Source: Convolutriloba macropyga (taxonomy: Eukaryota). Taken from it: 64,000 bases of DNA. The position numbers and the translations under genes were made by a program. How positions within the stretch are numbered: the stretch's first letter is position 1; every line of letters starts with the position of its first letter. The stretch is from NCBI RefSeq assembly GCF_964194025.1, contig NC_134468.1, forward strand, positions 34,472,001-34,536,000, given 5' to 3'. Shown here one piece after another: positions 1 through 64,000 of the stretch. The notes under the pieces were generated by a model, which saw only the letters and a program-made list of their open reading frames with translations, did no database searches and was not told the DNA's origin.

Positions 1-817
1 TATGTCTGGTATCTATGCCGCTTGAGTCAAAAGAGCCGCAAAACCAACGTAATTGCTGTTGGGTTGCTTTACACATAGTTGCTTCTAGCTTAACTTTATA
101 AATTCTTTAGTAGAGAGTGACTCGTGCTTGATTAGTGCTAATTTTATTAGGGCAAATTTCGCAGGGTGCTACTTTGTTGAGAGAATACATCTGATTTGAG
201 ATCATTTTTGAGCAATCAAAGTAGTTAATATGAAGTTTTGGAGCTGTATTTTCATAGATACTCATCTTTTCAATTGGTCTGGCGTCAACGAGAGACGTTA
301 AGAGTAGTAATACAAGAATTATAATAAAGATGAAATACTTTGCATAGCAAGCAGTTATAACACAGAGAAGGGCAAGAGGTATTATAGCAATTAGTTTAAG
401 AAACAGGACAGAACGAATTTGGTTTTCTATGTAGGTTATAAAATATTCTACTTTTGAAAAAAGAGGTTTCTTATCAGTAATTTTTTCTTTAAAGAACTGG
501 TCTATATTCAGTGATAGCGGTGAATGGTTGATAATTCTGGACCATATTTCCGAAATTGATGGCTTGTCAGGAGGCTCTAACGATTTAAGATACGGAATTT
601 CTTCAGGTAAACAATTGTTTCTATTTTTGACACATTCTATGAAGTGTGGGTGAGAATCGGTATATTCAAGGAGTATCTCTATTCTAATTTCGGATTCATT
701 ATCAGTTGCAACAGGCGAGAACATGGTTAAGCAAAGTAACATAAAAAGAAACATTTTGTAACTTACGTTTATTACTTCGTCTATTGTTGGTGACTTTTTG
801 ATTTCTCCGTCTTCCAT
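1..817 (-). pseudogene. Envelope glycoprotein-like ORF (class III, chuvirus G/gB-like N-terminus), one in-frame stop at 107-109, continues off window
   Basis: Hydrophobic segments and an internal signal (IILVLLLLTSLVDA|RP) are followed by YFDCSKM..YSLNKVAPCEICP..ARVTLY*RIYKVKLEATMCKATQQQLRWFCGSFDS, read manually through the stop. The Cys spacing fits the [Y/F]DC..SL...C...Q...C...CG pattern of chuvirus-like glycoproteins. Confidence 0.65.
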
Positions 818-820
818 TTA

Positions 821-1913
821 TTAAACGAATACAGTATAAGGTGCGTCTAGAAAATCAAATTAATATTATCAGTAAAAGTAATCTGATATTTTAGCGCATA
901 AACGTGAGTTGGATTATATGGTACCCAAAAGACGACAAACTTTGCGTTTTTTTCTGATGTTACAAAGAACAAAGAATGCAACTATTCTCTGTTGATTAGA
1001 AACAAAACACTTGTCAAATGTTACAGTTTTATTTCCGAATTTCAATATTTTCTGTAGGAGGAAGATTTTAGTATAAGATAGCGGATCGTATGCAAGGGCA
1101 GTAAGAACTTGTGTTTCAAGGGAAAATGGTAACATAGATTAAGGGTCTACAGTAAAGGGAGCTTCAATGATATCAAGCTTTATTTCGTCTCTATTGTTCA
1201 ATTGAAAATGAAAGCGTTCAATATGTTCTGGTTTATTAGGGGTCCAACAAAAAATAAATTTCTAAGTTTACAAATTGGTCTTTAACGAAGAAAATAACAA
1301 TGTTTTCTTTATATGAAATATACGATCGATAAATTGTGGCTGACTTGTTGTTATACTTTAAAGTTTCATGCGGGATGTTATAAGGGCTGTATGAAGTTGA
1401 GAAAATTGTTCTTGAAGCTATAATCCAATAATCGTTTAGCGGAATATTCATTGATCGGTTGGTTGTTTGAAAACTAAACAAGGGACATCTAAAATGTCTA
1501 AGTCAACTAAACTTGAAGAATGAATTTGGATTAATAAGCTGTTAAGTTGTTGAGGGTTATATTTTCCCCAGAAGACAGCAATAGGATCTTCGTTAGAGTT
1601 AGAATTGGTAGCAAAGAACACTGTAATTCTTACTTCGTTAGAAATTTGACAGCCAGTTAGGGTGTTTAGTTCACTATTGAATTTTAACTTCTGATTTGTT
1701 TTAATCGAAATTTTCACAAGTGTATCAGGGTTGATAAAGAGAAAAATAAGAAAACCGTTTTGGTCGAATGAGACCTTGGTCATAAATTAGGATTGATTAG
1801 CTTTAAGGGGGTTAACTGGTGATGAAGGTGTTAAATATGAGTAGTGTTTGTTAGAAACTTCCTGAATTGTCAGTCCTGTACTATGTTCAATCTGAATGGT
1901 TATGAACTCCTTC
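821..1913 (-). pseudogene. Accessory ORF of three ~105-aa tandem repeats of unknown function (frameshifted)
   Basis: Joining ORFs 1448-1783, 1236-1481 and 914-1135 with intervening frames gives three aligned units: LKFNSE..CQISNEVRITVFF..FWGKYNP..LDILDVP / LKYNNK..SYISYKENIVIFF..KPEH..LDIIEAP / LKFGNK..CFVSNQQRIVAFF..FWVPYNP..DFLDAP. It ends TAA TAA ATG into the env ORF. Confidence 0.75.
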
Positions 1914-2129
1914 TATAGTCACTGACTGAGAATTGAATTGAGATACCTGATTAATATTGAGATACCTTAATTAATATTGAACTGAGATACCTGATATATG
2001 TGTTTTGGAGATCTGTTGTGACAAGTATTTGCTGGTCACAAAATTGAAATGCTTGAAAACTTTGTTAAGTTTTCTAAGTTTATTAGTGGAAAGGGGCAAA
2101 ATGTGAAAGATAGAATTTGGGACAGAGAA

Positions 2130-2132
<3 letters not shown>

Positions 2133-2173
<41 letters not shown>
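2133..2173. repeat. (GA)n microsatellite
   Basis: About 20 perfect GA units. Confidence 0.98.
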
Positions 2174-2175
<2 letters not shown>

Positions 2176-2589
2176 AAGTTAGAGCTGAATTTGAGAGCGG
2201 AAGAAGTAATTGATTTCAGAAAGTAACTGAGAAAAGTGATTTTGATATTGGGTAAGGCTCTTAAATAGTGGTTCTCAGGGTTTAGTTACCAAACTCTGTG
2301 TGCTCAAATATGATTCGCTAATAACTAGCATTGGCTCAAGCCATTTAGCATGGTACTAAACTTGTGATATGGCTAAGATGTTGCGCTAAGTTCTCTATTT
2401 CTGTCATCAAAATTGCGTTTCTTAATAGAATTTGGGCAAAAATTATGTGTTTTTCGACCATTCTTGCAAAATGAAAATGAACAGTGTATCAAGTGTTGTC
2501 TGTCGATAGTAGCTAAGTCAAAAGGTGGCATAACATCAAATTGAATATATCTTATTTTGTCTTTTACTTCATGAAGTTACGAATTCAAC

Positions 2590-2970
2590 CTATAACTAAT
2601 CTTAATACATGGGTGAAAGGTGAAAATTGAATTTCTCTACAACTAAGATAGCAAAAATGATATTTTTTGGGTTGAATGTTGTTTGTGCATCAATAAACTG
2701 TTTGGTAATGAAAGAATCTGCGAAAACTTTGACATCTTTCTAGGGCTTTTTTTGTCTATAGCCAATCTTAATACACGGGGGAAAATTTGATTTGGTCAGT
2801 ACTTTGTGACAAAAGTTTCAAATTTCAGCAAACTTGACAGTGCAATAGAAGTTGTCTAGACACCTTGTTTGAAACAAGAATAAGCGTCAAAAACAGACGT
2901 TTATTTTGAGACTTTCTAGGGCTACCTTTTTCTATTCTATACCCAATCTTAATACATGGTGGAAAGTTAA
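2590..2970. repeat. Three degenerate ~170-180 bp direct repeats in the retroelement non-coding region
   Basis: Core AATCTTAATACA[T/C]GG at ~2598, 2764 and 2945; TTCTAGGGCT precedes the last two. Confidence 0.7.
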
Positions 2971-4171
2971 AAATTGTTGCTGTTCTAAAGCTAAAGCTTC
3001 AGATTTAATAATCGCTAAACTGAACATTGTATGGTCAAGTATTATGTGTATGAGACAGTGGAAAACAATTTGTTTTGAGTTTAACTAATTTTATCTTGGT
3101 TTTTCTAAGCAAAAATGATAATTTCACCATTTTTCAAGTCCTTGTTATAAAATTGTGACAACTTTTTGGACGAAAATGAAAATTCTACTCTGAACACATT
3201 AACTACTTTTACTTTGTATGTTCTACAACGAAATTTCTTTTATCTATCGCGTAAAACATCTAAATGGGAACACTTTAAAGATTTTAAGGTAACGATAAAG
3301 AAAAGTTTCATTTTTTTCTATAAAACTTTTGCGAACTCTCTTTCTTTTCAAAAGTCAGTTTGTATTTCAGGGTTTATCTACTAATCACAGATTTTACTTT
3401 CGAAATCTGAAAGTTTGAACAAAATTGTAATTGCTAATCACAAGCGCGAACAGAAATAAAATCAATAACTTAAACTTTTTTGGGATTTATACTACAGTAT
3501 TTCTAATTTGTGTGTTGTAAACTTTTGTGAACTATTAGAATAAGCATGCATTTGAGCGACTATGTGGTCTGAGTGGATATATTCATCAAGTTATAGCTCT
3601 TTCTGACAGTTGTGTAAGGTTTGCGCTTAGGTGATATGATTCCTACGTGGGGAATTTGCGGTTAGTTAATTGTTCATAAGTACTTTAAACATTGCTTGGG
3701 TCCCTAAGCTAGTAAGGTTAGCTCTTATCTATTTGGGCTGCCTTAATGTGTTTTTCCTTTAGCTTTGCTTTGGGTAACATGTGTTTTCAAGGGTTGTACA
3801 TGTATAGAAGTTATGTGTGTGTAACAGCTTGCAATGGTGATTAATCGCGTACTTTGTGTAAGATTTGTGGCTATTTGCTTTTTGCCTTTAACTCTTGTTG
3901 ACTATAGTTGATTTCTCTTACATAGTAAATTCTAAGCTTTATTTCGTTCTTGACCATTAATTCCATTTTCACTCTTTATTTCTTTTAACTTGTATTTTTT
4001 TCTTTTAGTTTCTTTCATAATCTTAGTTCCTTAATTTTTTTCGTCTATTTGTATCTTCTTAACTTTCTTTCTGTAATTCCTTAATCTTTCTGATTTTACA
4101 ATCATGAATTGGTACACCGTTAATTATCTGCGGGCAAATGAGGAAAATGTGGATGCTCTGAATTCTGCCCG

Positions 4172-4876
4172 ATGGAGCGTTGCTGTGCGGGGGTTAGAAT
4201 TTTGAGTGAAGCGCTTGAGGGAGCTCGGAGGGAGCATTATCTAAACTTCCTCTATTCCGATGTTGAAGGACTAGGCGCAGAGGATTTCCTGTTCTTCTTT
4301 TCCGAGAGCCACAGGGTTTCATCATTGGTGTTAACTGATGATGAAATTGATGGGATACTCCGGGCGAGAGTGAGTTTTTCGCTTTGGGAGAGGAGATTCA
4401 CCCAATGCGTGTCAGAAGACACGCATGAGATGATCAAATTCTTTCTGGGGGATGATGTGAGTTTACTTTATTATTTTTTTGTAATTTTTAATTTCTGTGT
4501 TATAAACTCTAAATGACAATTTTTATTTGGTTATTTGAGGCTTTCGTCCGATAAAAGAAATATAATGTTATAGGATATAGTGCGTAAGAATGAGTTTGAG
4601 TGGGTAAATTTAAGGGGCATTTGTTGGTTTTAGTTCTTCACAAATTTGTACGCAAGGCGAAGGAATGAGGGGGTCGACGAGTGGTGGGACAGGCAAGTGC
4701 TGTTCGAAACACGCTCGTGGGCGTTGCAAAGGGCCTGGTGGGATCTGCAAGTGGGGCCGATATTGCAGGACTGCTATTTGCAATTGAAAGGGTGGAAATA
4801 TGCTAAATGTTTAGCATTCGAAGAGGAGACTCTAATGTGCCGTGTGATTAGGGGACTTTCGGAAAAAATTTTCTGA
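4172..4876 (+). CDS. Antisense two-exon gene of unknown function (exons 4172-4456, 4634-4876; a possible older start at 4104 is frameshifted)
   Basis: A GTGAGT donor at 4457 and a TTTTAG acceptor ending 4633 join ORFs 4172 and 4646 in phase 0 (..KFFLGDD|FFTNLYARRR..). Exons are GC-richer than the AT-rich 177-nt intron. Confidence 0.65.
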
Positions 4877-5169
4877 GCTGCTGAGCAAAATTTCTATTGG
4901 TTTGTGCGTTTATATATCTTTTTGTATATTTCAACTTTACTATTTTTATTGTTTTCTTGAGCGCGGTGGCGCTTTTTAATATAAAAGGTATTATTTGAAA
5001 GAGATTTTTGTCTCTATTTCTTTTTGAGTTTATGTAGCAGGTCAAAAGGAGTAAGTTCACCAAAGAATGTAGGTGCTTTTCTATTACGCTGAGGTCTGCT
5101 CAATACTTCGTTTGCGTATGGTAAAATAGATATATTAGGTGAAGCTGTAGGTGTAGAACTATAAGATAA

Positions 5170-6965
5170 TCATGTGGGGCTACTATGCGTTGCTTGGGGG
5201 AATAATTTGCGTGTAGCTTTAAATTTGCTAGTGTTATCAGATGGGGTAGAAAATTTTTCTTGCTGTGGGCTATTAGGTGAATACATATTTTGCATAGGGT
5301 AGGGGTTGAAATGCGTGGGTAGAAAATTAGAAGAGCTTGTGCCTTGAATATGTGTAGTGTTATCTACTCGTGTTTGTAGCGATTCTAAGCCTGAATCTTT
5401 TGTTGGGGTAGCCTCAACGTTAAATGTTGGCTGTAGTGTATTACTAGGATTAACAGTATGTTGTGTTTCTACTAAGGGCCACTGCGAAATAGCAATATGT
5501 TGTGCGCTTCTTTGAGCTTTAGATCTGGCTATATTACGCTTATTATATTGAGTATAATAATCATAAGTGTCGTCTGGAACTATATAGTTCAAAACTAACT
5601 CTTGTATTTTCTCTTCTTTCGGGTAATAAGGTACTATATGATTTCTATGCACGGTTTTCTTCTCATTTGTTTTATCATGTTGTATTTCATACGTACTGTT
5701 AGTTAGCATTCGTTCCACTGTTTAAGGGCCTGAGCGTAGCTCTTGTAGCTTTTTAGACTTTAGTAGTCCTTTAGGGTGATTTTCTAATAATACTTTGCTA
5801 CCTTCAGGTGTAGGCTTTCCTAGTTTAAATCTATTTCTATTCTTGTGTGCTTTATTCGTAGTTTGTCTACATTTAGTGTAGGTATTCGAATATATGGTTT
5901 TAAACGTATTCTCTCGCTTCAACATTTCGTTAGATAATCTGTTTTGTAGTAATTTCTCTATCTTTTTGTTATTACAAGTTTCTTCACTATGCGAGTGTGG
6001 TGGTAGATTACTACAATACTCTGATGTGCATTTCTTTTGATTATCTTGTATTAGTCCTAGCTTTAGTGATAAGGGTATTTGCGGTTTCGTTCCGAATAGT
6101 ATTTCATAAGGGGTATATCCTAAACTGTAGTTTACTGCGGTACTGTGTAAAAATGCAAATTTACTAGAGTTCTCGGACAGTTAGATGACTTTTACTAATA
6201 AAATGTCTTAGGTAATTAGTTAAATGTTTATTTTGTACTTCTACTTTGCCGTTAGTCCATGGTGAATATGCCGTTCGGGGGCATAGTGTAATTCCTATTT
6301 CGTTTGTATAGTGAACAAAATCATTACTAATAAAAGCTTTGCCGTTACATGTACTATTTGTTGCGGTATACCAAATATAGTTATAAATTTCTCTAGTTGA
6401 TTTACTGTTTCGAGAGCTTCAGCATTCTTGCTAGGGTATACTTGTATAAATCTAGTGAAAGCATCTAATATTACCGGGCAAATTCTATTTCATTTACTAA
6501 GTGGTCGTTGTGGACCTTTTTGATCAATATGAGGTGTATGTAGGGTATAGCTTCTAATTGTCCCCATGGTTCTAAGGGTGCTTCGTTCAAATCTTTGCAT
6601 GCTGACTTATTAGTTTGGCAACTTAAGCAATCTAAAATTAACATTTCAGTCCATTTAAACATACTGGACCAATAGAAATATCGCTTAACTCTATTATAAG
6701 TTGTGCTTTCTGCTCTGTGACCACTAAGTTCATGCGTATGTGCGACTTCGAATATCTTTATAAATAATAAAAGCGCTGCACATATCCTAACGTCAAAAGA
6801 GCCGTCTTCGCAAGGTTCGGAATAACAGAGTAAATCATATTGACTCTCTAGAAACAACAAGTTGGATTTATTTCTATAAGTTTGTAATGCTTCAGATTGT
6901 TTAATAATGTAGTCCTTTTCTGGATCTTTGCCTACTTTTAACCAATCTCTAACTTTATCTATCAC
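5170..6965 (-). pseudogene. Gypsy integrase (H2C2 zinc finger, DDE core, GPY/F C-terminal region), frameshifted
   Basis: AHTHELSGH...CLSC zinc finger. Core fragments DAFTRFIQVYP and RTAYSPWTNGKVE lie in shifted frames at ~6200-6470. C-terminal LRSGP*TVERMLTNSTYEI..VHRNHIVPY. Confidence 0.93.
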
Positions 6966-7265
6966 GGAGTCGTTTATTTGTTCTTCAAGAATATTATCAG
7001 TGTCAAGATTAGCGTTTTTCGCAAAATCTGTAACTTTAGCTATTAAATCTAATGTATCTGTGTGGACATCTTTTTCTGAGATGTTTTGATAAGCTTCCAG
7101 TAAAATAAGTTTCTTAAATTATGTACGTCTATAATAGTCGGCTTTAGCAGATTCTAATTGTTCAATAAGTGAGTTTTCAATACTACCTTCTACTAAGTCT
7201 AACCAATCTTGATCGTCGTAACCTTCTCGACCACCGCTTATTTCAGCTTTTTCTTCTATCTCGGA

Positions 7266-9080
7266 TTAGTAGTGATTGTCATACTCACTAGTTAGTTCTG
7301 AAGTTAATTTCTTTATTTGAATTATTTGTGTGCCGTAGCGAAAACAATCAGAAAAACTGTGTATAGCATTACAATGCTCATCTATGTAGTCTGGTGAATC
7401 ATATTCACTAAAGTCACCTTCATCGTTAATATTAATTAATTTCTTTCTTTCGTCTTTGTCCTGAGCAATAATTGGATAACAGTCGTTAGCTGTTGCGTCC
7501 TTGTCGTCTTGATGCAATACAGAATAGTTAATTTCTTTTCCGTTAATTTGAAACCTTATATCTTTAGGTATTTCTTTGTGCTCTAGCTGGTAAAGTTTAG
7601 CATCTGCTAAAGTAACGTTTCGGCTAAGAATGTCAGTGTATATAATTTGCAAGTTTTGGAACATAGTTATTACAACTTGATACTTAAAGAAACGATTTGA
7701 CATTTGTCCTCGTCGTGACCAAAGAAATAGAATTCTTCTGTGATCACAATATAGATAAATTGGAAAAGGGGATACAATAACATAAAATTCATATGATTGT
7801 AATGCAGATATTATTCCGCATAGCTCTCTATGTTGAGGGGACATCTTTTGTTCAGCCTCAACAAATACCATCGAGTTTGCTGAAATCATACGTTTGCTAT
7901 CAGGAAAATCTTGTATAAGAACACAACCTGTTCCTAAGTTAGATGAATCAGCATGTATAAGAAAGGGATAGTCATTAGAGGGAAATGCGTTAGAAATGTC
8001 GTGACAGAATCTTTGTTTAAGGTGTGTGAATACCTTTTCGTGTTCAGGTAACCACTTGAATAATGTTGTATCTTTAGTTAAGTCATATAGAGGTTTTGCA
8101 TCTATGTGAAAGTTCAAAATATTGGTGTGATAGAAACCCATCATTCTTAAAACTCTTGAAATTTCGGTTTTTGATTCTGGCGTTTTTAGGTTTCTAATAC
8201 CCTCTATGCGCGAAGCAATAGGCGATAGTCCGTCTTTAGATATAAGGTGTCCTAGAAATCTCACTTTTCGTAAGAAAATCACTGTTTTGTCGGGGCTGCT
8301 TTAAGGTTTGCCTTTCGAAGCAAAGAGTGATACTCTTTTACTATTGTGAACTTTTCTTTTTATCTTTAGCTTGTAATAATGTATCGTCTATGTATGTTAT
8401 GGCTTGTTTACGTTTTATAAGTGGTCCAAATGCATAACGCATAAGTTTGCTGAAGAAACTGGGTAATGGCTAAAGACCATAAAATCCTAATTGATAAGTG
8501 TACAGTCTGCCTCCTACAATAAAACTTGTAACCTTCTGTGTATCTTCTGTTAGTGGTACTTGATTATAAGTTGATGATAAATCACTACTTGTAAAAATCG
8601 TTCCGGTTATTCTTGTCATTAGAACGTTTAGTGGTTCAAGTGGCCAAATAGAATTACTTATATCAGTTATAGAGTTTAGGTATCTAGCATCAATGACTAG
8701 GTTTACATAATCCTTCTTAGGTAATATGATAACGGGATTGACAAACCAACTATTCATATCATCGTTCTCATTGAGCTCTCTGATTATTCCCGCTTGAATT
8801 AATTCATCCATTAATTTTTTCTAATTTATCTCTGAGATGAATGGGTATTTTGCTAGGTTGTTGCTTTTTAAAGGTAGCGTCTTTCTTTAGGGGTAAATGA
8901 AACTTATGTGTAGTTCTGCCAATATTTTACTTATGATGTGAATAGACATCATTATACTGAAGTATTATTTCTATCAACTCAAGCAATTCATCATCAGTCA
9001 GAGCACTTTGTGTGAAATCAAAATTATCTAAGAACTTTTCTAGATATTCTATGTCTTGGACTATATGTCTATTTTGTTGA
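7266..9080 (-). pseudogene. Gypsy reverse transcriptase and RNase H, frameshifted
   Basis: RT motifs NPVIILPKK..LVIDARYLN, DLSSTYNQVPL, ITYIDD (~8383-8400) and VRFLGH. RNase H motifs IHADSS..G.GCVL, RELCGI and YCDHR. Confidence 0.96.
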
Positions 9081-9081
9081 A

Positions 9082-9790
9082 TTACAAAATCACTAACCGC
9101 TTTTTTATGAATCGGTTGCTTTGTAGTTTATCTCTAAATTTATGAAACTGGTCATTGACTCTAGGTCTACATATTTCTTTGGCCTCGGTAGAGAAGTCTG
9201 TGGCTAATTCTCTCTCATCTTCTTTGCATTTTTCTATTAACTCACTTTCAATAACTTCGAGCACCTCTCTCTGTTCTAGTGTATTGGTTTCTACGTTTTG
9301 TAGTTTATCAATATCATCTTTGCTTGTATACACATAGATAGTTATTCCTGAGTTCTTAAATGTTTGTTCAATTAGAGAAGATATCTCTCTCCAATCCATT
9401 CCGTCTAAACCACAAGCTGTTTTTGGCATCGCTATAAAGCGTAAACTTAGTCCTAGTGCGTGATCTCTCATAGCAAGTAGCGTTGTTTTGATTTTATCAG
9501 TTGTTGGCTTCCCATAAAGAGTAGCCTTAGTGATGAGATTATAAACTAGGTTATTATCTGCTCTGAAAGTTATTATGTCACCTATATCACAGTTCCTACT
9601 TTTACAGTAGTCCTTTAATAAGGGTATTCTTTTGGAGATTGTGTTAGCAAAAGCTTTTTTCATTTCTGCATCTGAGGATATTTTGTGCGCTATAGGCATA
9701 TTAGAATCAAATATAGATTGGGTACGAAAATCTACATATCTAATGCAAGACTTAGTTTGAATTTGCTGTCCTTCAATAAATCCGTCGTTT
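9082..9790 (-). CDS. TARG1/OARD1 (Poa1p-like) macrodomain segment of Pol (domain ~9325-9744)
   Basis: IAHKISSDAEM..A, VYNLITK...KPT, AMRDH, IAMPKTACGLDGMDW and F..SGITIYVY match the human TARG1 motifs (LAHCISEDCRM, YYLITK..KPT, MPRIGCGLDRLQW, ITVY). It is contiguous, via one frameshift, with the RT N-terminus. Confidence 0.92.
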
Positions 9791-11619
9791 TTGTTGAAGA
9801 ATTTCACCAGTTCTTTGTAAACTTAAAACAATCATTCTCCAAAATACAACAATTACTTTTGATACACTGGGATTTTTGTTGCAAATTTTTGAATTCGATG
9901 ACACTTGAAACATTTTCTTGTTATGAATGAATTCTCATCAATATCAGGGCTAGTTCCGATCTCAACGTTTTTCTTTTGAGAATCAAAAACTTTTTTTTTC
10001 AAAAAAAATCAAAAAATTTTGGTAAATTTTTCTTTTTTCTCTTTCAGTACTTATTACAGACCTATCAACATTGCAGTGCATTACAGACCTATTACAGTAC
10101 TATCAAAGGTCCTATTTAAGTAAAATTGATCCCAAATGGTATAAGTGATCCTATATCATGCTTTCATTGGGCACGTAGTGGTTCTCTTGACTTTGAATAA
10201 AGATCACTAGAAGAAATCTTAGTGAATTTTGAGCTCTGCCACTTAATTCTTAATTCTTTTTGCTTTTAAATGAATCCTCGTAAACACAGATTGCATTTTT
10301 TCTTAGAGAATGAAAATGATTATTTCTAGTGCTTAGAGCTTTTAATTATTGGTTTCGTGCTTTTGATACCACGAGTTTTCATAAAATTTTTTGAATTCTG
10401 GAATTTTATCCAATTTTGAGTTTAATTTACGCTGTATTTGCCGATAATTATAACCATAACAAGTGTTAGATTATTGCTCATAGTTTGCATGCATGCTAAC
10501 AAATTTCTCGCTAACTTCTTTTTATAATAAATAAGCAAAAAACATCTATGGTGTAGGCGAAATTGAAGTAGGCAAAATTCAAGTAGGCGAAATTGAATTC
10601 AATCAGAGTAGCAAAAATTGTTGAAAAATATTCAACTACATTTTGTACCTGATCCAACGATCAATTTGATTACCATTGAATAATGTAAGAAACTGTTTAA
10701 AAACTCAATTGATTCAAAGTACTAAAATAGCTTAAAAATTGAGAAAAAATTAATGCTGCCAAAATTATCATTCGATTAATAATACAAACAAGAAGGCTCA
10801 AAATAACAAGATAAGAAAAAATTTGCAAGCTTTTAAAAGCCATGAGCGTTTTTTGAAGCAAGCAATCAGCCAAAAATATGAAAAAAGTGGACAAAAAAGG
10901 AAAACTCTAAACTGTGAACATATATTTATCAAAAACTCTAAACTGTGAAAACTCTAAACTGTGAACAGATCTACCAAAAAACCTGACATCATACCCCCGT
11001 CAGCCTATTTATAACATCGTCAACGGGTGGGAGAAGAGTTTAATCAATTCAGTGATTGTGTTCATGAACGAAGATCTCTGCTTTGTGAACAGAATCGCCA
11101 TCCAGTTACAGAAAAATATCAGAATCAGCATCACCCAATGTTGAGTTACCCGAACTGCTCTATCCTGTTTCAGAAACCCCCCCCCCTCCCTCCGCGTTTT
11201 ATGATTTATCCGGTGGCTCTATGATGGGGGCTCCATCCTGTTTCTGATCACCAGTGTTTTCATAACCCCCTAAACGGTTTTCCTTTTTCCAATACTTCTC
11301 CCAAACTGGAAAACGTCCTCCGGGGTGATACTGAACACTTTCCATCATCAAACTTTGTCCCAGCCGAGACACAAGACCACTGCAGCTGCACCCATCTTTG
11401 ACATGGCAACTGCTCATGTTGAATACAGGTGTTCACAACATTCGACAGAGCACAAACTTAAAATTATAGTGTTTTTTTTTTCGGGCTTAGTTGTGTGTAT
11501 AGTAGTAGTAACAGAGTACAACAGGGTTTTTGATTTGTTATTGATGGCTTCACAAAGTGTGCAGATTGTCGCGTGATCAAGTAGCGTCAACTCAACAAAA
11601 GGGGTCAGAGGAAGCTGTA

Positions 11620-11825
11620 CCCGGGTTGACAAAAAGTTTTAATCATAGAACTTTCATATTATGGACCATTGACTTCATAAATCAAAAAAGTTTTAAAAGA
11701 TTGGTAAGACTATAACTTTCCCATAAATGAAAGTTCTATGACTAAAACTTTTCCATAAATGGAAGTTTCATGACTACAACTTCTCCATAATATGGAAGTT
11801 TTATGAATACTACTTCTCCATAACA
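11620..11825. repeat. Left TIR plus subterminal quasi-palindromic repeats (AAGTT-TATGACTA-AACTT-like)
   Basis: About 5 degenerate copies, e.g. aaagttctatgactaaaacttt and gaagtttcatgactacaacttc. Confidence 0.85.
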
Positions 11826-12129
11826 ACAGAAAGGAGGCATTTAAAGAGTCTTGGTTTTTTCGTGAGTCCTCATGAGCTTCTTAAACTACAAGGGAAAACA
11901 GTTTTGACTGTTTTTCTTGCAGAATAAGCAAAAATGGAGGCTCTTTTTTTTCCAAGACATGATATATAGCTAAAATCTAAAATCCCGGATAAGCCAGGAA
12001 CATTATAGAACATCATAGAAGAAAGAAACAACGCACAATTAAAATACAGCACATGGGAGAAGGTGCCTGTAAGGGCACAAAGGGATGGACATTTAACAAA
12101 AAATCGGTTTTTTTTTTTAAAAAAAATTT

Positions 12130-15100
12130 TAGCCCCCAAAACTTTAACGAAGACGCCAAACAAAAAAAGCCGGTGCCTTACAATCCTTATGGATAGAAGG
12201 CACTGCCAAAACAGTATGGGTAACATTGAATAACTAATTGACCCAGAAGGTCCCATTATATTTTTTAAATAAAATTGACTTTTTGAGAAACTCTTGACGA
12301 AATTGCAGAACTTGAACTTATACATCAATTATGGGAAATTTTCTTATTCCATAGCCAACGTTAGCCTAATACACGATTGTCATGTCAATTTGAGCAACCA
12401 AAGCCCAGTAGTAAAGAAATGAGAACAATTTTTACATAAAAAACGGTCGAAAAATCTGCGTTTCCGAACTACACACTTTTTTATCTATCAAATTTTAAGC
12501 TTTGACCCAGAAGAAAAATCTCTGGGTGTTTTACCATCCTTATGGATAGGAGGCATCGCCAAAATAGTATGGGTAGTATTGAACAGCTCATTGAGACAAA
12601 AGGTCCTATTATATTTTTTAAATAAAATTGACTTTTTGAGAAACTCTTGACGAAATTGCAGAACTTGAACTTATACATCAATTATGGGAAATTTTCTTAT
12701 TCCATAGCCAACGTTAGCCTAACACACGATTGTCATGTCAATTTGAGCAACCAAAGCCCAGTAGTAAAGAAATGAGAACAATTTTTACATAAAAAACGGT
12801 TGAAAAATCTGCGTTTCCGAACTACACATTTTTTATGTATCAAAAATTAAGCTTTGACCCAGAAGGAAAATCTCTGGGTGTTTTACCATCCTTATGGACA
12901 GGAGGTTTCGCCAAAATAGTATGGGTAGTATTGAACAGCTCATTGAGACAAAAGGTCCTATTATATTTTTTAAATAAGATTGACTTTTTGAGAAACATTT
13001 GGCGAAATCGCAAAACTTGATGTTATATACCACTTCTGGCAAATTTTCTTGATTCATGGCCAATAATAGCCTAACGCATGCTTGTTATTTTTTTTTGGGC
13101 AGCCTAGAACTAGTAGTAGAGAAATGAGTCAAATTTTTACATAAAAAACGATCTAAAAATTAGCGTTTCCGACCTAAACCTGTTTTACGTAACAATTTTT
13201 TAAGCATTGACTGAAAAGAAAAAACTCTGGGTGTTTTACCATCCTTATGGATAGGAGGCACCGCCAAAACAGTATGCGTAGTATTGAACAGCTCATTGAG
13301 CCAAAAGGTCCTATTATATTTTTTAAATAAGATTGACTTTTTGAGAAACATTTGGCGAAATCGCAAAACTTGATGTTATATACCACTTCTGGCAAATTTT
13401 CTGGATTCATGGCCAATAATAGCCTAACGCATGCTTGTTATTTTTTTTTGAGCAGCCTAGAATTAGTAGTAGAGAAATGAGTCAAATTTTTACATAAAAA
13501 ACGATCTAAAAATTAGCGTTTCCGACCTAAACCTGTTTTACGTAACAATTTTTTAAGCATTGACTGAATAGAAAAATCTCTGGGTGTTTTACCATCCTTA
13601 TGGATAGGAGGCACCGCCAAAATAGTATGCGTAGTATTGAACAGCTCATTGGGCCGAAAGGTCCTATTATATTTTTTAAATAAGATTGACTTTTTGAGAA
13701 ACATTTGACGAAATCGCAAAACTTGATGTTATATACCACTTCTGGCAAATTTTCTTGATTCATGGCCAACGTTAGCCTAACGCACGCTTGTTAAATCAAT
13801 TTGAATAGCCTAGACTCAGTAGTAAAGAAATGAGACTACTTTTTACATAAAAAACGTTAGAAAAATTAGCGTTTCCGACCTTCACATGTTTTATGTAAGA
13901 ATTTTTGAAGTATTGACCCAAACGAAAAATCTCGGGTAGTTATAACATCTGTATGGATAGGAGACACTACCAAAACAGTATGGGAAACATAGAACAACTA
14001 ATTGACTCAGCAGCTCCTATTACATTTTTTAAATACGATTGGCTTTTTGGGAAACATTTGACGAAATCGCAAAACTTGACTTTATATATAAATTATGCAA
14101 AATTTTCTTGATTCATGGCCAATGCTAGCCTAAAGCACGCTTGTTATCTCAATTTGAATAGCCTAGATTCAGAAGTAAAGAAATGAGACTAATTTTCACA
14201 TAAAAAACGATCGAAAAATTAGCGTTTCCGACCTACACCTGTTTTGTGTAACAACTTTTTAAGCATTGGCCCAAAACAAAAAAATCGGGTTGCTATAACA
14301 TCCTTATGGATAGGAGGCACTGTCAAAAAAGTATGGGTAACATTGAAGAACTCCTTGAGCCAGAAGGTCCTATCAAATTTATTAAATACGATAGACTTTT
14401 TGAGAAACAATTGACGAAATCGCAAAACTTGATGTTATATATGACTTCTTGAGAATTTTCTCAACTCATGGCCAACGTTAGCCTATTGAACGCTTGTTAT
14501 ATCGCTTTGAGCACCCTCGACTCAGTAGTAAAGAAATGAGACTAATTTTTACATGAAAAACGATCGAAAAATTAGCGTTTCCGACCTACACCGGTTTTGT
14601 GTAACCATTTCTTAAGCAATGGCCCAAAAGAAAAATATCGGATTGTTATAAAATCCTTATGGTTAGGAGGCACTGCCAAAACAGTATGGGTAACATTAAA
14701 CAACTCCTAGAGCCAGAAGGTCCTATTAAACTTTTCAAATACGATTGACGATTTGAGAAACAATTGACGAAATCGCAAAACTTGATGTTATATATCACTT
14801 ATAGGAATTTTTCTTGATTCATAGCCAACCTTAGTCAAACGCACGCTTGTTGTATCGCTTGGAGCAGCCTAGACTTAGTAGTCGAGAAAAAAGAAGGCAT
14901 TTTAAACAGAAAACAGACGATATTTTTGCGTTTCCAAACTTTACATTTGTAATGCAGCATTTTTTCAAGCATTGAAACCTAAGCAAAAACTTTTGGTTTG
15001 ATGCAATCCATATGGATAGGGCATAATACAAAAATAGTATGAGCAACATTCAACAACTCCTTGACCCATGGGGCTACATCAAAATTTTGAAAAACGAGAC

Positions 15101-15740
15101 GACTTTAGAGAAACAATTGACGAAATTGCAAAACTTGACTTTATATAACACTAATCTTGAATTTCCATTTTTTAACATCAAAGCCACCATTAGCCTAACA
15201 CACGTTTCTCTTATCACTTTTAGTTGCCTAAGCCCAATAGTCTAGAAATAAGAAGGCAATTAACATAAAAAACATACGAAATTTTCGCGTTTCCGAACTT
15301 CAACTTTCTATGTACCAATTTTTCAAATATTGAACCAATAGCAAAAGTTTTTGAATTAATACAAACCATATGAATGTGAGACACCACAAAAAGAATAAAA
15401 AGAGTATGAGCAACATTCAACAACTCCTTGGCCCACAGGGTCATCATAATTAAAAAAAGACGAGTTTTGAGAAACATTTGACGAAATTGGAAAACTCAAC
15501 TTTAGATATCACAATTTGCAAAATTCTTCACATCATAGCCAATGATAGCCTAACGAACATTTGTTTTACCTCTTTGAACTGGCTAGAACAAAAAGTCAAG
15601 AACTAAGAAGAAAATTTGAAACAGACAAAAATTATGCGTTTCCGATCTTCACATTTCTAATGTACTACTTTTTGAAGTCTTGACCTCGAATCAAAACTTT
15701 CCAAGTTATTACATTCCATATAGAAAGGAGCCTATATCAA
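12130..15740. repeat. Tandem array, ~353-bp unit, ~10 copies
   Basis: GCGTTTCC(G/A)A anchor at 12461, 12814, 13166, 13519, 13872, 14225, 14578, 14931, 15290 and 15639. Units diverge toward the element interior. Confidence 0.95.
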
Positions 15741-15901
15741 GGTCTACTGAAAGACACAATTAGCTTATTATATTGCCTCAATTAGCACAGACCTAACATT
15801 CTGGTTAAAACAAAAGCTTGTTAAAAAGAAGACAATTCAATTTTTGCAAAAACTTTTCAACTGAAAAAAAATTGAGTTATTTTCGAGTCTCAAAATTGTA
15901 T

Positions 15902-16222
15902 TCAATCGCTCAAAACTTCTACCACTTGTTCGCAGTCCCCACAGATTGACTTTTCAGCATCAACAAAGAACCTGGGGACATAACTTCGACAGACAGAGCA
16001 TAATGCAAAATTGTTGTTGGATAAAATTTCGTCAACATCCTCACGGCAAATAGGGCATGTCGGTCTCTCATTGCACAAGAACTGACTTGAGAAACTTTCG
16101 AGCCACTCTTTAATACAACTCTTGCATCCAACATGCTCAATTAGATAGCTTTTGTGCAAAACAAAAACATTATCTCCCACATCCTCCAAACAGAAGGGGC
16201 AGATGGGGTTACTTGAAGACAT
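15902..16222 (-). CDS. Small RING-finger protein with second Zn-ribbon
   Basis: CPFC..H.GCKSC..W..CPICR RING, then CSVC..CGDC. Intact ORF from MSSSNP. Confidence 0.85.
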   Translation of the reverse strand: MSSSNPICPFCLEDVGDNVFVLHKSYLIEHVGCKSCIKEWLESFSSQFLCNERPTCPICREDVDEILSNNNFALCSVCRSYVPRFFVDAEKSICGDCEQVVEVLSD

Positions 16223-16501
16223 TCTGGCAATCAATGGATTGACAATTCAAACGTCTGAAGAAAAGAAATCATTCCTGTTTAGTAGCAATTAGAATTTTTG
16301 AGTTGCTTTTGAAGAACAGTAGTAACTCTGGGCAAAAAAGCGCAATACAAGCAACAAGAAAACAAAAAGTTCAACAAAAATTTGGATTTAGCAAAGGGAA
16401 AATTGTGATTGAACTTTTAAAAAAAATGTACCAAAAGTTATTCAATCAACACATATTATACAAATCGACAAAAATGTTATAGTTTAAAGTCACATTTGAA
16501 G

Positions 16502-17077
16502 TCAAAAGACTGACTCATCCATTTTTCCACAGTTCGGGCAACAAACTTTTGAATCTTTTACAGCACAGTCATCGCAGATCACATCACAGCATTGAGCGCA
16601 AAATGAGAAACCCATGTCATGCAAAAACCGATCTGAACAACTTCCACAAATAATCGCTATAGCTGGCCTTGGATTATTGGAATTCGCAGCCAGAAAGTGT
16701 CGAACAAAGAGGTACTTCTCCGCAAACTTCTGCCACCAATCATTTCCAGCTCTTTCGTTTTTTGTCCAACTCGGAGGCATCGAGACCCCTGACCTCAGAC
16801 CCATCTTATACGCTGCTTCTTTAACATCTTGCGCAGACTTTGCGTAGAGGACTACGTCGATCAGCAACTTGTTAATCACACTACGCGGAAGTACGCAGGG
16901 CCTTCCTTGCTGTAAGTCAACTTTTGACACGTGGCGTCTTAATGTCGATCTTGGAACACAATGTTTCTTTGCGGCCTTCAGCAACGGAATCCCTTTAGTT
17001 CTTACATCTTTAACAGCGGCGTTTAAATCAGAATTGGAATATTTCTCAGTTGTTTTTCGAATGTATTTTTGAGGCAT
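16502..17077 (-). CDS. Pipsqueak/CENP-B-type HTH protein with C-terminal Cys-rich zinc finger
   Basis: MPQKYIRK..YSNSDLNAAVKDV..LLKAAKKHCVPRSTLRRH (HTH_psq) and AGNDWWQKF (CENP-B/Tc5 HTH end), then CGSC..CAQC..CDDC..CPNC. No DDE domain. Confidence 0.85.
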   Translation of the reverse strand: MPQKYIRKTTEKYSNSDLNAAVKDVRTKGIPLLKAAKKHCVPRSTLRRHVSKVDLQQGRPCVLPRSVINKLLIDVVLYAKSAQDVKEAAYKMGLRSGVSMPPSWTKNERAGNDWWQKFAEKYLFVRHFLAANSNNPRPAIAIICGSCSDRFLHDMGFSFCAQCCDVICDDCAVKDSKVCCPNCGKMDESVF

Positions 17078-17205
17078 TTGACACTGAAGAAACAAAAAAA
17101 AGAAATGAGATTTTACCAAAAAAAAGAAACACTGAAAAGTCAAACATAAAAGCAACAACTTTTTCAATTTCTTCAAACTATGAGTTCAAAATTTTCTACT
17201 AAGAC

Positions 17206-20094
17206 TCAATCATGTTCAAAGATATTCACCAAAGGTACCAAAACAAGTTTTTCATTTACAGTTAATGGCAAGAGCTTTTCAATAATAGCATCCTGACTAA
17301 TAGTCTGTACATTTTCCAATTTTCTGACTTCATAAAAACTGTAAACGTCAGCCGTTGATTGAGAAGGTCTGTGCTTTTTTTCTATTTGGTAGAGCACAAC
17401 AGAAGCAAAATCTTGTTTGTCGATTGTAAAGAACAATCGAATTTGACACAATTTTTTCTCGCCGTCACGGACAAAAGAAACGAACGAGTTTCTGCACGAC
17501 GAATGAGAAATGGAATCAAGGGTAAAATTCTCAAACTTTTGCGTGGAATAAAATTGAGCAGAAAGATCTTTGAGATCAGAGGGGATTTCATGCAAGCAAA
17601 CAGCCCGTTGTTTGAAAGATTTTCTCTCCCTAAGAGACAGACACAAGTCGTATAGCGTGTCTTTTCGAGGATTTTCGCAGCAAGAATTTTTATTCCTTAA
17701 GTATCGGTCCACCAAAACTTTCAGATGACACACTGTCCCAGTGAACTTGCAACGTAGGAGGTAATTTGCCGATTCAAACATGATGGCAGAGGTGCACCAT
17801 AAAGGTCCAAAGCACCTAACCTGCCACGCTAAATGATTGAGAGAATGAATATTCGCAGAAAATACTTTGTCTGAGTGGGCTTCCGCAGTTAGAAGGTGAA
17901 ACCGTTCAATAAGATTTTCAGCCACGCGGCAGTGCTCAGAAGAAAATAAAAGCAAACGGGTGGAATAGCTCAACAAATGTAACCTCTCGTACAAACTTTC
18001 GTTGACGAAACTCCTGAAAACTGCTGGTCCCACATATAAAAGCCAAACTTTCAACTCGTTTGCTTTGAAAAACTCCAATTCATCAAGACTTCGGACCAAT
18101 CTCTTGAAATCAGAAGTCAATTGAAGAGTGGCACTGTTTTCGCGAATTTTGTTGGGATCAGATTTTGTCGATTTATCTCTAATAAGAAACAGAAGAGCAC
18201 GTGTAACACCCAGCAGCACCTGATGCATGTAGTCAACAGGAGCAGTGAGAGGTAGATTTTCGATTAATGTGGACACCGCTGAAGGCCCTTTGACACCTCT
18301 AAAAGAATCCATAGCTTGCTCCTGTATTAAGCGTATATAGGCTTCATGTTGTGCCGCCGTTCGCATCTTGTTCCTCTGGTTAGGATAATATAAACCTTTC
18401 TTGCCTTCTCCTATCGGTTTGCTTTTTATCAAACAGAGCGTACAGCCAAAATAGGCATTGAATTGTTGAATATTAAGTATGGATGCTTTCGCGGGCAAAT
18501 CCGCCACTAATAATTTGATTACAAAATTGACTTCCCAAAGAGTACCGTTCCATTCAATTGACGACTCACTTTGCAGAGTTTCTTTAATTTGGCTAAAAAA
18601 AACATTCCAGTCAGGTTTACCTCGACCGAGCCATAATTTTGCAAGAATAATGTTTGCAAACTTGCATCGTAAAACCGGAGGTAAACTAAGAATACCAAGC
18701 CATAGGGGCAACAATGATCGCTTTTTTCAATTGATAATCCTAACACCATCAGAATTCATTGACAACAAAACTGTTATTTTATTGCTCGAATCAAAAAACG
18801 GCGGGATATTTACATCTTTCAGAGGGCACCGGGAAGAATTGTACTCATATATTGAATTGAGATTCCTCTTAAGAACAAGTAAAATGTCTGATTTAAAATC
18901 TAATGTAATTAACTCGCCTTCACCACATGATAGAGTAGTCTTCAAGGCCAATTTCACGGTCTCATCAGCTTTTCGTTTCATTGACTTTAGCGAGGGAACG
19001 TAGCTTTCGGGAAATGCAGTCCGCATTAGTTTTATCCAATCGGAAGCTTCAGCGTCTGAAGTACCATGGCGGGCAATAATTTCATTCACGCAGATCGCAA
19101 AGTTCTGCTGCGAAAATGTGCAGCTTCGTTCATTAGCAGAATCACGAGCATCTTCTGAGGACGAATCTGAGACATGATCATTGATTGCGCTCAACGTGAA
19201 ACTGGGAGCCATATTTTCTACACTGTTGTTAGGCGAGGACGCAAAATTGTTTATTTGTTGAAAATCAGCCAACGAAGAACTTGTTTCACCAGAAGAGGTA
19301 TCATCCTGTGATAGATCAAAATCTGATGAACTACTGCTCTCCGCAAAGTTGCGCATTTCCAATTTTGGTCTGGGTGATTTCTTGCGACGTTTCGACCGGA
19401 GAACTGATTGTCGTCTTCGCCGGATACGAGAACTGAGCAGAATAAGTCTAGGCCTGGAGTCGCGTTGCCTCTCAGCCAAAGACACTTTAGTCTGATGTCT
19501 ATTGACATGAACACAGAGACAGTCTTGATTCCCTTCTCCGAAGAAATCATTACCATAACTAACTGTTATTTCGTCATTTTTTTCAATAGGGCAAAGTATC
19601 TCCAACTGGATACATCGTCGGGAATTGACTTCTTTCAGATCGAAACGACAGTTAGGTTTACAAGAGTGGTTGGCAAAGCGAGTAGGGCCTCACATGACTC
19701 GATCAAACTTACAGGCGTCCGTCTTTCTGAAAATTGATATGTCTTTGAAGCTCGCCAATGACTCACTTGGAATTTTTTCAATAAATCCAACTATTGATGG
19801 CAGAATTTGTAACGGTCTTGACTTCCTAGTTTGAAAGCTTTTCTCACCTACGTAAAACAAACCATATCCACCAAACCGGTCCCGTTTGAAAGAAAAATTG
19901 TTTGCCAGTGCAGTCTGATAGGCGTCACGTAACAAACCATCGAACTCGAAAAGTGCAAAATTTCTACCCAATGCTTCTCTGTATTCATCTGCCGAAAGTA
20001 TCTGTACCAAAGGTTCAACCGGATGGTTATTAACCTCAATAATTTCTTTAGTGACATGCGCATCAGCCTGCGCAAGGCTAAAGCACTTCAACAT
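17206..20094 (-). pseudogene. SET domain (Suv4-20/KMT5-like) - EnSpm/CMC transposase fusion, ~960 codons, two in-frame TGA stops (19690-92, 18727-29)
   Basis: Three ORFs share one frame. SET motifs: GGYGLF, M*GPTRFANHSCKPNC, EITVSYGNDFFGEGNQDCLC. Transposase motifs: NSDG, LPPVLR, KP, VADLPAKA, QFNAYFGCTLC, GVKG, DYMH..LGV, KANE, NIHSLNHL, GPLW..S...FES. Confidence 0.93.
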
Positions 20095-20364
20095 TTCTTT
20101 AACAAAAGATAATGATATCCATTATTCTATCTAAAAAAGCGCAGCTCACCATATACGAAAAACAATTACACTAGTTCAAAATTCCCGAGTGATAACTGGC
20201 GCATGAAAAAACCAAAATTTTTCACATGCCTATCAAAAACAGCACAGCATTAGTAGTTTGTATTTACTATCATCAGATTTCAACACCGAACTACAAAACG
20301 CAAAGAGAATAGAACAAGCGCAAAATCATTATATAGCAGCTATTACCGTTGAACAGGAAGTACA

Positions 20365-21042
20365 TTAACAAAAAGTTGAACCTCGCTGAAGTTTGAGTTT
20401 AATATCCAAGCCCATTTGATTAGCTGCATGGCGAGCGTCTTTGTATGCTGCTTCCGGGAATTTGGGATATTTTCTTCGCACAACAAGTTCAAACTTTGCA
20501 CGTTCATCTTCAGGCACCGGAGTTCGAATGTCTTTGCGACGCCGATGAGCCCCAATGATGAGTGATTACAGCTTGCATAGCTCGCCCTTACCATACATTG
20601 CGCATCCCAGGTGACGCCCAAACTTGGCAGCACTGCTACCGGCTGGAACTTGCATTAAGTTAATCCCCTCGTGCATGACTGGCAGATAAACAGTCGTATT
20701 GTCGGCAGACGGTAGCTCACCTGTCTTTTGATAAGTCACGAGAGCGAAAAATTCTTCATCATTGGCCCTTTCCTCTTGCCGTAATTTTTTCTAGCTCATT
20801 TTGTGCTCATCAACCATTCTAGAGAGATTACGTTTGAAGGCTTTAAAATCTTCATTTTTAACATTATCTTGATCTTGTTTATTCAAAATTGTACTTTGCA
20901 AATCATTACTGGTTTCAGTTTCGTCATCACTTGATTCCATTTGGTCTTCAGCTTCACTCTCAGATAGAACATTTGAAACAATTTTGGTACGTTTCTTCAA
21001 TACTATTTGATCTTCCTCCGATGAACTTTCACAGCTAGACAT
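20365..21042 (-). pseudogene. BEN-like domain protein paralogue 2 (two in-frame stops)
   Basis: Manual read-through from the 20791 ORF gives an acidic N-terminus, then EGINLMQV..AKFGRHLG..YG..C.L..RTP..F..V.R.Y..AANQMG, which aligns with the C-terminus of ORF 21403. Confidence 0.75.
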
Positions 21043-21402
21043 TTCTAACATGAAAACAAACCAAATTTTTTAAAGTTACCTAAGTGCATTTAGACTGTCA
21101 AACACTGCTTTTTGTAAAAAAGTTCAAACAAACATGTTTGTTCTTTACTGGTTCTCATCTAATTTTATTAAAAAATCAATCGAGCGAAAGGTTGAACTGA
21201 ATTTTGTCAACACAGCTCACGGATGAAACGCATGAAGAAATGATAGACATCAACAACAGTTACAACAATCCATACAAACATCAAAGTTCAGAGGCAAAAC
21301 TAAACACCGAATAGCACCAAATATGCTTTTGCCGAAAAACGGAACGCAAATTAGAAAAATGTAGCTTGCTATAAAGTTGGCGATATGTTTTGGTGATGAC
21401 CA

Positions 21403-23004
21403 TCATAGAGAGTGCTTTTGTTTCATTTCGGCCCCATATTGATTGGCACCTGCAACAGCACGGCTTACGGCTTCGTCAGTATCGTCTGAATAATTTCTAG
21501 TCACACACTCAACAAAAAGCTCTTCAAGAGCTGCATCGCAAGGTCCACGGCTATTTCGCCTGTTGACTTTTACACTAATACGCTCTTTAGCGAGCATACA
21601 GTTCTTCTCACTCCCAAAAATTTCGGCAGCAATTGTTCTGCCAAACACAGACGGCCCATCTTCAGTTGGTTTGAACCTCATCAAGTCCTTTCCGTTAAAC
21701 ATCAAAGGATCGGCGCTGACACGATTGGCTTTGATCGCATTTTTCAACCTTTTCAAGCTATCAGGTTTGTCACCATCTCCCAAAACTTCGAGAAGCTTCT
21801 TTCTAAGAATAGCATTTTCTTTCATTAGTTTTCTAGTGTGCTCCTCCTGAGCGTCCAGCACCTCATTAAACTTGCTTGTCACGAAATCCATTACATCTTT
21901 CATTGAGTATTCTCCTTGAGCTGTGTCCGCATTAGAATTTGGAGCATCATTGCATGGCGTTGAGCAACTTGATTTTGCCAGATTGATATAGGGACTCTCA
22001 TAATCCTTTTCGGCCAACAAGACGTCCTTGGAAAAATGAATGCTCCTCTTAACCGGATTTTGAATTGACTTTCGCTTCTTTTCTTTACTCTCTTTAGGTT
22101 CCTCATTCTCTTTGTCTCTAGGCAGCAATAAAAACCCTCCGTTACTATAGTTACTCTGTACCTTATGTTTTCAAACAGAAAAGATTTATAACAACGAAGC
22201 CTATATCGCTGGATGCATGACAGAAGCAAAAGTCGAGGTTTAGGAAGATTACAAACGAGAACACCAAACAAGCCCAACAGAACGACGTAACTTACTCGAA
22301 TTCTTCTGCTGCTGCTTGTAAAGGCTGAGCTTCATTAATGGTGCAGTTTTGAAGGCTCGTTTCACTGAAGTACAAAAGGAAAAATTTTCTAATGCAAGAG
22401 TTTTGAATAGCAATTAATGTAAACAGGGGCAAAACATGAAAAGTCTTCAATAAAAGCGAAGCAATTACTTAGGCAAGCAGGAATCCAAGCAAAAAGGCAT
22501 AAAATTTGAGCCTCGATTGAATAAATTTATAAAAATTTAATTACCTAGATTTTCAAAGTTAGACTTCTAAGAAACTGGAAATTGTAGGAAAGTGATATTA
22601 ACTCGAAAAGTGTGTACTAACGCTATGGAACTTATATCCGACAGACTTTTGTTTGCGTTAGCAACCTTCGTTGACACATCACGGACGAAACTGTCAACTT
22701 CTTTGACTGACATCATTTTGACAAATGATGCCTTGAATCTACCTGATGACGTTGCTTTGAAGTACAGCTTTCGGCCTCTGACCATGGACAATTTGTCAGC
22801 CAGCGAAATGTCAGGCCAAAACGGACTGTTGTGAGTCAGCACAAAAGGATGGCAATCGTATTTCTTATAGAAGACCCACCGAAGCCCTTTTGCTCTTTTC
22901 TCATCCCCTGGTGAGTTGTACAGAGAGCTTTTAGTTGGAAAATTGCCTTTGGTGGACCTTGGACCAGTTAAGATTAAGTCATTGGCTTTATCCGCAATCG
23001 ACAT
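21403..23004 (-). CDS. Three-exon BEN-like domain protein paralogue 1 (exons 23004-22622, 22364-22296, 22117-21403; 388 aa)
   Basis: GT-AG junctions (GTTAGT/CTTCAG, GTAAGT/CCTAG) keep one open frame of 1167 nt. A coiled coil precedes NGKDLM..PSVFGRTIAAEIFG..L..RGPCD..ANQYG, a BEN-like helical pattern. Extra exons cannot be excluded. Confidence 0.7.
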
Positions 23005-23359
23005 AGTTCTTCTAAAATTTTTGGACCAATTGTTTGCACCGTTGGAGTAAAAATAGAACAAAAAGTAACAAAGTCTGACACGTTTTATCTGTACGGCAAA
23101 AAAACGATACAAAGCTAAGCTCCCCTAAAAACGTTTTGGTTGTAAGAAAACTTAAACCTAAAGCCGACAAAATCAACATTCGCAAAGCCATAAATGTTAA
23201 GATGAAAGTTGTTGAAAACAAATTGGAGGACAATCAGATAGATTCCGAGAAATCGAGTCGAAATTGCCAACAACTGTTTAGAACAAATTTCAGTTTCGAA
23301 AAGATTGTATCTCAGACAATATATCCTTGAATTTATGATAATTTAAGATTAGGAACATC

Positions 23360-24745
23360 GGAAGCTTTTGGGTGAGACTGAATAAAGACTGAAGTATCCA
23401 CCAGCTATTGGGTGGAACCATATTAAATTAAAGATTATGAATTTTAGGTATTTTTTCAGAATCATCCCCCAGCTATCGGGTGGACGAGTGAACCAGTGAC
23501 ATCAAAACAAGCCTTTTTAATGATGTGAGTTTACGAACTCCCCAGCTTTCGGGTGAGACTGAATAAAGATCGAAGTATCCCCCAACTATCGGGTGGAACC
23601 AGATTAAATTAAAGATTATGAATTTTAGGTATTTTTTCAGAATCATCCCCCAACTATCGGGTGGACGAGTGAACCAGTGAAATCAAAACAAGCCTTTTTA
23701 ACGCTGTGAGTTTATGAACTCCCCAGCTTTCAGGTGAGACTGAATAAAGATTGAAGTATCCCCCAACTATCGGGTGGAACCAGATTAAATTAAAGATTAT
23801 GAATTTTAGGTATTTTTTCAGAATCATCCCCCAACTATCGGGTGGACGAGTGAACCAGTTACATCAAAACAAGCCTTTTAATTATGTGAGTTTATGAACT
23901 CCCCAGCTTTCGGGTGAGACTGAATAAAGATCGAAGTATCCCCCAACTATCGGGTGGAACCAGATTAAATTAAAGATTATGAATTTTAGGTATTTTTTCA
24001 GAATCATCCCCCAACTATCGGGTGGACGAGTGAACCAGTGAAATCAAAACAAGCCTTTTTAATGCTGTGAGTTTATGAACTCCCCAGCTTTCAGGTGAGA
24101 CTGAATAAAGATTGAAGTATCCCCCAACTATCGGGTGGAACCAGATTAAATTAAAGATTTTGAATTTTAGGTATTTTTTTTCAGAATCATCCCCCAACTA
24201 TCGGGTGGACGAGTGAACCAGTTACATCAAAACAAGCCTTTTAATTATGTGAGTTTATGATCTCCCCAGCTTTCGGGTGAGACTGAATAAAGATCGAAGT
24301 ATCCCCCAACTATCGGGTGGAACCAGATTAAATTAAAGATTATGAATTTTAGGTATTTTTTCAGAATCATCCCCCAACTATCGGGTGGACGAGTGAACCA
24401 GTGAAATCAAAACAAGCCTTTTTAATGCTGTGAGTTTATGAACTCCCCAGCTTTCAGGTGAGACTGAATAAAGATTGAAGTATCCCCCAACTATCGGGTG
24501 GAACCAGATTAAAGATTATGAATTTTAGGTATTTTTTCAGAATCATCCCCCAACTATCGGGTGGACGAGTGAACCAGTTACATCAAAACAAGCCTTTTTA
24601 ATTATGTGAGTTTATGATCTCCCCAGCTTTCGGGTGAGACTGAATAAAGATTGAAGTATCCCCCAACTATCGGGTGGAACCAGATTAAATTAAAGATTAT
24701 GAATTTCAGTAGGTATTTTTTTTCAGAATCATCCCCCAACTATCA
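23360..24745. repeat. Highly homogeneous tandem array, 181-bp unit, ~7.6 copies, alternating A/B variants
   Basis: GGTGAGACTG at 23371, 23552, 23733, 23913, 24094, 24276, 24457 and 24633. Three CCCCA[A/G]CT[A/T]TC[G/A]GGTG motifs per unit. Confidence 0.97.
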
Positions 24746-24904
24746 TCCCTCAACCGCAAAGATTTAAACATTAGAAACGCTCTCGCAGTGGTTATATTCA
24801 GACACGGTTATTAAGAAGAAAACCAGAAAATAACAAGCTTTTTTTCTCAGACTTGCGAAACAGGGCTCAAAGTTAATATAAACTTGTCCAATTGCAACAA
24901 TAAT

Positions 24905-25450
24905 TTAATTTACATTGGGCAAAGATAAATCAACCAGATCAGGCCTAGCATCAGGAGCACTATCAAACTCCCGAACAAGATCACATCCTGCTTGTTTATA
25001 CCACCAGTCTTTCATGTGTACTGTATCGGGTAGAAAATCTTCATCAAAAGAAAAGGTGCGAAAATGATATTTAAGTTTATTATCGGCAAGTCGGTTGTTG
25101 AGGGCTCTGATGATGTCGAAAACTGCATTTACAGATGACAAGCGATTAATTATCTGCCAAACTATCAATAGAACACCATAGTTATTGCAAAAGTTCCTGA
25201 TCTGAGTGAATTGTCCAATAACACTTCTCATTTCCTCCTTGTATTGTATTGGGTCACTAGGTTTTGCCAGAAGATTGTTACCTCCTAACATCAACATACA
25301 AATATCGTGTTTCTTGATAAGCTCCTTCTTTTGCATCCAGTAATTTACGTGTGCACCTCCTTGTGCCTCGATCGTAAAGTTATCAGGGAACTGGAAAACG
25401 TCGGCAACTCTTTTGAGGTGCGAGTCCCCAATTATTAGTACTTTTGACAT
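24905..25450 (-). CDS. SGNH/GDSL hydrolase (esterase) domain protein
   Basis: Block I VLIIGDSH, block II GG, block III LGGNN, block V DTVH. Intact 181-aa ORF. Confidence 0.9.
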   Translation of the reverse strand: MSKVLIIGDSHLKRVADVFQFPDNFTIEAQGGAHVNYWMQKKELIKKHDICMLMLGGNNLLAKPSDPIQYKEEMRSVIGQFTQIRNFCNNYGVLLIVWQIINRLSSVNAVFDIIRALNNRLADNKLKYHFRTFSFDEDFLPDTVHMKDWWYKQAGCDLVREFDSAPDARPDLVDLSLPNVN

Positions 25451-25799
25451 CGTTATCTGGAAAACAAGACTATTAACTTGAGCTCTTTTTAGCTAGCGTA
25501 CTTATGGTACACACGACTGGATCATTGCATCAAAGCATATTGCGACGACTTTCTAACTCCCTTATGCTAGATGGTTTACAAAACAAGCAACAGATATACA
25601 AAAATACCACACTTCTTTTGACGATTTTTTCTCCTAACCTACCTAATTTATAGCCCTTAGGCGCCACCTCGACCCGTGTGGCTGGGACCTTGTTAAGACC
25701 TAAAAAAATAACATTATTGAGCCTATTCGTGCAGTCAAAGTTGTTAATTTCAACATTTCACATATAGAAACGTGAAACGTACCAGTCACTAACAGGTAA

Positions 25800-27530
25800 A
25801 AATGACCGTATGTGTCTTGGCCAATTTCTCAAAAACGGCTGAAAGAAACAAAACGCTATTTACAGGGATTCAAGTACGGCTCAAGCTGAGTTCAAATCAA
25901 AATACAGATCAAAAATTGGTTCAATCTACGAGGAGATATTCCAACATCAAGGTACCGTACCAAATGACCAAAATGACCCATTTCGGGTCCTGTTTCTGTA
26001 CTATAACATATAACCACTCATTATGACCACCTGTAAAATATATATGGGGAGACTCCCCACTAACGGGGGAATATAACACACTAAATTTCACCGTGGATTG
26101 AACCCACAACAAGGTTTAATATCGTACTCAAGGTGTTGTTTCGCTCCACAGGAGGTCGAATTGGGGTCAACTTTCCTGGCCAATTTCTCAAAAACGGCTG
26201 AACAAAAACAAACGCCCTTAATACTGTTTGTAGCACTGCTTGAGATACGCATCATATTAAAAAATGAGCCCAATCGGTGCACTTTTCAACGAGTTATAGC
26301 AAAAAGAAGGTACCGTACCAAATTATCATGGAGGAGAGATACACCACCTCCAGAGCTAAAATTTGACATGACAATGTGTCAAAAAAATTACAAATAATAG
26401 CTAGAAAGCTTTGCCATAATATAGGGAAGCTAAAGCACCAATAAACAAGCTTTAAATCGATTTCTGACAGATCTTCAAGGTGGTGCCGGATGGTGCCCGA
26501 AATGTACCGGACACGAATTGGTAAAAATGGGGGTATGTGTCCTGGCCAATTTCTCAAAAACGGCTGAACGCAAACAAACGCCCTTAATACCAACTGTAGT
26601 ACTGCTTGGGATACGCATTATATTAAAAAATGAGCCCAATCGGTGCACTCTTCAAGGAGTTATAGCAAAAATAAGGTACCGTACCAAATGATCAAAGAGT
26701 ACAAGTACGGGTCACGTATCCCTAAAATTGACCATCCGAACTAAGGAAAACTACATACAAAATATATATGGGGAGACTCCCCACTAACTGGGGATTCTAA
26801 AACACTAACATTTGTAACATAGTTCAAAGATTCAAGGTGTCAATGGTGTCAACCGGATGGTGTCAACCGCTTCTGGTGCTAAAACCGAGGTCAAGTTTAC
26901 TGGCCAATTTCTCAAAAACGGCTGAACAAAAAAAAACGCCCTTAGTAGAGTTTGTAGCGCGGCTTGAGATACGCATCATATTAAAAAATGAGCCCAATCG
27001 GTGCAGTCTGTAAGAAGTTATAGCAAAAATAAGGTACCCTACCAAATGACGAAAAAGCGAGATGACCTGAATTCAGAGCTAAAATTGAACATTTAAACCT
27101 GAGAAAACGCTATATAAAGTATACATATTCGGAATCTACATTACACGGGCTATTCAGAACACTATATTTGTAACCTGAAGTAACAAAATTCAAAGCTTCA
27201 AAACTGGTTCCGGATGGTGTCATCCGCTTCTGGGGCTAAAACGGAGGGCAAGTTTACTGGCCAATTTCTCAAAAACGGCTGAACGAAACGGAACGAGACC
27301 TATATCAAAACAAAGCTTAGCTCAAGCTGGGTCTAACAAAAAAAATCATCAAAATCGGTTCACTCTACAACGAGTTATTCCAAAGTAAAGGTACCCTACC
27401 AAATGACCCAAAAAGCGAGGTGACCTGATTTCAGAGCCAAATTTGACTATCATAATTCCGTAAAACGCTACGGAAAATATATATGGGGATACTCCCCACT
27501 AACTGAAGATTCTAAAACACTAACATTTAT
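25800..27530. repeat. Diverged tandem array, ~360-bp unit, 5 copies
   Basis: Invariant GGCCAATTTCTCAAAAACGGCTGAA at 25819, 26178, 26544, 26902 and 27259; AAGGTACC[G/C]TACCAAAT in each unit. Confidence 0.92.
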
Positions 27531-28329
27531 TTCGCAAATCAGCTGTTTTGTTGTACCGAAAATTGGGTCATCCAGAACAGCCCAAAAATTCGACTTTTTT
27601 CAACTTTAAGCATTAATAACTTTCTGATAAGACCGATTTGAGAAACCAACCAAATACTGCAAGCAAGCGGGGTTCAGTGCCAACAAAATGCGACCACTCC
27701 CGTTTAATTTGGTCCAGTACTTTAGCAGATATTAACAAAATACTGTTCTGTACCCCATTTTTTGGGCTAAAATCGAAGCCCAAGATCTCCGGAACCGACG
27801 TAAAACAACGTGAAACAGCGTTCCCGGCGTATTTGTGGGTGTAATTCTGGTCCACTTCTACGTTCTAGGTCACGGCAAACCTTCATTGTGAGGTGGGAAA
27901 AAATTTTCCACCTCACCATGAAGCTTATGATGTTTTGTGTGTTTTGACATAAAACAACATCCACAGAAATTTGATGAAATCGTGAAAAAAGAAAAATTGT
28001 TGAATTAACCCCATTATTTGATACAATTAGCTTCAGCAACTTAAACAATGTCTAGAAAACACAAAACGCACGCCGAAAAACTTGTTCAATAGCGCAAAAC
28101 ACCACTCAGCCATAAAATTTGAGAAAAGAGTTTGTTTTTCAGCTTTCATCATTGAATAACTGTTCTAAAGAATTTTTCAAGAATGTGACTAGCCATTCCA
28201 TAGAAGAACGTCTTAACAGCAAAAGATAATGCCAATGATCACTCGTTTTGGTCAAAAACTAATTGAGAAAATCGGAAAAGTACAAAAGATTAAGTTCCTT
28301 TCTCAATGTGATAAAACAAGATCTTTCCT

Positions 28330-28830
28330 CCAACTTTTTGATTAAGACGACGTGAGAAACCTATAAACACTGCAAACAGAAGATTTTAAGATAAACCCAA
28401 ATGCAACAATGCCCGTCCAATTTGGTACAGTAGTTTTAGAGAAATTGTCAAACATAAAAGAACTCGTATTTAAAATAAAAATTTTTTTTTTAAATTTTTT
28501 AAGAATTACAGCTTAATAACCTTCTGAGCAGGCCAATTTAGACACAAATTCAAGACTGCAGACATTTAAACTTACAATCAACAAAATGGGACTATGGTTG
28601 GCCACTTTGGCATAGTAGTTCAGGAAAAATCGTCAGAAACAATAGGCGTGCCCTCAAATCATTAAATTTTATTTCAATTTTTTCAAAGTTAAACACTAAT
28701 AACTTTTTGATTAGGGCGACTTCAGGAACCAATGAACACTGCAAGCAATGAAAGTTTAGGGTAAGCAAAACGCAACAATGCCTGTACAATTTGGTACAGT
28801 AGTTTCGAAGAAATCATAAAACACATGAAG
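28330..28830. repeat. Decayed ~185-bp tandem repeat (3 copies; related copy at ~27612)
   Basis: AAC[T/C]TT[T/C]TGA..ACTGCA..CAACAA..TTTGG anchors at ~28332, 28518 and 28701. Confidence 0.7.
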
Positions 28831-29534
28831 CGTACCCCGAATTGATAATTGATTTTTTTTTCAAATTTGGACATTAATTTTTCTGTAAAGATCTTCACAT
28901 GTGTTTTTAACAGTTAATTAGATGAATGGTTAGGCGAGTTGCACACCCCAGCGTGTAAATTTAATTGGATGGCCACTTTTAAAATCAACAGAAGGATAGA
29001 AACTATTTGCAAGGAAAAAAATTTACATAAAATTTCCGAATTTCATAATGAGAATAATTGATGAAAATCCAAAGTAAGGAAACGAAACATTTTTTTTTGC
29101 TTTTTGAAATTGAATAAAGTTTTTTCCTCAGCCTAAGAGACAAAAATCCGTTTTTCCTATTTTTTTCTTAAACTAGTGTACTTAGATCGTTTTACTTGGA
29201 GATCATGACGACCACTTTGAATCCGTAGTAGAGAAAAAATTATTACAGAATTAAAAAAAGATCTACTTTTTTCAATTGTTGGGGAACCGTTCTCGTACAA
29301 AATCATTTGAAATAGATTCCGAAAAAACCCTCAGATGTATTCCTGAATGTTTACTGGATGTGATTTGAGGAGAGGCAGTTAACAATGTTTTTAATTTAAA
29401 TTAGGGTACTTTTCTTACATCGACACAACTGTCAGACCACTTGAAGTCAAACGTAAAAAAAAACAAATAAGAAGTTCCAAAGCTCTTCGTGGTAAAAATT
29501 GATCAAACAGCCCATTTTTGAACTAAAATCCAAA

Positions 29535-32030
29535 TTGTAGATTGGGGTACCACCCCCGTTGATGGTTGTTTATTTGCGCGAGACGCTCTGAGTTGATTAA
29601 AAACAAAAACTTGCCTGATATATATTTTTTTGCAATTGTGAAGTCGAACGAAATTGATATCAGCTGAAAACACAAATTGTGCTTCAAAGAAATCTTGCTC
29701 CTCAAGACATTTTTTTAGCAATAGCAATTGGTCATTTCAAGAAGTAATTAGCTACATTAACCAATATTTTGGGTGTCCGATTTACCCCAAAAAATTTTTT
29801 TGGGTGGAAACTTATTCTATATTCTATCGAGTTTTCATTTTCCCATAATTTTTTGTGCTATGGGCTTGTTGTACACTCCTGAAAATGAACCCGAGTGTAG
29901 GATCGCAAGTAAAGCGTTTTTGATAGTGACAAAATATAAGTAATCTTATATGGATGAATTTTGTAAGCAAAATTATTGAGATGGGATGGTTCAATTCTCG
30001 ATGAGGTACAATTTTGCTTGATAACAGCTGCAAAACAAAAATGTGCGTCAAAGAAATTTGGTTCCTCGAAACAACTCATTGGCAATATCAATTGGTCATT
30101 TCAAAAAAGAAGTAGCTACATTAACCAATATTTTGGGTGCCTGATTTACCCCAAAAATTTTTTTGGGTGGAAACTTACTCTATATTCTATCGAGTTTTCA
30201 TTTTCCCATAATTTTTTTGTGCTATGGGAGAGTTGTACACTCCTGAAGATGAACCCGAGTGGAGGATCGCAAGTAAAGCGTTTTTGATAGTGACAAAAAA
30301 TAAAAAATCTTATATGGATGAATTTTGTAAGCAAAATTATTGAGATGGGGTGGTTCAATTCTCGATGAGGTACAATTTTGCTTGATAACAGCTGCAAAAC
30401 AAAAATGTGCATCGAACAATTTAAGTTCCTCGAAACAACTCATTGGCAATATCAATTGGTCATTTCAAAAAAGAAGTAGCTACATTAACCAATATTTTGG
30501 GTGTCGGATTTACCCAAAAAAAATTTTTTGGGTGGAAACTTATTCTATATTCTATCGAGTTTTCATTTTCCCATAATTTTTTTGTGATATGGGCTAGTTG
30601 TACACTACTGATGATGAACCCGAGTGGAGGATCGCAAGTAAAGCGTTTTTGATAGTGACAAAAAATAAATAATCTTATATGGATGAATTTTGTAAGCAAA
30701 GTTATTGAGATGGGGTGGTTCAATTCTCGATGAGGTACAATTTTGCTTGATAACAGCTGCAAAACAGAAATGTGCATCGAAGAATTTAAGTTTCTCGAAA
30801 CAACTCATTGGCAATATCAATTGGTCATTTCAAAAAGGAATTAGCTACATTAACCAAAATTTTGGGTGTCCGATATACATCAAAAATTCTTATTGGGAGG
30901 TAACTTATTCTATATTATATCAAGTTTTCATTGTCCCATAATTTTTTTGTGATATGGGCTAGTTTTACACTCCTGGAGATGAACCTGAGTGGAAGATCAC
31001 AACTAAAGTATTTTTGATATTGACAAAAAATAAATAATCTTATATGGATGAATTTTGTAAGCAAAATTATTGAGATGGGGTGGTTCAATTCTCGATGAGG
31101 TACAATTTTGCTTGATAACAGCTGCAAAACAGAAATGTGCATCGAAGAATTTAAGTTCCTCGAAACAACTCATTGGCAATATCAATTGGTCATTTCAAAA
31201 AGGAATTAGCTACATTATCCAAAATTTTGGGTGTCCGATATACATCAAAAATTCTTATTGGGAGGTAACTTATTCTATATTCTATCGAGTTTTCATTTTC
31301 CCATAATTTTTTGTGATATGGGCTAGTTGTACACTACTGAAGATGAACCCGAGTGGATGATCGCAAGTAAAGCGTTTTTGATAGTGACAAAAAATAAATA
31401 ATCTTATATGGATGAATTTTGTAAGCAAAATTATTGAGATGGGGTGGTTCAATTCTCGATGAGGTACAATTTTGCGTGATAACAGCTGCAAAACAAAAAT
31501 GTGCATCGAAGAATTTAAATTCCTCGAAACAACTCATTGGCAATATCAATTGGTCATTTCAAAAAGGAATTAGCTACATTAAACTAAAATTTTGGGTGTC
31601 CGATATACATCAAAAATTCTTATTGGGAGGTAACTTATTCTATATTATATCAAGTTTTCATTGTCGCATAATTTTTTCTAGGCTATGGGCTAATTGTACA
31701 CTCCTGGAGATGAACCTGAGTGGAAGATCACAACTAAAGCATTTTTGATATTGACAAAAAATAAATAATCTTATATGGATGAGTTTTGTAAGCAAAATTA
31801 TTGAGATGGGGTGGTTCAATTCTCGATGAGGTAAAACTTTGTTTGATATCAGCTGAAAAACACAAACTGCGCTTCAAAAAGTTTGGTTTCTCGAAACAAC
31901 TCGTTGGCAATATCAATTGGTCATTTCAAAAAGGAATTAGCTACATTAACCAAAATTTTGGGTGTCCGATTTACCCCAAAATTTTTTTGGAAAAACACTG
32001 GAACCATGTTCTATCGAATTTTCTTTGTCC
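29535..32030. repeat. Tandem array, ~365-bp unit, ~7 copies
   Basis: GATC[G/A]CAA anchor at 29901, 30265, 30630, 30995, 31359 and 31726. The repeated pseudo-ORFs in the track mirror this period. Confidence 0.96.
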
Positions 32031-32139
32031 CATACTTTTTTGCTATACGCTGGTCTGTTTTGCGCCAAAAATTTGAATGGCAAGATGACATTTCTTCGTA
32101 AGGAAGAAATTAGTTCTTTTACGGAAAAAATTGAACCAA

Positions 32140-32549
32140 AACTTTTCTATGAAGTTCTATGACTACAACTTTTTCATTGTTGATTGTAATTTGCAGTCTC
32201 ATTTGATGCAATGGGTTTTCATTGAATAATTAAGGGCGGGCAAGGAGTTTTTTAACTTGCAAAAGTGTTTTTCACTTTTCTCCAAAATTTTTTCTTTTTC
32301 TATGAAGTTCTATGACTACAACTTTTTCATAATTCTCTGTTCGCTTAAGACTCAATTTTTCAATTTTTTTTCAAGTTAGTTTTTTGAAACATACTATTTC
32401 CCTCCTTTTCATGATGTAAAAAAAATTTTCATAAAAATTCAATTCCATAGAACTCCTTTTTATGAAAGTTCTATGACTACAACTTTTCATAGACGCCATA
32501 ATATGAAGTTGTAATATTATAACTTTTTGAATTATGGGGTCAACCCGGG
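32140..32549. repeat. Right subterminal repeats plus TIR
   Basis: AAGTTCTATGACTACAACTTTT three times (~32152, 32305, 32466), the same motif as the left end, then GTCAACCCGGG. Confidence 0.88.
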
Positions 32550-35500
32550 TAAGTAGCGTTCAAATTGTATCGCTCTAGTTTGTAGGAGTGGTTTAAGAGA
32601 GGCACAGGTTGTTTTCCATTCGATCCCCCCCCCCCCACCCCACCACAGTTCGTTATGCATTCCCCCCTTAATATGAACCCACTAAGCTGGGGGGGGGGGG
32701 GGGGGCACAAACTGAAAATGAGGTACAATGAAAATCATTTTCATCCCCGACGTTTGAAGAAAGTCATATCTATTCTGTCCCCCTAAAATAATTAAAACTA
32801 TAATCGGATGTAAATAATGATATCTTTCTGAACAATTTGAAGACCTTCAAAAAATTTCCCCTTCTAATTACTTTTTGTGACCTTTTTTATGTCATTACAT
32901 ATTTTATTCTTAAGATAACCTTAAGATTGGCAAAAAGAAATAATCAGCAAACATTTAAATTTTAGATCAACATAAACCAAGATTATTAGATAATGGAGAC
33001 CACGCAGATTTAATTAAAAAGAAATTTTATTCTAGAAGCTAAGCTACTATAAATCGGAATGGCTTGTATCTTCAGGAAGAGCTAAAGTTAGCTCTTCTCA
33101 TCATGTGAAAAAATGCGCTGCTAGGCATTTCTAGTTCTAGCCCTAGAACTTAGTTTGTCACTGCTAATGATAAGAAACCAAAGTTACAGCTCCGCGCCTA
33201 CAAAAATGCGCTTTCCAGGTCGAATTGCTTCATTTTAAATGAAGGAAAACAAATTTGCCGATCAGGTGAAATTTGCAAAAGAAATGCCCAGGACAAAATG
33301 AGTAAACTAAATTAGGCTAACAAATTATAATTTAGCGTCTGATGAAAAAGAAAAGAACGATAGGGGAAGGGGGAGAAATATGGAGAAGAGAAAAGAGAGT
33401 ACAAAGAAATAGAAAAGTTGTATCATAATCAGCTATAGCATCATCAATGGTTCTGGTGTTGTAGTATGTTGTCTTCATGTGTTATTATTGCTCTAGCAAG
33501 CTCCTCTCTTCTTCTGAGCACCAGTGCGTGGTGATTTGTTAGCTCAGCTCAAAGAAAGCCCCCTTTTACATTCGTGTGATGTTGCTCTTTTGAAGTAACA
33601 ACAAAACATACAATAAAAAGAGAGAAAGATAAAGAGAGACAGAGCAAAGAGCAAAAAAGATGAGAGGCACAACACAAAATACAAAACAAATCCAACCAAA
33701 ATTTAGAATGACAATCGCTCATAAGTCCTAACCTCATTGCGAAATTGCACCCCCGTTTCTTTCAATTTTGGCAAAATTAAACAAGATAACGACACTTTTT
33801 GTCTGACGTGTCAGTCGGAATTAGTACTTTTTTGTTGTTTATTACAACTCGGTTGTTTGTTTGTTTGGTGTTTGTGTGTATGTAGTGATGATGGTGGTAG
33901 TGGTGGTGTTAGTGGTGGTAGCACTTTTGGATTGTAATTTATGATTTGTGTAATTCATCCACGCGACTGAAGAAAGCAAAGCAATTTGAGCAGTCTTTGT
34001 TTTCTTTTGTTGTTTTTCGCGTGTCTTTTATCTCTTTTTGATGTTTCTTCATCACACAGTTCTGTTATTATTACTTCACTCACTTTTCTTGCTCTCTCTG
34101 CTTGGCATCTGTGTGGTTTGTTATTATTATCATTATTATTAGCCCGTTCTCACTCTCGCGCTCAACTTACTTTTTATTCAATTATAAATCATCAATATCG
34201 CTTTTGTAATTTATAATATGCTCTTAACTGGCTCCGAATTGGAGCTCAAAAATCACAAAAAGTAAGTCACACTTTCTTTACATTCTCTTAGTTGAAAAAA
34301 TTGAAACAAACGTAAGAATAGAAAAAGAGTGAAAAACTAGATTACTATTCTTTTTAAAAGTATACTTTTTCAGCCTTTTTGGTGAACAATTTAAAAGAGA
34401 GAAATAAATTTGTGAACAATTTTGTAGTTTCCTTTTTGATGTAAGTGAGTATAGTTCAGTATGTTTGTTCTTCTTTGATTGTGTGAACAGGGAAATTTGG
34501 TTATTTATTTTTGTACCAGTTGTCCTCCTTTCAACTGATATATGCACATCAAACAATAACATGTATTCTTCCATCATCATATCGCTTTTATCTCATCAAT
34601 CATTATTCAATCAAACAATCACTCAACATATATTACGTACAAAAAGCACATCTAACCGGCATATGCCATATTTTGGCTACCTCCTTTATAGTTTATATAC
34701 AACTGTTCTAGTTCCAATTTTTTTCAACTGTCCATTCTTTTTAGAACAGTTGAGAGCAAGCAACAAAAATCGCTCAATCGAATCATTTCCTGACAGATCC
34801 CTACTGTGATAAAGTTGTGACAGAACATTTTATAGTCTTACTCAAATTGCTGCCAAATAACAGTGAACAGAAAACAAATAAGTTTATTAAAGCAAAATTT
34901 TCAGTCATAGAAAATCAACAAACAAGAAGTTTATTCGCGTGAGTACCTTTCCAAATTTTTAATTTTACAATTGCAGAGTGATTTGTTCCGATATCCCGCC
35001 CTTAACAGAGCTATAATCCTGTTTTTTCAATACTTTGATTTTTCAGGTGAATTGAAACTTGCACACCTGTATAAGACATGCATGATCTTGACATCTCTTG
35101 CAAAATTTGAAACATCTGGCCAATAACTTGGAACACCAACATTTCTTGGTAAATCGTGAAAAGATCACGGTAAGATCTAATAAAGGTAAACCAAGAATAT
35201 TTCTTGACAGCTCTTGAAAACATCTCATTAGATCTTGATAGCAATTTTTTATCTGTGCCCTCTATATCTAGTCACCCTAAAGAGCTGTCAAGATTCAACT
35301 TTATGATCTAAAATTAGAAAAGGATGTATAAGAGGATCAATTTTCATCCAGTTGCAAATTTTAACACTCCTGGCCCTGTAATTATGTTAATTGACATAGA
35401 AAGAACAAAAACAGATGACAACTAATGACAAAAAAACTGACAAAATTGCTGTTCGTTTGCTGAGAATCCATATAAATTTTTTTAAGTCTGTCTCATGTTC

Positions 35501-37839
35501 TGTTTTTAATTAAAACAATTAGGCATGCACTTTGCATTGTGATCTAAAATGACTTTGTGTCGTCTGCTCTTTGGCCTGTTAATTCATGTTATCAAGTAAA
35601 ACTTTGACGTATCTGAGGCGTATGAAGCACTGAGGCGTATCTTACAACAGAATTTTTAACGACAGTCTTCTTATGATTCTGCGAAAATTAAAATTTTTTC
35701 CTTGAGTAAAATTTTTTTACAGTAGGTTTTTTTCCATCTGTCTAAAATTATTTTAACTCTGGAATTTTTGACTTTTTCCTTGGCTTTGTGAGAGCAAACA
35801 AAACATCCTCTCAAAAGAAAAAAGTGAGAGTAAATAGGATTACTCAAATTTTTCCAACTGAAACATCTAAACATCGGCTAATTGACATCGATATCGAAAA
35901 TAGTGCTATAAAAAGATATCAAGTTTCGATTCACTTGGTTAAAAATAGGGAACATTTGTATTCTTCTCAGGTAGTTTGAGGAGCAACAATAAGCATTAAT
36001 TTCAATCTTGATAAAATATTTACAATATCTCTCGATCTTTTTTATTTTTTCTTCAATGATTTAGAAGTTTTTAGCAGTTTTTACCAAAATCTACCAGAGG
36101 TATGGTTATCGGTTTTTCATAGTCGATCTTAAAAAAGCCAAACGAATGTTTACCAGTTTTAATGAAGAAGTTTGAACTAGCTATCGGATTTTTTCTTGGC
36201 ATACAATATGCAGTGGATTATTTAGAAAACTTTTTAAATTATTGCGTTCTGTGTTATACCCAGGTACCAAATTATCACTGGTTGACACTGGAGTTTATTT
36301 TTGCACATTTAATCTCGATTTTTGTTTTGAAATTTGTCCCATATCCAACTTCAATTATCTTTTGTTCTATAAGTGCAATTTTTTCTCTTCATCGTATGGA
36401 ATTGTATGCTTTTCAAAAATAGAACTCTTATTTTAGTACAAATTTGATCCTCATGTTGTAGAAAAATGTTTGGTCTCTAACGCAAACAATATCAATAGCC
36501 ACAAAAAATTTTAGAAATCTTTAAAGAAAAAGTTGAATAGTGATCCCATTCATGAATATCAAATTCTTGAAGTTTTGGTATCGATTTCTCCTATATACTT
36601 TTCATTTCATTAACAATGTCACCGAAATTGTCTTTAGAAAGGAATCAAAGCTAAAGGACGGAAAAACTGTCAACGGAAAAGCCTACCGCTAAAATGTTCT
36701 AATTTTTTACTTTCATTGCTTCCGAAGCTGCATTTGTTAGAGAAAAAACGAAAACATTCAACTTAAAAATGAAAACTAAATCAAATCACTCGACAAAAAA
36801 ATGATTAGAAAACTTGTTAAAATTTTCTCAAAAAATTAATAGCAATTTTCAATCCAAATAGAATTTTTTGATCCCCTGAATATTGAATCAGTTTTTGTCA
36901 TTAATGTTGCCATTATGTTGCCAAAATTGCATAGCAGTAAGTGTTTGAATTGAGAAAGACCTATACAAAAATTGACCAGACTTAAACAAATACCACTTTG
37001 TCAAAAAAACAAAAAAAGTGCGGACTCGCACTTGAACAAACCTGACAACACTGGGCTCCAAATCATTGAGAACTATCTTTTTTCATCTTGGTTTTATTTA
37101 AGGCTTCCATACATTCAGTACTTATTATATTACGCAAGAATCTTAGAAATTGGACAGTAACTTAATGTTAGCCCCGGCAAAAAAAGTATCTGAGAGCATC
37201 CCTCCCAATTAGTTATGTTTCTAAATACTTTTCAAAAAGTTTATTTTGAAAACTGTTCGATATCTTGAACGTGTTTCTTTCTAGTTTTGCTCCTGATGCT
37301 TTAAGCTAACAGCAGAAAATTTGATGGCTTAGAAATGCATAATAATGAAAAATTGTAACTCATTTAGCGTATGCAGCAAAAGCGGAAAAACTAACTCCTT
37401 GATGTTTGCGCACAGTAGTTAACTCTTGCTTTTAAAGATTACAAGAGAAATGGTTCAATGAATAGAAAAAACCGCGTGTCTCCAACTTTCGTCTGGCCAT
37501 ATATCTTTTCAGAACTGTTCAGAGAAACTTACAGCGGCATAGCTGCATCAAAGCAATATAAAGCTGCTTTTGAAAAGCAAAGGAGCGACATAACATTCCA
37601 TCAACTATTCTGAAATGTCTGTCTAAGAACTATCTGCTGTCTCCCTTTTACTAAACTGCCATTAAACAATCAAACAACAAACACTGTATAAATAAAAATT
37701 GAGCTGAAATAGATTCATTTAGATAACATGATCCGCTCGTTGGTTAAAGATAGCATTCTGATCGGCTCAAAGGTTTCTGTTAATGACAATTGAAAGACTG
37801 GACTATCTTTGTTAGAAGAAAGATGCCAAGATGTTATTA

Positions 37840-37990
37840 ATGTGTGCTGTGTGTGTGTGCTTGTATGGGTGTGTGTGCACGTGTGCATAAGTGAATGTGT
37901 GAGAGTGGTGTTTGCATGTGTGTGTGTGTGTGTGGACTTCTTAAGCTTAAGATGATTCCAGATAGTCTCTTTCGGTCTCCGTGTGTGTGT
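37840..37990. repeat. Imperfect (TG)n microsatellite tract
   Basis: Runs of tgtgtg. Confidence 0.85.
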
Positions 37991-40306
37991 CTCCCCTCTT
38001 TTCCTTTCTTTTCCTCCTCTTCATAGCGCTCCTCAGATGTTGATCTTTTCAAGTCACCTTATCTCCTTTCCAATGGCTTTGAAGTTGCTCTTTGTTCACG
38101 CGCACGATTCTCTTTCTCTCTCCCGCCAACCGACAACAACAACAACATCCGTAAGAACAGATATGAGAGAAATGAGAGAGAAAGAGAGAGAGCGAACAGA
38201 CGTCTTGTGATGTTTCTTTTCTTTCACGTATTTTATGCTCTCTCTGGCTTGTTTGTTTTAACAAACTACACATTGTTGTTATTGTTGTTTGATCACATCC
38301 ATAACTGAACACATCACTCACTTATTCCCATTCCTTCATCATTTCTTCACACACACATTGTCGCCATATGTTTATGCTTTAACAACATATATCATTTATT
38401 AACCACATCCTACAGACTCAAACAGGTCAATCATTCCTCTTAATTTCAACATTTCTCGTCATTCAAATCGTAAGAATTCAAATTTTTAACTTTAATTGTC
38501 AGAATTTTTATTTTTTTTCATAGTTGGGACTAAATGGTGCCAAGCAAAGGCGCTTAGAAAAGAAATTGTCTCAAATCAGAAGCTAAATCAGTTTTCCGTC
38601 AAAAGTTTCTCTTCGTTTGCTTTCTTTTGGAAATAATTAGTGCGACGTAATTACTTTGAAAAATATTGACGAGCTTTCTTAAAATTTGCTCTTTTTGAAA
38701 GACTATATAGGTATAATTACAACAACCTTTATTTTCAGGGATATTTCCTCGTGAATTCGTGGATGAATAAGCGCTTTCTATATTTTTTCCATATATGATA
38801 TCTGACAATAGTTCAGTTAAAATTTTATGTTCATCGAAGTATAAAGATCCAGCATATATATTCCACGGGTAAACTTGCTTAGTTTTAATGCATCACACTC
38901 TCACAATAGCCAAAGCACGGACGAAATTTTGATAGTGCCTAATACATAAATTTCGGTTCTGTACATTTTGAAACAATTTGATGTTACAGCTGATTTACAG
39001 CTGCACCGGACCGATTAATGCAGAGATTATTGCAGAGAAACCAGAAAAACTTAATTGCGTGAATTTGTCCTACTAATTTTAATGAAATGACCTTGAAACA
39101 TACATTTAATTTAATTGCAGACTATTTTTTGCAACATTGAAGTGAAACATTAAAGAGCAGTTTTTGACAATGTTTTTTTTTCATTTCTACCATGTTACCG
39201 AAAACTATTGCATCACCTTACAAATACGTTTTATTTTCAATATAAAATTACACTCTTTTATGTCATTAAGACGACGCATTCGAAACAAAACAACGCCATT
39301 TTATAATCCAATGCCATTTTATAATCCAAGTGAAAAAACGTTGACCGAGAGAACACCTCAAAACAAAAAACAAATTAATGTAATGATTTGGAAAAATCTA
39401 GATTGCAAACTTCAGGCATCACCGAATGAAGGTGGTATTCTTTATTCTGAAATAGACAGAAAAATGTGGTAAGAGAATAACAAGATAATGAATGCTTTCC
39501 TAAAAAATATTATTTTCAGAAGAAAAGATCACAATTCAATTGTAACAATTGTCTTTTTTACACTAACCAAAGCTACTTTATTTCCAAATTTAGAACACCA
39601 AGGCATTCAAAACTAAATTAATCGAATTTAAGTCCCATGATTTTTGCTGCGGACATCATTTTTTAGTTATAAGTAAACTTTCTAACCTTTGCGATGCTCA
39701 TTTATCCCGTTGCTATATTGGTGAAGCTGGAAAAAAATTTGGACTTGATTTTTGTTTAAAGCATTTTCAACGAATTCTTGGAGCTACGATATTTTGTTTA
39801 AAATAAGTTAAAAGAGTGCTTTTGAAGTGCTATTCTTGACAACGTCTTCCAGCAAAAAAAATTATAATACAAATGAGAGACTAAAAAGATAATCGTAATC
39901 ATTAAAAAAAACATTTTTTTTGTTTCACCTTTGAATGAAACTGCAATATGTATTGTCAAATATGGAGAAATATATCATATTTTTGTGTTGTTTTAACATT
40001 CGAAACGCAGTTCCAAACGGCAGAATTTATTAACTAAAATTTGAATTTTTTTATGATTAAAGATTTTTTTTGGAACTTACTGTTGAAACGTAGAAAATCA
40101 ATTGGCCTGAATCTCAACTTCGACCACAATTAAGTGCTATTTTGGAATATTGCATTGCAAGAAACTTTTAGAAAAGAACCCATCAAACTTATAAATAAAA
40201 AGCACCTGTTTGCCGTTGCCTACAAAAATAATTGATTTTTTTTGTGTTTAAGAACTAATTATTGAATTATAAATTAAAGTTATGGTTGTGTCTGTTTTTT
40301 TTGTTG

Positions 40307-40528
40307 NNNNNNNNNNNNNNNNNNNNNNNNNNNNNNNNNNNNNNNNNNNNNNNNNNNNNNNNNNNNNNNNNNNNNNNNNNNNNNNNNNNNNNNNNNNNNN
40401 NNNNNNNNNNNNNNNNNNNNNNNNNNNNNNNNNNNNNNNNNNNNNNNNNNNNNNNNNNNNNNNNNNNNNNNNNNNNNNNNNNNNNNNNNNNNNNNNNNNN
40501 NNNNNNNNNNNNNNNNNNNNNNNNNNNN
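40307..40528. other. Assembly gap (222 N)
   Basis: Run of n. Confidence 1.
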
Positions 40529-43500
40529 TGAAACAAACTTCTTTATTTTGTTCGATATTGTTCTTTTAATATTGAAGTAAAACATGAAATTGCTGTTTTC
40601 TATCGCAGCTTGTTGAATTTTTCCAAATTTATAAAAACCTTGTGGCACCTTCCAAACATTTTTTCTTCAATGAAATTCATAATATTTGATACAAAAAACA
40701 ATTTTATTTTTTTTTTCTATTTCCAACTTTCTAAGCATGAGTGATAATTTCATTGCAGAATTATGGCCAATTAGGATGAATGATGGTTAAAAAAATTTTC
40801 CAGTTAACGGTTTTCTGTTCTTGAAGTTTTTGTAATTTTTGTATTCATTTTTGATTCATCATTGATGAAGCCTCAGATTGCATTAACATTCTAAATCAAA
40901 CTATCCCGAATCAGAAGCGTATTTTTTATCTTTTTTCTGAAGACAGAACAGTAGTGTATTAACGGTTTGAAGTCTTCAACAATTTAAATTGAAAAAAGAG
41001 AAAAAAATAAAGAGCCGAAAATCTTTGTGTTTAGATAGCCTTGTGGTCAGTTGAAGGTACACTTGACTAGTTTTAACTTAAACAAGCATGTATTCTCTGC
41101 TGGCTTTCTAATCAAAACATCTGGACTACCTAAGTAAGAGAAACAGTCAATTAATTCGTTGTAAAATTGTTTGTTCGTGTTTTGTTAATTGCTTTCATAT
41201 TGGTCGGTGTGCCATTTCTTCAAACTTGAGTAAACTTTGCCGGTAATTTTTACTTAGATGAAAAATAGTTGTAAAAAGAAAACAACTTAACCATGAGACG
41301 TTCTTGAGCGCTCGCTCGCTTTAATGATTAGCTTAGATCGCATAATTTAGAGTTCTCTGCTAAGTTAGGTGAGCGGATCTTAAGAGCTTTTGTTCTCTGC
41401 TTCATTTCTTGCCTTCAAAAGCTCTGCTTTCATACCAGATTTATAGGTGACTTAATTTCTTACTCCCACAACTCAAAGCGCCGACAGATCCAATAGCTCA
41501 TGTACCGCACATATCTTTATATTCTCATTTTATTCATTATTCTACTATTGCCTGTAAAGCACAGAAATGCCATAATTTCAAAAATTGCGTATATTGAGAA
41601 CAAGACAGAGTTGAGCAATTAAAAATTTACAGCCTTGTTTATAAAATTGTAAACAAAATATGTATTAAATCATCCGAGATTCGGCTTGAAAATCCTTTAG
41701 GCTAAAGAAACATCAAAGTTGGGTGATATTGGCAGAATGATTCAGAGCCGTTCTTTGATGCGACAATCTTGTCATAAATGTCTCTAAGTCGATTTGAAGC
41801 TAGATTCGCATCGCGATCTCATTATTGATACGTATTTAGCACCATTCAGCCGAATTTGCAGATTGAGGTCATGCGGCCTACATTTGAATGTGGGGTATAA
41901 TTTAGGAAGTGTTCGGTGGGCAATCGTCTAATTGAGCACACTTTGTTATTGTCTGTAATCGTGTTGTCAGTCTAGCAGTCTAGTGTCGTTTAATTATCAA
42001 AGTGTTGCTTATATATAATTTTTGAAAATCAAAGGACACAATAAAATTTTTATGGCATTGTATAGCCATGTCGGTTTATGTGATTCGGGAACACTTCAAA
42101 GCCTCGCTTTTCTGTGTCATTCGGTCTTCAATCGAACGCTTTTCTCTATTTGAAATTAGGTTTATCTTTCATTCTCTCTTTCTTTACTACTTCTACTACT
42201 ACTACTACTTCTCTTACTTTACTACTACTGTTCGCTACTTCTACTTTCTAACCTACAGACGACCACTAACAAACTTACTAACTAGCTCTATCACTCACAA
42301 GAGAGAGAGAGAGAGAGGGAGACCTCAAATTCTACTTACTTAGTCTTCTAACACCACTCAGCCAAACAACACACACACCACTTCTTAGCGATACTTAGAA
42401 GTCTGTTCTCTTTACTTTTCTCTCTTCTTTCTTGGGGTATCGTTGCCCCGTCAACTCAAAGCGATAGGCCCGCAATCTATTCCAAAACATTGAAACCCCT
42501 GACGACCAACAAAGCCCAACAAGCGTGCTTATTTAGTCCCGGTACCTGTTATGGTTATTACAAAATGGTAACAAATAAAATCAACTTAAAACACCTTGTC
42601 CACTTTCCCCCGTTTACCCCCTTTGTACCCTCTTTTTGTACTGTTTCACTTAATCATCAAAATTACCTGACCAATAAAAAGCCCGTCTCATTTCCCTCTC
42701 TCTTTTCCCAGTTTTGCATAATTTTTTCAGCAAAACCGGGAAAATCTTGTCGACTTAGCAAGTTTGGCTTAGATTTGAGTTCACACTTGAGTGTGAGTCA
42801 AGGTTTAGCGGTCTAGCAGCAAATAAATTTGGCCTTATTTTCACTATGATGTTTGGGGGATTGTTAGGAGGGTGAAAATAAAGATAGTGTAATTAGAAGT
42901 TTTGGCTCAGCCGGCACTGCTAGTTGGTTGGTCCCTTGCTTGCCACCTTGATTTGTCGGCGTTTTATGGTCACAATTACACTTCTTAGAACTTTTCACAA
43001 TAGCAACAATCGACTAGACTTGAAACAAAACCACCACCACCACCACCACCGACATTGAGAGAGTGAGAGCGAACTAGTAGAAAGATAGAGAAGGCAACTT
43101 TCTCTCTATCGTGGTAACTCTAGCAAGATCACGTAGCTACTAACAGTTTATAGAATGGTGCTGGAGCTATGAGCTGAGGGAGTAATGGTGGTGTTGCTAG
43201 TGGTGGTGGTGGTGGTGGTGGTGAAATTGGCTTAGGTAGCAAGTAGTAGGGTTTCGGAAATAGAGAATAATGTTTAGCTATAGGCTCTCTTTCTTGCTGT
43301 CTCTCTCGCTTTCAATCTATCTTTGTGTAATAGTAAATGAAATATCTCTCACTCACCGCCGGTGCGATCAAAACGCCCTTTGGCTTTCATTTAGATTTCT
43401 TTAAAGTCTGCCGCCGCCTGCTAGAGCTCCTAAACTTTGTGCAGCATTACGATTCGATACTTATTAAATCAACTTTCACTCTCTAACCGTTAGTTTGTTA

Positions 43501-46500
43501 GTTAGTTATAAGTTGGTTATAACTGGATTTGGGAATCAGTTGCACATTTTGAAAGTGATCGAGGCTGCCAATCCGCCACAAATCCCCCTCATTAGCACCC
43601 GCTCTTCATTTTGCCCATATTCTCCCTGTCCCTTCTCTATTCTACCCCGTTCAGCCCAGTCCAAAATATTTCCTCATTAGTTCACTCCCCGATCCATTTC
43701 AGCGCGAGCAAACCTCAAAATCCCCAATCAAAACAAATAAACAAATCGCTCATCTTTCTGGCTCCTTTACCTAACACGAGTGCCTTGTCTGTAACATTTC
43801 ATGACAAAATTAAATTTTCTGACTGGTTAGTGATCTTACCTTTTAATTAATTTCCTTTTGTTACAAATACTGCTTTTTTCCGTAATTTTATTTCAAATAC
43901 CATTTCTGATTTTTGCCTCTAATTAAGAACATTCGGAATTTCGAAGTATTGGTCAGATTTTCAATGTTTCAGGTTTATGCATTTAAGGCCTATTTTGTAC
44001 GCAACCAGTGCTATTTAATTTATTATCTTTAAATGTTCCCTTTTTTCTGATAAGTTCTTTCATTCCCAACATTTTAGTCAATTTCAACTGATTCAAACAA
44101 AAATCACTTGGCTCAATTTTTTGCAGAAGAGTGAAGGTGCAATATTTCAATGCTATGCAAATTACTGTCGACCTTTTTCAACGCCCAAAACCACCACAGT
44201 CCCTCGTCTGATTTTTTTTGAAATTGACAGCCCCTCATCTATTTCTGATTTGCATTTTTTCATTCCGAATGGTAAAAAGCAACACTCTATCTGCTCTGGT
44301 TCATTTTATTGTTTCCAAGAACACAATAATAGAAAATGTCCCATTTTCCGAGAATCATTAAGTAAAGTGAAAAGAAAGCAATCCATTACGAAACACGAAA
44401 CAACTCAAAGTATCCTTAGGACATAGGCTAGAAACTGCTGCTTCTCCCTTCGATTTCCGGCTTCATTTTGGGCTATAGTTCTTGGCTGGCATCTTTTTTT
44501 TAATATTAGTATGTAAATAATTTTGTAAGAATTTTGGCATTGAAATATGGAATTGATACTAAGATTTTTTCAAATAGATTTCGTTGATTCGGAAAATAAA
44601 ATTTTCAACAAAGAAATCGAAAAGCCACCTGCTTCCTTTTTTGGTTTTTTTTGGATTGTTTACCCTTATAGTCATCAGTGGATCATAGGCATTGGCGTTA
44701 GTTTTCTACAAAATTTAAAACCTGGATGTTACCACAGCTGATGGCCAGCAGTCCAGTGCATATTCTTCTCGTCAATAATTAGTAACCAAAACAAATAATT
44801 TTTATATTCCGGGTCTAATACCAAAGTTTTTGGATACAGATACATAATGGGCTGTGATTTTTTTAAATTTTAATTGTGAAGGTTAATTGTGAAGGTTAAT
44901 TTTAAAGGTGAAGCTTGTTTTTTTTCTTACAGCTTCATTTTTCAACATTTTGATAATCAAATCTGTAAAAGCAATGTAATTTTGCATAAACTGTTGTGGG
45001 AGGAAAACAATTTTAAGTATTTTGTGTGCCAGTTAAATAATCCGAACAAAAATGTACTTATTATCGTATACAACATCCAATTTTATTTTCAAATAAAGCA
45101 GTTAATCGCAGGTCTAGTGTATTTATCTTCCTTGCTTTCTCAGCGCCCTCTCTTCCGCTTTCTAACTTTTCCACATTTGAACAATCACTGTTATTTAATC
45201 GATCTTGATCTTTTCATGGGTACTATCTCCCCATTTTTTTTGTCAGAGTGAAAAAATGTTCTTTGCAAAATTTGTACGCTCTTGTGATAATGGAAGTTTA
45301 AGGGAATGGAGGAAGATTCAACGCTTAGTCAAGAAAAACATGTAGGCCTATATCTAATATCTTTGCCTGCATTTTTTCGATCTCTCCCTTGTAACCGACC
45401 TTAGGGAAGCCTTTAATTGGAAATCTTAATTTGTGTAAAAATCTAAAAGGAGGTATTTTTGAAATGTGAAAATTGATAACGAGAACAAAATCTATTATTC
45501 AGAAATTTTTTTCTTTGGATCAAATGGACACGAGTTTTATTTTTGTTACTATATAGCTTTTCTCAATTTATTTCGAAACAACGCATTTCTAAAATCTAAT
45601 GTTCAATTGACTGACCAAGAAGACATTTTCCATTTTTAACTTTTAACATTTCAACAGTATGATAAAAACATTTATCCCTGTTTTTTTTTAAATTTTTATC
45701 CCTTGTGAGTTTTCACTAAGTTTTCTTTCACTCTTATGAACAGGTCAGTTATTCGTAACAGTTCTCTGTATATTTTGATTTTTCTTTTCACAATTTTGAA
45801 ACAGATTACATGTTCTTCAGATATTCAAGGTATAAACATTAGCAACTACCGCGGTACGTTTTTTATTGGTTTTTGTCATATTGATCTCTAGTTGCACTTA
45901 TCTGCATATCAAAGGTCAGTAACACTCTCGCCTTCAAAGTTTTAGCAATGTTATTTCTTCCCAATCGTAAGCATTAATTTTGTTATTTCCGTGAAAAGCA
46001 CGGTCGTGATTGGTGCCTTCCGTTGCCGTCTGTTCCAAGAAATACAATTGGATAATTAAAACTTGGATTAAATTTTGTATATATTTTATGTACAACTGTA
46101 CTTGACTAATAGTTTGGCACTTTCCAGGTTTAAAGGGTATGCGTTCAAACAAAGAAGATCGTGTTTTGTTATTTCATTGCATCAAGAAGCATAACTTGTT
46201 CCAAAATCTGAACGGCGCGCAATCTCAACCTCTTTTTTGGACTAAGAGCCTGACCTAGCCAACAATTTATCTTTCATTACTACTCTTAATTATTACTCAA
46301 AAATGTCGGATAAATTTTGGCCTTTTTGTGTCGTAGACTACTTTTCCCAGCACAAAGCTGGCAATAGGGCCACCTGAAACAGATAAGGGGCGAAATTGAT
46401 TCACCGGTCCGGCATTTTGTCTCTCAAGCTACTTTTTATTTGTTCCAACCCAGTTTTCGTGGCGTTGGTTTTGTGTCACTAAAAGAGAATAATAACCCTT

Positions 46501-48022
46501 TTGGCTCCTTTGATCACTTTACTTTTCTCATATCATTTATTTCTGAAGCGGGGCTCGGTCTGGACCTAACGCCGGTCCATTTAATTTCGAAGCCATCAAC
46601 ATATCTTTGACGTTTTACCAATTGCGGATGCCATTTCATATTTCTTTACTTCAGAGACCAGCAACTAATTTATTCTCATCGTGAATATTGGCGCTGACAT
46701 TTTATGCGCCTTTTATCATTAAATCGCCCACAAGTATTTGTTAAATAGATTGTGATAATCACGTAGTACAAAAGGATCAAAGGTATTTTTCCATTGTCAT
46801 ACCTTTAAATTATTGAGTAATTGAGTTCAAGTTTGTTAATTTATAGACCGTAATTTTCGAGTTTTAAAACCAATTTGAAAGGCTGTGAAACGTGAAATTT
46901 TCACGTGTGTTAAACTTATTCTTGTTCATTCGTGAACCATTTAGAAACTCTTCACGCTTTATTGTGAAAATATTCATGTTTGTAGTTTATCGCTGCTTCA
47001 CAATTGTAAATATCATTTCACACTTTTTATCTTGAGAATGGTTCACACGGGCAATTAATTAACTCCAACCCAGTAGCTCTAAATCATGATGAATTAGAGT
47101 CGTGAATGTTGATTTGATCTCAAGCATAGCACCCTGTAATTTCGAGTTGTTACACTACAAAAATTGTGATAACAACCGACTTTTCAGGGCTTCTTGCTTT
47201 GATCTCGAACTTCAAATGAGCGACTAAACAAATTAACAATTTTGCACAGATGCTATGATCATATTTTTGTGAAAGCTCTTTAAAGTTGAATGTCGCTGCT
47301 TTAAAGTATCGCGGCCTCCTCTGAAGATAGTGTTGACAATCAATCTATCAATATACAGCCATGTATGTACTAATCAGTTTTATTTCAGGTAGCACAAAGT
47401 CGACACAATGAAACAAATGATATTTTGAACCTGATGATTGCAAGCTGCGTTTTGTCTTATAGACTATGACCGCATCAGGAGCTAATGAGAGGTTGCTTAA
47501 ACTCGTGTAACTTGAACAAATGTTGACTTAGGTGCTATATTTCGAGACAAGTTGTCGCCTATGAACTATGACATTTAGCACTAATATTGTGATGTCAAAC
47601 AGGCACGGTAACGTCTACTTCATGAAAGAAGCGGATGATCCTAGAAATAAGTTCAGTCCCCTTTTTGGGCTATATACAATACTTACTATGATTTACTCGA
47701 GTTAATAAATAGCTGCAGTTTTTCGATGAGAAAGGATTTTCTTCTCGAGTGCCTACCCCCTCTCGCAAATTTATCAAATTTTGCACGGCCATAAAATTAA
47801 AACTTCAGTCACCTTAATTGGTCACTACCTGTTGCTTTATTACGGTAGCTTTCCAAAGCATTCGAATTTGTAGTGATAGGCAAAAACAACATGAAATGGT
47901 AAATGTAGGCTCTCCCTTAAATTGACACTTAGAGGAAAACAAGGAGGTTCGGTAATGTGCGTTTGCACATAATGTTCTGAACCCGTTTATCCACATTTTT
48001 GGCTCAATTGTCTACCAAATGA

Positions 48023-48026
<4 letters not shown>

Positions 48027-48060
<34 letters not shown>

Positions 48061-48064
48061 GAGA
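48027..48064. repeat. (GA)n microsatellite
   Basis: Direct reading. Confidence 0.97.
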
Positions 48065-51000
48065 AAAGCTTTCAAATAGACAAATATTGTTCAAAAATAA
48101 TTGATGTAGAAAAAAATGGCTTACAACTCAATCCACTGTGTAAAGTAAATAAAGCCGCATTAGAGAGCCGATGATACCTGCCCTTACTAAGACAACGAGA
48201 GAAGACAAACAACAAAAACAATTAACAACAAGAAAAGTTATGTACATCCAAAACTCAATGTACTTTTTTTAAGAAAACTTAAATTCAAACAAAAGTCAAT
48301 GTAAAGCTAAAATAAAAAAAACAATTAATAAAAGAAAAAAAATTTTGAGACTCGCTATCAAGTAGACAAAAAATAACAAAAAAAGCCAAAGTTAAAAAAT
48401 ACGTTTATGATTTTTGAAAATAAATAAATTCGAATAATGAGAACCATTAGATATCAACTGAAATCTTTAAATAGGTTCGTGTTCAATCATCACTCAATAT
48501 AAAGTCATTGAGAGCTGTCATTATACAAAATTGGATTTAGATTTACAAAAGCAAACAACAAATACAGACGGAAAACGAAAATTCGATTAAAATTTGCGAG
48601 AAAAAGTTGTCGAACCCGTTAAAACTATTATCTGTTCCGTATGAAATAAGATATAATCAATTGCGCTTTTTTCAACACCAATGGTGTCATATGTATCCTC
48701 TGAATAATGAGACTAGCTAATAACTAGACAGAAAATCGAACAAAGACGGCAATTTCTTTTAAAAAATATTGTTTTCGAAAAAAATGAATTTCCGAGTTAT
48801 GTTGACCGAAATTAATAATTGTAATCATTTATTGCTCCAAAAAAGCAATTGAGATTTTTAATTATTCAGAATATGTCATAGGTCTTCAAAAAGAGCGACA
48901 AAAACAGACAAAAAAATTGAAAAAAAAATCGCGAAAAACAAGTGCCGAAGCCGTTAAATCAATAACAATCTTTTAACATCAATCATGGGATGGATATACA
49001 ACATGTAATTAATGTGACTAGGCAACAGGTAGACAAAAATGCAGCAAATGTCAAAAGTGAAAAAAAATGCATCTGTATTTTTTTAAAAACACTTGATTTC
49101 AAAGTCACGGAAAAATTTATGTTTTATCTAAAGTCAGTAAAAATTGTTTTTTTTTGTTCTTTCAACCAGAAATTTTCATAAGAATACAAAAAGTACGTCA
49201 AAAAAAGATAAAACAAAAAAGTTCAATTTAATTATGCTAGGAGACAATATCGAAGCCTTTTAAACCATAATCCATCTACTGAAATACTTGCTATATTCAA
49301 TTATACCTTCTTTCTACACCCCAATAACGTGGCATCTGGCGTCACAAAAATGTGACAGGACAGAGAACCTCAAAGATGGCAAAAAGTTCAAAATTTTTAA
49401 TGAGAACTTGTAGTATTAAAGCCGAAAATTGAAAACGCCATTACTTAAAACGCAAAGACGGCAACAGACGTTAAATTTTAATTTATAAGAAAGTCAATGT
49501 TACCTGTATTTGCTGACTTTAAGCTGCAAGTTGACTGAAAAATGAGAAAAAAGTTTTAAATCTCAAGAATCCATTGTTTGTTTTGAAAACAAACAAACTT
49601 AAAAATCAAAAAGACCAAAAGCTTTCGACTAAACAAAATAGAAACTCTTTAGGAAATGAAGTGGAACCGTCACTAATACGCCTCGATTTGAATTGTTATG
49701 TTCTGTATTTAACATCAAAAAAGCCAAAAAAAACGAAAACAAACTTTGAAAAACACAGCGACTGGTTACAATCCAAAATATTTCTGGACTGTGAAAAAAG
49801 ACAATCAGACCAAAATTAGCCCTGCTATTGCGCTGAACGAAAAGTAGCACTTCCGAATATTCAGGATGGGGATAAGTTGACAAAAGTTATTTTATCAAAA
49901 AAATAAATGATGCATTTTGGAGAATTCTCGAGATAAATTATCAAAACACCGGCAAAAATTTAATTCAAAAACAATCTCAAAGGAAGCGCAAATAAACCTA
50001 GCCCTCTAAGGAGTTTACTGAGATTGTGTCAGCAGTTTAAAGGTTTTAATTCATCAAATTCAAGCAAAGTGGATTAAAAAAGTTTAATTTGTGCCATTTT
50101 TGATAAAAGAAAACCTGAGTTTTGAAAAATCTATCAAATCTTTTAGCCAAAAGTTGGATAAAGCAGTTCAAGAACACTCTTTTATTTTCAAAAGTAAAAT
50201 CAGCAACACTATCGTTAACATTTTTAACGCAATTTTGAGCAAAATCGGAAAAAAAATGCGTAAAAATAACGGAAAATGTGAACACATAACGAAAATCAGT
50301 CAAATGTTCACTCAACTTTAAACCTCAAATACTCCGTCGAAAAAACAAATTTCAAAAAAATCGTTTTATTTCTATATTCTACGCTGGATGAGCTTTCTAA
50401 TGATACCCAATCACGACTCTTGGCGATGAATATATCGATCGGCCAAATTTGACTAAAAAACCCATTTGAGTATATAGTTCCTCACCCCACTAAAATGGGT
50501 CGGAACAATAAATTTCGATTTAGTTCATTGTTAAAAATGGACATTAATTAGAAAATCTATTAGCTGACATGTGTTATTCTAGTTTTTACTCTAGGTAGAA
50601 AAAGTATCGAATCGGGTCCATTGAAACTAGAAGATCAATTCGTTCGTTTTAAAGCTGTAAAGAAGAGGCAGAGGAAATGAGTGGACGACTCCACTGAGAG
50701 ATCTCCAGAATAGACCTTACCATCCGCTATTTTTGCCAGATCCAACTGTATAACTACCTTGAAACACTCGGGTGGAAGTTTTAAATCGCCTGATTTCTGC
50801 AGTGCCAATTCCTTAAAACAAGATTTTCCGACTTACAATGCCTGATTTTAAACTTGGATCTGCGTGTTTCACGTATAGGTTACCTTACTCTGATGAAGTT
50901 GTTTGGAAGTTGTTACCTTATTCTGATGAAGTTGTTTGAAGTTGTTTGGAAAGCGTAGTGACCTAAGCTTGTTCGAAACACAAACTTGCAAGTTTGGGAA

Positions 51001-51289
51001 ACTGGGACTGCATATAAGAAACTATGGCATTGTAGAATCTGGCACTGAAGAGAGCTGGCATTTAAAAATTTCACGTGCATGTTTCAAGCAACGTCACGGA
51101 AATCCTGCTAAAGCTACTTCAAAATTCTGGCTCTCATCTCGAACCGCTACGCGGTTCTCAATTTAAATCACTTTCACTGGATGACCTCACTAAAATCTTG
51201 TAGCCTATGCAAATTGGTCTATTACAAGTCAATGAAAACAAATTAAACCAAGGAAGATACCATGCAGACATTTTTTGTTCATAACAAAC

Positions 51290-54200
51290 TAGCAGCACAC
51301 CTGACTTGCTCATCAGAAAGTTTCAAAGCATTATCTTGCAAGGTATGCGTCAGCGTATTTTAAAGAACCAGGTATAACAGCACCACGATATTATTAATAC
51401 CTAAAAACTAAAGCTTTCTTAAAAACAAGGAGTTTATTTCTTCCAAAAGTTATTTATGGAATCAGCTCTACATCTCATTAAAAACCAAAAAATTGCGTCC
51501 AAACAACCAATAAAGTCAATTGGAAAAACTAGAAGTTTCCAAAAATCTAGATATTTTTTAAAGAAATGGTTTGTAGATTTATCTGGAATTCAAGATTATT
51601 TAACATTGTGATCTTCAATTTCGGAGAAAAATTGTCTTCTTTCAAAAGGAACTTTTTATCGAGCAAAATTTCTTACAGCTAAATCACTGAATGATCAACT
51701 AGAAAACAATTTCTGATTTGCCATAACTGCTAGCTTAACATCATGAAGCTTCAAATATAAACAATCTGATTTCATTGCCTTTCTAGTATTTTATCACAAA
51801 AATAATGTCAACCATCTTGAGATTGGGAGCTGAGAAATTGTGCAGTACCAAGAATTAACGTATTCTTGATTTCTTGATTGTTTTTGCGCTATCACATTAT
51901 TGAAACAATTATCTCCATTTAGTAACCATAAGAATCTTAAAATATAAACTTTTCAATAAAAAAGATTGATACGAATAAAAAAAAGAATCAAACTGCGCAG
52001 ATAACTTTATTTGTTGCTGATCAAAATTATGAACAGAAAAAAAAAGTAAGCAGATAAGGTTTATAAACAATATTGATTTGAATATTTCACACTTTTGAAG
52101 GTTGACGAGAAAATTCTGTATGACTTCTTGTTAAAAATTGTATCGAATTGCACTTTTTATTAGAGGAACATTTTGCCAGCACTGTCTCTTTCCCGAGTTG
52201 CATTGTTCCAAAATCATACGCTCTTCGCTAACTTCAATCAGCAGTAAGTACAACAGTAGATACCTAAAAAATAGCGAAGTTTAACTATTTTAACCCTGTT
52301 TCTTGGCACACTTTGATCATAAGTTTTTGCTTTCAAAAAAGCAATGTTATCTGAGCTGTACAAAAATATCAAATGATAGTTTTGTAAGACAGCGGAAAAG
52401 ATGTCAGCAAACAACTATTCAAAGTACATTGCGGAAAGAAGTGGCGCGCACTGTTTTTACAGCTACTAATACCTATAGCTACTTAAAACGTTTAGAATCG
52501 AAAACACAAAATATCGTACAAAAAATTTTGATGAAAGTGCATTTTTTTGCATCTTAAACTTTTGAGTTCTTAAAATGGTTCTTTAAAAAGAAAGTTCGTT
52601 AGTTTGGCTTCCAGACAATTTTAGGTCAAAACGAACGCGCAGCTCACCTAACTTTCTCATCAGAAAGTTGCAAAGGTTGATCTTGCACGTTGAGCGTCAG
52701 CGTATTTTAAAGCAACAGTATAACAGTACCACGGTTTTATGAACACCCCAAAATTAACGCTTTCTTGAAAACAAGGAGTTTGTTTCTTCGAAAAGATATT
52801 TGTGGAAACAGCTCTACATCTCGTCAAAGAATTGAGGTCAAACATACAATAAAAAACAATTGAAAAAACTAGATAATTCGAAAAATCTGGATGTTTTTAT
52901 TGAAGTGGTTTGTAGATTTATCTGGAAATCAAGATTCGTTAACATTGTGGTCTTCAATTTCGGCGAAAAATTTTACTCTTTCAAAAAGAACTTTTGTTAC
53001 CGAGCAAAATTTTTTACAGCTAAACCACCGAATGATCAAATAGTAAATATTTTTTGATTTGCTATAACTGTTAGCTTAATATCATGAAGCTTCAAAATTA
53101 AACAATCTGATTTTTTTTCCTTTTAATTTTTTACAACAATAAAGTCAAGCAACTTGAGATTGGAAGGTGAGAAATTGTGCAGTACCAAGATTTTACCTCT
53201 CATTGACGTTTTTTGTTGTTTCTGACGCTATCAAAATTCCAAAACACGTATCTTTCTTTTAGTAATCATAAGAATCTGAACACTTAGATTTTTCAAAAAA
53301 AGCGACTTTGAATTCCTTTGTGTAAATCTTTCAACTTGACCTCTTTTAATCTTCTATTTCAGTTTAACCGAAGTCATTAAATACTGATAATCGGTTATCG
53401 GATAAAAATGGCGCGCACAATGGTGCTCAAAAAATTGCAATCAATGGCGTTATTGATAATCAGAAAGAATATGTCGCGCACTGTTTTATAGCTAATAATA
53501 CCCATAGTTACCTAAAACGTTTAAAATACAAAAAATCGTACACAAATTTGGATGAAAGTGTGCTTCTTGCATCTTATACTTGTGAGTTCTTAATATGATT
53601 CCTTAAAATGAAAACATTCAACAGTTCTTTCGTTTGGCTTCCAGACTTATTTAGATCAAAACCAACGGGCTGCTCACCTATATTGCTCATCAGAAAGTTG
53701 CAAAGTGTGATCTTGCACGTTGAGCGTCAGCGTATTTTAAAGCAACAAGTATAACAGCATCACGATTTTATGAATAGCTAAAAATTAAAGTTTTCTTGAA
53801 AACAAGGAGTTTGTTTCTTCCAAATATTTTTTGTGGAAACAGCTCTACATCTCGTCAAAAAATTGAGGTCAAACATGCAATGAAAAACAATTGAAAAAAA
53901 CTAGATAAGTCTGGATGTTTTTATTGCAGTGGTTTGTAGATTTATCTGGAAATCAAGATTCGTTAACTGATCTTCAATTTCGGAGAAAAATTTTACTCTT
54001 TCAAAAGGAACTTTTTTACCGAGCACATTTTTTTACAATTAAGTTGCTGAATGATCAAATTGAAAAAAAAAATTCGATTTGCTATAACTGCTAGCTTATT
54101 ATAATGAAGCTTCAAATATAAACAATCTGAAATAATTTCGTCACAACAATAACGTATTTAGTATGCCTAATAAGTATTTTGTCACGACAATAACGTTAAC

Positions 54201-55430
54201 CATCTTGAGGTTGGAAGGTGAGAGATTGTGCAGTACCCAGAATTAACCTATCACTGACGTTCGTGATTGTTTCTGACGCTATCACAATTTTGAAACATTT
54301 ATTTTTTAGTAATCATAAGAATCTGAACATATAGATTTCTCAAAAAAAGAATGAAGTTGAATTTCTTTGTGTGTATCTTGTCCTTGATCAACCTTCTAGA
54401 TCGATTTAACGGAAGTCCTTAGAGACTGATAATCGGTAATTGAAAACCTAAAAAAACGAGAGCTTGCAAATCGTTATTCAAGATGCACTCTGTAACATAC
54501 CACAGGGTAACTTATCGTTTGCACAATTTCAAGCCACAAAGACGCTCCCATAACTTGAGTTAAAGATGAATTTGAGGCCGATAGGCTTGACATGGCCTGT
54601 TAGCTTTTCGCTGGCCAATATCGATCAATTCGTTTCATATATGAGGTAATCTGAACCTGATATTACCTAAATAGACAACCACCAGAGGCGTTCATTTTGA
54701 TTGATAATTGTTAACTACAGTATTTTTGCCTAATTGTGGCTTTTTAAATTTTTCTAATTTTAGTTGTCCCATTTTGTTTACTTTCCAATTTTTTGAACCA
54801 CAATTTTTCTTGTATTCTTGTTTTCACTACCGAATATTGCAGATAACTTTATTTGCTGCAGATCAAACAGATAAGGTTCATAAACAAGATTGATTTAAAT
54901 ATTTCACACTTTCGGAGATTGACGAGGAAATGATATACGGCTTCTTGTTGAAAATTGTTTACAATTGCACCTTTTATTGCAGGAACAATTCTCCAGCACT
55001 AACTCGTACCCGAGTTGCATTGTTCCAAAATCATACGTTCTTCGTTAACTTCAACCAGCAAAAAGTACAACAGCAGATACCTAAAAAATAGCGAAATTAA
55101 ACTATTTTAATCCTGTTTCTTGGCACACTTTGATCATAAGTTTTTGCTTTCAATTAAGCAATGTTATCTGAGCTGTACAAAAAGATCAAATGATATTTCT
55201 GGAAGACAGCGAAAAAGATGTCAGCAAGCAATTATTCAAAGTACATTGCGGAAAGAAATGGCGCGCACTGTTTTTATAGCTACTAATACTTATTGTACCT
55301 TAAAACGTTCAAAATTCAAAATATCGTACAAAAAATTTGTATAATAATGGGCATTTTCATCCTTAACTTATGAGTTCTCAAAATGTTGTTTTAAAGTGAA
55401 ATATTCAACAGTTCTTTGGTTTGGCTTCTG
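51290..55430. repeat. Complex diverged tandem duplication of ~0.6-0.7 kb blocks (A-B-A-C-b-A-C..B)
   Basis: Block A (CTCATCAGAAAGTT..GCGTCAGCGTATTTTAAAG) at ~51309, 52656 and 53686. Block B (GCAGATAACTTTATTTG..TTGGCACACTTTGATCATAAG) at ~51997 and 54839. Confidence 0.9.
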
Positions 55431-58400
55431 AAAAACTAAACTTTTACTAATAAAAATTACATTTCATAAAATGTACTTGATACCATGATTTTTAAGTTAA
55501 GTGAGCAGAAAACTCAGAAAACTATCTATATTGAAATGCCAATGTTTCAACTCATCATCTTCCAGCTCAACAAAATTCAACGATAAAAATCACTTTTTAA
55601 AATTTACTTTGTTTTATGTTCTTAATTGTCTTTTGAAGTAGTAGTAAAATAAATTTACTTCCAAATATGGCTGCTAATTTCAAAATGTAACTTTAAATAT
55701 CAATTGAGCCGTAATTTGTTAATATGTGAAAATACTCGCCTGTTTTTTGGTTTCCAGACATAACAAATTATTTCTTGTTTCATAAGATAATATTCAATTG
55801 AAAACTCGAAAAATTGAAATTAATGTATGAAAGATATTCTATAATTTGATTTGGTGTCAAATTTTACTTTTCTTACTGATCCGACCCCAGTTCAACCTGG
55901 AGGGAAACTACATACCTTAAGAGTATTTTTGTTCAGTCAATTTTTTGCTTAACGATTTTTTTCGGAGCAAAATTCTTCAATAATAAGAAACAGAAAAAAA
56001 TTAATTGGAACTTTTTACGTCCGCTCGTTCTTTATATGATAATCGGTTGTGTAATTAGTCCATTGTGCTATTTTTTTTACCAATTTGATCTTTGTTTCGT
56101 CAAGCTTTCGCAATAATTTCTACTCTTGTCTCATTATTGAAGTAAACTAATCCTAATCTCGAATTAAATTAATCAACCACTTACAGAAAGTATTTCAATT
56201 TAGCTTGTTTGTTACGTAGCTTTCCCAAGAAAATAAACAAAAATGATATTTTCTGGCATAATTTTTGCCTATTTCGGTTGAAGTGAGGACGAGCGAGTTG
56301 AACATTTTGTGAAAGTTACATACTATCGCAATTTTACAACTTCTCTGGAATTAGCAAATAAGTGTTAGCGTTAGTGAGTAAAACATCTACACTTTTTTAA
56401 AAAACACCTCTATCGCATGATTGTACGATGGATGGAAAAACTTTCCAACCTTTTTCACCATTGGTCGGCTTTTTGCAGCCATTCTGCTCATTATGTTTTT
56501 CTTCATCCTCCGAATTGTAAAAAAAGGTATGTTTTCGAGGGTGAAACTAAAATGGTCTTAACAACTTTTTCTTTGGTTTTAAAAAAAATTGTTGCAGACA
56601 ACTGCTGAAAACTCAAAAGCAAATTCTTTTTGGTTATTTTTGTTGTCCAAACCCAAACTTTAACACTGAAGAGATGAAGAATTATCTTCAAACCAAATAC
56701 CCAAAAAGGCACGAAACCTTGTGATCAGATATATTTTGTATACATATTTTTAGTTTTACAGATTGTAGTCATGAGCACAAAGTCTTCTTCTGGCAGAAGT
56801 AAGCAAGCAAACTTTATAATTTAGTAAGTTACAGCATTTATTGTTCTACAATATTGACGACCAATTTTTCACAAAAATCGATTTTCATCACAATAACTGT
56901 GAGGCTTGTGCATGATATAGCAATTAACGACCAAACTAAAGAAACCACCAAACTCAAAGCGTGAAAAATTCAAAAAAAGATTTATTTTTTCAGACAAGAA
57001 GAGAACTTCTTTCACACCTACATCTACATCAATGAAATTAAGGGAAAAAATCATCAGCCGTCATTTGATTAAGAAACAACTTTTGCTGAAAACTCAAACA
57101 AACTGGAAAAAATAGAACTTCTTCTATGAATGTCTTTTCCCAAAACGTGATGAATAAAATAAGGGACATCTACATGATCAGTGCCGGGGAGTACCACTAT
57201 ACAAAAACGGCACAAACTTTTTGAAAAACCAATATATTTGAGCCAGTATATAACATATAAATCTTGGGCCATATGATTAAGAGCCCCATTGATTTCACAT
57301 CTCGTCATAAAATCAAATCAATGTTAATCACATTTTAAATCACATCAATGATAGTCCCAATTTTAATCACATTTTTGCTCATTCTTAGGAATTGAAAAAA
57401 AAGACATTTATCGTTGCGTTGAGTAAATTAACTCCATAACATCCGATTTTTGAGAGCCAATCTTTCATAATTGTTTGAATTAAAAATCAATTAATTTTTG
57501 AATTGAAAATACAATTTTGCATTGCAAATGAAAAAAAATTAAACAAGAATTTTAATCGGTTAGATACGATACAGTTTGCATCTATTATGCGTTCAAATTT
57601 TGAGTTCTTCAGAAGTTTTGCAACATAAATGAACATTGGAATGAACAAATATTATTTCCAACGAGCTATTTAGTTTTATGGCCTTGATAACTTAATTTCA
57701 GACAAGAGAAAGTTTAAGAAATATGAAAATGTAAATAACTTTTTTCTGAAATTTATCGTTTAAAAAGGTTGCATCAAGATGTCAATCTATTCTTGAATTT
57801 GTTTTCTGATACTATAATCCTAAATCTTTTCTACCTTCAAAATTATCCCTGAATATGTCAATATCTTTTTTCCATATTGCTGTGCTGTGCAATTGATCTA
57901 CATCAACCATAAACATTTGCTCAAAACTGCAAAATCTATATACACTAAATGAAAATAAACATTTCAGAAGCCGTTTTTAAATGCATAAAAATACTTTTGG
58001 TTTTTGCGTAACTTTTTTTCTGCATTTCACTTCACGCCTGAATATTTGAATGTCTAAATCTTAGTTCATCGAGCCAAATTCAAAAGAAGTATTAAGATTG
58101 CGCATTTTTGTATGATAGCGAAGAGACTGCTACAGATCTTGGCAATTTTGGAAAGAGAAATAAAAATTATCATTTAGCAGTTAGCATAACCTCCTGAATT
58201 TATTTAATCCATACTTAGGATCTAGAGTAGCAGAAAATCAAATGAGACAAGAGGAATTGGTGATTAATGTTTAGGTAAAAAAATAAAAAGAATCAAATTT
58301 CTGTGTTCCGCAGGAGGCTTCAGTAGTTCAATTGCTTCGAGAGAAAAATTAGAAAATTAAAATAGTATTTCTCCTTTATCCCCAGAAAACAAAGCCTTGA

Positions 58401-58749
58401 CAATTGAATTGTTAATCAAATTGAGTCCCTATACTTGATTGCTAAATTCTAATTCAATCCTTGTTATTAGAAAACAAAATTGCGATACTTTTCTTGGTCT
58501 CATTTTTTTTCTAACATTTGACTGGAGACGCCCCTATTGCTTAACATTCATATCATTAGCCAAAAAGACTATTTGTCTTACGAAAAACATGCAAACACGG
58601 CACATCGTTTTTTTAACCTTTTTTTCATAAGTTAATTCATGGTAAAAAATACATGCTGAAAAGTTGCAAAATCATATCACGTTTTTTTAACAAAAACCAA
58701 AAAAATAGTTTTGCCTCACAGTGTCGATGGATAGTGTAGATCAGTAAAA

Positions 58750-61100
58750 ACTACTGAAAACCAAAAATGCGTTGCAGTCTGCTAGGTTAAATTTTCTTCT
58801 CTCTGCGGACTTTCTACGTCGTTTTTGCGCATCTGTTGTTTTTCGTTCCATTTGTACGTTCCATTTGACAAATTTGCCATATCAAAGACAAAGAAACGAC
58901 AAACAAACTTGATGATTGCTGATCCAGGAGCCAGTAGTTCATTTATGCCATCGACGTTCTTTTTGGACCGATTTTGATAAGTTCCTTTGCAGGCTAATTT
59001 TAGTTGTACAGCTTGCTATTCAATATGTGGCAGAAGACAGAAACCTTGCTTGACAGAAGACTTGCATCCGAACAGTCGTTCTACCGTTCCTTGTTGCGTG
59101 TATCGTTCTCTCCACCTAAATGGTCGATTGATTTTTCCTCAAAACCAAGTTCGCTACGTTTGGAGAAGTACTTATATTGCTGTACAGAATTTTTGCTTGT
59201 TTAACATGTGTGCTTCGAATGGCAAAAACTATTGTTTTTTTCATATGCAGGGGGGCTGATGTAATATTGATTTTACTGTGGATTTTAACGTCGGATGAGT
59301 TTTCATATCGAATTTATACCTTTATACGTACAAGGAAATCTTTTGTGGATTGCATGAGTTAGTATACAAAATCAGTTGCTTTCTGGTCATTAGCGTTATA
59401 GTGACCAGAAATTTAAATAATTTGAATATTTTTCTCTGCAAACTGTTTGTACCTATTCCCCATTAATTCAAGACGATTGATGTAATCTATTTGATCTAAG
59501 CATGCCACGAGTTAGCATCTAATTATCTTTTTGGACCATGCACGTTTTCAAATACTTCAGTTCAGGATATTTAGAAGTCTGTCGATACGCTCAAGAAAAA
59601 AATTAATGTTGGCTTTCATTATTTAGTAGGCTAACGAAATCTACTTGTACTTTTCGATTTGGCATGATGTATGGTTTATGTGGTTGAATTTGTCTGGTGG
59701 GCATTAAAAACTTTACGTTCTTACGAATCACACTGAATGGTTGAAATTCTGTCAACGGTACAGGGAGTAAGCTGTTCATGTTGGGCCACGAAGTGTTGCG
59801 AATTAAGTGCCAACCAATAGGTCGGCTGGGATGTAAGTCTTCTATTAAGGCATCTTACAGAACAGAACGTGGGCCAGCTTCTCATTCATACACAGAGACA
59901 ACCAGATCAGAGGTGAAAGCCTCTCCAATATGAGCGGTGAGAGGGATTAACCTCATTTAGGCTTATTTCTCAGGATGAAGTCTCGAACTTCTTTAAATAT
60001 CACATCATAGGAATTGAGTCAGGCTATTAGTTTTTTGTTGAAAACAGTTCCTACTCTTATCAAATGAGAGCATTTGAGGGCTTTCCCTGAGTGGTGTACG
60101 CAGAGTGGATGGTGTTGGGAACGCGGCGGGGTATTTTCGGGTTCGTGGTAGAGTCAAATCATAACCGTGGTGATGCTCTACTGAAGCTCAAAAACCTCGA
60201 TGTTTGAGTTGTTCTCTAGGATGATGAGTATATTTGATGTATTATTAATTGCTTTAGTTGCAAAATTTTTGTTAATTTTTGAGAGACAAGTACCTGAATT
60301 TACTAGTTGTGTTGGGTGCAACGTAAAATCTAATTGTTTGTGAAGTTTGCTCGTGATCTATGTGTGGAATATCAGCCTTGATGCGTGTAAACATTCTTAT
60401 TTTGGCAATGAAGTGGAGTTGCGTGAATATCCGACATTTTAGCATGTATAGTATCTTCACTTTGGAATACAAACCGGGGGACATCATCTGTTTTTACGAC
60501 TGGAATATATACGCGGGATATTAGAACATGTAGTGGCAAGTTTTGAATGGTTTGTTCTGGGGCAAGTATACGTGTTTGATAGAACTTTTTTAACTCAGTA
60601 AAGTCTGTTTAACTTGTTTAACTGGAAGTAGATTTTTTGTAAAATTTTAGCTGCTTTGGAAAACCGAATTAAAGTAGTCAAAAGAACTTCTTCCTCAGAA
60701 GCGGTTATACTTTTTGCTGGTTCATATGGTTTGCGGGAAATGTTATCAACAAGACTCATTTTTGCGCATGGCAATTTCTCATTTTGAATTGATATGGTAA
60801 GAGGCGGTTCTACTATATAGATGAACGAACTAATAACGTTTGGTTGCTTAGATCTATATTTTTGAGAATAGAAATAAAGATCCGGTGATCAGTAACGAAC
60901 GTAAATTTTATCGCGCAAAAGTATTCGATTGACCGGATAACTCAAAATAAGTCAAGATTGTTTGTAGTTCTATTTTAAAATCCGAGCAAACTTTGAGCTG
61001 CATGGGTTTTCATACAGAAACAGTCAATTGTTCCATAGCAAAATGACCTTTTTGGTAAATAGATGCGTCATTTGTCTGAGTGCTCTTTTTGAGATTTTCT
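58750..61100 (-). pseudogene. Heavily eroded second Gypsy pol (RNase H to integrase)
   Basis: Manual minus-strand fragments: IRSIEYF, VTDHR..SILK, RLLPYQFK..LPCAKMSLVDNISRKP (60720-60960); DALIEDLH and RKNVK (59700-59870); PFEAH..SNIST (~59150-59230). Confidence 0.75.
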
Positions 61101-61260
61101 AAAAACAATTTACGAATGATTATCATCCGCTCCCCTGCCAAAATATATGACATCTACAAAAATTGTCTGCTTTAGTTTAGTCCACAGCGATTGGGGTGCA
61201 TAGTATTCAAGTTTAGCGATAATATCGGTAAATCAGTAAGAAATCAATTCTGAAACGATA

Positions 61261-62465
61261 CCCAGGATGAAGTCCGCGACCCAAGACAGGTATTGGCCAG
61301 ACCGACCATACCCAAAACAGGCATTGGCCAGACCGACAATACCCAAAGATAGGTATTGGCCAGACCGAGCAGACTTTGGCCACCATTGGCCAGACTGAAC
61401 AGACTTTGGCACCATTGGCCAGACTGACCAGACATTGTCCAGACCATTGGGCAGACCGAACAGACCTTAGGCCAGACCGTTGTCCAGACCATCGGCCAGA
61501 CCGTTGTCCAGACCAATGGCCAAACCGAACACACCCTAGGCCAGACCATTGTCCAGACAGTAGGCCAGACCATCCGCCAGACCGTTGTCAAGATTAATGG
61601 CCAGACCGAACAGATCTTAGGCCAGACCATTGTCCAGACCGTAAGCCAGACCATCCGCCAGACCGTTGTCAAGATTAATGGCCAGACCGAACAGACCTTA
61701 GGCCAGACCATTGTCCAGACCGTAGGCCAGACCATCCTCCAGACCGTTGTCCAGACCATTGGCCAGACCGAACAGATCCTAGGCCAGACTAATAGCCAGA
61801 CTCATTTAAACGTGTATAAGCATCCAATAAAATTTATATTTTATTCACTTCGTTTTTTTGAATGACAAATGAATATGAGATTTTAAAAAGAAATTATTGA
61901 AAAAAAACCGTCGATTTAAAGACAAATGCAAATTTCAAAAGAAGGTTACTGAAGTATTCTAATCATCTAGAAGTAGATGTCGTTTACCATTTATGGGCTG
62001 CTATTTTGAAAAACGGTCAATACAGCACGCATTTATGCAATTTGGCTCTTATTTGGCTGGACCTCTAGGTCTTGAAATTAGGTATTGGCCAGACCGAAAA
62101 GACCAAAATATGGGTATTGGCCAGACCGAACAGACCAAAATAAGGGTATTGGCCAGACTGAACAGGCCGAAAATTGGGTATTGGCCAGTCCGAACAGGCC
62201 GAAATTTGAGTATTGGCCAGACCGAACCGGCCGAAATAAGGGTATTGGCCAGACCGAACAGACCGAAATATGGGTTTTGGCCAGACCGAACAGACCGAAA
62301 TATGGCTATTCGCCAGACCGAACAGACTAAAAGTGCCATTGGCCAGACGGAAGGCGCGACCCAAATTTTTTCCAGACCATTGTGGACGGTCGCACCGTAC
62401 CCCCCTGTCCGCGACCCAAGTCGGTCTGGCCAATACCTGTCTTGGGTCGCAGACTTCATCCTGGG
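61261..62465. mobile_element. Non-autonomous CMC/EnSpm-type element (1205 bp), 46-bp TIRs, TA duplication, dense CCAGACC subterminal repeats
   Basis: TA|CCCAGGATGAAGTCCGCGACCCAAGACAGGTATTGGCCAGACCGAC with its reverse complement (1 mismatch) ending CTGGG|TA. Confidence 0.93.
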
Positions 62466-63419
62466 TATGTGCCCGTCAGATTATCATTAACAATAATGAA
62501 ATAAAAATATTCTGCAGTATCAAAGTAAAGATTGAGCTGTTTATAAAAAAAATTGAAATCAATGGCCAAAAACTAAGCTTGAATTTTCGTACCGTACTGA
62601 TGATCAATTATTGTTTGGGATATAGAGATCACTGAAGTGTCAATACGGGGCACTGGATATTCATTTTGAAGTATATCTTTACAATCGCAGACCAATTTTA
62701 TTACTCCAGCTTCTTACCGTGATGATAATTGTTGATATAAAATCTGGTCAGAACAATTATCATTTTTTTCCAATGTGACATTCTCTTAGAAGTTTACCAG
62801 GTTTGGTACCCAGCACAATTTATGGTATTCAACTGCGCCATTGAATATATGATATAAAAATTTAGGGATATGCTTCCATTACAGTAAATAAACATACCTA
62901 TTGTTTTAAAAGAGAAAGGCACATTTAATAATAATTTAGGACACCCCAACTCCTAAAATCGTGACTCTTGAGCTAAATACTTATTTTTGTCATCACGCTT
63001 ATAAAATTTAACCGTTTTCACTAGAAACAAATTTGAGTTGAATTTTACCTTTGCTCGAATTCATAAATCTTTCTTTTCCCAGGCCATGTTAAGTTTTCCC
63101 ATTACTAGTTTTATAGTAATTTATGTTTCGCGTGGTATACTGGTATGTAAAGGTTTGTGAGTTTTGGTAAGAACGTTTGGGTTCAGTTTCGGTAGGTAGA
63201 ACTGTTCAGAATTTTGTAGGTAAAAGTCCGGGTATGGTAATAACAGATAATTGTATGGTTGATAAACGTCTAGGTTCAAGTTAGGGTGACGTTGCAGGCT
63301 CGGTAGGTTAAGATTTTGGGGATAATTTCCAACAAGATCTCAAACTCTAGCTGGAACAATAGATCCACTTATATTGCTCTGTCAAAAGCATTTAGCTTCA
63401 GGGGGCTACGTTGGAAGAG

Positions 63420-63870
63420 TTTCTCTGAAAACACCTGTTTTCTAAAGCTCAAGTCCTGGAGTACGCTTCCATCAAATAGATTCTCAATGTGTCATTGCTG
63501 GATTAATGAACAATGAGAAAAATAACATGACAAACCCGGTTGCTGCAATTGCTGAAGACGTTGCAATCAACACTGCAATGGGCATAGACAATTATCGTGT
63601 TATCGTGATATTAAAGATCATATCTGAGGCATTTCGAAGCCCGAAAAACAAAAGTTGATTGACGAAGCACAGTGAATGATTTTGTTGGACGGTCAAAAAC
63701 CTGTGTTTTGCTTAATGAAAATTCGGAGAAAGGCTGAATGCAACTCAACGTTACATGATGATGTCTTAAAGAAACGGTTTATGCAAGCACTGCCCATATC
63801 GGTAAAAACGGCACTCTCAGCCCACCTAGAAATTCCTGTTGGACAATTTGTTGTCTCACCTTAGTCGGCC
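63420..63870 (+). pseudogene. Eroded Gypsy gag remnant
   Basis: LDGQKP..LMKIRRKA..DDVLKKRFMQALPISVKTAL resembles the LGDRKPS..L..MR..DD.L...F.Q.LP Gag capsid pattern. Upstream fragment P.F..SP...FHQIDSQ..AAIAEDVA. Confidence 0.6.
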
Positions 63871-64000
63871 AAATTAGTTGATTCAACTTACATCTACTCA
63901 AACATTAGTTACCACACCAACTCTAAATGTATTTGCAGCCTCAACAAAACAGATGCCAACAAGACTATTGTAAAATCAGCAATACCATTGAAAATCAAAT

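Follow-up and report, generated by a model that had tools for sequence, protein, structure and literature searches.

One edge of a 64,000-nucleotide stretch of Convolutriloba macropyga DNA, referred to here in its entirety as the window, carries an open reading frame (ORF) that raises the question of whether a retroelement of this animal encodes a class III envelope protein (env) and what kind of element it belongs to. Our overall reading, which we hold at a probability of roughly 0.7, is that the ORF represents the broken 5' portion of an env gene for a predicted class III fusogen, within an element that likely spread in enveloped form and carries about eight accessory genes. The ORF constitutes the 5' third of env in a decayed, 5'-truncated member of a Ty3/Gypsy family with elements of 18 to 20 kb (Table 1). 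Reading through its stop, as the first-pass annotation had proposed, did extend it: once the stop is replaced by X, the frame remains open as far as position 2. Env also continued in the adjoining DNA, where the same copy holds two env pieces (216 and 372 codons) and a 3' LTR lies ∼4.9 to 5.7 kb beyond position 1. A second in-frame stop falls outside the window, and env ends short of its ∼900-codon relatives. The 236 aa of the window alone yielded no fusogen match (only TMEM234, below the cut-off); a downstream piece of the same copy matched Pfam PF24664 (E 1.8e-27). The leading signal, small luminal domain, transmembrane segment, and internal signal described in the annotation correspond to hydropathy peaks at residues 22 to 38, 134 to 160, and 150 to 180, and a Cys-patterned ectodomain follows these segments, as judged from hydropathy and Cys conservation.

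Table 1. Features of the element copy in the window
Feature	Position	Strand	Remarks
5' part of env	1..817	(-)	Acidic leader, hydrophobic segment at residues 22-38, ∼95-aa luminal module, hydrophobic hairpin at 134-180, then start of predicted class III ectodomain; ORF 817..107 (236 aa from ATG) closed by TAA stop at 107-109; gene runs on past position 1
ORF C	821..1135	(-)	103 aa in most copies; here premature stop at 914-916
ORF B	1142..1451	(-)	103 aa; frame-shifted here; paralogue of A and C
ORF A	1448..1783	(-)	109-111 aa; open here
TATA-like TATTTAA, then CT-rich tract	2130..2267	(-)	∼475 nt before ORF A; 63/68 copies
Antisense ORF behind pol	4142..4516	(+)	10/10 copies, in strongly divergent versions
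Pol remnant	4985..9774 (lower coordinate approximate)	(-)	Macro-RT-RNase H-integrase in Gypsy order; many stops and frameshifts
TARG1/OARD1-like macrodomain in pol	9313..9732	(-)	ITK and CGLD motifs retained

Pol and the macrodomain lie upstream of env on the same strand, and since the LTR of the reference element had no match anywhere in the window, no LTR boundary separates pol from env, in agreement with the annotation. The element is cut at about 9774, and gag, protease, and 5' LTR were found nowhere in the window. Because these parts are missing, pol is in many pieces, and private differences amount to 2.2%, versus <0.5% in the youngest third of copies, the window copy is a dead, older copy. 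Elsewhere in the window, diverged ∼350-bp repeats (72 to 77% alike) form an array at 11870 to 14450. Three consecutive ORFs at 16502 to 19689 (minus strand) looked by eye like an HTH/zinc-finger protein, a DNA transposase, and a SET-domain fragment, the last with an RFANHSC motif that we take as a SET-domain sign; judged by eye, this region is possibly a DNA transposon with a SET domain. A 195-codon ORF at 24905 to 25492 (minus strand) carries a GDS motif close to its first codon and appeared SGNH/GDSL-like by eye, and 40307 to 40528 is a run of N.

A host COX1 match can be read openly under table 5 and has ATA at conserved Met positions, as suits an invertebrate bilaterian. The host genome contains at least 150 env matches (150/150 scored, 960 candidates; 69 to 84% identity), and in many of them a frame of close to 900 codons is open, so the window ORF is not a chance frame. 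Seventy copies were fetched, comprising 10 mapped copies and 60 picked across the match list (hand-chosen, not random), and 22 of them had an env frame of at least 880 codons. Nine copies other than that in the window, selected for long env frames and then mapped, all followed the order LTR, gag, pol, a gap of 3.9 to 4.5 kb, env (∼900 aa), and LTR, which confirms the pol-env linkage in other copies. These elements were 18.2 to 20.3 kb long, with a gag of 458 codons, a pol of up to 1,898 codons, an env of 888 to 902 codons, and a tail region of 2.5 to 3 kb. LTR pairs of 793 to 817 bp were 97.4 to 100% identical (9/9 copies), and 4-bp target duplications were present in all eight readable copies. 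The LTR ends read TGTA..TATA, a PBS-like TGGTGG follows the 5' LTR after 2 nt, and a polypurine tract is present. This combination of paired LTRs, PBS-like site, polypurine tract, and 4-bp duplication is that of Ty3/Gypsy elements (Metaviridae), with ends of TG..TA instead of TG..CA; LTRs of three families ended in TATA, not CA. One pattern search of the genome found no match between the PBS and a host tRNA 3' end. The family has multiplied recently.

By Pfam, pol contains protease, Macro, RT, RNase H, H2C2, and rve domains. Their order (PR-RT-RH-IN) is that of Ty3/Gypsy, and the best solved relative of pol was Ty3 Gag-Pol (E 9e-54). A BEL/Pao carrier was rejected, as a scan of the whole pol retrieved no Pao family up to an E value of 1 and Gypsy-type domains instead. 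Domain order, Ty3 match, and LTR pairs around env thus place env inside a Gypsy element, as the annotation had held. The end of gag covers TTTAAAC, presumably a slippery site, in a -1 overlap with pol. Residues ∼150 to 300 of pol, between protease and macrodomain, form a stretch with no assigned domain, and a distant Gypsy family gave a weak dUTPase match at this place (E 0.02).

The assignment of env to class III (chuvirus-G/gB-like) drew on the agreement of Pfam with two fold searches. Env of a natural 902-codon relative matched PF24664 (Monjiviricetes_fusion) with an E value of 1.4e-35, and the same family was recognized in all of 96 env relatives (32 to 94% identity). The part behind the second signal was modeled from a 42-sequence alignment, giving a middling model (pLDDT 59.6, pTM 0.38). 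With this model, Foldseek searches of viral models ranked chu-, xinmo-, and rhabdo-like G proteins first (E 2e-30, 13 to 16% identity), and searches of the PDB returned herpesvirus gB in every row shown (best E 1.9e-13, with a TM-score of just 0.16 and an rmsd of about 42 Å). VIA comparisons gave Z scores of 7.8 for gB (rmsd 41, 342 aligned), 7.2 for Mokola G (rmsd 12.8, 210 aligned), and 6.0 for VSV G (rmsd 4.0, 116 aligned). A sequence search of the ectodomain against the PDB found no match at an E value of 1. Fourteen of 15 ectodomain Cys positions were conserved in at least 83% of the 42 aligned sequences covering them, and hydropathy and Cys conservation outline the class III layout of signal, Cys-bridged ectodomain, and C-terminal transmembrane anchor; an R-X-K/R-R site was absent from env. 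No single structural score is strong, but the lines agree, and the prediction of a class III fusogen is well supported. The ectodomain is strongly constrained (N/S 0.12 for variants in at least four copies versus 1.16 for single-copy variants, p 7e-31).

In this family, a membrane-anchored module of ∼130 aa precedes the fusogen. Since the nine env relatives inspected have at most one signal region and several share the same acidic leader, ∼130 residues comprising the luminal module and the first hairpin arm were likely inserted in the 18- to 20-kb family. The view of the annotation that the env ORF is a polyprotein precursor is plausible, with the sites of signal cleavage assigned by visual inspection. 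The module is weakly constrained, with an N/S of 0.60 versus 1.34 (p 0.014), much above that of the ectodomain (p 3e-7). In the 70-copy test, the hairpin alone (p 0.17) and the tail alone (p 0.07) were not significant. There is a considerable chance, which we put a little below even, that the module is a tolerated insert or a long degraded signal region and no second subunit; its N/S, in-frame length variants (888 to 902 codons), and absence from all relatives inspected would suit this explanation, but some constraint remains (p 7e-4 for residues 1 to 175 together), and two signals and an anchor still stand in the right order.

In all 10 mapped copies, ORFs A, B, and C precede env and ORF284, D (105 aa), and E (108 aa) follow it, and a 42-aa membrane ORF (F) was present in 9 of the 10. 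ORF284 spans 284 codons and has an ATG in none of the mapped copies; a candidate acceptor lies close to its 5' end. The ORF A stop overlaps the ORF B start (ATGA) in 65/69 copies, the stop of ORF C directly precedes the env ATG (TAAATG) in 66/70, and the junction TAATCTATG was kept in 59/69, conservation for which the high identity of young copies accounts in part. The TATA-like box is a candidate internal promoter. Env and seven accessory ORFs are under purifying selection: for variants in at least four copies, N/S was 0.24 (A), 0.12 (B), 0.29 (C), 0.17 (D), 0.25 (E), 0.13 (F), and 0.32 (ORF284), with p values for these ORFs from 1e-3 to 2e-10 (Fisher tests, 70 copies). Single-copy variants had an N/S of 1.0 to 1.6, two- and three-copy variants were intermediate, and shifted frames (N/S 0.8 to 5) showed no comparable drop; by site weighting, the neutral baseline is about 1.2 to 1.3. 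Moreover, shared frame-shifting deletions numbered 0 in A to E and env, 1 in ORF284, and 10 in two spacers.

Paralogy within A/B/C and within D/E was matched by 0/500 shuffles. The link between the two groups is weaker (0/500 for A-D, 2 each for A-E and C-E, 6 for B-E, 39 for C-D, and 343 for B-D), and a profile comparison gave an E value of 0.0012 at a probability of 19%. ORF C was modeled confidently (pLDDT 88). Its fold searches, in which cystatin and KTSC folds were compared, produced no clear match (best Z 5.2; cystatins 4.3 to 5.0), and neither BFVD (at E 0.001) nor the ESM Atlas contributed a usable one. For ORFs A to F, the antisense ORF, and ORF284, Pfam returned nothing at cut-off. 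A profile search with the five paralogues against 1.84 billion representatives gave 26 matches, of which 13 were inspected and which were apparently copies of the family except for two distant ones (P0292, P0308). Joints in four contig sets were low in depth and resembled deletions among copies, and they bear in no way on splicing.

The antisense ORF is hypervariable although pol and env are near-identical between copies; in the selection count, 13 of its codons had at least 20 copies, too few to be used. One of the sister families contains a homologue of this ORF (E 6e-8). The 2.5 kb behind pol that include it are cassette-like, differing strongly between otherwise near-identical copies. The macrodomain matched TARG1 (E 1.3e-18) with the ITK and CGLD motifs aligned; we assume their Lys and Asp to be the catalytic residues. 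ITK was kept in 9/10 copies and CGLD in 10/10. With ORFs A to E and ORF284 in 10/10 copies, this match bears out the annotation's claim of a macrodomain and accessory genes in the element.

Two sister families (three copies each mapped, 12 to 13 kb) carry gag, pol with macrodomain, and env, at 57 to 59% (pol) and 45 to 46% (env) identity to the 18- to 20-kb family. They share a C-terminal portion of ORF284 (E 1e-17); ORFs A to E and the N-terminal module are missing from them. Three families have the macrodomain in the reading frame of Gypsy pol, after protease and before RT; in one sister family, it is without ITK and CGLD motifs. Because the sister families carry the same pol-macro-env set and have diverged in step, the comparison points to an old, vertically inherited pol-env pair, and we propose that the module and the paralogue array were later gains of the 18- to 20-kb family. 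The annotation had instead inferred an independent env capture and a candidate new lineage, which is not supported in view of these families and of the Gypsy elements with gB/chuvirus-type env already described in PMC13524379. The nearest structural matches, chu- and xinmo-like viral G proteins, would suit one Gypsy family having taken up a chuvirus glycoprotein independently and recently, but we regard this as very improbable: identity to these proteins is just 13 to 16%, against 45 to 46% for env and 57 to 59% for pol of the sister families with the same layout, other high-copy env clusters lie at 33 to 53% and were not found at high identity in the host genome, and ancient acquisition is argued in PMC13524379.

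A fourth Gypsy family (four copies mapped, 13 kb, 235-bp LTRs; e.g., C8:33720500-33733700) has a pol about 25% identical. Its env had no Pfam match and was placed by the Atlas with Baculo_F/Fusion_gly clusters (0.95 to 0.96, recognition below threshold), and is likely F-type. One B/C homologue stands behind this env, so the small-ORF family is common to distant Gypsy lineages. Further ORFs of this family, including an antisense one of 366 codons, have no assignment.

We propose that the element moves, or once moved, from host cell to host cell in an enveloped particle and that its accessory genes assist in this. A -1 frameshift at TTTAAAC on the genomic RNA would yield gag-pol, and a subgenomic RNA from the TATA-like box would hold A, B, C, and env one after another, ribosomes resuming translation at the ATGA, TAAnnnATG, and TAAATG junctions. 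Stop-start junctions are known from viruses and provide the model for serial re-initiation. The first signal would bring env into the ER, where the hydrophobic hairpin would anchor the module and double as second signal; signal peptidase could then cut the fusogen free, and a small membrane protein would remain. The TARG1-like macrodomain may strip host ADP-ribose marks, and the small paralogues, together with the rapidly diverging antisense protein, may counter host defence or regulate expression. Selection on env is evidence of function, not of infectivity. The element might have transposed exclusively within cells, with env and the small ORFs serving trafficking, receptor blocking, antiviral interference, or host benefit, and its very high copy number is typical of intracellular elements; we consider this unlikely, as selection acts on variants common to dispersed insertions (transposing lineages) rather than on one domesticated locus, and Cys pattern, transmembrane anchor, and tail are complete. 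More speculatively, enveloped spread could be combined with a complex retrovirus-like organization: a polyprotein env with a small membrane subunit as the fourth cistron of serial stop-restart, a new-fold accessory family traded between class III and class I env lineages, an ADP-ribose eraser, and an arms-race antisense cassette. An invertebrate Gypsy would then be a counterpart of lentiviral and deltaretroviral complexity.

Several properties have precedents. Chary and Hayashi (2026; PMC13524379) describe 1,512 env-bearing Gypsy elements, with gB-type and F-type about equally common, and report HSV/gB-type and chuvirus-like env across animals; the chuvirus-like glycoproteins adjoin gypsy pol, and the study argues for an ancient origin. 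Gypsy fragments with Jingchuvirales glycoproteins appear in PMC10084718, and precedents for large elements, fish ERV macro domains, and shared extra ORFs in PMC6431247, PMC4977317, PMC6338049, PMC12440569, and PMC5408684. The "ancient errantiviruses" of HSV/gB type resemble our family in their multicopy Ty3/Gypsy gag-pol-env within LTRs and in a class III env with conserved Cys, and those with a chuvirus-like glycoprotein have it beside gypsy pol; both env types are possible in one genome (PMC13524379). By the operational definition of that study, env lies within the LTRs and is linked to gypsy pol in 9/9 copies. In contrast to those elements, ours measures 18 to 20 kb and has a pol-env gap of 3.9 to 4.5 kb, about eight accessory ORFs, a macrodomain, and the module; the words "macro," "accessory," and "small orf" do not occur in the main text of PMC13524379. 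Its prefilters allowed gaps of up to 1 kb and regions of 10 kb, with manual extension of 3 to 5 kb, and because of these gap and size filters the 18- to 20-kb family is unlikely to be in its list.

Among other systems, the mosquito BEL-Pao element Anakin (Dezordi 2020; PMC7642597) likewise joins a chuvirus-type (Chuviridae) glycoprotein to an LTR element; in our family, domain order and best RT/IN match mark the carrier as a Gypsy, and env is distant from viral G (PMC13524379, PMC12440569). The giant planarian Gypsy Burro is similarly large, with env homology, accessory functions, and very high copy number, but its extras are domains of one huge polyprotein and its F-type env lies between gag and pol, whereas separate small ORFs surround a predicted class III env here (PMC6431247). 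LTR elements of bdelloid rotifers also share an extra ORF among distant retroelement lineages, in that case one ORF3 (GDSL, DEDDy) as opposed to a five-member family with no assigned fold (PMC5408684). Fish epsilon-like ERVs captured a macrodomain as well (PMC4977317, citing Basta 2009), but are Retroviridae with additional ORFs, whereas the macrodomain here is inside Gypsy pol. In the literature covered, with subscription journals and Repbase outside its scope, we found no description of a Gypsy element that carries a macrodomain or an ORF array of this kind, nor of the five ∼105-aa paralogues, ORF284, membrane ORF F, the hypervariable antisense ORF, the TARG1-like pol macrodomain, the ∼130-aa env module, or the conserved stop-start junctions. 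The pairing of Gypsy with a gB/chuvirus-type env is already known; for the accessory gene set, no precedent was found in that literature.

The 18- to 20-kb family is thus likely an unusually complex member of the env-bearing Gypsy group. Such elements are usually viewed as simple gag-pol-env; seven selected ORFs, a variable antisense ORF, and a TARG1-like domain imply that accessory complexity arose outside Retroviridae. Elements of this kind would probably escape published surveys that filtered for a short gap between pol and env. How a gB-like fusogen works without herpes gH/gL is a question raised in PMC13524379, and the N-terminal module may be considered as a partner for it. The accessory set offers concrete genes for the study of invertebrate defence against retroelements, through ADP-ribosylation and the targets of small proteins.

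Follow-up and report, generated by a model that had tools for sequence, protein, structure and literature searches.

A multi-gene CMC transposon family with a SET-transposase fusion, BEN proteins and satellite arrays as a candidate for a mobile element managing its own chromatin

DNA transposons with epigenetic writers, erasers or anti-silencing factors have been described from plants, fungi, oomycetes and red algae. HarbingerS and oomycete MuDR elements encode SET, fungal KDZ/EnSpm elements encode TET/JBP and the VANDAL elements of plants encode VANC (PMC12730594); these belong to other superfamilies or carry other enzymes than the family described here, and none, as the accounts consulted describe them, joins a transposase-fused SET domain, BEN proteins, an SGNH hydrolase and satellite arrays. 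The red alga Bostrychia moritziana harbors giant Plavaka elements (EnSpm/CACTA superfamily) of 17-19 kb with accessory genes PAG1-3, whose DNA-binding modifier was proposed to target motifs within the subterminal repeats of the element itself (bioRxiv 10.1101/2025.02.11.637652). Plavaka resembles our family in its transposase superfamily, its size range and its several conserved accessory genes, SET included. However, its SET occurs together with a DNA methylase in an accessory gene of its own, and its other enzyme is a 2OG oxygenase. In our family a KMT5-like SET forms part of the transposase itself and is accompanied by BEN proteins, an SGNH hydrolase and satellite arrays of kilobase size; the host appears to be an animal. 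The initial annotation of this locus knew of no CACTA family with such a gene set, and we likewise found none with this combination, nor any literature description of an animal-type CMC family with a methyltransferase inside the transposase polypeptide, dedicated BEN binders and conserved satellite arrays; the concept itself has precedents in Plavaka, HarbingerS and oomycete MuDR.

In SETMAR, the primate SET-mariner fusion, a lysine-methyltransferase SET domain likewise precedes a DDE transposase. SETMAR is described as a domesticated, immobile host gene in which a Tc1/mariner transposase was exon-captured downstream of an unrelated SET gene (PMC9062482). The present fusion, by contrast, serves a mobile CMC family as its working transposase and has a SET of the SUV420H type; it is an independent and still-mobile counterpart of the SETMAR domain arrangement. 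Small SGNH hydrolases are repeatedly encoded by mobile elements, including the esterases of CR1/L2-type non-LTR ORF1p and of bdelloid LTR retrotransposons (PMC3905857, PMC5408684). There the esterase sits inside or next to a gag-like ORF1, whereas our hydrolase is encoded by a gene of its own within a DNA transposon, and comparison at the sequence level showed no link between the two.

By transposase homology the family is allied to the Mirage/Chapaev animal CMC elements (Pfam DUF1258, Transposase_21), and its transposase is nearest the Mirage/DUF1258-type animal branch of the superfamily. Mirage has been reported with a 2-bp duplication, as in our element; to our knowledge, Mirage/Chapaev elements are small and single-gene and have neither a SET domain nor BEN genes nor arrays. 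Maize En/Spm (TnpA, TnpD) shares a CMC-type transposase, subterminal motifs at both ends and a second element-encoded DNA-binding function, and TnpA also controls the epigenetic state of En/Spm. Our element differs in its termini (CCCGGG... rather than CACTA), its 2-bp rather than 3-bp duplication, its SET fusion and its separate transcription units in place of alternative splice forms, and no TnpA homologue appears among the annotations of the window ORFs.

Positions 11620-32549 of the window, by which we mean the whole 64,000-nucleotide stretch of DNA analysed, are occupied by one DNA transposon of the CMC superfamily, 20,930 bp in length, with the following features:

11618..11630, plus strand: left terminus, with target-site duplication TA at 11618-11619 and terminal inverted repeat CCCGGGTTGAC at 11620-11630; the same terminus occurs in L001, L002 and L003
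11631..11823, unstranded: left subterminal repeats, with AAGTTCTATGA at 11643, 11731 and 11796 and a 32-bp array at 11708-11823
12172..15730, unstranded: array A, 353-bp unit, ~10 units, the inner ones degenerate
15902..16222, minus strand: RING-like zinc-finger ORF, 106 aa from the ATG, then a CxxC...CxxC ribbon
16502..17077, minus strand: psq-HTH, putative second HTH and C-terminal Cys-rich finger, 191 aa
17206..20094, minus strand: SET-transposase, single exon, 962 codons; SET at residues ~90-200, linker, CMC DDE transposase (D449, D532, E774)
20365..21051, minus strand: BEN2, 228 codons; acidic N-terminus, coiled coil and BEN domain, a paralogue of BEN1 exon 2
21403..22117, minus strand: BEN1 exon 2, with a basic linker, a coiled coil at model residues 76-115 and the BEN domain at ~140-241
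22118..22621, minus strand: BEN1 intron, 504 nt, GTTAGT...CCTAG (GT-AG), phase 2
22622..23004, minus strand: BEN1 exon 1, a small alpha/beta N-terminal domain
23363..24744, unstranded: array B, 181/363-bp unit, between SGNH and BEN1, with 18 same-orientation CACCCGATAGTTGGG (gene-strand reading)
24905..25450, minus strand: SGNH/GDSL-type hydrolase, an intact ORF of 181 aa; GDSH, GGN and DxxH kept down to 23% identity
25774..27528, unstranded: array C, ~362-bp degenerate unit, 68-72% identity between units, non-coding, 75-78% identical to L004
28332..28868, unstranded: short 369-bp repeat, ~1.5 units
29654..32041, unstranded: array D, 365-bp unit, 6.5 copies
32152..32487, unstranded: right subterminal repeats, with the motif at 32152, 32305 and 32466
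32539..32551, minus strand: right terminal inverted repeat at 32539-32549 (reverse complement of CCCGGGTTGAC) and target-site duplication TA at 32550-32551

The terminal inverted repeats are 11 bp long, and TA flanks both ends of this copy. A 10-mer repeat pair on its own is not significant (~1 match expected with at most one mismatch allowed), and the ends are supported because two further insertions stop at exactly these termini, each with its own 2-bp duplication: one joins L005:919 to L001:18300 (23,075 bp, TA/TA) and the other is L002:185-19971 (19,787 bp, TG/TG). The single bounded transposon of 20.9 kb proposed in the initial annotation is thus borne out by termini and 2-bp duplications common to three insertions; the TA duplication it reported holds for this copy, but TA, TA and TG in the three insertions indicate a duplication of 2 bp that is not strictly TA. 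Among the sequences compared, we found no empty-site copy of the target, and the window yielded neither an Rfam family nor a clear host gene. Six copies of AAGTTCTATGA all fall within the outermost ~200 bp on the left and ~400 bp on the right; the window as a whole has 8 matches, where 2.5 would be expected. The short duplication (2-4 bp in CMC elements), the inverted repeats and the subterminal repeats agree with the CMC part of the original CMC/EnSpm (CACTA) assignment; the 5'-CACTA termini and 3-bp duplication that define CACTA/En-Spm strictly are missing, and with CCCGGGTTGAC at its ends and a 2-bp duplication the element is not En/Spm in the strict sense.

All ORFs of the element lie on the minus strand. 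The initial annotation was right in placing its six genes on one strand, but their count and identities require revision: what had been taken for a SET cargo gene is the N-terminus of the transposase, the two reading frames named BENa and BENb are the two exons of a single gene, BEN1, and a further BEN gene lies at 20365-21051. SET and transposase share one 962-codon frame, which is intact at 962 aa in P0182 of the sister copy L008. In the window copy this frame is interrupted by two premature stops, at 19690-19692 (TTA>TGA) and 18727-18729 (TCA>TGA), though the DDE codons are retained. The transposase has 94 homologues. Homology to Transposase_21 and DUF1258 is significant in intact relatives and sub-threshold for the window ORF alone: P0012 matches PF02992 with E 1.6e-7 (31.2 bits, cutoff 28.6) and PF06869 with E 3.9e-10, and P0003 matches PF06869 with E 6.8e-9. 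Across 11 sequences reaching down to 21% identity, D532 and E774 are invariant, as are the CxxC and H residues, and D449 is nearly so.

The identification of a SET domain was itself correct. The best solved relatives of P0003:1-230 in phmmer are SUV420H2 (E 5.5e-13) and SUV420H1/KMT5B (E 1.7e-10), followed by NSD/ASH1L as the next SET family (E 2e-5), and the NHxC motif, catalytic Tyr and FFGE..C.C post-SET are all present in the window frame and retained in family members of just 33-66% identity. On these comparisons the domain is closest to SUV420H/KMT5. Its substrate could be non-histone, or it could act as a mere nucleosome tether. All SET-transposase fusions recovered come from one ENA assembly; none was found outside it in a word-limited search, which is no proof of absence.

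The initial annotation also listed two BEN-like ORFs. The BEN fold of one, now exon 2 of BEN1, is upheld, while the other is the N-terminal exon of the same gene, and the real second BEN gene, BEN2, was probably missed in that count. The splice sites and phase of BEN1 are conserved in three families, and L003 has an intron-less fused form. The AF2 model of exon 2 has pLDDT 84-95 over most of residues 140-240, with one 10-residue block at 76, and aligns by VIA-align to 11 BEN-DNA entries (BEND3, Bsg25A, BEND6, BANP, Insv, NACC1) with Z 6.6-8.2 over 85-101 residues, against Z 4.7 for the best unrelated structure. The top three Foldseek matches are BEN domains with weak E-values, and an Atlas feature search gave BEN/DUF4806 at only 0.87. 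Whether taken from the window, L002 or L003, neither BEN1 nor BEN2 has a Pfam match, to BEN (PF10523) or otherwise, and the BEN1 and exon-1 profiles match no PDB chain by sequence. A BEN fold is therefore predicted for BEN1 from a modelled structure with middling Z-scores, and BEN2 aligns to BEN1 in hhalign with 99.8% probability (E 1.5e-29). The domain type of exon 1 recurs N-terminally in invertebrate BEN-domain proteins; Pfam matches none of 42 members of its family, and no PDB fold rises above noise (best JMJD2C Tudor, Z 4.7, and the GreA C-terminal domain, Foldseek E 0.04). Since these matches are at noise level, the idea that exon 1 is a Tudor reader of H4K20me is unsupported.

The SGNH and psq-HTH identities originally assigned are confirmed, the former by motifs and the latter by profile score. 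In the SGNH alignment GGN (catalytic block III) and DxxH (block V) are invariant in 6/6 sequences, down to 23% identity, and GDSH (block I) is present in all five that have an N-terminus; the top Atlas matches (0.95) are GDSL clusters, Lipase_GDSL_2 scores 21 bits, below its cutoff of 32.9, and the profile has no match among PDB sequences. PF05225 (HTH_psq) scores 28 bits on the window psq protein (cutoff 20.4, E 1.7e-6), and a 23% identical relative in L003, at a different position, also exceeds the gathering score; the gene is otherwise confined to the subfamily of the window copy. The gene first called a RING shows a RING-like zinc-finger pattern, CxxC...H..C..C...CxxC, which the window and L002 share. 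Of the eight zinc ligands of a C3HC4 cross-brace, however, it lacks the third, with E or P in place of the Cys, and Pfam matches fall below their cutoffs (E 8e-4 to 3e-3; best PDB match RNF4, E 0.03). It is present in the window subfamily and L002 and absent from L004. The psq-HTH and RING-like genes are lineage-specific, having been added in some lineages.

The gene order is identical in L001, L002, L004, L006, L007 and L008, and the sequence of SGNH, BEN1, BEN2, SET-transposase and 353-bp array is kept among families with 58-67% identical transposases. A family at 43% transposase identity keeps the genes and not the 353-bp array, and L003, the most distant family, retains the same kinds of gene. 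In the three families nearest the window copy, the order of the core module is vertically inherited. Identities between families amount to 70% for SGNH, 57-67% for BEN1, ~63% for BEN2, 50% for RING and 58-70% for the SET-transposase, the accessory proteins being conserved to the same degree as the transposase. With the gene order kept and dN at 0.22-0.41 under saturated dS, nested insertion and neutral cargo are both excluded for these genes, and between families the core module is under purifying selection. Within the young subfamily dN/dS ranges from 0.1 to >1, as expected for dead copies, and is too noisy to use per gene.

Four premature stops interrupt the window copy, two in the SET-transposase and two in BEN2 (20791-20793 and 20566-20568), so the copy is dead. 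It was recently inserted and is now broken, unable to make transposase or BEN2 and mobile only with proteins from intact sisters such as L008, a 98% identical copy with all seven ORFs intact. The 90% cluster has at least 37 members. We are confident that an autonomous, multi-gene CMC transposon of the cut-and-paste kind is represented here by a decayed copy, and that its core consists of SGNH, BEN1, BEN2, SET-transposase and satellite arrays.

Tandem arrays inside the element had been noted at the outset, and arrays A-D and the subterminal 32-bp array are now located; arrays make up ~46% of the element. The consensus of array A is exactly 353 bp and 89-90% identical across three diverged families, against 66-72% for coding DNA, and no other DNA of the element is as well conserved as this array and the terminal 4 kb. 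The conservation of array A could reflect terminal-module exchange between families instead of protein binding. Array A was rejected as a structured RNA (z-scores -0.6 and +0.8) and as coding sequence, its unit length not being a multiple of three and its amino-acid identity being lower than its DNA identity. In array B the position and the ~180/360-bp period are kept and the repeated motif is replaced in L004, which fits a binder and its site changing together; a ~180-bp period is common among satellites generally.

These features make the family a candidate, on the evidence of its sequences, for a mobile element managing its own chromatin. We hypothesize that the coiled-coil proteins BEN1 and BEN2, with the psq protein where present, would bind as oligomers to family-specific motifs in the internal and subterminal arrays, and that, with its arrays bound, ~10 kb of the element would become a nucleoprotein platform. 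The SET-transposase might be brought in or positioned by this platform, perhaps along with the RING-like protein and the hydrolase, whereby the element would write its chromatin state locally (H4K20-type methylation) and govern its own transcription and excision. The outcome may be self-regulation or protection from host silencing, much as En/Spm TnpA and VANDAL VANC act on their own repeats. Family-specific motif arrays adjoin the BEN genes, and no homology to VANC was found. The mechanism is tentative and stands somewhat short of even odds, and we give the reading as a whole, a decayed multi-gene CMC element that programs its own chromatin, a probability of roughly 0.5. A narrower version, that the paralogous BEN proteins read motifs at nucleosome-repeat spacing in their own satellites, position the SET-transposase and H4K20 methylation, and change together with the motif between families, seems to us doubtful as it stands; if true, a mobile element would carry both a writer and the DNA platform specifying where writing occurs. 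The family offers a natural, compact system for asking how a DNA transposon negotiates host chromatin, bears on BEN-domain recognition and nucleosome-sized satellite periods, and, with its intact sister L008, makes direct experiments feasible.

Alternatively, BEN1, BEN2 and psq might be mechanical co-factors of transposition in the manner of En/Spm TnpA, binding the subterminal repeats and arrays and pairing the ends of a 20-kb element, with SET acting at the break or target, whether through H4K20 methylation steering double-strand-break repair or through H4-tail binding for target choice. Plant CACTA elements require a second DNA-binding protein beside the transposase (En/Spm TnpA and TnpD), arrays A and D lie just inside the two ends, the former with the terminal 4 kb being so well conserved, and SET is covalently joined to the break-making enzyme. 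However, the other animal CMC transposases among the homologues recovered are mostly without SET and have no BEN partner on record in this analysis, so SET and BEN are not generally required; array B is internal, adjoins BEN1 and looks more like a regulatory region, and in L002 arrays C and D are missing, with an unrelated 713-bp array in their stead. This alternative is a serious one that we consider, on balance, unlikely.

The module might instead be chiefly self-limiting, to the benefit of the host, with H4K20me3-type heterochromatin on the element's own arrays lowering copy number and ectopic recombination rather than escaping from silencing. H4K20me2/3, the product of SUV4-20 enzymes, is a repressive mark found on repeats; repression is also the usual activity of BEN proteins, Insensitive and BEND3 among them; and most copies observed are broken. 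Against this stand the size of the 90% cluster and the 98% identical copies, which point to recent successful spread, and we regard such self-limitation as distinctly improbable.

That the extra genes are passively carried, captured host genes (Pack-type cargo), or that separate insertions nested in one another make up the region, in either case without a role for the element, is highly improbable and already largely refuted for the core genes: gain or loss does happen, as the psq-HTH and RING-like genes attest, and the psq and HTH architecture presumably resembles the DNA-binding end of pogo/Tigger transposases, but the order and strand of SGNH, BEN1, BEN2 and SET-transposase persist despite saturated dS, no internal pairs of terminal inverted repeats were found within the element, all seven ORFs are intact in L008, and a search of 5.8 billion proteins found homologues of BEN1 and BEN2 in the source assembly only, those with loci examined (L001-L004, L006-L008) lying inside such elements. 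The initial annotation would have been overturned by cargo genes absent from other copies, nested with their own terminal repeats and duplications, or evolving neutrally; the accessory genes proved instead to be integral, syntenic and conserved across diverged families.

Our comparisons show a multi-gene CMC (CACTA-Mirage-Chapaev) family in which the transposase is fused to a SET domain and is accompanied by two BEN genes, an SGNH hydrolase and conserved tandem arrays. In the window copy (11620-32549), these features are arranged as follows.

12172-15730: array A, a 353-bp satellite (L002:14095-19420 and L004:13764-17705 at two loci holding related elements)
15902-16222, minus strand: RING-like protein, 106 aa, third zinc ligand missing
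16502-17077, minus strand: psq protein, 191 aa; its psq HTH is significant in Pfam, a second HTH is putative, and the tail is Cys-rich
17206-18714, 18727-19605 and 19690-20094, minus strand: pieces of the SET-transposase, a single 962-codon frame broken by two stops
20365-21051, minus strand: BEN2, 228 aa, with two in-frame stops in the window copy
21403-22128 and 22567-23112, minus strand: two ORFs read as BEN1
24905-25450, minus strand: SGNH ORF, 181 aa, with GDSH, GGN and DxxH kept in members as low as 23% identical

The element, 20,930 bp long, is truly bounded and mobile, since other copies, taken from the public assembly ENA ERZ25071359, share its exact termini (CCCGGGTTGAC, preceded in the window by TA, at the left; GTCAACCCGGG, followed there by TA, at the right) and carry their own 2-bp duplications. 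One copy, L005:919 to L001:18300, spans 23,075 bp between TA/TA flanks, and another, L002:185-19971, spans 19,787 bp between TG/TG flanks; both match the window termini base for base, and the flanking DNA of the compared insertions is unrelated. Also in support is an 11-mer subterminal motif (n=6), which stays within ~200 bp of the left terminus and 400 bp of the right one. The terminal 10-mer occurs twice in the whole window, both times at the element ends, a count that alone is within chance. These two further insertions bear out the terminal inverted repeats proposed in the initial annotation, while its TA duplication is more properly a 2-bp target duplication that is not TA-specific.

The SET domain, initially listed as separate cargo, is real but is a domain of the transposase, because the two share one 962-codon frame that is intact in P0182, the 962-aa protein of the sister element L008, and because the fusion is kept in diverged lineages (SET part 37-67% and transposase 43-70% identical to the window's). 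The L008 transposase gene is 98.3% identical to the window's, which differs from it by TTA>TGA at codon 135 and TCA>TGA at codon 456, with zero indels. A CMC transposase makes up the C-terminal 730 residues; it has 94 homologues, Pfam Transposase_21 and DUF1258 being matched on intact relatives. The D449/D532/E774 triad is kept down to 21% identity, and the closest named relatives come from a rotifer, oysters, a hydrozoan and ticks. These taxa, along with the GT-AG intron described below, point to an animal as host. The N-terminal ~200 residues find their best solved relatives in SUV420H2 (E 5.5e-13) and SUV420H1/KMT5B (1.7e-10), with other SET families next in rank at a match seven orders of magnitude weaker, and the alignment covers the NHxC, catalytic Tyr and post-SET Cys motifs. 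A full-text literature search found no description of a SUV4-20-type SET fused to a CMC transposase, nor of transposons with BEN genes in an accessory role.

Two BEN genes do exist, although the two adjoining ORFs are exons of one of them and the second lies further along, at BEN2. The ORF at 21403-22128 has its first in-frame ATG only at residue 77, yet the residues upstream are conserved between families, and conservation in the ORF upstream of it (22567-23112) ends immediately past the peptide SDISSIA. We read the pair as a single gene with a 504-nt intron at 22118-22621, because the predicted splice sites are conserved in all three families (GC then GT(T/A)AGT after SDISSIA; a pyrimidine-rich tract and AG directly ahead of the conserved DKEN), both junctions fall in phase 2, the predicted spliced products are uninterrupted (365 aa in the window, 385 aa in L002, 352 aa in L004), and these are colinear, and gapless at the junction, with an intron-less 378-aa ORF of L003, the family furthest removed. 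In a model of exon 2, computed with AlphaFold from a 24-sequence alignment, a basic stretch is disordered, a long helix forms a coiled coil, and the C-terminus folds as a helical domain; this domain scores Z 6.6-8.2 against eleven BEN-DNA structures with most of the domain aligned, before a drop to Z 4.7, while a Pfam search gave no match to the BEN family. BEN2, a paralogue of exon 2 (hhalign 99.8%, E 1.5e-29), is intact in L001, L002, L004 and L008.

Exon 1 is confidently predicted to fold as a small alpha/beta domain, for which nothing above noise was found in the PDB. Its AlphaFold DB matches lie in the N-terminal ~90 residues of two kinds of protein, those named BEN domain-containing and unnamed ones that we take from their accessions to be invertebrate. 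A library of 1.84 billion proteins yielded 48 cluster representatives of this domain, none of them with a Pfam family. Ten segments of a SUEL-lectin repeat protein from Dimorphilus gyrociliatus (2027 aa; P0148, CAD5120030.1) are also matched by the exon 1 profile (E 2.4e-8), probably spuriously.

Among the other accessory proteins, the SGNH ORF has GDSL clusters as its closest ESM Atlas neighbours (0.95), with a sub-threshold Pfam score. Only the window's subfamily has the psq protein, a 23% relative sitting at another place in L003, and the supposed RING is RING-like, lacking one ligand, and is present in L002 and absent from L004.

On the sequence comparisons, neutral cargo and nested insertions, which together with absence from other copies were named at the outset as the readings that would undo the proposal, are ruled out for the core genes. 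With window proteins as tblastn queries, the same order and strand were recovered in six loci (L001, L002, L004, L006, L007 and L008), namely SGNH, BEN1, BEN2, SET-transposase, optional psq and RING, and the 353-bp array; L003 has the same gene kinds and additional BEN copies. Between the window and L002/L004, accessory proteins are 50-70% identical, as is the transposase, with dN of 0.22-0.41 against synonymous sites that are saturated or at dS >1.7, and no TIR pairs were found inside the element. Copies that are 92-98% identical show dN/dS spread from 0.1 to >1, as expected of decaying copies, the lowest within-subfamily values arising when L008 is one partner. The window copy is dead and its sister L008 is intact, making L008 a candidate active master element. 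In L008 (ena:ERZ25071359:ctg37994_55x_l, 435933-458821), seven of seven ORFs are uninterrupted.

Tandem repeats make up ~46% of the element. The array A consensus has the same length, exactly 353 bp, in the window, L002 and L004 families and is 89-90% identical between them, above their coding DNA (66-72%), and forty units from four copies have a mean per-column conservation of 87%, spread along the entire unit. Coding sequence and structured RNA were both rejected for this array, an RNA-structure signal being absent. Such conservation amid saturated synonymous divergence would reflect either whole-unit selection or, alternatively, exchange of a terminal module between families. In every family array B separates SGNH from BEN1; its periods are 181/363 bp in the window, 149/299 bp in L002 and 177/362 bp in L004. 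The window's subfamily and L002 carry CACCCGATAGTTGGG in it 10-18 times, always in the same orientation; in L004 (L004:4396-6069) another repeated motif, with CAGCTG and a flanking inverted repeat, replaces it, although place and ~180/360-bp period are kept relative to the window (23363-24744). Arrays C and D are replaced in L002 by an unrelated array of 713-bp period (~1140-3930, ~4 units, 86-92% identical), missed by TRF owing to its period limit, and L003 has periods of 180 bp and 168/340 bp. This clustering of unrelated arrays near multiples of ~180 bp is suggestive of nucleosome spacing, though such periods are common among satellites generally.

We hypothesize that the BEN and psq proteins would bind the element's own repeats and that, with the SET-transposase, they would set element chromatin or assemble a transposition complex. 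The best indirect support comes from array A conservation beyond synonymous sites, which module exchange might also explain, and from array B motif turnover. That the element programs its own chromatin is our leading reading, at a probability of roughly 0.4. A TnpA-like mechanical role of the accessory proteins is somewhat doubtful by comparison, and self-limiting heterochromatin is improbable.

Related gene sets are known elsewhere. SET genes have been described for HarbingerS and for MuDR elements of oomycetes, TET/JBP for fungal elements and anti-silencing for VANDAL (PMC12730594). Giant EnSpm/Plavaka elements of a red alga carry SET and DNA methylase, also an oxygenase with a DNA-binding domain, whose proposed target is the element's own subterminal repeats (bioRxiv 10.1101/2025.02.11.637652). 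In Ectocarpus, accessory genes are carried by giant EnSpm, KDZ and Sola elements (PMC12477816), and retroelements are known to carry SGNH esterases (PMC3905857, PMC5408684).

Outside the element, AAGTAGCGT(T)CAA stands on either side of the insertion (11579-11590 and 32551-32563), perhaps by coincidence, perhaps because the target sequence is itself repeated, and a C-run/G-run inverted repeat (32612-32718; 43-nt arms, 74% complementary) lies ~60 bp to its right. Directly to the left are Gypsy-type pol remnants (5170-9807, minus strand; RNase H, integrase zinc domain), among them a weak Macro-domain match at 9082-9807 (Pfam E 0.003). A host gene is hinted at only by an ORF at 107-817 of the window (minus strand), which has a weak TMEM234 match (E 1.3e-4).
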